Shown here one piece after another: positions 1-33,571 of a stretch of DNA of 33,571 nucleotides (position 1 is its first letter; each line of letters opens with the position of its first letter). This DNA comes from Reclinomonas americana ATCC 50394 (taxonomy: Eukaryota). The stretch covers positions 1 through 33,571 of the forward strand of contig PS015291.1 of assembly GCA_048213135.1 (NCBI GenBank). Reading direction: 5' to 3'. The position numbers were made by a program, and so were the translations under genes. A model generated the notes under the pieces. That model ran no database searches. It was not told where the DNA came from and saw only the letters and a list, made by a program, of their open reading frames with translations.

Positions 1-292
1 GATACCAAGGCACCGACACAGGCGGAGGCAGCGGCACTGCAGGTGTCTCCGCAGGCACCGATAACTCGACAGTGGTCGCCGACTTGGCCTTTAACGCGTC
101 GCCTGCCTCCTCGCCCTCTGCAACTCCCGCCTCTCCTCCTAATGAAGGCGAGCGGTGGTGCTCCTCGCCCTCGCCCTCCTCGCTCTCGACATTGTTGCTG
201 CTGTGGTTGACTGTGGGTGTGTCCACGAGCTCGCTCACCACCATCGTCACTGCGCGCTCGACATCGTGTGTGTGCTGTCGCGCCACTGCCAT
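1..292 (-). CDS. 5' end of an unknown protein, acidic/low-complexity N-terminus (runs off the window)
   Basis: ATG at 292 opens a stop-free frame to base 1: MAVARQHTHDVERAVTMVVSELVDTPTVNHSSNNVESEEGEGEEHHRSPSLGG...PPPVSVPWY. No recognisable domain. Confidence 0.45.
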   Translation of the reverse strand, partial: MAVARQHTHDVERAVTMVVSELVDTPTVNHSSNNVESEEGEGEEHHRSPSLGGEAGVAEGEEAGDALKAKSATTVELSVPAETPAVPLPPPVSVPWY

Positions 293-501
293 TTACAGAA
301 TGACGCGCGCGTGTGTGTGTGTATCAGAGGAAAAGAGAGAGAAAGAGAAGGGGGGAATGTCAGCGTGTGCGTGCGCGCGCCCGCGGCAACACGACGAGAA
401 ACAGAAAGAGGATGCATTCACCCCACCATTCAATCGATGAATGAATGCATTGGGTGCGTACATTGAGAGATTGGGCATGGAGGACGCGGGCGAGCTTGTG
501 T

Positions 502-2651
502 TCAGTCACGTGGTGGCAGAGCGTGAGTGGGCCCACCGCGCGGTGGCACCCCCGCACCCTGTGATGTGGTCAGCAAGAGGAGGAGAAGGACAAGGAAGAG
601 GGCAAGACGGTGGACGAACCATGGTGACTGGTGCCGACGAGTGCGGCATTGTCACTCGTTGTGGTGAGGCCATGTACATGCCGGGGTAACTGCGCGAGGT
701 GCAATTGGTGTGTGTTTCTGTGCGCATCCTCTCATTGATCTTGTACGCACCCCACAGAGGCACCGTAGGCGAACTGGAATGGCGACTGCGGCATGGCGGG
801 TGCGTACACGGGGCCTTGTGGGCTGAACAGCATCATTGGCTGCGCGAAAGTTAGTGTGTGGCATGCCAGGCAGGCGAAGGGGGAGCGACAACACCTGCAT
901 GTGTCGCGGTGGCGGTGGCGGCGGTGGTGGTGGGGAAGAGAACATGTAGTGGCTGGGTGGTGGGTGGCGTGTGGGCGGGGAGGCAAACACCATCTCAGGC
1001 GACACCATGATGGTGGTGGTGCTGGCGGTGGTGGTCGTGGTGGCCATCGGCGGCGGTGACGACATTGTGGCGGTCATCATCGGGGCCAGGCGCGGAGGAG
1101 GAGCAGGAGCCACGTCGATGGAGGAGTCGTCGACGTATTCGGGCTGCGGAGGGCGGGTGAGGAAGGAGTGGCCTGTGCGTGCGATCGGGGTGCAGGTCGA
1201 CTCACCTTGTATGCAGGCGGTGACTCCCATGTGTGCCTGGCGCTGAAGGGAGGGAGGAGGGGGAAGGGAAGAGGGGGAAGGGGGAAGGGGTGAGGGAGGC
1301 AGGAGGGAGGAGAAGCGAGGAAAGTGAGGAGGGGGAGGGGAGTGACAGAGAGAGAGTGTGTGTGAGTGAGAAAGACAGACGCAACTGCGACCGAGAGGTG
1401 AAACGCGCGTCGGGTCGAGCGAATTGCACATGCAGCCGCATGCCAAACACCTCGCTGTTGTTCATGGTCTGTTGGCGCAGAGTGGGGTTCAGTTGTGAGA
1501 AGAACGGGAGGAGAGGAGGGGAATGGGACTCACAGCGACAGCATGCTTGGCATCCTTGTGCCGGACGAATGCGACAAAGCCGTACAGGAGACTCTCGTTG
1601 GTCTCCTTGTTCATCATGACGCGGCACGAGCTGATGGTGCCGAACTCCTTGAAGATCTGGTACAGTTGCTGCACGCGGATGGCGGTGAGAGATGTGTCGG
1701 CGACCGTGACTAACACACAAGACGAACCCGGCTGTCGATTGAGTGATGCAGGTTGCGGATGTACAAGTTGGCGACACGCGTGCGCGGCGACGGTCGGTAG
1801 CCGGGTCGGAAGCGCCTGTGACGAGAGCGGTGAGCACGGAGAGCATGGAGCATCGGATGCACGCGCGCGCGACACACCTGGCGGGAGACAGGATCATCTC
1901 GCGCCGGTACAGCCGCGTGTAGTTGAAGTAGTCAATGGCTTCCTCGGCCTGGGTGTTGAAGGTGAGCAGGAGAAGCGAAGGGAAGGTGAGGCAGCAGTAC
2001 CATTTCGGGAGTGAGGAACTTGACGTAGGCGTAGCCGCGTGATTCGAACGTGTCGGACGATCTGCGTGGCCTTCACGTGAGCATTCAGAAACACGACACG
2101 CAGATGCACACACACACACACCTCACGAGTTTGATGTTCACAACCAGCAGGCCAGGGTGTGCCGAGAAGAAGCTGCACAAAGACACAGTGAGAAAGGAGA
2201 ACAGACGAGGGAGAGCGAACAAGAAGGCAGTCAGTCGACTTTTGCAAGATGAGCTCATCGACAACGGGGTCGAGGTTGCTGCAGTGCACTGAGCCAGGCA
2301 CCATCAAGCCCTCTTCCTCTTCCTCTTCCTCTTCTTCCTCTTCCTCGTGGAATGCCTCCTCTCCTTCCTCGTCAAGCACGTTGTCTTGGTCGTCCACAGG
2401 CGACACCTCCCCACGCTGTGTGTGAGACAGAGAGTGACTTTTATGACAAGTTGCGTGATCAAAGTGACTTTCATGCTGACCACTGAGGCGGCCAATGCCG
2501 GCCACATTTCCTCTTGCTCTGCTCGCGTGTGTGTGGAGAGAGAGTGTGCAAGAGGAGGTTGGCGAGTGCGGCGGAGAGCGCGTGGAGTGTGTCGCGTGTG
2601 TGCCTTGCGACGTGAGCTGCTTGGTGGATCGTGTGGTGTGGTGTCGGCCAT
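502..2651 (-). CDS. RNA-binding protein with two RRM domains and a Pro/Thr/Met-rich C-terminal tail (ELAV/PABP-like RRMs), about 11 introns
   Basis: Spliced RRM1: SVHCSNLDPVVDELILQNFFSAHPGLLVVNIKLVRSSDTFESRGYAYVKFLTPEMAEEAIDYFN (RNP1 RGYAYVKF). RRM2: NLYIRNLHHSIDSRQLYQIFKEFGTISSCRVMMNKETNESLLYGFVAFVRHKDAKHAVATMNNSEVFGMRLHVQFA. All joins are GT-AG and in frame. Stop TGA at 502-504. Start (ATG 2651) and first-exon structure are less certain. Confidence 0.85.
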
Positions 2652-2900
2652 GAGTGGGTGTGTGTGTGTGAGAGAGTGAGAGAAGGGGGGAGGGGAGTCT
2701 GTGTGTGTGCTCTTTGCGTGTGTGTGTCGTAAAAGTGCAGGTTTGCGATGCGTGAAGCGCCAAAGTTGGTTGGTTGGGCGGCTGGTGGAAATTGAATGAG
2801 GTCGCGAGTCCACACCGGAAACGCAGCTGCATGATGGTAATGAGCTTAAGTGAGCACCAGCAGAATTGTGGCAGCATGTAAAAAGCGAGAAAATATTGAT

Positions 2901-3327
2901 TGGTGAATGAATTGTTGTCTTGTCTCGGATCCGGACCCGGCGCCGGCTACGCTTTGTTTGCCTTTTCCCGAATTCGATGTGCCGTGTATTCAAGTGCGTC
3001 AAATCCACTGGTCAACCACGCTTATGCGGTGAAGATCGCAGTTCTCGACTTGTTCGGAGCTCCGAGAACGAACACACGCACTCACAAGGAACCTGCTGCT
3101 GCCTCAAGATTGGTGTCTGTGTTGATGTTTTGGATTCGGTTGAACTTGGTCATCAAGACAGCGTTGCTTGTTTGTTGGTGAATGAATTGTTGTTGTTGAT
3201 TTGTTGCTGGCGTTTATGTATCTGCAAGCTCTTGGCTCACATTATCACTGAGACGACAACAACTTATTTCAACTTGGTCATCAAGACAGCTGTTGCTTGT
3301 TTGTTGGTGAATGAATTGTTGTTGTTG
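2901..3327. repeat. Intergenic imperfect direct repeat (~56 bp x2, plus a third core copy)
   Basis: aacttggtcatcaagacagc..ttgcttgtttgttggtgaatgaattgttgttgttg at ~3143-3198 and ~3271-3327. The core tggtgaatgaattgttgt also occurs at 2901-2918. Confidence 0.85.
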
Positions 3328-3409
3328 CAAACAAACAATAGCTGTACGAACACTGCGGCCGAGGAATCGTCAAAAAATCCCGTTCACTGTAACCCTCACC
3401 ACTCACTCA

Positions 3410-6400
3410 CTACACATCCACCTTTAACGCCCCATTCAGCCGACCGATAAAGTTACCGCTGATCAGCACACTTCGACAGTCGACCGACAACAGCAACTGC
3501 GTCTCCAGTATGCCGACAGCATTCGAGCCCGTAACCCGATCGAGCTTGACGGTGCCGGTGGGTAATATGGACTCGAGCGCACGCTTCAGCCGACTCATCT
3601 GCTGCTCCGCACTCCGTTCTCCACCGCCTCCCTCCTCCTCATCATCATCGTCCTCGTCCTCGCCATCGACGCTGGTGTAGTGAATGACAATCTGCGACGA
3701 ATCGCCGTCGTACATCACCGTGTTGTGTCGGGCATTGTCGGCCGTAAAGTGTGACACCAACAGCAAGTCGAGATACGAGGCGAGGACGCGGGGATGCTGT
3801 TGTTGTTGCTGCTGCTGCTGCACCAGTGATGGTGGCGGTTCACTGCCGGCCGTGACCGGCCACATTGCTGCCGTGGCATTCACCATGGCTGGTGTCGACG
3901 TGGGGTGAGGGATCTAGAACTTGCATCACACACACTGAACTACAAACCCGTCGCCTGCAGTGCCTGCACCGAGAGCTCGTCGACTGCATGAGCGGCCGCG
4001 GTTTGCCTCTGTTCGAGTTGAATGAGGCGCTCGGAGGCGGCACGCATCTGTGATACATCATGAGCACATTGCCGGGCGATTTTTTGTTTTTTGTGACGCG
4101 ACTGTTTCCTCCCGTCGACGCTCTTCTGCGCGCGGCGAAGGTGACAGTCGACTGCGCTCGTGCTGCGCGAGATCCCCCAACTTGGATAGCTGGCCCACCA
4201 GTGAGTGACATCAACAAACGAACGAGGGACACGAAAGATGTGTGTACCTCTTGTCGGNNNNNNNNNNNNNNNNNNNNNNNNNNNNNNNNNNNNNNNNNNN
4301 NNNNNNNNNNNNNNNNNNNNNNNNNNNNNNNNNNNNNNNNNNNNNNNNNNNNNNNNNNNNNNNNNNNNNNNNNNNNNNNNNNNNNNNNNNNNNNNNNNNN
4401 NNNNNNNNNNNNNNNNNNNNNNNNNNNNNNNNNNNNNNNNNNNNNNNNNNNNNNNNNNNNNNNNNNNNNNNNNNNNNNNNNNNNNNNNNNNNNNNNNNNN
4501 NNNNNNNNNNNNNNNNNNNNNNNNNNNNNNNNNNNNNNNNNNNNNCGGCACATCATTATCACACAAATAAACTCACGCACCTCGTGCTCGGCATGCCGAC
4601 TGCGCATGGCCGCCCGTGTCTCCTTCAACTCATTCAACAGCTCCTGCTCACGTCGCTGCAGGTGGCGCACAGAGGCCTGGCACTGCGCCACGCGTGTCGA
4701 CCAGTCTGTGGTGTTCTCTTGCACAATGGCGGCAAGCGACTGCGTTCTCTCCCTCGCGATTTTCAGCGCCGCGTCGAGATGCTCCACGAAGCGGTCCCAG
4801 TCGTCGCTGGCAGGAATTGATCTAGCGCGCACACATCAGAGACGCAAGCGGTACGCGAGCCCTCATTGGCAAGACACAACGTACCGACGAACGAGCTGCG
4901 CATTGGCCTGTGCGAGACGCGAGGCGAATTCTTCCAGCCACGCTCCGTCCACCGGCACACATCCTCGCCTGTCGGAATCATCGTCAGGCGAGGCTGGCGG
5001 GCAGACAAGGAGTAAAAGAAAAGGTCACCTCTCTCCCGCGGCAGCCTCGGCCATGGCCATCAGGTCAGCTTGCACACTGCCAGCAATCTCGCCCAGTTGC
5101 CTGCGCAGCGCGCCCGTTTCACCCTGCTGTGCGGGGAGCACGGAGCCCGACGACAGTGTGCGAGCCACCTGCTGCAACAATGCCAGTCCTCGTGCGCCCG
5201 TCCACATTTCGATATCTTCATTCGCGGCGGCGGGTGAGGGGACACGCATCGTGGTACGCACGCACGCACGCACAAATTGTCGACGCAACTCTTGAGCAAG
5301 GCCAGGCAGTCCGCCTGCTGTAGCGCACTCTCGGTGGCCGTCCGCAAGTACCGTACATAGTCGCGCGCGTGCTGCTGAACGAGAGGTTCGTACGACGAGT
5401 TTGGCGTACTTGGCGACCCGGGGTTGCTTCGTGTCGATGGCGGTGATCGCGGCGGCACAGTGGATTTCACCGACGGAGACGTTGTAGTGGTGCCCGTTGC
5501 CGCAGAGGCCGCCGCGACTACCAACTCTGGTTGGAGACGCGCGTGTCGCCACGGTGCATCGCTCAGTTGCGAGTCCACGCGAGCAAACATGGAAGCCAGT
5601 GACCGCGAGGCGTCGCCTGGACACGCACACGCATTCATGGAACGATGAGTGTCGACAAAGAAACGCACAGTCGCCCCTCCCCCCAAAACACCAAAACACT
5701 GCCAACACACCATTGGTCGTGACGGTGCCGGGAGACCGCGACGGAGAAGATTCGCGCGCGGCATTTCCTTCAGTGTGCACCGGCGGCGGCACCACCGTCC
5801 ACATGGGTGGATCAAAAATGGTCAGTTTGAAGCGACGTTGGTTGAGCAAGTCCGCTGCGCGCGCCGTGTCAGCCACAAACAGTTATAGACTCGCCACCTT
5901 GCATATTGATTGCAAAACGCACCCACGGGCAAGTTGCAACAGAGACCGTCGGCATGATACTGCTGTCCGTCGAATCCACCCCACGAGAAGACGAGGACCG
6001 ACTGCGGACCTGTGTGACCCACAACGACGCCTGCGTGACCGCTGCGACCGCTTGGCAAATCCATGGGCGCCGGCAGCCGGTACGACAGCCAATAGTCGCG
6101 ACTAGAGGCCAGATCGCGAGACGTGCCTCCATTGGAGACGACCACCGTGTCTATTCGAGTGTTAGAGAGAGAGAGAGAGGAGGGGAAGAAGTGGAGCGGA
6201 GGGAGAATGCAGCAACTGTCAATGGAGCGCTTCAGCAGGAACGAGTCGTGGCAGCGACCGGCGGCCTCCCAGCCTCCCCACAGCATCACCGCCTGACTGT
6301 CTGCATGCAGGCCGACCGACACCATCGTGGCGTAGCAGCGCTTGGATGGCATCGCGTCACCCAGCAGCGTTACCATGCGCCACGTCCATGTCACTGCATG

Positions 6401-7526
6401 ATCGAGGAGGTCGGGAGAGTGGGTGCCACGTCTTCGAAAGTGAAGACACATACGAGGACGCAACACGTGTTGAGGATCCAGCAATCGTCCAGCATGTTGC
6501 CGTCCTCTCCGAGACCACCAAACACCAGCAGCGAATGCGCATCGACGAGTGCAGTCGAGTGGCCTTTGCGAGCTGGCGGGGACGGCCCATCGAATCGTAT
6601 CCGCGTGCCGAGTCTCGTGGCTGCGCAGCATGAGAACTCTGTCTGCGCAACCATCACCACCGCAGACGCAACTCGGATCAATCACAAACGCATCGGCGCA
6701 AAAGCCCGCCGTGTCAAACCCAAACAACACCACCACACGAATCGCCTTTTCCGCATCCACAGTCGACGGCGACGCAGCCGATGGTGACGACGACTGCTGC
6801 TGCGGCGTTGCTCCCAACGACAACAACGAGGGCGCACTGGGCGCCACCAGCACAGCATCGGCCGAGTGCCCGTTGCGCCCAGTCGGCACATCGCCACGCA
6901 GCGAGTACATTGACCAGCGGAAGCGCGATGTCGTTGCTGCAAGAAACAGTCACTTGTTACTGTACACAAGACTGGCATGCATGCCTGAGAGAGAGAGAGA
7001 GAGAGAGACGCAACAGTCGCGTTGCAGCACGTAGGCATCGTTGAGGTTCTGCCGCCCGTTCCACCCTCCAAAGAGCAAGTATCGACATCGCCGAGGAGGC
7101 GACACCGACACAAATGCATTCCACAGTGCTGTCATGCTGTGTCCCTCACGCGAGGTGGGCACATCGCCGCAGAACGAAGGCCACCGATACACACTTGTCA
7201 CTAACACACAGTGAAAGAGAGAGAGTAAGTGTGTGTGTGTGTGTGTCGAAGAGAGCGGAGTATTGTTCAACAAAATGCAATGCACACACGCTCACCTGGA
7301 TCCACTTCGACTCCATCGCCCAGGTGCCCGTGCGCATCCGAGTATCCGCCCCACACAAGCACATTCATCGCCTGCATGCACGAGAGACACGCGCGCAACA
7401 TTGTCAGCATTGTGCTCACTCTCTCTCTCTCTTTTTCTTCTTTGCTCGCTCACTCACATCCGAGTCGGTGCTGGCGACCAGCACCGCCGAGTGTCGATGT
7501 CGAGGGAAGACCACACGTGACTGCAT
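3410..7526 (-). CDS. Kelch-repeat beta-propeller (6 blades) + low-complexity linker + coiled-coil protein
   Basis: Six Kelch units after splicing: PRHRHSA..VWGG, TSREGHSM..LLFGGWNG, TGRNGHSA..VLFGFD, PARKGHST..LVFGGLG, SKRCYATM..MLWGGWE, SGRSGHAG..SWGGFDG. Heptad-rich exons follow (VRHLQRREQELLNELKETRAAMR; MRAASERLIQLEQRQ), and the last exon ends at stop 3410. One internal gap (4258-4545). The 5' end is either ATG 7526 or lies in the gap 7549-8028. Confidence 0.75.
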
Positions 7527-8028
7527 AGCAGAAGCAGAAGCAGCAGATNNNNNNNNNNNNNNNNNNNNNNNNNNNNNNNNNNNNNNNNNNNNNNNNNNNN
7601 NNNNNNNNNNNNNNNNNNNNNNNNNNNNNNNNNNNNNNNNNNNNNNNNNNNNNNNNNNNNNNNNNNNNNNNNNNNNNNNNNNNNNNNNNNNNNNNNNNNN
7701 NNNNNNNNNNNNNNNNNNNNNNNNNNNNNNNNNNNNNNNNNNNNNNNNNNNNNNNNNNNNNNNNNNNNNNNNNNNNNNNNNNNNNNNNNNNNNNNNNNNN
7801 NNNNNNNNNNNNNNNNNNNNNNNNNNNNNNNNNNNNNNNNNNNNNNNNNNNNNNNNNNNNNNNNNNNNNNNNNNNNNNNNNNNNNNNNNNNNNNNNNNNN
7901 NNNNNNNNNNNNNNNNNNNNNNNNNNNNNNNNNNNNNNNNNNNNNNNNNNNNNNNNNNNNNNNNNNNNNNNNNNNNNNNNNNNNNNNNNNNNNNNNNNNN
8001 NNNNNNNNNNNNNNNNNNNNNNNNNNNN

Positions 8029-9160
8029 GAGGGTGACGCGTGTGAGCCAGCCAGTCACAACACGCAAAACACTTCACCCCCTACGCAACACTGTGGTTCC
8101 ACGACCCTCCAGGCAGTCCTTGAGCAGCAAGCCGAGCATGCTGTCCTCGTAGTGAATCTCGCTGGTGGGCCGGCGCTCGGAGATGTCGCGCAGCAGGGCG
8201 CGGAGCGTGCCGAGAGACGGGTTCGGGTTCATGTCGCGCTGTGCGCCCTTGTTCGGCTGTCGATCAATCAGCGAGTGCGCGAGGTCGACGAGCACAAGCT
8301 TGCCAGTGACCGACGTCTTGGTCAGCGGCCTGAACGAGTCCACGAACAGCGTGTACACAATGTGTGAGCGGTAGCTCTCGCGACGCAGCACCACCCGGTC
8401 AAAGAGATCCTGCTCGTGTCGGATTCGTCAGACTCGCGCAACAAACACACACATAAAATGTTACACAAACGAACCACCAGCGAGTCTTCGCTCTCCACTG
8501 TCAGCAACTTGACATTGCGCAGGAACACATGCTGGCCGTCTTGCTCGTAAACAATCGATTCTGTCGAGGCGACGACGTGCGCGTGAGATTTTCCATCAGA
8601 GACACTGTTCTTGTCATAAAGATGAATGCACTCACCGTTGGTGAACTCGTCGTCCGAGAGAATGTCGCGGACACGGTTCTCCAGCACCTCGATCACGCTA
8701 ACGCGCAGGCGCACCTGGCCGCGGTAGCTCAACTCCTGCCGCTTGGCCTCAATCTGTCGATATGCGCGACTGACAATGCCAGGCTCAGGGGCCAGGCCCT
8801 TGGCTGTCGGCTCGCGACCGTGCAGGGAGAACTCCTTGCAGGCGCTGCCGAGGCCGTAGAACAGCAGACCGACGGCGTTGCCCTCGAACAGCGAATCCAC
8901 CATGGGTTCCAGAGGCGCGTACACCTCCTGCAGCAAAAGGTGAGCGACGCGAGGAAAAAATGTCGAGTAAAGCGAGTGGGACGGCACTCACCGGCTGCGT
9001 GTTGAGGTGATCAAACACGTGGTCAAAGTCGTAGCTGCGCGCGGCGTGCTCCACAAAGGTAATGGAGCGCGCATTGTCCACATCCATGGCGGCGGTCGGG
9101 TTCGAGAACCACTCCGATCCGGTAAATGGTCGCACACGGCAGTACACCTTGACCGTACCC
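8029..9160 (-). other. Kinesin-like domain 6 (degenerate; end in gap)
   Basis: GTVKVYCRVRPF; YDFDHVFD; FYGLGSACKE; YRSHIVYT; GKLVLVDLAHS; IHYEDSMLGLLLKDCL. Confidence 0.85.
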
Positions 9161-12100
9161 GGACCGCGTGAAGCCGCTGCACGAGAAACGGGAAATCGGA
9201 GCGTGAGATATTGACCAGCCAGACTCCTTTTGATGATGACTGAGACGCAACGAGTATCCGACGCCTGCGAACACATCCACATGGTGGCGGGGGCCATTGG
9301 GCGCGTCGACGATGCCGGTGGTGATACCGACTTGTTCGCACGCGCGGACGATCGACCAGCGCTTGATGCGCTGCGCGGACCGGGGCTCACTGTGGAGCGC
9401 GACGATGCCGTGGGCTGGCTCGACGCTGACGGCGGTGCACTGGCTGCCGCAGTCACTGCCGGTGCCTGTGTTTGTGTGTGTGTGGTTCATCACTGTCAGC
9501 AGGAGTGCAATTGTGACACGAGAGTGCAACAACTCGGCTCTGCACGCACCCGCCGTGGACTTCTGGTGTGCTTCACGCCCGCAAACTTGAGCGTGTTCAG
9601 CGTTTCGTCCACATCGAGTGCCGACGGTGACACGTGCAGGAACAGACTGCACCGACAAACGTCAGACTCAACGATGACAACGACAAGCAGAACACTTCCG
9701 GCGCGTCACACACGCAACATGGTGCGGAATGTCCGGCTAAACACATGCTGCAACAGCATGGTCAGCTTGTTCTCGCGCCAGCGCGGCACACGGTGGGTCG
9801 ACGGATCCATCATGTTGCGCAGCAGGTTGCGCAGCGAGTTCAGCGACTGGTTGACGGCCACAGAATCGGCCTTGACCTGCAGGAGGAGAACAGAATCGAC
9901 ACTTGAGGAGTCGAACAATCGCTGCCACCACCGCACTCGAACAGACACGAAACTTCGATTTCAGTGCGCGTCTTGAACGCACGCTCGGAGCCGGCCAGAT
10001 CCGCAAAGAACAGCGAGCCCTGAGCCGGCGGTGAAGACGGATCCGACAGCGAACGGAGCGTCACCACCACGCGGAAGAGCAGGTGTGAACGATCGGGAGT
10101 GCGGCGAGACATGGCCTCCTCCAGGCACATCTGCATCACCGAGGTCAACAACAACTGGGGAAACCGAGACACACAATCGCCAGCGCCACTACCCACCATC
10201 GCATCCTCGAAGCAATCGACACGCATGTGAACTGCACCACGCACAAAAGCGCGATTGCGGCTCTTTGACATGTGCACCGTCAACTTGGGTACCAACTCGT
10301 CCTCATTCTCCGGCTCGTACAGCAGATCGGTAATGTCCTCGCCGCACACTTGCAGAATGCTCCACACCACGTCGGTCACCTCGAGATCGTAATCTGCTCA
10401 CAAACAGTGAGACGAGAGGAACACGACACCACTTCCATCCAGCAGCACACCCACCTTCCAGTTGGCTCGGATCTTCGCTGGCAATCGCCTCACGCTGCGC
10501 ACGGGTGCGCATGAAAATGCGGTTCAACGACCGTGCCAACAGACCTGGGTGCACAGGAATTCAGCAAAAGGCATGTCCACCGAAATCAAGATGCTTGCCA
10601 CACGTACCAGGATCACGCGGCTCGCCCAACATGGTGTGCGTCTTGCCGGCGCTCAACTGGCCGTACGAAATAATGCAGCTCTCGTGACCCGACAGGCACC
10701 ACTCGAGCACATCGTCCACTGAAGCAGCCGCCTCCTGCTCAGCAGCAACCATCGGTCAGTCATCGTCGAGAGGCAGCACGTCGGGGTCGACGCAACATCC
10801 TGAGTGACATTGTAGTCCAGGGCTCGGTCCACCGAGTAGTACTTGTACTCTTGCGACTTGACCTCGACACGCACAGTCTTCTCGTCCGGCATGTCGACAG
10901 CCGGCGAGTACTCACCATGCTCCATCTCCAGGCGGTTGAGTGGGCGCACACGGCAGAACACACGCAACGCGCCAGAACCGAGCAAGCCTGATGTGGATTC
11001 CAATCGTGAGAAACAGCGAGAGGCGAAAACACATTCGACGGGTACGCAACTGGCTCCTGACACGGCCGAATCGGGGCGCGGAATCGGAGACTCGCGCGGC
11101 GTTTGTGTGGCCAGCGTCGGGCGCGCCTTGATGCGGTGGCCGAGAATCGAGCGGCCAAAGATCATGGTCTGTCGGCTTCCCTCCACGTCACCCTCCGTCG
11201 GTGCCACATGCAGGAACACACTAATGGAACAAATCGCGGTGAGATGCACGCCGACAGCAACTGTATCAAAAAAGGCACGCACATGGACTTGGCCGGGGGC
11301 TGCAGGCAGTCGCGGCACACCATGGCGATCTTGCTCTCGCGCCACGGGGCACGTCCTTGAATGAGCTTGTGCAGCACATTCTGCAGAGCGGCGAGCGAGG
11401 CGTTCGGGTTGACCTCCTCCACGGCGGCCTGCGTCGGCACCAATCCAGTGGCCAGCTCCACGAAGCACAGCTTGCCCACGGTCTTGGTCTTGGTGCGCGG
11501 GTCAAACACCTCCACCCACAACGTCACCAAAATGTGCGCCTTGTACGTGCTGCGATGTGCCAGCGAGTCCGTCACCACCTCCATCACGTCGTGGTACGTG
11601 TCCACCGGCACGACTTCGACATGCTCCAAGTACACCTCGCCCGACGCCATCATGCGCACCGACGGCTGACGAGCGGCAGCCAAGCTGCGGCGCTTGGCAT
11701 CGGCGCTCTTCTCGGCCGACGAGCTCGTCACAAAGTCGGGTCTTCGTGGCCGCGACTTGCGCGGAGCATCGTCCGTTGTCAACACGGCAGAAGTCTTGCG
11801 CAAGTGATCCTTGGTCTCCTTGGCCATCAAATCGACCATGGTGTCACCCTGCTCGCACATTGACAGAATGAGCGCCTCTAATCTTGCAATGGTACAAAAC
11901 ACACTGTCATGTAGCGCGCCACGCACCCGCAGCTCCAAGACAGACGCGCGAATGGTGATTGTCTCCGTCTCCTCGTCGACCTTGCGCTGGAAGAAGCGAT
12001 GGCACACCAACCCCAACATCTCTGGTGGTCACACGCAAACACTGGGCGTCAGCCAAACGAAAAAGCAAAAAAAACTTGTAGAAAAACAAGTACACACCAC

Positions 12101-15100
12101 TGGAGAAGCTGCTCTCCTCCAACGCCTTGCCACTGTCCATGGAGCCGGCGCAGAAAATGGCAGCGCCGTAGCCGTTCATGGCATGCGTCGCCAGTTCGTC
12201 GACGTGCTTCTCCGCCGACTGTTACGCGCACACAACAAGAGCGGTGAGATGGAACATTGCCGCTGCATGTGCTACCCGTGCGTGCAACTCNNNNNNNNNN
12301 NNNNNNNNNNNNNNNNNNNNNNNNNNNNNNNNNNNNNNNNNNNNNNNNNNNNNNNNNNNNNNNNNNNNNNNNNNNNNNNNNNNNNNNNNNNNNNNNNNNN
12401 NNNNNNNNNNNNNNNNNNNNNNNNNNNNNNNNNNNNNNNNNNNNNNNNNNNNNNNNNNNNNNNNNNNNNNNNNNNNNNNNNNNNNNNNNNNNNNNNNNNN
12501 NNNNNNNNNNNNNNNNNNNNNNNNNNNNNNNNNNNNNNNNNNNNNNNNNNNNNNNNNNNNNNNNNNNNNNNNNACCAGTGAGCACACAGCGAACAGAGAA
12601 ACATGAATCAGTCGGCAATCCGTCGCAACTCCAGTGGCTTCCATGTTCTCCAGCGGCAGCACCAACGCGTGCTCCACGTACACCTCACCGGCGCGAGTGA
12701 CGCGCAGTGCGAGGCGCTCCGACGGCGGCACGTCCGTGTCACTGTTCTCAAACGCCGTGCGCAGCAGGTCCTCAATCTCGTCCGACGGCGTCAAGCGCAC
12801 CACCGAGGCGCGCACCGACACCACAGTGCCCGACGACTGACGCATCGATTCGGCCTGCTCGAACAGCTTGCTCAGCGACAGCGGCAGCACACCTACCACC
12901 AGAACATGTGAGAAACGCAATCCAGCAATGGATGGGAAACGCACTTCATCACTCACCCCACTCGCTCTCGCCCAACAACGTGAACGTCTTGCCAGAGCCG
13001 GCATCGCCGTAGAACAGCATCGAGGAGTCGTTGCCCTGCAGGGCCCAGTCCACCAGCTCGACGGCGCTACCAAACACCTCCGACTGCGTGGCCTCCGGGC
13101 CATAGGCGTGATCCATCAGGAACGACTTGCCGTTGTTGAGGTAGACAGTGTCCTCGTCGGCGATACGCGAAATGCCAACGCGATCGACCACAGTCGGATC
13201 ATTGTCCTCTTCCTCGTTCAGCGGGCGCACACGAGAAATCACACGAATGTCACCCGGCGACTCGGCAGCCTCCGACTTGCCAGCCGCAATAAACTGGTAC
13301 GTCGGCTTGACCGACTCGTACTTCTGTCGCATTGACCACCAACAAAAGTTAGTTCACCACAGCGCAAGAGCAGGGTCGAGCGCAAGGGCACGAAACTCGG
13401 CCAGCAAGCTCGCGGCGAATGTCTGCAAACTGCATCGTCAGCAGGTTGTCCTCCAAGTCGTGCTCCATTGGTGAAATATGCGTGTAGAGCAGAATGCGCG
13501 AGTTGAACTCCATGCAATCGCGGACGAGGTGCGTCAGCTTGTTCTCGCGGAAGCGCGGGTACGACTGCGACTTGCCGGCGTCCATGATGCAGCGCATCGT
13601 CGATCGCAGGTGCATGAGGGTCTGGTTGGCCACGGTGCTGCCGGAGGTGATGTCATCGCGGTAGTGTGCCTGCTCAGGCGTCGGCAAATCCACCAAGGCG
13701 ACCTTGCCCACCAGCTCGTCACCCGTGCGTCGGTTGGTCGTCTGCACGTAAATAATGATCACCAAGCTCGTCAGCAGGCGTGCGACACCGTGCTCCAGCG
13801 CGCGGAGGCGACGGGCGACGCCCGGCACGCGCTGCGCGTGGAGAACAAAGGAGAAAATAATGATGTGAGACCATCCATCAGGTGAAGCAGAAAAATAGTC
13901 ATGTCGACGCACCCACAGCTCCTCGGCATCCATGCGCTCGGTGACCACATTCTCCAAAATCGTCTCGCCATTCGCGGCGGTGCGGATGACAACCTTTTCC
14001 TGCACGAGGCATTACTGTGTCAAGGCAGGATTGCAAACACGACGGCCACCGGTGAAGCAAACCTTGGCAGAGCGACGGCCCACCAGGTCGGAAATCACAT
14101 CGCCGTCCACATCGAGCACCGCACACGTCCAGCGAATGTTCTCAATGTCGGGATGATCGGGGGCGCTGTCGCGAATCTGGCGCGTGAGCTCGCTGATCAG
14201 GTGACCAAAGAGTCCCTGGTTCGGCTCGTCCGGCGTGCCAAACATCGACGCCAGCTTGTCGCCAGACTTGGCGCCATACGCAAACACCGACGAGGAACGG
14301 CCGTCCAGAGCACCGTCAATCAGGCTCTTGAAGCGCGCACGAATCACGTCGTCGTCGACGGTCGGCGGGAAACCCGTGTCCACCTTGAACGTGGATCCGT
14401 CAATGAGGTCGACCTGGTGGCCGTTGAAGCCCGAGACCACCACCGACTGCACAGCAGAGGCGAAAAGTGAGTGGCGGCGAGAATAAAACAAGAAAAAATA
14501 TAGCACGTTCTCCTACAACTCACCGTCGGTGGCTCCTCGTTCGCCTGTCCGCGCTCCTCCTCGGCGTACTGGCGCACACGAGTAACGACCTTGACGTCGC
14601 CGAAAACGCGCTCGCCGTCGGCTCCGAAACCGAGCTGGTTCTGCGAGCCCTCACCAGCACCGGCCGGACCCATTTGCTCGGCCACGCGCGACTTGATCGA
14701 GCGCGAGCTCACCGGTCCACTGGCGCCATCGCCACGCTGCTGCTGCTGGCCCTCGTCTCCGTACCAGCCAAAGTGCAGCGTCTGACGCGTCTTCTCCAGC
14801 TCGCTGGCGGTGGGTGCAACCGTCAAAATGACGGCCAGCGACGCCGGTTCCGTGAAAAAGTCCTTCAGGAACATGGTCAGCTTGCTTTCGCGGTAGCGCA
14901 CCACCGGCTGATCGCCCGCATGCGCCGGCGGCTCAGCCAGTGCGCGGAGCACGTTGCGCGTTGCCGTCACCGACTGGTTGGTGCGAATGCCCTCGGGACT
15001 CAACTGTGTGGCAATAAAGTGAATACGTGGCGAGCGCAATAGCAACGCGGGGGAAAAGAGGCGACGCACCACCATGCGTCCGGCGCGATTCGTGCGCACA

Positions 15101-18050
15101 GCCGGCACCAAATCCACGCACACAATGCGGGTCTCGAACACCGTGGCCTCTGCGATGAAGAGAAAAGCGAATCAGGTGACGAGCGAGAAATCGATCTTCG
15201 TGCGCGCATACTCAACTGTCTTCCTCGCCCGGCATCCATGTGGACACGAACACGTTGAACGTCACGACCACGTGGGCGACAGATCGCAGGGCCGCCTCGC
15301 CGTCGGCGTTGATGAATGACACAAACGTGCGCGCGCCAAACGACTGCTGCAGTGTCTCCTGTAGTCGACAGATTGAGAACGACAAGGAAGGACAAAAGGA
15401 GGAGAGTCAAAGAGAACCAACCTTCAGCACATCGGCATCCTCGCCCGGACGCTCATCGAGGCCCTTGAAGATCACCGAGTGACCAATGACGCGGACGCTG
15501 ATTTTGCTGTCCTCGCCGCGCGAAGCCTTGATGAGGTCATTCGCTTCGTCGCCGCACATTTGCGCCACTGAGTAGTTGAAGGCCAGCGAGCCGTTCTCTC
15601 CCGGCTCACCAAACTCGAACGATGCCGGATCACGCTCCAGTCGGTCACGTTGTGAGCACAGCTTCTGGCACACCGTCAACAGGAACTCTGCACGTCGAGT
15701 AAGCAGACTGCCCGTTATCAAACAGACTGCGCGCGCACAGAGACGTACCCTCAAAGACGCGACCACGGCCAGACTCCACGTGGCCGTGGAAAATCAGGCA
15801 TCGGTTGTGTCCGCGCAGAGCATCCACGACGGCTGCACTGGTGATCTCCTCGACCACCTCACGCTTGGTGTCCGACGACACAACGCGATCGTAGTCGTAG
15901 CGGTGTCCGTCGGGGAGCACCACAGTGTTGCCGTCGACCACCTCGTAGACCTGCATGGGGGGGTGAGTGAGAGTGAGTGTGGAGAATATGTGCTTTTGCG
16001 ACAGTGAGGGGGAAGCGCACCGGACGAGCGTTGCCATTGTCTGACTCCTTTTGCGTGAAATTGCGAGAAATGGTCTGCACCGAGAACGGGCGACGCCACT
16101 CCGAGCCATCCTCGAGCTGCACGGGCGTGCGACCACAGAACACATTGATCTCTGGCTCGACAACCTCCACCGCTGCGCACGAAAAAAATGCGCAGTGAGC
16201 GTCTTTCAGCAGTCAGTGAGTGTGAAGAGCGCACGCAACGAGCAGAGGGTGCAGGCGGCGGGCGCTGGACCACAGGCGCTGGAGCCTCGCGCTGCTGCTG
16301 CTGCTGCTGTGGGGGCGCAGCTTGTGGAGCCTTCGGCGGTGACGGAGGCTTCTGCTTCGGGCTCTCAGGCTGCACGTTCCACCAACAGTGTCAATGACCA
16401 CACAGACAACAGTACACACACACACACACACGCAAGATCAAACACACCTTTTCAGGGCTGGACTCGGGCGTCGGGTACTCTGGCGGTGGGGGCGCTTGCT
16501 TCTTCGGCTCCGGCGGCGGAGGCGTGTAACGCAGCTCCTCTTCCGACTCGGCACCGCCCTCGCCCTCCTCACCGTACTCGTACACGTAGTAGTCCTCGTC
16601 AACGAGCTCTTCCTCCACAGCCGCCGCGCTCTTTTGTACCTTGGGCGATTGGCTGTCGCTGTGGTGCGAACACACTCATCGGTGAGCGCCGACTAGCGAA
16701 TAGACGAAAAAATCAAGATCAACAAAACCACGCACCGTGGCTGCTCGCGCATCGTAATCGACTGCGGCTGCGACGACTGCTGTGCGGATCCAGAAGCGGC
16801 ACTGACCACACCGCTCTTCACCTCGGATGCCGCCGGCTGCGCACCCTTGTTGTCGGCGTTCTTCACCGACGGCAATCCGGTGCTCCACACCTCATTGGAG
16901 TCCACGTCGGTGGTGTCACCATCGGTTTCCTCCTCCTCCTCACCGCCACCCTCCTCGTAGTACTCGTAAAAGACCTCCTCGCCACCGACCTCGGTCTGCT
17001 GTACCTCTTGTGTCTGGCGTGAAGCGTCCTCCGCAGCACGACGAGNNNNNNNNNNNNNNNNNNNNNNNNNNNNNNNNNNNNNNNNNNNNNNNNNNNNNNN
17101 NNNNNNNNNNNNNNNNNNNNNNNNNNNNNNNNNNNNNNNNNNNNNNNNNNNNNNNNNNNNNNNNNNNNNNNNNNNNNNNNNNNNNNNNNNNNNNNNNNNN
17201 NNNNNNNNNNNNNNNNNNNNNNNNNNNNNNNNNNNNNNNNNNNNNNNNNNNNNNNNACGTCCACATACTTGGTCGTGGTGATATACCGCGTGGTGACTGT
17301 GTGGGCGTTTCCCTGCGCATCACGTTCCGTGTGCTCCTGAATATCCTCCGACACCTGCGTCTTGTCGTCCAGGTTGTATTGCTGCGCGTGCGCACAAAGG
17401 TGAGTGCAAGAGCGGGGGGAGGAGAAGGGGGAGAGGGAGAGGGAGAGGGAGAGGGAGAGGGAGAGGGAGAGGGAGAGGGAGAGGGAGAGAAGGGAGGGAG
17501 AAAGGGTGGGAGGAGTTGCAGAGTGTGTGCAGGAGAGAGACACAGAGCGTGTGAGAGAGTGTGAGAGTGTGTGCCCAAGGGAGAGAGAGAAGGAGAATCG
17601 CTGTTCCAACGGCACCCACCCTGTGCATTTCGCGATCGCCTGCTGGCGGCAGCTCCTCCTACACATGGATCGATCACCACAGTCAACAACGCGAACGTTC
17701 CACCAGACACACGAGCGATGAGTATACACAACTGCATTCGCCACGACGCGCACTTCCTGCTCGACCTCCTCAGGCTACACAGAACAGACACACACAAGTG
17801 AGGAACACAACGAGGATGACAACCAAGAGACCAGTGATCGCTCACTTCCTCAACGACCTCCTCCACCAGCGGCTTGGGCTGGCCTGCGCATCATGATGAT
17901 CACGGATAAGGATTCGCCTTTGGTGCATGACGACACATGCATGATTCGCACACACACGAACCGCGAGCAAGTTGGCGTGACATCGCAGCTTAAACAAGAG
18001 TCGCAGAAAAACGAACTTTGCTCTTGCTCTGCTCTCTCGCTCCCTTTGCT
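8029..18050 (-). CDS. Giant multi-exon protein: acidic/Pro-rich N-terminus followed by at least six tandem kinesin motor(-like) domains (kinesin-14/KCBP-like)
   Basis: Repeated kinesin landmarks: beta1 (I/V)(R/K)VxxRVR, P-loop region, GKLx(L/F)VDL, (Y/W/F)RExKL, FLHV(S/A)P..ETLxTLxF. Domains 1-2 and 4-5 are joined within single open frames. Domains 2-3 and 5-6 are joined by in-frame GT-AG introns (13324-13396; 9466-9549). The 3-4 junction, the start and the stop lie in or near gaps. Confidence 0.85.
9575..10975 (-). other. Kinesin-like domain 5 (best conserved; possibly catalytic)
   Basis: GALRVFCRVRPLN; SYGQLSAGKTHTM; DRSHLLF; FADLAGSER; VNQSLNSL; PRWRENKLTMLL; FLHVSPSALDVDETLNTLKFA. Confidence 0.9.
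11150..12290 (-). other. Kinesin-like domain 4 (degenerate; start in gap)
   Basis: NGYGAAIFCAGSMDSGKA; SVLELRGDTMVDLM; GEVYLEHVEVVPV; GKLCFVELATG; PWRESKIAMVCRD; IVFLHVAP. Confidence 0.85.
12574..13257 (-). other. Kinesin-like domain 3 (N-terminal half visible; intact P-loop)
   Basis: GDIRVISRVRPLN; FYGDAGSGKTFTL; GVLPLSLSKLF; GEVYVEHALVLPL. The remainder runs into gap 12291-12573. Confidence 0.85.
13410..14601 (-). other. Kinesin-like domain 2 (degenerate)
   Basis: GDVKVVTRVR; AYGAKSGDK; GKVALVDLPTPE; PRFRENKLTHLVRD; YTHISPMEHDLEDNLLTMQFA. Confidence 0.85.
14765..16152 (-). other. Kinesin-like domain 1 (degenerate)
   Basis: EINVFCGRTP; P-loop region FHGHVESGRG; switch II region VDLVPAV; VRYRESKLTMFLKD; ILTVAPTASELEKTRQTLHF. 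Confidence 0.8.
17425..17500. repeat. (GAGAGG)n microsatellite inside an intron
   Basis: About 10 hexamer copies, directly visible. Confidence 0.95.
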
Positions 18051-19057
18051 GCAACACAAACAAACGAGTTGAGTGGGCGAGAATCGTGACAGAAAGATCA
18101 GTGCGAATCGCAACATGCAATGCACATCGCGCAAGACACAGTGACACGCTTATATAACGAGATGGAGATAGAGAAGAAGAAGAAGAGCAGCACTGCATGT
18201 GCGTCAGTGTGCAAGAAGAGTGTGACAGTGACCGACATGGCGGAGAGGCACTGTGTGACACACACACATGCGCACAAAGAGATGCAACGCGCGCTGTGTG
18301 CTGCACGCGGGGGACGACATGCACAGTGTCTGCGTGCGCGAACATGCACAGAGGCAAGAGAACTGCGCGGNNNNNNNNNNNNNNNNNNNNNNNNNNNNNN
18401 NNNNNNNNNNNNNNNNNNNNNNNNNNNNNNNNNNNNNNNNNNNNNNNNNNNNNNNNNNNNNNNNNNNNNNNNNNNNNNNNNNNNNNNNNNNNNNNNNNNN
18501 NNNNNNNNNNNNNNNNNNNNNNNNNNNNNNNNNNNNNNNNNNNNNNNNNNNNNNNNNNNNNNNNNNNNNNNNNNNNNNNNNNNNNNNNNNNNNNNNNNNN
18601 NNNNNNNNNNNNNNNNNNNNNNNNNNNNNNNNNNNNNNNNNNNNNNNNNNNNNNNNNNNNNNNNNNNNNNNNNNNNNNNNNNNNNNNNNNNNNNNNNNNN
18701 NNNNNNNNNNNNNNNNNNNNNNNNNNNNNNNNNNNNNNNNNNNNNNNNNNNNNNNNNNNNNNNNNNNNNNNNNNNNNNNNNNNNNNNNNNNNNNNNNNNN
18801 NNNNNNNNNNNNNNNNNNNNNNNNNNNNNNNNNNNNNNNNNNNNNNNNNNNNNNNNNNNNNNNNNNNNNNNNNNNNNNNNNNNNNNNNNNNNNNNNNNNN
18901 NNNNNNNNNNNNNNNNNNNNNNNNNNNNNNNNNNNNNNNNNNNNNNNNNNNNNNNNNNNNNNNNNNNNNNNNNNNNNNNNNNNNNNNNNNNNNNNNNNNN
19001 NNNNNNNNNNNNNNNNTAATCCGTGTGCGAAACTGAAACCTTGGTGGTGTGTGGTAG

Positions 19058-22000
19058 GCTGTGCGGGCTCGACTACTTGCACAAGCAGCATGTGTGCGTT
19101 GTCAGTCGCCTTCCGTGACTTGGTGGTGTGCCTCGCTTGCTGATACAGACGACCACGTGCAGGGTGCATCGCGATCTGAAGGGCAAGAACGTGCTGATGG
19201 TGAATGGCGCCGATGGGACGGTGATCAAGCTGGCCGACTTTGGCTGCAGCACGCTGCTGTCGACTGGTCGGCAGGCTCTGACTGCTGGTGTCGGCACGCC
19301 CGGTTGGACGGCTCCCGAGGTGTTCAAGGGCGTCGGCTACGACACCAAGGTCTGCATGTGTGTGTCTGGGCATCGAGCGAATGTCGTGCGCCCCACTCAC
19401 GCCATCGTGATCAGGTGGACATTTGGAGTCTGGGTGCCACCGTGCTCGAGTTGTTCACCGGGCAGGTGCCGTACTCGGAGCTCACCAATGTGGTTTGTGG
19501 CAATGGTGGATCGTGCTGCACCGTCCATAACTTTGACACTGACAGCGACGACATGCGCAGCCGGCCGTGATTTACAAAATGATGACAACGGCAGAGCCGC
19601 CACTGATTCCGGCCGACTTGTCGGCGCTGGCCAAGGACTTTCTCTTGCTATGCTTCAGAGCGTTGCGTGGTTGCGCTGTTGTTCCTCGTCGTCCTTGCTT
19701 TGATTTCTCACGACGACGACAACAGAAATCCCGCCGATCGACCCACCGCCGAGGACCTCATGTCGCATCCGTTCATCACCAGTCATCCACGCCACGCTGA
19801 CGCCGGGCCGCTGCCACACGCACCGGTTAGGCTGCAGAGTGCACGTTTTGTCTGTTGCCCACGATGCACTCATCCCCGTCTCACACATCACACAGCCGTC
19901 ACTAGGCGGATCGGGATCCAGCTCGGGTGAGTCGCCGCCATCGCTCTTGTTTTCCCGCCTATCGCTGACACTCATGTACTTTGTGTGCTGGTCGGTGCAG
20001 GATCAGGAAGCATGCACAGTCTCATGTCGAACAGGAGAGGTGGGTCGCTCCATCCTTTGCACTCGAAATTCACTCCAATCACACCTCTCCGTGTAGTCGA
20101 AAGCTCCGACTTGATACACCAGATGCACCGAGTGGCCGCCATTCCCATCAATGTGAGCATCAGCCCCGTGGGTCGATCGCCCACTGCCTCGTCGTCATCC
20201 GCCGGCGATTTTCGAGTTGAGTGTGCTGCTACCACGTCGTCCTCTCCTCCATTCGACTCACCTGCTTCACTGCACTCTTCTGGGCGCAGTTGTACACCTT
20301 GGTGCGCAAGGCACCGCACGCACCACGCTGGATTTTCCCGTCACACGCCGCCATGGCCGAGTCGTTGATCGACAAGTTGGTGCACGACGGATGCATGCGA
20401 GGTGCGTGATCTCCGTCTTCTCCCACTCTCCCTCTCTGTGTGCTCTGACACTGCAGGTGCACCAGGCGCGACTGGCATTATTGTGATTGAGGGACTTGCC
20501 GGCTTTGGCAAGAGCACTCTCGCATCATTAATCATCGATCGCATGTGGGAGCGCAAGCTGGTGCGCGGACACGTGCTGTACGTGGATCTGTGCGGTCATT
20601 TGGAGAGTCAGCAACATCGCACCAGTGCCAGCGCCGTGGAGCAGCTCTTTTTGCAGCTGAGTGCACCACGTGCCGAGTGGCTGCTGAAACAGAACACGGA
20701 GCCGGCGGTGTTCATGCAGTCGTTTTACGCGGCACTGGCTGTGGAGGCGCCGGAGGAGCGCGCCGTGGTGTTTCTCGACAATGTCGGGTCCGCCGAGCAG
20801 CTCAAGAGAATCATGCCGCGCGACATTACGCACGCATGTTGCGTGGGCGAAGGCATCACTGCTGCCGTCGCTCCGTGTCGTGAGTTCTCATTGTGATCGT
20901 GCAGATGGCGGCGCGTGCGGACCACTGTTTCTGGCCACCAGCCGACACTCCATCTCGCCGTCGCTGGCCGCCGACCTGCCGCGCGACGTGTCGCTGGCCA
21001 CTGCGCGTACGGAGCAGCTCACCGAGGGAGACTTGACGGCGTTTGTCGAGTTCCACCACCCCGATGCCGACGAGCATGTGCGCCGCCTCCTCCTCTCCAT
21101 GAAGTATCCGTTTGCACTCGGCACTGTGTCGAGGTGCTCCTGTTATGCGTTGTCCTCGTCGATCTGTGTCTCGTTTCACTCACACAAGTATTGCCAGCGC
21201 ACTAAAACGCGAAGGAGCCTTCTTGTCGTCGTCGGAACTGGAGGCTCTGTGTGCACAATTGAACCGCGAAGCCTTTGAGGATGTGCTGGACTCGACAGTG
21301 CGCCAGCTGACTCAACCGCAGCGACGCGCATTGCTGTCGTTGGCTGCGGTGGAGCGACTGCCGGCCGTCAGTATGAGGCTAATTGTGGTGCTGGCGGCGG
21401 AGGTGGTGGATCCGCTGCCGTCAAGTGACGGTGCGGCAATAGCGACCTCACCGCGTTCTCGTGACACCATGGTGGTGACGTACCTGCGTGGCTTGCTGGC
21501 CGATCACTCGCTCCATGTGGTCGAGCGAAACGGGCATTGCATCGTGGCGTGGTCGTCGAGTTCACCGGAAGACCGTGACACCGACCTGCCGACGTGTGTC
21601 ACCTTCAACACGCACAACCTGTATCCGGACTACTTCCGCCTGCGGTGGCCTCGAGCATTGACACAGGCGCAGGGCACACTCATGCGTCTGTTGTCGGCCC
21701 TCATCCGCAAGGCGACGTTGCAGGAGAAGGCCCAGGCGCAGTTGATGAGCATGTTTGGCGAGCACGTCAAGGCGCTGTGGGACTACTTGGCCGACGGCCG
21801 CTTCGACAGCGACTTGCCGTTCTGGCTAAAGACAATCGACGCGGTGTGCGAGGCAGCGCGTGTCACGCCAGCGAGATTCCGCGAGCGAGTTGGCGACGTG
21901 CTGCGCGCCATCTCCACGCCTGCAGTCACCAGCGCGATGGAGGCCGACGACAACGTGGCCGCCGCGGTGCACAAGTCGCGCAGTCTGCTGTACCATCTGG

Positions 22001-23610
22001 GTTTGGATGAACGGCGGTCGATGGAGGAGATGGAGGAGAGCTTGCGGCTGCGCATGCGCGCGCATCCCGGTGATTCTGCACCGGAGGTGATTCAGGCGCA
22101 GCACGACCTCGCCACTGCGTGCCGCCGCTGTCCTGCACACGTGGAGAAAGCAGTGGCCCTGTTCCGCGCCGTGCACGCTGCGCGCAGGGCGCAATTGGGT
22201 GAGGTGCGAAAGTTTTCGAGGGTACCAGGGAGTTTAGATTTGTTGGGTAACTCACTGACTATTGTATCAGGATCACTGCGACACACTCGGCGTGGCTGGT
22301 GACCTGGCCGAGGCCCTTCATTTGTCCGGCAACTTCCAGGAGGCCTCCAAGATACTGGTGTCGGTGGTGCAAAAGTGGCAGGCGCTGCACGGGGCAGCTG
22401 ATCCGCTTACGCTCACGGCACTCAGCCATTTGGCTTCCGTGTTGCGCTCTCAGGGCTTTTTGTCCGAGGCCGCAAAGCTGTACGAGAGGGTGCGTACTCT
22501 GTTTGAGGAGGGTCTGTCTCCTCATTCGGTAGCGTACTGAAAGGAGTGGCAATAGGTTCGTGTGGGACTGGAGACCGCACTCGGTCCGAATCACAGCGAT
22601 GTGCTGGCCGCAATCAACAACCTGGCCACGGCAAGTTTGCACCCTGCACGAATGGTGCCGACTTTTGAACGTGCTCTCACTGTTCTGTGCGTGTGCAGAC
22701 GTGGCGTGAATTGGGGCGAGTCGCCGAGGCCGTCACACTCCTCACGGACTTGGCCGACACGAAGCGTCGTTTGCTCGGCGCCGAACACCCGGACACGCTC
22801 ACTACTTGTTTCGTGTTTGACGCCACGTCCATGATTCCTTCATCGTTCTGTCGCTCACCCAGTCCACGTAGTGAACAACCTGGCACTGGCCATGGAGGCA
22901 CAGGAGCCACCGGACTTGGCCGGGGCGGCGCGACTGCACGCCATGGTCCTCGAAACCCGCACACGCACACTCAGCAGCGCCCATCCAGACACGTTGCGTG
23001 ACGATTGTTGGCGTCGCTGGTGAATGTGTGCCGCTCACGTGTATATATGATCGTCGGCAGTATCGTGTCGGCCAATAATCTGGCGGTTCTCTTGCGACGG
23101 CAGCATCACCACAGTGAGGCAATTTCGTTGCTTCGGGAGAGTGCCGAACGCGCGCAACACATTCTGGGTCCCGACCACCACTTGGCGCTTACGGTGCGCG
23201 CCAATCTGGCCTCTGTACTCGACGAGGCTGGATTTGTGGAAGAAGCCGTGGGGATGAACGAGGATGTGTTGGAGCGTCGGCGACGTGTTCTCGGTCCCCT
23301 GCATCCCAATGTTGCGTGCTGCAGGCTGGTGATGTTGTCAATGGTACGTGCCAGCAGCACTGACTGTGGTCAGCGGGTACAGACACTGGTATCCATGGTG
23401 AACTTGGCGTTGCTGTACCACGAGCGGCAGCAACGCACGGCAGACGCCATTCCGCTCTTGTCGACCGTGCTCGAGGAGCGCAAGCGCACGCTCGGCGACG
23501 ATCATCCGCTGACACGGGCCGTGCGCGTGGATCTCGACAACGTGCGCAGCTCTTTACCTGCCGCACCAGCAGCAGTAACAGCACCGCCACCACCACCACC
23601 ACCACCATAG
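19058..23610 (+). CDS. Ser/Thr kinase (MAP3K/STE11-Cdc15-like) fused to a STAND NB-ARC-type NTPase and C-terminal TPR repeats (NLR-like architecture); kinase N-lobe in gap 18371-19016
   Basis: Kinase: GLDYLHKQHVVHRDLKGKN, KLADFG, GTPGWTAPE, VDIWSLG, RPTAEDLMSHPF. NTPase: Walker A GLAGFGKS, Walker B VVFLDNV, sensor-like LATSR, YPFAL. TPRs: LGxxHPDTLxxxNNLA-type repeats. All exons splice in frame to TAG at 23608-23610. Confidence 0.85.
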
Positions 23611-23722
23611 AAAGGGGACGAGCAAAGTAGGAGGCAAGGGGGGAAAAACAATAAGGCATTATAATCACGATTGTTTCCTCGCGCATGTTCCATTCGCATT
23701 GTGCCTTCTCCTCCACGAAATC

Positions 23723-25974
23723 TCAGCGGCGATAGCGGTGCTTCTTGAAGTTGAAGTACAGCTGCAGCACACCGCGATCGAACGTGCACCGGTAGCCGCG
23801 GCGTGAGCTGTGCTCCCACTCCTTGTTGGCGATCTTGAACGCAATATCCTCGTACGGCGGGCCGGCTGAGAAGCGGATGGTGCACTCGTCGGGGTGATCG
23901 CCCGGCAGCAGCTGGAACACCGGCGTCTTGGTCTTGTCGATCAGATCCGGGTAGAAAATGTTGAACTGCGCAGCACAACGCGTGTCAGCATACATTACAC
24001 GCTCCTTCCACACACACAGTGGGTGAATCGACGTACCTTGTAGCCCGACACGGTCTTTGGCGGTGGGTTGTCGTGATCGTAATGCGTCTGGTTGTACTTG
24101 TTCCAGTCGAAGGCCGTGTGAATGCGGTTGAAGTAGCGCGGCTTGCGTGGTCGGAACTTGTCGAACATTGAGTACCGCTGTTGATCGAGAGGGACTTCCT
24201 CCGAGAAAATCGCCTCGTCGTCCTCCATTGGACGCTGCGCCTCCACTGCATACAGCTCGTCGTCGGTCTGTGTGGAGAAGAGGTGGTGAGACATGGGGGT
24301 AATCACCNNNNNNNNNNNNNNNNNNNNNNNNNNNNNNNNNNNNNNNNNNNNNNNNNNNNNNNNNNNNNNNNNNNNNNNNNNNNNNNNNNNNNNNNNNNNN
24401 NNNNNNNNNNNNNNNNNNNNNNNNNNNNNNNNNNNNNNNNNNNNNNNNNNNNNNNNNNNNNNNNNNNNNNNNNNNNNNNNNNNNNNNNNNNNNNNNNNNN
24501 NNNNNNNNNNNNNNNNNNNNNNNNNNNNNNNNNNNNNNNNNNNNNNNNNNNNNNNNNNNNNNNNNNNNNNNNNNNNNNNNNNNNNNNNNNNNNNNNNNNN
24601 NNNNNNNNNNNNNNNNNNNNNNNNNNNNNNNNNNNNNNNNNNNNNNNNNNNNNNNNNNNNNNNNNNNNNNNNNNNNNNNNNNNNNNNNNNNNNNNNNNNN
24701 NNNGGGAGAGGGGAGAGGGGAGGGGAGAGGGAGAGGGAGAGGGAGAGGGGGAGAGGGAGGGGGAGGGGTAGGGGGAGGGGGGAGACGGTGAAATGGGTGA
24801 GAGAGAGGGAGGGAGAGGAGGAGATTGGTGAACACGAGGAGCAAGAAATGCATGCAAGAAACAAAATATGGGAGTGACGAGAATGAGACCACAGACAAGA
24901 GGACACAAAGAGAAAGGCGAAAGGAAAGGAAGCAGCAACGCGAGACATGCAGAGTGAATGCGCGTGTGATGAGGGGGAAGAAACAAAGAAAGGAAGCAAC
25001 GGCGAAATGAAGCGCATCGAGCAATAGTGAGCAAGTGGCAGGAGAGAGAGAGAGACGGGAGTGACACAATGTGTAGAGAAAATCAGTGCGCAATGTACGT
25101 GTGTCGGGCACGTGAAGAAGAGGAGAGAACAAACGTCAGGGAGTGACAAAAAAGAAAACAAAGGCGAGACAACGAGCCGTGAGAATGGAAGAAAAGGGGA
25201 AAGAAACAAAGTAAAGAAGTGACAAGAAAGCAACAGCGTATTGAGCAGAGGTGCGAGAGTGACATAAGAGAGAGAGAGAGAGAGCAACGACGTGGGAGAC
25301 ACAATGTATGCGTGCGCATGAGAGATAAGGAGAGATCAACCACACACTCACCTGCTCCTCCGAGACAGAATCCGGATCGAGTCCCTTGTCGCGCAACACC
25401 TCCTCGCGCTTCTTCCACTTGAACTGCGTGCGCAGGGAGCTGTCGGCCCACGGGTTGGAGTCGTCGGTGAAGCCGCCAAAGAGCGCTAGCTCATCGACGC
25501 GCTCCTTCTCCTTGCGTCGCAGCTTGCCGTCCTTGCGCTTCTGTCGCTCTTCGGGGGTCTCGCGAATGCGCTGCAGTCTGTGAGTGGAGGGGGTGAGAAG
25601 CAGGAAAAGAGAGGAGAGGGTGGCAATGCGGAAGAGGTGAGCAGGGAAGGTGGGTGGGGATGGACACAGTAAGCACGTAGCGAATCAAGAGCAGGAGAGT
25701 CGAAGGGAGAAAAACGAGAGAAGCGAGACAGAAAGAGATAGAAACGCGGACAAGGGCACAACGAAGGAGATCGACAGGGAGAGGCGACTGAGTAAGAGAT
25801 ATCAGGAAGGGCAGAGACGCGACGAAGAGTGTGTGAGACGCAAAAGAAAGAAGAAGAAAGAGAACAGGAGAGAGGGCGTCAGAGTAGAGGAGAGAGGAAG
25901 GGAGAGAGGGAGAGAGAGCGACAGAGCAGACAAAGAGAGAGGGAGAGAGAAACACGAAGACAGAGAGAGGGAGG

Positions 25975-26024
<50 letters not shown>

Positions 26025-26180
26025 NNNNNNNNNNNNNNNNNNNNNNNNNNNNNNNNNNNNNNNNNNNNNNNNNNNNNNNNNNNNNNNNNNNNNNNNNNNN
26101 NNNNNNNNNNNNNNNNNNNNNNNNNNNNNNNNNNNNNNNNNNNNNNNNNNNNNNNNNNNNNNNNNNNNNNNTTTGCCCAT
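23723..26180 (-). CDS. CACTIN: Cactin (spliceosome-associated factor); middle exons missing in gap
   Basis: Cactin C-terminal domain: RPRKPRYFNRIHTAFDWNKYNQTHYDHDNPPPKTVSGYKFNIFYPDLID...FSAGPPYEDIAFKIANKEWE...FDRGVLQLYFNFKKHRYRR*. N-terminal exon ~25351-25577: RETPEERQKR...GFTDDSNPWADSSLRTQFKWKK. Candidate start MGK at 26180, next to a gap. Confidence 0.93.
25960..26024. repeat. (GA)n microsatellite abutting a gap
   Basis: Directly visible. Confidence 0.95.
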
Positions 26181-26190
26181 GTGTACAACT

Positions 26191-26560
26191 CGAAAGTGAC
26201 GCAATCGTGCAGGACAACTCGTCGTGTTGCGTCCAGACACGCAGTTGACAACTTTCGACACGTTAGTCAACAACACAGAGGTAGTACCCTTCTTGTGTGA
26301 TCGCTAGAACGCAAACAGAGAGCGGAATTCGAAGTGCTGGACAACTCTTTGCAACTGTGTTTTCGTGCAAGCAGCAACACGGCTGCATGTTCAGTGGCCG
26401 AGAACAACGCCTCTGTATAGTGCACTCAGCGGCACAGCGGTACCGTCTTGTGTGATCGCCAGAATGCAAAGAGAAAGCCGAATTCGATCGCGATATCGCG
26501 AAGTGCAGCTGCAGGACAACTCTTTGTGCTTGCGTGCAAGCAGCAGCTCGGCTGCATGCT
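26191..26560. repeat. Degenerate ~155-bp tandem repeat in the divergent intergenic region
   Basis: gtacc..tcttgtgtgatcgc.agaa.gcaaa.aga.agc.gaattcga...ggacaactcttt...cgtgcaagcagca..cggctgcatg occurs at ~26284-26389 and ~26440-26558. A partial copy (gcaggacaactc) is at ~26209. Confidence 0.8.
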
Positions 26561-27016
26561 GAGTGACCGCCTCTGCTGATTCAAACAGCAACACTACTAC
26601 ACCGTCTTCAATGAGCACCAAAAACTCGCGCAAAGTCGAAATCGAAGTGCGCGTACGCGTCCACGGCCAATGCCGGCATTTTCGCAGGCAAGTTCTAGAG
26701 AAACCACAACTTGTTTCAAGCATGCAAATGGATATGAAGCCTTATCGACAACGTTCTGAAAGAACGCAGTGACGTTGCGCATGCGGTCGACGTCGATGGC
26801 GAATTCGAAGCCGAAGTCACGCAGCGCTGCGCATGCACGCGCATCGATTTCGATACATTTTGCTGCCTCTCGCTACAGCACAGATGCCCATCGCTCGCAC
26901 CTGTCTACCTCGGTTGCCACAATTCGGCAATCACATCGTGTCTGGTTTCATGCAACCTGTCATGTCCATTTCCGCCAACTCTTGTTGTCCGTCCCTTTTT
27001 TGATCACTTGGGAGCC

Positions 27017-28678
27017 ATGATCTTCACGCTCTGCTTTCTGTACTCCTCCTCCTGGTTCTATGCGGCGGTGCTGGGTGGCTCAGTGGCGGCCGGTGCGCTG
27101 GTGGGGGCGCTGCCCAATGGAACGCAGCGGGTGGAGTGGTCGTGGAAACGCTTTGCGAAATCGACGGGGCGCTTCCTCCTCGGTGGTCTCTGCTTCCCCT
27201 GGAGTTTTACTGTGCAAGTATATTTTGCACCACTTGGGATTCTTGGCGAAATGGCCGGGGAGGCGGCCATGAAAGTGCACGGGGAGATGGAAACCCAACG
27301 TGCTCATGTTGAAGAGCACAAGAAGCAACTTGCAGCCGCCGCCTCAGTCACACACCAGGCGCGTGAGATGGCGCAGCTGGTGACTGAACTGCAAGCTGAG
27401 GACGAGGCTCACTTTGGCATCCACAGTGTTCCATCTCGGTGGCGCTGCTCTCTGACAGGAGTGGTGAGTGGCAGAGACTCCTGTCTGGTGCAAATTATGA
27501 GTCGCCTCACGTTCGTTGTGCAAACAGGTCATGCGCACTCCAGTCTCTGTAAATGGCCAGGCGGCACGGTGCGAGCGGCTGTGCTTGGAGCTGGTATTCG
27601 CAGAGTTCCTGGCGCTCGGAGTGGTGCTGCGCGATCCGGCTACCGGTGAGCCGATGCGTCTCGACCAGCTCGCGCAGACAGTCAAGCACGATGAAGCGTT
27701 GTGCGAGGAGATTCGGCGCGGACGCGAAAGGGCCCGTGAGGCCGACGGATGGGACGTGCTGTTGGACGCTGACGAATTCGTCGTTGCCGACGATGCTGGC
27801 GACGCCGGCGCACGTGTAGAGGGGCTCCTCCAAGCACACACGCGTCACTGGCTGCGCGAGATTGCCTCCGCGCACGTTGAAGTGCCACCTGCTGATGCTG
27901 ACGAAGACGGTGAGGGAGACGGCGCAGGCGAGTGGGTGTTGTTGCGCTCGGACGCCTTCACCAGACCGGCGGTGATCTCCCCTGCCAATGCACGAGAGAT
28001 GGCCAGCAAGCTGATGCTCGGCGCGGAGGCCTACATCATCCGCAACGCAGAGATCAGACCCAAAGAGCGGTGCCGAGACTGCGGTGACTCTGACTGGTGC
28101 CTCGGCTATCGACTGCCGTGCGGTCACGTGATGTGCCGTCAGTGGTAAGCCAGTCACTGCCGCCTGCGCAATCGCTGTCCCCTTTTGCTCACACCCTACC
28201 ACAGTATCGCAGACATGGTGCCAGCTGACGAAGCAGCAATGGTGGTCGACCTCGATCGTGACCTCGATCACGAAGCCGGCGACCTGACATGCGCTGCAGC
28301 GGGCTGTGATCAAGGTACGCACAAAATCTCACTGCATCACACTCGCGATCGCCTCTCCTCTCATTCCTACCTGCGTGTGTGCATGTAGGCATTCCGTGGA
28401 TCGTCATGTACCACGCAAGCGACCTCGGCTGCGCGCATCGCGAATACATGGACGCCGAGAAAGCTGTGCAAGTCACACACGAAATGATGGATCGATTGCA
28501 TCACGGAGAGGAAGGGGAAGAAGAAGAAGAACGGGAACAGGAGGAGGAGGAGGTGGAAGAAGAGGAAGAAGACGAGGAGCCCATGGTGCGACCATTATGC
28601 CTGGTAGATGTCGTCCTGCGCTGCTTCGTCGCAGAAGAAGCGCGACTGATTTTGCTGCGCGAGTCTGTCGCCGATTGA
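27017..28678 (+). CDS. Putative E3 ubiquitin ligase, paralogue A: hydrophobic/TM N-terminus + U-box-like + RING (C3HC4, RBR RING1-like) + acidic tail; 3 introns
   Basis: U-box-like: VPSRWRCSLTGVVMRTPVSVNGQAARCERLCLELVF...RDPATGEPMRL...DEALCEEI. RING: CRDC-x11-CGHVMCRQC...CAAAGC, with the Cys of CRQC formed across an intron (TG|T). Stop TGA at 28676-28678. Confidence 0.75.
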
Positions 28679-29310
28679 GTGTAAACACGCCTAATTACTG
28701 TGAGGGTTGTTGAGTCGCCTGTTCACGAGTGACTTCCGTGCAGGAGATGCAATCAGGAGACCAGGCCTAGGAGAAGACCTAGTCGGCATGAACTACAGTG
28801 CCGGAAACGGCAGCGTTACCGACACTGCCTCTCATCCCAGCACGTGGCGCGTCTCCATCGATAGCAGTCACCCGTGCAGAGCACCACCACATAATGCAGA
28901 CAGCCTCATCGCAGTCCCACGCCTCTTCTCACCATTGCATACGACGAAAAAATCGATCACCCGAGAAAATTCGAGCTCGCGAGTCTCTGAGAGCGTCGAG
29001 TATTTTGTTACAAAAGAGCGTGCAAGAGTTCGACACGTAGAGGGAGAGAGCACTTCCTTGCGCTCACTGGCAGAACGCGCAGCGTTCATGCTGCACGTCC
29101 TCGCCTCTGCTCTCTCTCTCTTTCTGTGAACCACTGTCACGATCGCACGTTTGCTGGTTCTCCAGTATTATCAACACCAGCTGCCCTGCAGGCTTGCCTC
29201 TGCCGCCACAAGTCGACAACCGCGTCATGCCTGGTTTCATGCAAAACCTGTCCATTTCTGCCCTTTCCTGTCGTTCCTTCTTTTTTTGGCTACTAGAGAG
29301 CAAATACAAT

Positions 29311-31017
29311 ATGATCTTCTCGCCCCTCTTGCTGTACACGTGCCCTTCGTTCTACGCGGCATTGCTCATTCCCTCAGCCATGGTTGGCACATTTGCGAGT
29401 CTGCACCCCAACGGCTTTGGACCCGGTGCCATGGAGCTCCGGAGCTGGTCATGGAGAAGATTTTCGCGGTGGGCGGGATCGTATTTCGTCACCACCGGTC
29501 TTGTCACGCCCTTGATCCCAATCGGGCTTACTGTTCTTGCAATCGGGCTTACTGTTCATGCTGCCGGGAGCACGACCATGCAAGCCGTGCAGCTGCTTGC
29601 GCAGCGCCGACACGAGCGCGCCGCACTGCGCACGTATACGTACACCCATCAACAGCAAGCGCATCTTGCAGCCGCTGTCACAGTCACGCCTAAGGCGCGC
29701 GAGATGGCACAGCAGGTGACAGAGATGCAAGCTGAGGACGAGGCTCACTTTGGTCGCCACAGTGTTCCATCTCGGTGGCGCTGCTCTCTGACAGGAGTGG
29801 TGAGTGGCAGAGACTCTTGTCTGGTGCAAATTATGAGTGGCCTCACGTACGTTGTGCACACACAGGTCATGCGCACTCCAGTGTCCGTGAACGGCCAGGA
29901 GGCACGGTGCGAGCGGCTGTGCTTGGAGCTCTTATTTGCAGAGTTCCTGGCGCTCGGAGTGGTGCTGCGTGATCCGGTTTCTTGTGAGCCGATGCGTCTC
30001 GACCAGCTCGCGCAGACGGTGGAGCACGATGAAGCGTTGTGCGAGGAGATTCGACGTGGACGCGAAAGGGCCCGCGAGGCCGATGGGTGGGACGTGCTGT
30101 TGGATGCTGACGAATTCGCCATGGCCGACGATGAAGACGATGCCGGCGCACGTGTCGTGGCGCTGCGCCAAGCACACACACGTCACTGGCTGCGCGAGAT
30201 TGCCTCCGCGCACGTTCAAGTGCCACCTGCTGATGCTGACGAAGACGGTGAGGGAGACGGCACAGGCGAGTGGGTGTTGTTGCGCTCGGACGCCTTCACC
30301 AGACCGGCGGTGACCTGCGCCACCCAGGCACGAGACCTGGCCAACAAACTGATGCTCGGCGCCGAGGCCTACATCATCCGCAACGCAGAGATCAGACCCA
30401 AAGACCGCTGCCGAGACTGCGGTGACTCTGACTGGTGTCTCGGCTATCGACTGCCGTGCGGTCACGTGATGTGCCGTCAGTGGTATGTCAAACGCTGCCG
30501 CCTGCGCAATCGCTGTCTCCTCGCACTAACTCACATACACTCTTTCCTACCACAGCATCGCAGACATGGTACCAGCTAACGAAGCAGCAATGGTGGTCGA
30601 CCTCGATCGTGACCTCGATCACGAGGCGGGCGACCTGACATGCGCTGCAGTGGGGTGCAATCGAGGTACGTCTGAAGCAGGCACTCTCCGCTTGCACTCG
30701 CCTCCCTGCTCACTCCTACCTCTGTGCCAGGCATCCCGTGGATCGTCATGTACCACGCAAGCGACCTCGGCTGCGCACATCGCGAATACATGGACGCGGA
30801 GAAAGCTGTGCAAGTCACACACGAAATGATGGATCGATTGCACGACGGAGGAGAAGAAGAGGGGGAAGAAGAAGAACGGGAACAGAAGGAGGAGGAGGAG
30901 GAACAAGAAGATGAGGAGTCCATGGTGCGACCACTATGCCTGGTGGATGTCGTCCTGCGCTGCTTCGTTGCCGAAGAAGCGCGACTGATTTTGCTGCGCA
31001 AGTCTGTTGCCGATTGA
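29311..31017 (+). CDS. Putative E3 ubiquitin ligase, paralogue B (same architecture and intron positions as A)
   Basis: Starts ATGATCTTC as A does. U-box-like and RING regions are near-identical to A, with the same three introns. Stop TGA at 31015-31017. Confidence 0.75.
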
Positions 31018-31318
31018 GAGTGAAGCTGTTTGCATGCTGTAAGGGTTGTTGAGTCGCATGTTTGCAGGAGAAGACCTTGTCGGCACTGAACTACAGTGCC
31101 GGAAACGGCAGCGTTACCGACACTTCCTCTCTTCCCCGCACGTGGCGCGTCTCCATCAGCGGCAGTCGCTCGCATAGACCACCACACAACGCAAACAGCA
31201 TCGCGCACACACCCTCCCTGCACTCTCTCTCACCTCCTCTCGCCGAATGACGCAAAAATCACCCGAAAATTCGAGCCCGTTTAAAATCACGATTGCGGCA
31301 AGGCGTTGAGAGCGCAAC

Positions 31319-33571
<2,253 letters not shown>

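Follow-up and report, generated by a model that had tools for sequence, protein, structure and literature searches.

Do many introns of Reclinomonas americana ATCC 50394 begin with one base too many, and what could read such a start? The window analyzed here is a single 33.6 kb stretch of DNA from this organism with about eight genes. The first-pass annotation had proposed that about a quarter of its introns use a 5′ splice site shifted by one base, always after an exon that does not end in G. It listed 22 such donors, and all 22 were found again with the same 7-mers on the same strands.

A donor class with an extra T

Donors with a pyrimidine at +3, G at +6, and T at +7 were assigned to the extra-T class. 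We curated 78 donors in the window with the hypothesis in mind (not blind). The class accounts for 22 of them (28%), in good agreement with the proposed quarter. It comprises GTTGCGT (15 sites), GTTTCGT (3), GTTGAGT (2), GTTGTGT (1), and GTCGCGT (1). The G at +6 and the T at +7 are invariant (22/22), +3 is T in 21 of the 22 sites, and +5 is C in 19, A in two, and T in one. GTTGCGT occurs 18 times in the window. Its mean count in 100 dinucleotide-preserving shuffles was 7.59 (sd 2.45, maximum 14), and none of the 100 reached 18. Fifteen of the 18 copies are listed donors. Another copy, at 10968 (minus strand), lies within a kinesin exon encoding ALRVFCRVRPL, and the remaining two, at 2450 and 26226 (both plus strand), fall in unassigned sequence that is possibly UTR. 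The class itself is very probably real and frequent in the window.

The rest of the intron is ordinary. All 19 extra-T introns with a known acceptor start with GT and end with AG, 16 of them with CAG. A YTVAY motif is present 8–45 nt before the 3′ end in 16 of these 19 introns (median −20), versus 39 of 40 others, and the median lengths are 68 and 66 nt, respectively. Both classes have the branch motif CTSAC near −20 and the CAG end. Judged by sequence, the window appears to contain two kinds of short U2-type GT–AG introns, which are alike except at the donor. There is also one clear GC donor in the window, the usual G/GCAAGT at 22631 (the slash marks the exon–intron boundary).

Placement of the junctions

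Every junction was deduced from reading frames and Pfam profiles, and stop-free spliced models were built for four genes. The 22 introns are as follows.

1243..1385, minus: candidate intron A/GTTGCGT, 143 nt, weak; low-complexity tail, no branch motif in range, many alternatives
4048..4102, minus: candidate intron A/GTCGCGT, 55 nt, weak; coiled-coil region, alternatives present
5216..5289, minus: intron A/GTTGCGT, 74 nt, phase 1, ambiguous; stop-free model, in-phase GTGCGT 24 nt downstream
6394..6464, minus: intron T/GTTGCGT, 71 nt, phase 1, Kelch repeat boundary; PF24681 positions 86, 87 (split codon), 88
6621..6672, minus: intron A/GTTGCGT, 52 nt, phase 1, Kelch repeat boundary; stop-free model, paralogous position, several GT alternatives
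6937..7014, minus: intron T/GTTGCGT, 78 nt, phase 1, Kelch repeat boundary; read-through meets a stop, stop-free model
8029..8089, minus: intron start T/GTTGCGT, acceptor in the gap 7549–8028; exon ends at kinesin position 298, like 9718 and 11282
9177..9251, minus: intron C/GTTGCGT, 75 nt, 3n, stop-free, linker; signals only (CTCAC at −28, CAG end)
9647..9718, minus: intron T/GTTGCGT, 72 nt, phase 2; kinesin profile 298, 299 (split codon), 300
9877..9953, minus: intron A/GTTTCGT, 77 nt, phase 0, after DLAGSE; kinesin profile 246 to 248, three residues extrapolated on each side
10738..10796, minus: intron T/GTTGCGT, 59 nt, phase 0; kinesin profile position 56/57
10988..11050, minus: intron A/GTTGCGT, 63 nt, 3n, stop-free, linker; signals only (donor, CTCAC at −20, CAG end)
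13324..13396, minus: intron A/GTTTCGT, 73 nt, phase 0; read-through meets a stop, stop-free model
15150..15216, minus: intron A/GTTGAGT, 67 nt, phase 1; immediate read-through stop, sole other GT 31 nt upstream and in need of other acceptors
16173..16239, minus: intron C/GTTGCGT, 67 nt, phase 1, gene K; stop-free model, CTCAC at −24, in-frame alternatives present but in need of a later AG
17659..17732, minus: candidate intron A/GTTGTGT, 74 nt, weak; flanking exons short, without homology, read by eye
19662..19725, plus: intron C/GTTGCGT, 64 nt, phase 2, kinase domain of gene T; stop-free spliced model, CTCAC at −16, GT alternatives require an acceptor 28 nt further on, flanking exons too short for a Pfam match
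20216..20289, plus: intron A/GTTGAGT, 74 nt, phase 0; stop-free model
20838..20904, plus: intron T/GTTGCGT, 67 nt, phase 1, after a P-loop NTPase exon; read-through meets a stop, stop-free model
22808..22871, plus: intron T/GTTTCGT, 64 nt, phase 1, inside TPR; TPR_10 positions exact across the junction, NNLA at 6–9
22993..23060, plus: intron C/GTTGCGT, 68 nt, phase 2, inside TPR; TPR_10 positions 42, 1 (split codon), 2, read-through meets a stop
23311..23382, plus: intron T/GTTGCGT, 72 nt, phase 0, 3n, stop-free; TPR_10 position 42 then 1

Three further candidates lie beyond these 22.

2173..2239, minus: candidate intron A/GTCGACT, 67 nt, before the first RRM; required by the stop-free RRM gene model
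6151..6216, minus: candidate intron A/GTTGCTG, 66 nt, Kelch repeat boundary; stop-free model needs its removal, next exon starts at PF24681 position 88
12574..12629, minus: candidate intron A/GTTGCGA, acceptor in a gap; exon frame ends here

Removal of the introns gives one open frame and continuous domains in the stop-free models and in Pfam coordinates. The profile coordinates are unbroken at seven extra-T junctions, five of them exactly and two (9953 and 10796) within one position. The strongest sites, with exact profile continuity or paralogue spacing, are 9718, 22808, 22993, 23311, and 6464. At 9718 the spacing is 26 residues, as in two copies without an intron there, and alternative donors would give 27 or 29. 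Retention of the 23311 intron would add 24 residues within a repeat. A frame-keeping alternative GT donor is absent at 7014, 20216, and 20838. Junctions with ordinary donors, taken as controls, are equally continuous (cactin 44/45, Pkinase 176–178).

The reservations already attached to four sites are borne out: the introns at 9251, 11050, and 23311 have lengths divisible by three and contain no stop, and the acceptor of 8089 falls within the gap. Six of the 22 donors (1385, 4102, 5289, 9251, 11050, and 17732) are candidate placements that sequence cannot verify.

Dependence on the last exon base

The base before the extra-T donors is A in 10 cases, T in eight, C in four, and G in none. G ends the exon at 50 of the 56 other curated donors, and the association of a non-G exon end with the extra-T class is strong (Fisher p = 2.7e-14). 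With nine weak rows dropped, the counts are 16/16 non-G versus 49/53 G (p = 2.5e-12). In gene T alone, six extra-T and 10 ordinary donors are split by the exon end with zero exceptions. Two gene parses that were given only GT...AG and codon usage contained the motif in 11/59 and 12/67 predicted introns, all after non-G. The +6G/+7T form was seen after 0 of 50 G-ending exons; across the whole window, G precedes 19 of 124 +6G/+7T words.

The two classes also differ in their uniformity. After an exon-end G, the intron starts with GTNNGT, most commonly as GTGCGT or GTGAGT. This class is variable (GTCTCT, GTACAC, and GTGCTC are examples), with +5G present in 48 of the 56 other donors. After A, C, or T, the start is nearly always GT-T-GCGT, with GTTGAGT and GTTTCGT being rarer, and it is nearly invariant. 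The exon-end G is anticorrelated with the strict motif on the intron side.

Among paralogous kinesin and Kelch introns, the donor type changes according to the base that ends the exon. At kinesin position 56/57, the donor at 10796 is T/GTTGCGT and that at 8991 is G/GTGAGT. Among the Kelch repeat introns, 7295 is G/GTGAGC, and 7014, 6672, and 6464 are GTTGCGT. Three ordinary donors follow T.

1469..1533, minus: T/GTGAGT inside an RRM; exon corresponds to RRM_1 positions 14–56, in the stop-free RRM gene model
7372..7457, minus: T/GTGAGT, opening intron of the Kelch gene; in the stop-free model that starts with the ATG at 7526
11221..11282, minus: T/GTGCGT; kinesin position 298 by a five-residue extrapolation, spacing 26

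The extra T is thus not obligatory. The proposal that these donors always follow a non-G base holds for the class (22/22), but its converse fails at 1533, 7457, and 11282. The last of these shares its kinesin position with 9718 and 8089.

Reading of the shifted donor

GTTGCGT is the ordinary motif plus one T, which pushes the conserved G and T one place on, to +6/+7 instead of +5/+6. When the extra-T and ordinary donors are aligned from the G, they agree on the consensus in six of seven columns (G, G/T, T, G, C, G, T), with +1 and +3 to +7 of the former matching −1 and +2 to +6 of the latter. As G/GTGCGT and /GTTGCGT both fit G-K-T-G-C-G-T, we favor a single frame of recognition, with the cut made at the sole GT. 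Both kinds of donor would offer one seven-letter word, G-(G/T)-T-G-C-G-T, to a first recognizer, which is most likely the U1 snRNA 5′ end. The first G of the word would be the last exon base in ordinary introns and the intron's own first G in extra-T introns. Recognition would be displaced by one base, like that of the rare mammalian donors with a shifted register, and cleavage would take place before the only GT of the word, set later by U5, U6, and Prp8.

Against the standard U1 5′ end, GUUGCGU after non-G scores −1.4 to −1.8 kcal/mol in RNAduplex, weaker than the −2.6 kcal/mol of U/GUGCGU. GUUGAGU alone folds in the shifted register with standard U1 (−7.9 kcal/mol), which speaks for a shift. 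In pair counts, the shifted form has no more base pairs than plain H/GUGCGU. The known strength of U1 pairing does not explain the preference for the extra U. Of the earlier idea of a shifted or bulged U1 register as a major intron class, the frequent extra-pyrimidine class tied to non-G stands (22/78, within the window), with shifted or bulged U1 pairing as its possible cause.

Given the weak duplex that GUUGCGU forms with the standard U1 5′ end, we predict that U1 is altered or that something else reads the donor. The earlier suggestion of an altered U1, U6, or U1C thereby turns into a prediction. The heavily constrained G-C-G core and the weak predicted pairing would imply a U1 5′ end that is unlike ACUUACCUG near positions 5, 6, and perhaps 8; the alternative would be the existence of a second reader. 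A search for snRNA genes gave no Rfam matches in the window. We give about even chances to the explanation as a whole, that is, two donor kinds, one shifted recognition frame, and an altered U1 or second reader. Two further observations speak against a shift. Position −2 of the ordinary donors is G in 11 of 56, which predicts about four of 22 G at −1 of the extra-T class, and none was seen. The weak candidates 4102 and 2239 carry C at +3, a better fit to a bulge.

A wider reading is possible but doubtful: the lineage may have changed the way in which introns are first recognized. The 5′ end of its U1 would no longer be the near-universal ACUUACCUG, or U1 would come in two species whose 5′ ends differ. 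It would be effectively obligatory to have a G six places upstream of the G-U core, whether from exon or intron, and a quarter or more of all introns would be read one base out of the register of other eukaryotes.

The strongest competitor, which we consider unlikely, is a bulged register. U1, and later U6, would keep to the ordinary register in pairing with G+1 and U+2, one U of +2/+3 would be looped out, and G+6/U+7 would replace +5/+6. The helix between the 5′ splice site and U6 must accommodate the extra base somehow, C at +3 in the two weak candidates would be permitted, and the available part of one source (PMC4856993) counts a register with one bulged base at +3 (or +2) among those of human U1. 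However, a bulge costs energy and leaves the restriction to non-G exon ends unexplained. An exon-end G should still help, yet it is found at −1 in 0/22 as against 50/56 in the other class. The T at +3 (21/22) is required by a shift and not by a bulge, and RNAduplex with standard U1 gives no stable bulged duplex.

It is still less probable that a second U1-like snRNA complementary to GUUGCGU serves the non-G introns, with an ordinary U1 for the rest and common U2, U5, and U6. The greater uniformity of the extra-T class (15/22 exactly GTTGCGT, with G+6/T+7 invariant) would suit a dedicated reader. So would the conserved C at +5 (19/22), which pairs with nothing in standard U1, and the branch and acceptor signals common to both classes. 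The near identity of both words in one frame is, however, simpler with a single reader, and a dedicated one leaves the missing G at −1 unexplained.

Misplaced boundaries or chance are very improbable. True donors would be nearby GT or GC sites (for example, GTT/GCGT), or some stretches would not be introns. Moving the boundary to the GC 3 nt downstream would leave the frame intact at every GTTGCGT site, another in-frame GT...AG pair exists at most sites, and the introns at 9251 and 11050 can be read through. Against this, the GC alternative adds one residue, which breaks TPR_10 continuity at three junctions and makes the kinesin spacing 27 instead of 26. Further, the 7-mer is enriched (18 vs 7.6) and sits at frame breaks on the coding strand, the only clear GC donor is of the usual type, and three sites have no other GT option. 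Mobile introner copies that bring their own donor, or minor (U12-type) introns, would account for the uniform donor but are hardly credible, as none of 171 pairs of extra-T introns shares an 11-mer beyond +9, RTATCCTT is found in 0/78 donors, and the CTSAC branch motif is that of the other class.

The tie of extra-T donors to non-G exon ends points to an unusual, lineage-wide reading of the intron start. To our knowledge, donors with a shifted or bulged register have been seen only as rare mammalian exceptions, proved intron by intron. If the register is here a main class switched by one exon base, it amounts to a natural experiment, with bearing on how the fixing of the cleavage site is divided among U1, U5, and U6, on the cause of the trade-off between the exon-end G and +5G, and on the evolutionary range of the U1 5′ end. 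Gene finders trained on six intron positions would put a quarter of this organism's donors in the wrong place and disrupt many of its gene models.

U12-type introns have the donor RTATCCTT and the branch motif TCCTTRAC. They resemble the extra-T introns as a minority class with a very uniform donor. Here, however, both U12 motifs are absent and the branch motif is that of the major class. Mammalian 5′ splice sites with a shifted register were reportedly described by Roca and Krainer in 2009. These are a handful of atypical GUUAAGU-type sites that pair well with standard U1. They have the same GU-U start, and their conserved purine and U lie one position deeper in the intron; G+1 can stand in for the exon-end G opposite U1 C9, and cleavage stays at GU. 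In contrast, the present class makes up 22/78 donors, reads GUUGCGU, pairs poorly with standard U1, and depends on an exon end other than G. The mammalian work is cited in PMC4856993 (ref. 10), where the register is drawn in Fig. 1B.

Human U1 registers with a one-base bulge or an asymmetric loop are said to have been reported by Roca et al. in 2012. They likewise have an extra nucleotide between GU and the equivalent of +5G. According to the available part of the source, validated noncanonical U1 registers in man together amount to 3119/201,541 donors, or 1.5% (Tan et al. 2016, PMC4856993), with 54 curated sites of the +2/+3 bulge type. That part of the source describes no link to the last exon base like the one in this window (PMC4856993).

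Two main kinds of 5′ splice site, AG//GUNNN (U5-leaning) and NN//GURAG (U6-leaning), also called seesaw linkage, are distinguished in the available parts of PMC11732430, PMC9803359, and PMC11842720. As there, the exon-end G is traded here against a strict intron motif, and the non-G class is the strict one. The known classes, as those parts describe them, both keep +5G, whereas the strict class of this window has G at +6 (22/22) and an extra U.

Gene models in the window

The window is eukaryotic nuclear DNA of 33,571 bases with eight N runs and about 58% G+C outside N. Its genes are densely packed and rich in short introns. Each spliced gene model was translated and confirmed to be free of stops. 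The main models are listed here; donors were also taken from a cactin gene, two tandem paralogues, and one coiled-coil gene.

Spliced gene models (domains from Pfam)
19164-23610, plus strand: gene T, with a protein kinase, a P-loop NTPase of the NACHT/NB-ARC kind, and TPR_10 repeats; 16 introns
17043-8090, minus strand: gene K, apparently at least five tandem kinesin-like motor domains, in two parts around a gap
ATG 7526 to 4581 and beyond, minus strand: gene C, with Kelch repeats and a coiled coil
2418-1386, minus strand: RRM gene, spliced model

The 5' end of gene T is lost in the gap at 18371-19016. Its layout of kinase, NACHT/NB-ARC-type NTPase, and TPR_10 repeats is typical of fungal NLR-like proteins. 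A single GC-AG intron (22631-22698, plus strand) is required by the stop-free gene T model and by the TPR spacing, and has the usual strong context G/GCAAGT, where the slash marks the exon/intron border. The motors of gene K are joined by low-complexity linkers. Several have a degenerate switch II (VDLVPAVR, VDLPTPEQ, VELATGLV) or P-loop, and only some of the exons reach the Pfam kinesin cut-off. The tandem paralogues (27019-28680 and 29312-31018, plus strand) have long exons with no Pfam match and a cysteine/histidine-rich stretch close to the second intron. Each has three introns in the same places, all with ordinary donors after G. Upstream of the first paralogue, at 26200-26560 (plus strand), lies a repeat unit of about 120 nt in about three copies (…cttgtgtgatcgc.agaa.gcaaa.aga…gaattcga…caactctttg…gcaagcagca…). 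Cactin is a splicing factor; its C-terminal domain (23726-24270, minus strand) is interrupted by an ordinary G/GTACGT intron between profile positions 44 and 45. Long (GGGAGA)n, (GA)n, and (CA)n microsatellites (17400-17500, 24704-24800, 25900-26024, 31470-31503, and 31887-31990) border most assembly gaps and probably caused them. Three single-exon protein searches, which covered longer proteins only and are weak evidence, gave no match at E <= 0.001. The only lead from a protein atlas queried with the cactin exon was a bacterial cluster (0.76), which was not usable.

An extra-T donor class and the last exon base

The first-pass annotation listed 22 donors that differ from the ordinary GTNNGT type (GTGCGT, GTGAGT) in having a pyrimidine at +3 and the pair GT at +6/+7 (GTTGCGT, GTTGAGT, GTTTCGT, and the like). 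At all 22 positions (numbered by the donor G) the listed word is present on the listed strand. We curated 78 donors within the window, and this extra-T class makes up 22 of them, a count that may be biased because in-phase alternatives were picked with the hypothesis in mind. The claim that the class always follows a non-G base holds: the exons end in A (10), T (8), or C (4), and never in G. The remaining 56 donors have G at the exon end in 50 cases and G at +5 in 48. The association of class with exon-end base is strong (Fisher's exact test, p = 2.7e-14 for the 78 donors; p = 2.5e-12 once nine weak or unverifiable rows are removed). It is also seen in gene T alone, with six extra-T and ten ordinary donors and no exception (p = 0.00012). 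Six of the other donors follow a non-G base. Three are plain (T/GTGAGT at 1533 and 7457, T/GTGCGT at 11282) and three are class-like (A/GTTGCTG at 6216, A/GTTGCGA at 12629, A/GTCGACT at 2239).

Two dynamic-programming parses, informed by nothing beyond GT...AG, codon usage, and (for one of them) a branch motif, placed the motif in 11/59 and 12/67 introns, every one after non-G. An initial crude parse with an intron limit of 350 nt passed over small exons and was discarded. When all 4123 GT dinucleotides in the window are considered, 124 begin the motif and 19 of these follow G. Thus, the word after G is missing from the donors only, and not from the DNA. GTTGCGT is itself enriched, occurring 18 times against 7.59 ± 2.45 expected from 100 dinucleotide-preserving shuffles (maximum 14; 18 or more in 0/100). 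Fifteen of the 18 are donors of the first-pass list, two lie outside the gene models, and one (10962-10968, minus strand) lies within a kinesin exon (ALRVFCRVRPL), where it is evidently no donor in the model. The word by itself is therefore insufficient for splicing.

About ten doubtful candidates were excluded from the 78. If real, two of them would count as ordinary donors after non-G and two as extra-T donors.

Candidates outside the count
32756 or 32696: ambiguous pair, T/GTGGCC or G/GTGCGA
About 33494: G/GTTTGAC, at the window end
1205: G/GTGAGT, in a low-complexity tail
About 17846: A/GTGAGC, frame not anchored
10160-10201, minus strand: 42 nt, in-frame, stop-free, G/GTGGGT, ends in AG
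11876-11926, minus strand: 51 nt, in-frame, stop-free, G/GTGCGT, ends in AG
Upstream candidates of the cactin gene, close to gaps
2450 and 26226, plus strand: GTTGCGT outside gene models, after A and T

Removal of 10160-10201 brings the kinesin motor closer to its usual length; this segment and 11876-11926 are possibly introns of very small size or optional use. The words at 2450 and 26226 each have a branch-like motif downstream (CTGAC and TTGAC, respectively) and an AG after 39 and 53 nt, and may mark introns in untranslated regions.

Junction accuracy and paralogous introns

Junctions were checked by comparing single exons with Pfam and reading the profile coordinates on both sides, with a few unaligned end residues extrapolated. 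With HP(D/N) at positions 40-42 and NNLA at 6-9 as landmarks, TPR_10 is exactly continuous at 22808, 22993, and 23311. In the kinesin profile, junction 9718 runs from 298 (exon end) through 299 (split codon) to 300 (next exon), and junction 9953 from 246 to 248. Junction 10796 is within one position on Microtub_bd, and the following exon begins at kinesin 57. At 6464, positions 86, 87, and 88 of PF24681 follow in sequence. Ordinary-donor controls are equally continuous (cactin 44/45 at 24036; Pkinase 176 to 178 at 19350).

We enumerated every GT/GC...AG pair that preserves the flanking frames. No alternative GT exists at 7014, 20216, and 20838. A GC located 3 nt downstream is in phase at every site and could have been the true donor, but the exact TPR and kinesin spacings speak against this reading, and it is rejected. 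The interval from E(S/N)K to (S/A)P is 26 residues in four motor copies, two of them intronless there. At 9718 the GTTGCGT donor gives 26, the GC 3 nt downstream 27, and a GT 9 nt downstream 29. Sliding both intron ends by one base, which would require non-GT/AG ends at 22 introns, is likewise rejected. The donors at 1385, 4102, 5289, 9251, 11050, and 17732 are candidates that sequence cannot verify.

Paralogous introns at the same place indicate that donor type tracks the last exon base within duplicated units. At kinesin position 298, the three motor copies with an intron have T/GTGCGT (11282) and T/GTTGCGT (9718 and 8089). At kinesin 56/57, the two copies with an intron have T/GTTGCGT (10796) and G/GTGAGT (8991). 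Five successive Kelch repeats share one phase-1 intron position. In one paralogous pair the extra T is the sole difference.

Donors of the Kelch-repeat introns
7295: G/GTGAGC
7014: T/GTTGCGT
6672: A/GTTGCGT
6464: T/GTTGCGT
6216: A/GTTGCTG

Intron length is alike in both classes (median 68 nt for extra-T and 66 nt for the others), and a CTCAC or CTGAC branch motif about 20 nt before the end and a CAG acceptor are common to both. Beyond +9, none of 171 pairs of extra-T introns has an 11-mer in common, so these introns are not copies of mobile elements (introners). None of the 78 donors was of U12 type, and neither was any branch motif.

Recognition mechanism and known systems

When G/GTGCGT and /GTTGCGT are aligned from their first G, six of seven columns agree. 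The simplest reading would be a single recognition frame, G-K-T-G-C-G-T, with cleavage ahead of the sole GT. Such a shifted frame would account for the absence of the +6G form after G, for T at +3, and for the occurrence of the class where the exon cannot provide G. A looped-out U accounts for none of these. We calculated pairing energies with RNAduplex against the standard U1 5' end, ACUUACCUG. G/GUGCGU gave -8.5 kcal/mol, U/GUGCGU -2.6 kcal/mol, GUUGCGU after U or A -1.4 to -1.8 kcal/mol, and GUUGAGU in the shifted register -7.9 kcal/mol. The C at +5, conserved in 19 of the 22 class donors, is without a partner in standard U1. This unpaired C and the weak pairing of GUUGCGU point to either an altered U1 5' end, a second U1-like RNA, or a rule set by U5, U6, or proteins. 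Rfam at gathering scores matched no RNA gene in the whole window, hence no U1 or U6. We consider it very probable that the extra-T class is real. The first-pass observation stands within the window. Of the explanations considered, the shifted recognition frame is the best one, though unproven.

A metagenome scan with the cactin exon retained 80 loci, none above 74% identity and hence none a close relative. Six of the 80 had their sites read, and none of those six had a donor-like GTTGCGT. In the long loci of this set GTTGCGT is at most 2.6-fold above the base-composition estimate. Motif, register, and class searches (supplements excluded) did not turn up any lineage described as having a class of GUUGCGU-type donors; a genome paper may still mention it. 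The class is clearly of interest for research on splice-site recognition.

Roca and Krainer (2009) reportedly described a shifted U1 register at rare mammalian donors, and the one-frame reading proposed here has the same logic. PMC4856993 draws this register and cites its description; there, validated noncanonical U1 registers in man comprise 3119 of 201,541 donors (1.5%), and the +2/+3 bulge register 54 curated sites. A tunicate paper (PMC13326754) names a shifted register only as a possibility. PMC11732430 describes a split between AG//GUNNN and NN//GURAG donors in animals and plants and attributes it to U5 and U6. The trade-off of the exon-end G observed here agrees with that split. However, G is at +5 in both of its classes, whereas the class described here has G at +6.

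Follow-up and report, generated by a model that had tools for sequence, protein, structure and literature searches.

A predicted chain of tandem kinesin-motor-like domains, most with degenerate nucleotide sites, in Reclinomonas americana

The window, a 33,571-nucleotide stretch of contig PS015291.1 from the GC-rich eukaryote Reclinomonas americana ATCC 50394, contains an intron-rich kinesin-like gene on its minus strand, in which six motor-like domains (D1 to D6) are predicted to lie on a single chain. More than 2,200 residues of the chain were resolved, and further sequence is hidden in assembly gaps (Table 1). The reading that we favor, with moderate confidence, is that this is a selected multi-exon gene whose product, one very long chain, would use mostly pseudo-ATPase heads as a multivalent microtubule binder. 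Such a protein is more likely to clamp onto microtubules than to walk along them.

Table 1. Features of the kinesin-like gene, all on the minus strand. E is the E-value against an HMM of three canonical kinesins.
Feature	Positions	Detail
Gap	17046-17256	upstream of the N-terminal exons
N-terminal exons	16240..17043	exons 17043-16736, 16658-16448, 16369-16240; low complexity
D1	14758..16172	beta1 INVFCGRTP; E 1.3e-16
D1 introns	16020-15951, 15748-15688, 15421-15359, 15216-15150, 15069-15004	
D1 P-loop	15785-15762	GHVESGRG
D1 Switch II	15114-15097	DLVPAV
Exon	15003-14524	holds D1 alpha4-alpha6, linker and D2 beta1; matches PF00225 positions 251-321
D1-D2 linker and D2	13406..14757	54-aa linker; beta1 VKVVTRVRQ; E 3.1e-24
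D2 introns	14523-14447, 14062-14000, 13912-13832	
D2 P-loop	14275-14252	GAKSGDK(L)
D2 Switch II	13690-13673	DLPTPE
D2-D3 linker and D3 N-terminal half	12574..13405	28-aa linker; beta1 IRVISRVRP; E 1.9e-24
D2-D3 linker intron	13396-13324	
D3 intron	12956-12893	
D3 P-loop	13008-12985	GDAGSGKT, intact
D3 probable donor	~12629	D3 then enters the gap
Gap	12291-12573	283 Ns; hides D3 C-terminal half and D4 N-terminus
D4	11142..12290	N-terminus in gap; E 3.3e-30; orthologue fragments P0001, P0002, P0003
Intron 3' end (D4)	12290-12219	
D4 introns	12097-12022, 11926-11849, 11282-11221	
D4 P-loop	12146-12123	GSMDSGKA
D4 Switch II	11458-11441	ELATGL
Exon	11220-10797	holds D4 beta8/alpha6, linker and D5 beta1-3
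D4-D5 linker and D5	9568..11141	58-aa linker; beta1 LRVFCRVRP; E 3.4e-42
D5 introns	10796-10735, 10607-10545, 10454-10394, 10196-10131, 9953-9877, 9709-9647	
D5 P-loop	10662-10639	GQLSAGKT, intact
D5 Switch II	10001-9984	DLAGSE(R), intact
D5-D6 linker and D6	8029..9567	78-aa linker, Ser/Ala/Pro-rich; beta1 VKVYCRVRP; E 8e-28; orthologue fragment P0004
D5-D6 linker introns	9549-9466, 9272-9177	
D6 introns	8991-8928, 8635-8561, 8474-8410	
D6 P-loop	8855-8832	GLGSACKE
D6 Switch II	8286-8269	DLAHSL
D6 donor	~8091	D6 then enters the gap
Gap	7549-8028	hides D6 C-terminal end
Switch I remnants		D1 LRSVAH; D2 GVARLLTS; D4 STYKAH; D5 TPDRSH; D6 ESYRSH
Alpha5 motifs		D1 YRESKLT; D2 FRENKLT; D4 WRESKIA; D5 WRENKLT; D6 YEDSMLG

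The kinesin family PF00225 scores above its curated cut-off in raw stop-to-stop pieces (6 of 10 and 3 of 7), and all six spliced domains match the three-kinesin HMM over nearly the full length of each domain, with one-sequence-search E-values from 1.3e-16 to 3.4e-42, D5 being the best match. Each module is a whole globular kinesin fold, 290–365 residues in size. They share whole-domain profile homology with canonical kinesins, but their identity to them is 20–32%, and four of the six lack both Walker A and Switch II. Because the repeats are only 18–32% identical to one another, as distant as they are from canonical kinesins, the duplications must be old. The nearest solved kinesins are KIFC3 (5wde), KIF2C (9n9h), Klp61F, and KCBP; KIFC3 is the best PDB match for the N-terminal half of D3 (E 1.2e-12), while KIF2C (8.8e-08) and KIFC3 (1.6e-07) match D2 in its C-terminal half. 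Matches of PF16796 to the N-terminal halves, together with the KIFC3 hit for D3, lean toward kinesin-14, but the scores of kinesin-14, -5, -13, and -1 chains differ by only a few bits, too little to assign the domains to a subfamily. Directly downstream of D6 there is a possible C-terminal Kelch propeller.

The catalytic kinesin signature comprises Walker A GxxxxGK[ST], Switch I NxxSSRSH, and Switch II DxxGxE (DLAGSE). We read the state of each motif from an alignment with the canonical kinesins P0006, P0008, and P0009. Walker A is present only in D3 and D5, and among the five domains in which the switches are visible (those of D3 lie in the gap), Switch II is present only in D5 and a full Switch I in none, with RSH left in D5 and D6. 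This agrees with a preliminary description of the DNA, which held that most repeats are degenerate at these motifs, with intact P-loops confined to D3 and D5, DLAGSE to D5, and Switch I reduced; the motif strings that it quoted were all located on the minus strand in the spliced model, none is cut by an intron, and each repeat matches the kinesin profile. D1, D2, D4, and D6, which have neither GK[ST] nor DxxGxE, are by these motifs pseudo-ATPases, the P-loop, Switch I, and Switch II all being incompatible with canonical hydrolysis chemistry. D5 is itself not fully canonical, as the Asn and the two Ser residues are missing from its Switch I. Its L9 is about 13 residues shorter in the alignment than in the reference kinesins. 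Real ATPase activity is possible for D5, which has an aspartate in Switch I, and for D3. The earlier estimate, which put the number of nucleotide-sensitive heads at one or two at most, fits and is perhaps generous, given the incomplete Switch I of D5 and the position of the D3 switches in the gap.

These two heads invite the alternative of a tethered motor, in which D5, and perhaps D3, would be a working ATPase and the dead heads on the same chain diffusive or holding microtubule tethers, so that the molecule as a whole would move slowly and processively or act as a brake that holds force. D5 retains GxxxxGKT, DLAGSER, and RSH in Switch I along with the strongest HMM match, D3 retains GDAGSGKT and RVRP, and there is a precedent in the non-catalytic Vik1/Cik1 heads that are reported to enable processive movement of Kar3 (PMC4338441). 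Set against this are the incomplete Switch I and short L9 of D5, the position of the D3 switches in the gap, and the result of inspection by eye, which showed neither a neck coiled coil nor any sequence like a neck linker after alpha6. We regard this alternative as unlikely.

On the possible microtubule face, only the alpha5 core stands out as kept. The heptad [YFW]RE[SN]K, including its Arg, is found in four of the five visible domains (D1, D2, D4, and D5), and in D6 a Glu replaces the Arg. The preliminary description had proposed that the microtubule-binding motif persists, which holds for this seven-residue core but not for the whole alpha4/L12/alpha5 strip: of 22 alpha4 and L12/alpha5 columns identical in the three reference kinesins, 13 are kept in D1 and in D4, 9 in D5 and in D6, and 7 in D2. 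In D2, D5, and D6 this is no better than the retention in the rest of the domain, and the canonical alpha4 ‘LG’ has become L[RQ] in all five visible domains. Both observations, and the possible Kelch propeller, favor a scaffold that has lost microtubule binding, with the kinesin folds serving as protein–protein interaction modules and the alpha5 heptad as a fold determinant only; retention of the heptad may indeed reflect fold stability instead of tubulin contact. However, the L11-alpha4-L12-alpha5 strip carries a net charge of +4 in D1, +2 in D2, and +6 in D5 (0 in D6), against −14, −10, and −8 for the whole of D1, D2, and D5, and this basic strip on an acidic background, together with the alpha5 Arg in four of five domains, makes the scaffold quite improbable in our judgment. 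As an inference from the sequence, static binding to microtubules through several heads would be reasonable.

In the spliced model, the frame is unbroken across D1-D2-D3 and likewise across D4-D5-D6, and the D1/D2 and D4/D5 boundaries each fall inside one exon. The four visible linkers are of low complexity, 28–78 residues long, and no coiled coil was seen in them by eye. Upstream of D1, the N-terminal region is acidic and Tyr/Glu-rich, then Pro/Lys/Gln-rich, and stays open through three introns into D1; no Pfam family was found in its exons, and further 5' mini-exons are likely at 17381-17900. Contiguous sequence links at least three domains on a chain, and the number is probably six, which depends on the scaffold join across the gap between D3 and D4. 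If that join were wrong, the locus would comprise two three-domain genes (the N-terminus with D1-D3, and D4-D6) or mis-scaffolded paralogous contigs. D3 ends and D4 begins mid-domain at this gap, and its Ns fall short of what some 210 missing residues and their introns would need, but gap sizes in such draft assemblies are estimates. Moreover, strand and domain order are the same on either side, and both flanks end in motor-domain introns or exons, not in untranslated sequence. We consider a split locus of either kind rather doubtful.

Both the splicing and the existence of one transcript are predictions made by computation. Introns were curated by hand and checked by frame continuity, in place of automatic gene finding, which was unstable in that it introduced false weak introns and missed in-frame ones. 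Removal of 27 GT..AG introns (13 + 14; the gene has at least 27), each of 61–96 nt, leaves 1187 + 1045 = 2232 open codons with no stop, compared with 27/29 and 28/18 stops in the alternative frames. A yTnAy branch-like motif occurs in 24 of the 27 introns and a CAG end in 25, figures that are circular in so far as donor, branch, and acceptor features served both as criterion and as description; outside support, from comparison with P0001 and P0003, covers two introns.

The degenerate domains are, on sequence criteria, under constraint and not decaying. In every domain, the most degenerate included, GC3 is 0.75–0.84 against a GC2 of 0.40–0.46, and each domain has no in-frame stop where the alternative frames have 4–11 each; the antiquity of the duplications points the same way, as do four orthologue fragments from other organisms, 59–85% identical, in which degenerate motifs such as DLAHSL and ELAT are retained. 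P0004 is 66% identical to D6 (67/101) and 34% to D4, whereas P0002 is 59% identical to D4 and 33% to D6, and between them these fragments retain DLAHSL, RES[YF]RSH, ELAT, and PWRESK. In P0001 the P-loop Lys of D4 is replaced by Thr, although the two are 74% identical outside insertions, which fits a nucleotide site no longer under selection. A trypanosomatid-type gene with frameshifts was ruled out by the insertions and contiguity of P0001 at the frame changes and by the canonical GT..AG introns. An exhaustive scan that covered 1.84 billion representative proteins turned up close relatives only as short fragments. No longer relative of D2 was found among proteins of 386–2000 aa, and a profile made from five exons that run from Switch II to alpha5 returned P0004 and P0002 alone. 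No orthologous DNA was confirmed among the 92 and 241 pattern stretches matched in JGI metagenome contigs, and the Protein Atlas yielded only generic kinesin and cactin clusters. For the cactin gene, the best hit was a protein of 77% identity, and the named hit with the highest score, P0010, owed that score to carrying the domain twice.

A decaying pseudogene, a possibility that the preliminary description had raised against its own reading, or a locus ridden with sequencing errors would make real lesions of the in-frame stops and the more than 12 frame changes in 8 kb of raw minus strand (no ORF longer than 297 aa). Either is extremely unlikely, since every frame change falls on one of the GT..AG intervals whose removal leaves no stop, relatives either have insertions there or read straight through, and every domain retains the GC signature of its codon positions. 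Overall, the interpretation offered in that description is partly supported.

Under the favored reading of a multivalent binder, the acidic and then proline-rich N-terminal region would precede six tandem motor-like domains acting as nucleotide-independent, ‘rigor-like’ tubulin-binding modules, and the whole protein would be a microtubule-associated staple, bundler, or spacer. D5, and perhaps D3, at most one or two heads, might tune attachment through a nucleotide-sensitive affinity. A more specific and distinctly speculative version, to which we give little credence, is a ‘lattice staple’ whose six mostly nucleotide-blind heads would sit on six neighboring tubulin dimers. It would space a stable array of microtubules at a fixed length or stabilize it, and D5 (perhaps D3) would serve as a latch gated by nucleotide. 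The tubulin dimer repeats every 8 nm, so that six repeats span about 48 nm, and even the shortest linker, at 28 residues, can just reach across one dimer. The acidic Tyr/Glu-rich N-terminus, which resembles a tubulin tail, might compete in cis for the heads, and a Kelch propeller might sit at the C-terminus for docking. If true, a family of motors would have become a structural ruler that is conserved within a little-sampled lineage of protists.

To our knowledge, kinesins are one-motor-per-chain enzymes, and the dead motor domains that we know of are either lone partners (Vik1/Cik1) or belong to unusual proteins with one head (Cos2, VAB-8). The literature searched yielded no account of a natural kinesin polypeptide with several motor domains, a scope outside which fall the supplementary tables of kinesin domain architectures in PMC2867816, where such proteins might be listed. 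If our reading is correct, the kinesin motor fold would prove open to reuse as a repeated unit for binding microtubules. The conserved chain would hold three or more such folds (probably six), ancient and mutually divergent, most of them with ruined catalytic sites and yet under constraint. The one protein would also offer natural variants that have lost P-loop, Switch I, or Switch II, which could separate the needs of tubulin binding from those of hydrolysis.

In repeat-type microtubule-associated proteins, several modules that each bind tubulin weakly are strung on flexible linkers, which provides avidity and lattice-spanning binding. The analogy is functional only, as the repeats there are short whereas the modules predicted to bind here are whole kinesin folds. 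Drosophila Cos2 and C. elegans VAB-8 are likewise kinesin superfamily members with a degenerate motor domain, but have one such domain each in place of six in tandem that are as far from one another as from canonical kinesins. In yeast Kar3-Vik1 and Kar3-Cik1, a dead kinesin-fold head is reported to bind microtubules beside a catalytic head (PMC3384419 and PMC4338441). The likeness is that a kinesin fold lacking a working nucleotide site is retained beside a head that is catalytic, or here possibly so. It is a loose one, given the linkers without visible coiled coil and the dead heads that share a chain with a possibly live one: the yeast motor consists of two separate chains held together by a coiled coil and has a single dead head, whereas here up to six heads, most of them dead, would be carried on one chain.

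The minus strand between ~16200 and 8030 contains no long open reading frame, and its coding-like frame switches more than 12 times. In two Pfam searches of the stop-to-stop pieces, which lie in alternating frames, 6 of 10 and 3 of 7 pieces, respectively, matched PF00225 above the curated threshold; two further pieces in each search gave weaker matches to PF00225 or PF16796, and 2/10 and 2/7, respectively, had no Pfam match. A custom HMM trained on three canonical kinesin motor domains (P0006, P0008, P0009) traced six successive N-to-C passes through a motor domain, D1 to D6. By profile, all six belong to the kinesin superfamily. The best solved-structure match of the D3 N-terminal half is KIFC3 (kinesin-14; E 1.2e-12), with kinesin-5, kinesin-1, and kinesin-13 chains close behind, and none of the domains can be assigned to a subfamily on such structure matches.

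Introns, not lesions, account for the frame changes. The orthologous protein fragment P0001, which matches D4, is contiguous (SFSS|EMLGLV) where the window changes frame, and has an unrelated 20-residue insertion exactly at the window's in-frame stretch of odd composition; the window DNA has a GT..AG interval at each site, 76 nt long at one and 78 nt at the other. Because automatic gene finders were unreliable and were left out, splice junctions were read by eye and then checked for frame continuity, which placed 13 introns between 17043 and 12574 and another 14 between 12218 and 8092. These 27 introns are 61-96 nt long (median 67; GC 0.52), all begin with GT (most often GTGCGT or GTGAGT, with GTTGCG and GTTTCG recurrent), end in CAG (25) or TAG (2), and in 24 cases carry, 7-45 nt upstream of the acceptor, a motif resembling a branch site (yTnAy), a uniformity that is partly circular since these features themselves served to pick the introns. 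An independent check comes from the spliced frames, which run through 1187 and 1045 codons without a stop, against 27/29 and 28/18 stops in the alternative frames. The genome is not intronless in the manner of trypanosomatids. Between the window (11849-12146) and P0001, one intron position is common to both (after ELR), the intron after SFSS occurs only in the window, and two apparent read-through insertions, one inside the D4 P-loop, occur only in P0001; these differing positions point to a lineage in which introns are actively gained or lost.

We aligned D1-D6 with the three canonical kinesins. Every motif string quoted in the preliminary description was correct and could be located with coordinates on the spliced minus-strand model, and D1, D2, D4, and D6 are pseudo-ATPases.

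Motifs of the six motor-like domains, retained columns (those identical in all three reference kinesins), and net charge of the L11-alpha5 strip
Domain	P-loop	Switch I	Switch II	alpha5 core	Nucleotide-site	alpha4+L12/alpha5	Other	Charge
D1	GHVESGRG	LRSVAH	DLVPAV	YRESKLT	8/22	13/22	10/42	+4
D2	GAKSGDKL	GVARLLTS	DLPTPE	FRENKLT	6/22	7/22	20/44	+2
D3	GDAGSGKT	in gap	in gap	in gap				
D4	GSMDSGKA	STYKAH	ELATGL	WRESKIA	7/17	13/22	17/34	+1
D5	GQLSAGKT	TPDRSH	DLAGSE	WRENKLT	16/21	9/22	21/42	+6
D6	GLGSACKE	ESYRSH	DLAHSL	YEDSMLG	11/21	9/22	22/40	0

A tethered motor, with D5 or D3 driving, is unlikely. In the alignment, D4, D5, and D6 are ~13 residues short ahead of the Switch I motif, which leaves D5, too, without the NxxSS Asn. 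It had also been proposed that most of the repeats keep a microtubule-binding motif beside a dead nucleotide site. The column counts temper this contrast: the microtubule-side strip is relatively spared in D1 and, slightly, D4, and not in D2, D5, or D6; the canonical alpha4 'LG' has become L[RQ] in all five visible domains. A scaffold role without tubulin binding would agree with those losses and is quite improbable; D1, D2, and D5 are net acidic overall despite their basic L11-alpha5 strips.

The domains D1-D2-D3 are certainly contiguous, as are D4-D5-D6, because one exon carries D1 alpha4-alpha6 (PF00225 positions 251-321 of 327), a 54-residue linker, and D2 beta1, another carries D4 beta8/alpha6, a 58-residue linker, and D5 beta1-beta3, and D2-D3 and D5-D6 are connected in frame across introns. 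Two three-domain genes instead of one would be a rather doubtful reading of the gap between the triplets, at which D3 ends and D4 begins mid-domain; its 283 Ns are too few for the ~210 missing residues, so that either its size is underestimated or the join is wrong. Upstream of D1 the frame runs on across a further three introns, through exons of acidic, then Pro-rich composition, as far as another gap; these exons matched no Pfam family, and their composition recalls tubulin C-terminal tails. Candidate mini-exons beyond, split by short introns and one longer intron containing (GGGAGA)12, probably belong to the same gene, and no start codon was located in this region. At the other end D6 extends into a gap, directly after which an open frame leads from the gap edge via a Ser/Ala-rich stretch to the first blade of a Kelch-repeat region. 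That region may form the C-terminus of the kinesin-like protein or belong to a separate gene starting at an ATG at ~7524.

Coordinates of features in the window
Feature	Position	Strand	Details
Kelch-repeat coding region	5775-7527	minus	weak Pfam Kelch matches; blade-like FPRHRHSAVLV, VLVWGG, LLFGGWNG
Gap at D6	7549-8028		
D4-D5 exon	11220-10797	minus	
Gap between triplets	12291-12573		
D1-D2 exon	15003-14524	minus	
N-terminal exons	16240-17043	minus	extremely acidic, Tyr/Glu-rich (EEVFYEYYEEGGGEEEEE, EDYYVYEYGEEGEGG), then Pro/Lys/Gln-rich
Gap upstream of D1	17046-17256		
Candidate mini-exons	17381-17900	minus	PLVEEVVEE, PEEVEQE, EELPPAGDREMHR, QYNLDDKTQ...
Protein-kinase fragment	19119-19700	plus	PF00069, E 1.2e-13
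NACHT/NPHP3_N-type P-loop NTPase piece	20369-20893	plus	NPHP3_N barely above curated cut-off, NACHT barely below
TPR repeats	22259-22537	plus	TPR_12/TPR_10, E about 2e-12
Splicing factor cactin, C-terminal domain	23726-25132	minus	PF09732, E 3.8e-32; interrupted by gap 24308-24703
Long microsatellites directly beside gaps	24704-24811, 25881-26021, 31890-31990, 32085-32622		(GGGAGA)n, (AG)70, (AC)50, (TCTCCTCTCT)-like

In every domain, the most degenerate included, GC3 is 0.75-0.84 vs a GC2 of 0.40-0.46, and in-frame stops are absent, whereas each other frame has 4-11. Pairwise identity among D1-D6 is 18-32%, and 20-32% to canonical kinesins; since the repeats are no closer to each other than to these, the duplications are old, and the copies have persisted. 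Orthologue fragments from other organisms match their cognate domains: P0004 matches D6 at 67/101 (66%; 34% to D4), and D4 is matched by P0002 (42/71, 59%; 33% to D6), P0003 (39/46, 85%), and P0001 (88/119 aligned residues, 74%, with 58 gap columns left out of the count). DLAHSL, RES[YF]RSH, NPNPSL, ELAT, and PWRESK are preserved in these fragments. The D4 P-loop lysine is Thr in P0001, which fits a nucleotide site released from constraint inside a constrained domain. Scans of JGI metagenome contigs yielded no confirmed orthologous DNA. With such signs of constraint, the data leave almost no room for a pseudogene.

The draft eukaryotic scaffold that forms the window contains eight runs of N, several adjoining microsatellites; the long arrays directly beside gaps suggest that these are repeat-induced assembly breaks with estimated sizes. 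The kinase, NTPase, and TPR pieces may form one or more multi-exon STAND-type genes. The closest relative of the window cactin in the collections searched is a 77%-identical protein, and the source organism therefore has no close annotated relative there.

Relatives of the kinesin-like gene in the searched protein collections are fragments only: an exhaustive scan of 1.84 billion representative proteins with a D4 piece returned only nine at E<=1e-3, the four best being 71-196 aa fragments (35-77% identity) from unannotated contigs. Phrase searches of the literature, which are weak evidence, turned up no natural kinesin that strings several motor domains on a single chain. We infer that the D1-D6 heads would bind microtubules statically, because the alpha5 Arg is kept in four of the five visible domains, the L11-alpha5 strips of D1, D2, and D5 are net basic, and there is a precedent: the non-catalytic heads of Vik1 or Cik1 are reported to partner Kar3 (PMC3384419, PMC4338441).

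Follow-up and report, generated by a model that had tools for sequence, protein, structure and literature searches.

In the window analysed here, 33,571 nucleotides of contig PS015291.1 of Reclinomonas americana ATCC 50394, a kinase C-lobe, a STAND-class P-loop NTPase, a helical arm and an array of TPR_10/TPR_12 repeats follow one another on the + strand, between positions 19058 and 23610 and free of gaps. These limits, first proposed from the open reading frames, agree with the exon model, 19058 being the first base past an AG acceptor and 23610 the final base of a TAG stop codon; the motifs named in the original prediction are all found at the positions given there in the translation of this model. 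What is read directly from the sequence comprises which domains are present and in what order, their motifs, the array of repeats and, except in the kinase-NTPase linker, the arrangement of exons and introns. Just upstream, an assembly gap of 646 N (18371–19016, recorded in the gap list and visible in the sequence) takes in the gene's 5′ part and with it the kinase N-lobe, and no kinase-like or clearly coding stretch is found upstream of the gap on the + strand from 17281 to 18370. The gene is modelled, in its preferred form, as 5′-incomplete, with at least 17 exons and at least 1163 visible amino acids in one polypeptide.

The locus is intron-rich and GC-rich. Outside the linker, 13 introns of 55–72 nt are well supported, 12 of them with GT-AG borders and one with GC-AG borders (22631–22698, inside the repeat array), and every one carries a CT[CGA]A[CT] branch-like motif 6–32 nt from its 3′ end. 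The donor GTTGCGTG is common to 4 of the 13. An introner origin of these donors was rejected, as intron likeness ends at the donor (best pairwise value 10, shuffle maximum 11). The window also carries exons of a kinesin and of a neighbouring cactin. The C-terminus of the cactin has its best identities, 62–77%, with scattered eukaryotes and metagenome proteins, and the score of its top-scoring match comes from a duplicated domain. The only sure intergenic spacer, between convergent stop codons, measures 112 nt (23611–23722) with 47% GC. Scans for Rfam families and tRNAs found neither in the window.

The readable part of the kinase opens with the exon 19058–19093, which lies directly behind the AG acceptor and encodes ..LCGLDYLHKQH-V. 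The catalytic loop HRDLKGKN, the DFG motif, the activation segment and the APE motif are encoded by the exon 19163–19349, with seven Ser/Thr residues between DFG and APE; this single exon matches Pkinase (PF00069) over profile positions 120–176 with an E-value of 6e-14 and 52.5 bits, where 31.7 is the cut-off. Subdomain IX with the motif DIWSLG follows in 19415–19489 (Pkinase 21.7 bits, profile positions 177–199), subdomains X–XI in 19561–19661, placed by frame and GT-AG junctions, and the end of the domain in the final kinase exon, 19726–19825, which contains RPTAEDLMSHPFI. The predicted C-lobe is thus present in the translation as ..YLHKQHVVHRDLKGKN..DFG..APE..DIWSLG..HPFI. Among PDB sequences, the 62 residues of exon 19163–19349 match 408 kinases at E ≤ 0.001, the best being CaMKII, then TAK1 and STK24; for the 25 residues of exon 19415–19489 the top 12 rows are all ASK1/MAP3K5, and for the 33 residues of exon 19726–19825 the best match is MAP4K3 (E 0.0027). 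These exon-level best matches suggest that the C-lobe may lean to the STE group; the MAP3K type named originally is a hint and not a classification. Only the C-lobe is readable: since the N-lobe (Gly-rich loop, VAIK lysine and alpha-C glutamate) lies unseen in or beyond the gap, the catalytic competence of this kinase stays predicted.

All four motifs named for the P-loop NTPase (GLAGFGKS, VVFLDNV, LATSR and YPFAL) occur in the translation. Walker A (GLAGFGKS) and Walker B (VVFLDNV) are encoded by the exon 20457–20837, whereas LFLATSR (sensor-1-like) and KYPFAL (GxP-like) were recognized from sequence only in the exon 20905–21133; their likeness to the NB-ARC motifs RNBS-B and GLPLA was judged by eye alone. 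All Pfam scores given here refer to single exons and not to the NTPase domain spliced as a whole. On the P-loop exon only one NTPase profile, NPHP3_N, exceeds its cut-off (27.4 bits, cut-off 24.8), with a match that spans profile positions 21–85 of 164; NACHT (25.0 bits, cut-off 26.7), AAA_16 (23.0, cut-off 32.6), nSTAND3 (18.8, cut-off 27.2) and NB-ARC (PF00931; 16.6, cut-off 23.5) score below theirs, and the Atlas neighbours of the exon are AAA_16/nSTAND3/NB-ARC clusters at 0.92. The P-loop exon therefore groups with STAND families, as the profile above cut-off, the weaker ones and the Atlas neighbours agree. The label NB-ARC, under which the domain was first described, amounts to a hint: a P-loop of the STAND class is present, but the best profiles are NPHP3_N and NACHT. 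Even so, the family call is soft, because the NPHP3_N, NACHT and NB-ARC scores are weak and overlapping. The P-loop exon found no match in a word-indexed homologue search, and the NTPase exons found nothing under E 0.3 among PDB sequences; PADLOC and NCBIfam returned only generic P-loop matches, below any cut-off, and for exon 20905–21133 there was no match in Pfam, PADLOC, NCBIfam or PDB. NB-ARC and NACHT proteins carry an acidic pair at the end of Walker B. Here an Asn follows the Walker B Asp (LDN, not an acidic pair), a substitution that may slow hydrolysis.

Between the NTPase and the repeats lies the predicted helical region, about 340 residues without detectable relatives. It is encoded by one large exon (21189–22203, 338–339 aa), in which the helical domain presumably ends and a winged-helix-like part, the helical arm and a degenerate initial repeat follow. 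A word-indexed search with this exon found no homologue, and phmmer against 1.84e9 representatives returned only two matches, both MucBP-repeat LPXTG proteins; these were rejected as relatives of the arm, being repeat artefacts with 6–7 matched stretches each. The Atlas neighbours of the exon are TPR_12 clusters at 0.96. A single-sequence AF2 model of low confidence (pLDDT 55) contains helices, then a beta hairpin (108–121) and a strand before ..FNTHNL.., and is all-helical thereafter, an arrangement that would be compatible with a winged helix; this part has no Pfam, PADLOC, NCBIfam or PDB sequence match. With Foldseek the same model gave no PDB match at E ≤ 0.001 and TM-scores of at most 0.2, an uninformative result.

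The repeats are encoded by six exons (22271–22489, 22556–22630, 22699–22807, 22863–22992, 23061–23310 and 23383–23610), which also encode a poly-Pro tail and end with the TAG stop codon. Pfam finds TPR_10 (7.7e-26, 89.7 bits) and TPR_12 (1.7e-23, 83 bits) above their cut-offs. The seven to eight repeats of about 42 residues announced for this region turn out to be eight units in a 42-residue register, with HP[DN]T-type anchors at residues 560–860 of the NTPase-TPR part spaced by 42, 42, 42, 47, 42, 42 and 43 residues; one degenerate unit precedes the eight. Three of the six array introns lie no more than 3 residues from where a repeat starts. The last exon also has a weak TPR_NPHP3 match (15.8 bits, cut-off 100). 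The exon scans show no LRR family; with a sensor of TPR type, the protein is not an NLR in the strict sense (NBD-LRR). Near-identical repeats are the mark of hypervariable fungal NLRs, whereas the units here are diverged (mean pairwise identity 20%) and appear from their sequences to be old.

Between kinase and NTPase lies a linker of uncertain structure (19826–20352), across which the junction is a model only. The preferred model places exons at 19896–19926, 20001–20215 and 20290–20401 and introns at 19826–19895, 19927–20000 and 20216–20289 (70, 74 and 74 nt). This three-intron path yields a single open frame of 1163 aa; its introns carry a branch motif of the kind seen in the other 13, and a linker donor, GTTGAGTG, is one base off GTTGCGTG. 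The original prediction spoke of a continuous spliced frame through a Ser-rich linker. Such a frame does exist across 19826–20352, but it is not unique: lax rules allow 4021 stop-free GT/GC-AG paths and strict rules 86, of which 30 have the right phase. The linker of about 119 residues is indeed rich in Ser, Gly, Pro, Thr and Ala (52%), but part of the stretch (20153–20289) may be intron. Under the strict rules, only 3% of 300 dinucleotide shuffles of the linker have any path and none of the 300 reaches 30, which counts in favour of one gene. The strict paths show no excess of the correct phase, so that the phase match is no evidence, and the open spliced path alone was dropped as proof of a fusion. 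The fusion is also without comparative support, since word-indexed and phmmer searches found no homologue with the kinase-NTPase-TPR architecture or of the NTPase-arm part.

The principal alternative is that of two adjacent genes on the same strand, a stand-alone kinase followed by an effector-less STAND-TPR protein. The kinase would end at the read-through stop 19928–19930 or in a short terminal exon, and the second gene would start at ATG 20353 or, with a small first exon, at 20012/20024. ATG 20353 opens the exon part directly N-terminal to the NTPase core (20353–20401), in frame and in a GCCGCCATGG context (MAESLIDKLVHDGCMR), about 20 residues before the P-loop, which is where STAND cores usually begin. 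The lack of enrichment of correct-phase paths speaks for this reading too, as does the largest linker exon, which in 20003–20152 is not coding-like (−0.15 bits/codon in the full model, −0.40 in an independent codon log-odds model trained only on the kinesin and cactin exons of the window). Likewise, a short spacer between two genes is conceivable because the locus is very compact, as the 112 nt between convergent stops illustrate, and kinase-less NB-ARC-TPR proteins are the form described, in the available parts of the reports, for Ectocarpus (24 genes) and Acanthamoeba (PMC3341825, PMC4053784). Against two genes stands the codon content on both sides of the junction. In favour of one gene, GC3 of the linker exon 20003–20215 is highest in the proposed frame, 0.63 versus 0.51 and 0.54 in the others. 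The kinase read-through tail past 19825 is strongly non-coding and intron-like (−1.11 bits/codon, independent model), and its bounds are a donor, a branch motif and an acceptor that are all of the local type. On the other side, the 21 codons upstream of ATG 20353 and in its frame (20290–20352) are coding-like, with +0.47 bits/codon against an in-frame mean of 0.29, a value reached by 0.1% of 2002 off-frame codon windows, by 2.7% of 3005 antisense ones and by 6.5% of 5813 stop-free ones taken from the whole stretch. Frame 1 contains no ATG from 20221 to 20352, so that this exon needs a partner further upstream. A start at 20012 would leave only about 80 nt after the kinase stop, too little to accommodate both a terminator and a promoter. 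Nor does the linker hold a low-GC spacer; none of the 80-nt windows from 19020 to 23610 is below 50% GC. These data argue that coding continues upstream of ATG 20353 and that the kinase read-through is non-coding. Kinase and NTPase-TPR are thus probably parts of one gene, and a division into two genes is unlikely.

Taking the two halves as one protein, we infer a switch mechanism with a ligand and a possible role in non-self recognition. The chances seem evenly balanced that a single polypeptide, composed of a Ser/Thr kinase with an STE-like C-lobe, a linker, a STAND module, a helical arm and eight TPR_10-type repeats, acts as a ligand-gated switch. In the resting state, the TPR sensor and the arm would lock the ADP-bound NTPase shut. 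Ligand binding to the TPRs would lift this autoinhibition, with exchange of ADP for ATP and then multimerisation, and the clustered kinases would trans-phosphorylate each other's activation segment, with its seven Ser/Thr, before phosphorylating downstream targets. In this sense, STAND proteins with TPR sensors are presented, in the available text, as autoinhibited monomers that multimerise upon inducer binding (PMC6468293).

Even if fused, the protein need not serve in non-self recognition: it could be a signalling scaffold with a housekeeping role, like nephrocystin-3, or its kinase could be a regulated or decoy module and not the output. In nephrocystin-3 (NPHP3), KLC-type TPR_10/TPR_12 repeats follow a P-loop NTPase, and the present protein resembles it in both (PF24883 NPHP3_N, PF24885 TPR_NPHP3): NPHP3_N is the best Pfam profile of the P-loop exon and the TPR_NPHP3 match, if weak, points the same way. 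NPHP3 is not known to carry a fused kinase, and this, together with a match confined to part of the NPHP3_N profile, sets the two apart; the scores of NPHP3_N, NACHT and NB-ARC are moreover weak and overlapping, which leaves the family call soft. The diverged repeats would suit such a role. A tblastn search of the spliced products in the 33.6-kb window found self-matches only and, with no paralogue there, nothing points to a fast-evolving receptor family, but the search covered this one window. As for a decoy, the kinase domains found in fungal NLRs have been interpreted as integrated decoys; in Sordariales, however, these are C-terminal according to the portion of the survey available, and the kinase here is N-terminal, in the usual effector position (PMC12258605). 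On balance, a scaffold or decoy is quite improbable.

The kinase-STAND-repeat layout is already known from PknK of Mycobacterium tuberculosis, fungal PKinase-NLRs and a moss kinase-NLR; the comparisons that follow are limited to the accessible parts of the sources. PknK figures in the literature as a serine-threonine kinase of STAND type and of the MalT subfamily (PMC4381067). It shares an N-terminal Ser/Thr kinase, a STAND oligomerisation module and a helical-repeat sensor with the present protein, a likeness of layout, and inducer-dependent multimerisation would be the expected logic of both; unlike the bacterial MalT-type protein, the present one has an NPHP3_N/NACHT-type NTPase and KLC-type TPR_10 repeats of 42 residues. 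The fungal PKinase-NLRs resemble it in joining a protein kinase to a eukaryotic NACHT/NB-ARC NTPase and to repeats, here of ANK, WD40 or TPR type (PMC4986451, PMC12258605), TPRs making up 25% of the C-terminal domains annotated in fungal NLRs (Dyrka et al. 2014, PMC4986451; PMC12258605). Kinase NLRs are rare in fungi, with 12 in Sordariales, 9 of which have the C-terminal kinase read as a decoy (PMC12258605); here the kinase is N-terminal and the NTPase-arm part has no detectable relatives. In Physcomitrella patens, the kinase-NLR likewise joins an N-terminal kinase to a STAND NTPase and a repeat sensor, but with a bona fide NB-ARC domain and LRRs in place of an NB-ARC match below cut-off and TPRs (PMC7145615). 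Finally, the NB-ARC-TPR proteins of Ectocarpus and Acanthamoeba, proposed pathogen receptors, combine a STAND NTPase and a TPR array with intron-interrupted TPR exons in microbial and algal eukaryotes, whereas a kinase fusion is not described for them in the parts of these reports at hand (PMC3341825, PMC4053784). Ectocarpus has one repeat per exon and exon shuffling (PMC3341825); here only half of the array introns lie close to the start of a repeat, and the repeats themselves have diverged. In the literature covered, no account of a protist protein with the kinase-STAND-TPR layout was found, although supplementary tables of NLR surveys may list such architectures.

The most far-reaching reading is that of an independently assembled NLR-like receptor with a kinase effector, in a poorly sampled eukaryotic lineage, ligand-gated, activated by oligomerisation and acting in the sensing of non-self or stress. 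This would be a fourth independent kinase-STAND fusion, after those of bacteria, fungi and moss, with an arm that has no detectable relative among 1.84 billion representatives; it is put forward tentatively, as rather doubtful. An immune or allorecognition role in particular would be speculation from architecture alone. The value of the finding is limited at present by a junction that is a model and a 5′ end that lies in the gap. If the fusion is real, a eukaryotic microbe would join the few lineages in which a protein kinase is wired straight onto a STAND switch, phosphorylation would offer a simple assayable output for STAND activation beyond plants and animals, and the protein would support the repeated assembly of effector-NOD-repeat sensor proteins from common parts.

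The window DNA is eukaryotic (about 60% GC, eight N gaps) and holds a multi-exon gene on the + strand, in the stretch from the 18371-19016 N gap to a TAG stop codon (23608-23610). Changes of frame, splice boundaries of GT-AG type and the continuity of domains guided the reconstruction of its exons, and the resulting model contains no frameshifts and no internal stops. The kinase part (exons 19058-19093, 19163-19349, 19415-19489, 19561-19661 and 19726-19825) is translated as ..YLHKQHVVHRDLKGKN..DFG..APE..DIWSLG..HPFI. The NTPase-TPR part comprises 894 aa counted from the ATG at 20353, in exons 20353-20401, 20457-20837, 20905-21133, 21189-22203, 22271-22489, 22556-22630, 22699-22807, 22863-22992, 23061-23310 and 23383-23610. 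The 13 firm introns, those outside the linker that separates both parts (19826-20352), are 55-72 nt long; 12 have GT-AG boundaries, one is GC-AG (22631-22698), and all carry a CT[CGA]A[CT] motif 6-32 nt upstream of the 3' end. Their donors, within 19094-23382, are atypical: GTTGCGTG is found in four and GTGCG(T/A) in four, and canonical GTAAGT or GTGAGT in none, GTGAGT being present only at the candidate linker intron starting at 19927. Comparison of the introns revealed no similarity beyond the donor.

The kinase was recognized from a single exon (Pfam Pkinase, 6e-14, 52.5 bits against a cut-off of 31.7). The readable sequence lacks the kinase N-lobe; the first exon begins directly after the N gap, and no clear coding signal was found on the + strand at 17281-18370. 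The "MAP3K-type" effector of the original prediction survives only as a lean: the best PDB matches of the three exons searched (of five) are CaMKII/TAK1/STK24, ASK1/MAP3K5 and MAP4K3. At the other end, single 3' exons match TPR_10 (to 7.7e-26) and TPR_12 (to 1.7e-23), with HP[DN]T-like anchors at NTPase-TPR residues 560, 602, 644, 686, 733, 775, 817 and 860, a degenerate extra unit at residue 518, and 5-40% identity between units (mean 20%).

Between them, the P-loop exon passes only one Pfam NTPase profile, NPHP3_N (27.4 bits, cut-off 24.8); NACHT (25.0 against 26.7), AAA_16 (23.0 against 32.6), nSTAND3 (18.8 against 27.2) and NB-ARC (16.6 against 23.5) stay below their cut-offs. In the Atlas it adjoins bacterial AAA_16/nSTAND3/NB-ARC clusters (score 0.92), and a word-indexed search found no relative. 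Neither the exon with LFLATSR and KYPFAL nor the presumed winged-helix part matched anything in Pfam, PADLOC, NCBIfam or PDB sequences. The sole structural hint comes from a low-confidence AF2 model (pLDDT 55) that predicts helices, a beta hairpin, a strand before ..FNTHNL.. and then an all-helical part; Foldseek with this model was uninformative. The 338-aa middle exon adjoins TPR_12 clusters (0.95-0.96). For the 339-aa middle stretch (21184-22201) the word-indexed search gave no relative, and the only two phmmer matches among 1.84 billion representatives were repeat-protein artefacts. In the Walker B motif (FLDN, 20765-20776) an Asn directly follows the Asp, where NB-ARC and NACHT proteins usually have an acidic residue; this Asn might slow hydrolysis. 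Given that only NPHP3_N passes its cut-off and that the later NTPase exon and winged-helix part have no matches, the module is placed only at the level of a STAND-class NTPase: the predicted STAND-type P-loop stands, and NB-ARC membership is no more than a hint. Exon model, Pfam, Atlas and repeat anchors thus confirm kinase, P-loop NTPase and TPR domains in 19058-23610.

Whether these domains belong to one gene depends on the linker. Under lax rules 4021 stop-free GT/GC-AG paths cross it, so that an open spliced path alone is not evidence of fusion; the "continuous spliced frame" originally reported does exist, but it is not unique. A stricter search, which required introns of 50-140 nt with a branch motif and scored donors and acceptors against those of this gene, left 30 paths through the real linker, and any path appears in only 3% of 300 dinucleotide shuffles, which shows that the linker holds intron-like structure. 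Of 86 strict paths, however, only 30 are in the correct phase on arrival. Better evidence on fusion than path counts is given by codon log-odds; their training set was limited to kinesin and cactin exons from other parts of the window, and their mean is +0.29 bits/codon in true frames and -0.56 in off-frames. The read-through tail beyond the final kinase exon has a score of -1.11; onward splicing of the kinase ORF at 19825 is therefore most likely. In the frame of ATG 20353, the 21 codons that precede it (20290-20352) score +0.47, a value reached by 0.1% of off-frame, 2.7% of antisense and 6.5% of all stop-free windows. A score of -0.36 was obtained for the 23 codons preceding the acceptor at 20289, and the frame contains no further ATG as far back as the stop codon 20218-20220. 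It would thus seem that the NTPase exon requires a coding partner upstream. Most economical is a path with introns 19826-19895, 19927-20000 and 20216-20289 (70, 74 and 74 nt), all three with branch-like motifs and one with donor GTTGAGTG, where four firm introns out of the 13 have GTTGCGTG; it gives a single 1163-aa frame with a 119-aa linker (18% Ser). No low-GC spacer of the kind seen 3' of the stop codon (47% GC) was found in the linker. A single gene spanning kinase and NTPase-TPR is considered probable. Two adjacent genes are a distinctly less likely arrangement; several features speak against fusion: most of the 215-nt linker exon (20003-20152) lacks a coding-like codon score (-0.15 and -0.40), with GC3 (0.63) just mildly above that of the other frames, the context of ATG 20353 is GCCGCCATGG, ATGs 20012 and 20024 are possible starts of a separate gene, and the locus is compact, 112 nt separating this gene's stop codon from that of the convergent cactin gene.

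That cactin gene (CactinC_cactus, 7e-33) lies beyond the spacer at 23611-23722. On the minus strand, 8074-15171 contains at least five tandem kinesin motor-domain units (Pfam Kinesin pieces). In ORF 14344-15171 a motor end (..TLHFG) and the next motor start (VKVVTRVRQYAEEE) lie about 60 aa apart in one uninterrupted frame; around 13350-13420 an intron-like stretch of some 76 nt (with GTTTCGTG as donor, a CTAAC branch and a CAG acceptor, phase 0 to 0) lies between one motor end and the next motor start. The array is either a multi-motor polypeptide, in which case it is unusual, or a set of tandem genes that have hardly any spacer. Two + strand tandem units (26738-28328 and 29041-30576) share near-identical translated stretches, also seen on the opposite strand (27347-27844 and 29748-30182); neither matched Pfam.

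If fused, the protein would follow the classic STAND layout, its kinase occupying the effector position; all that goes beyond domain order and motifs we infer. TPR-sensor STANDs are described as autoinhibited ADP-bound monomers in which an inducer causes opening, ATP binding and multimerisation (PMC6468293; PMC4381067). The output here would likely be proximity-driven trans-activation of the kinase. Non-self recognition is only one option among others, and the diverged repeats and the match of NPHP3_N type would also be compatible with a housekeeping scaffold. This three-part logic has been described for Mycobacterium tuberculosis PknK (PMC4381067), for fungal NLRs that carry a PKinase domain, which are rare (PMC4986451; PMC12258605), for moss kinase-NLRs (PMC7145615) and, in a form lacking the kinase, for the NB-ARC-TPR proteins of Ectocarpus and Acanthamoeba (PMC3341825; PMC4053784). 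No description of a kinase-STAND-TPR protein in a protist was found in the literature, supplementary tables aside. The kinase-STAND-repeat layout is already known from other lineages, and the present protein, if confirmed by cDNA, would add a member.
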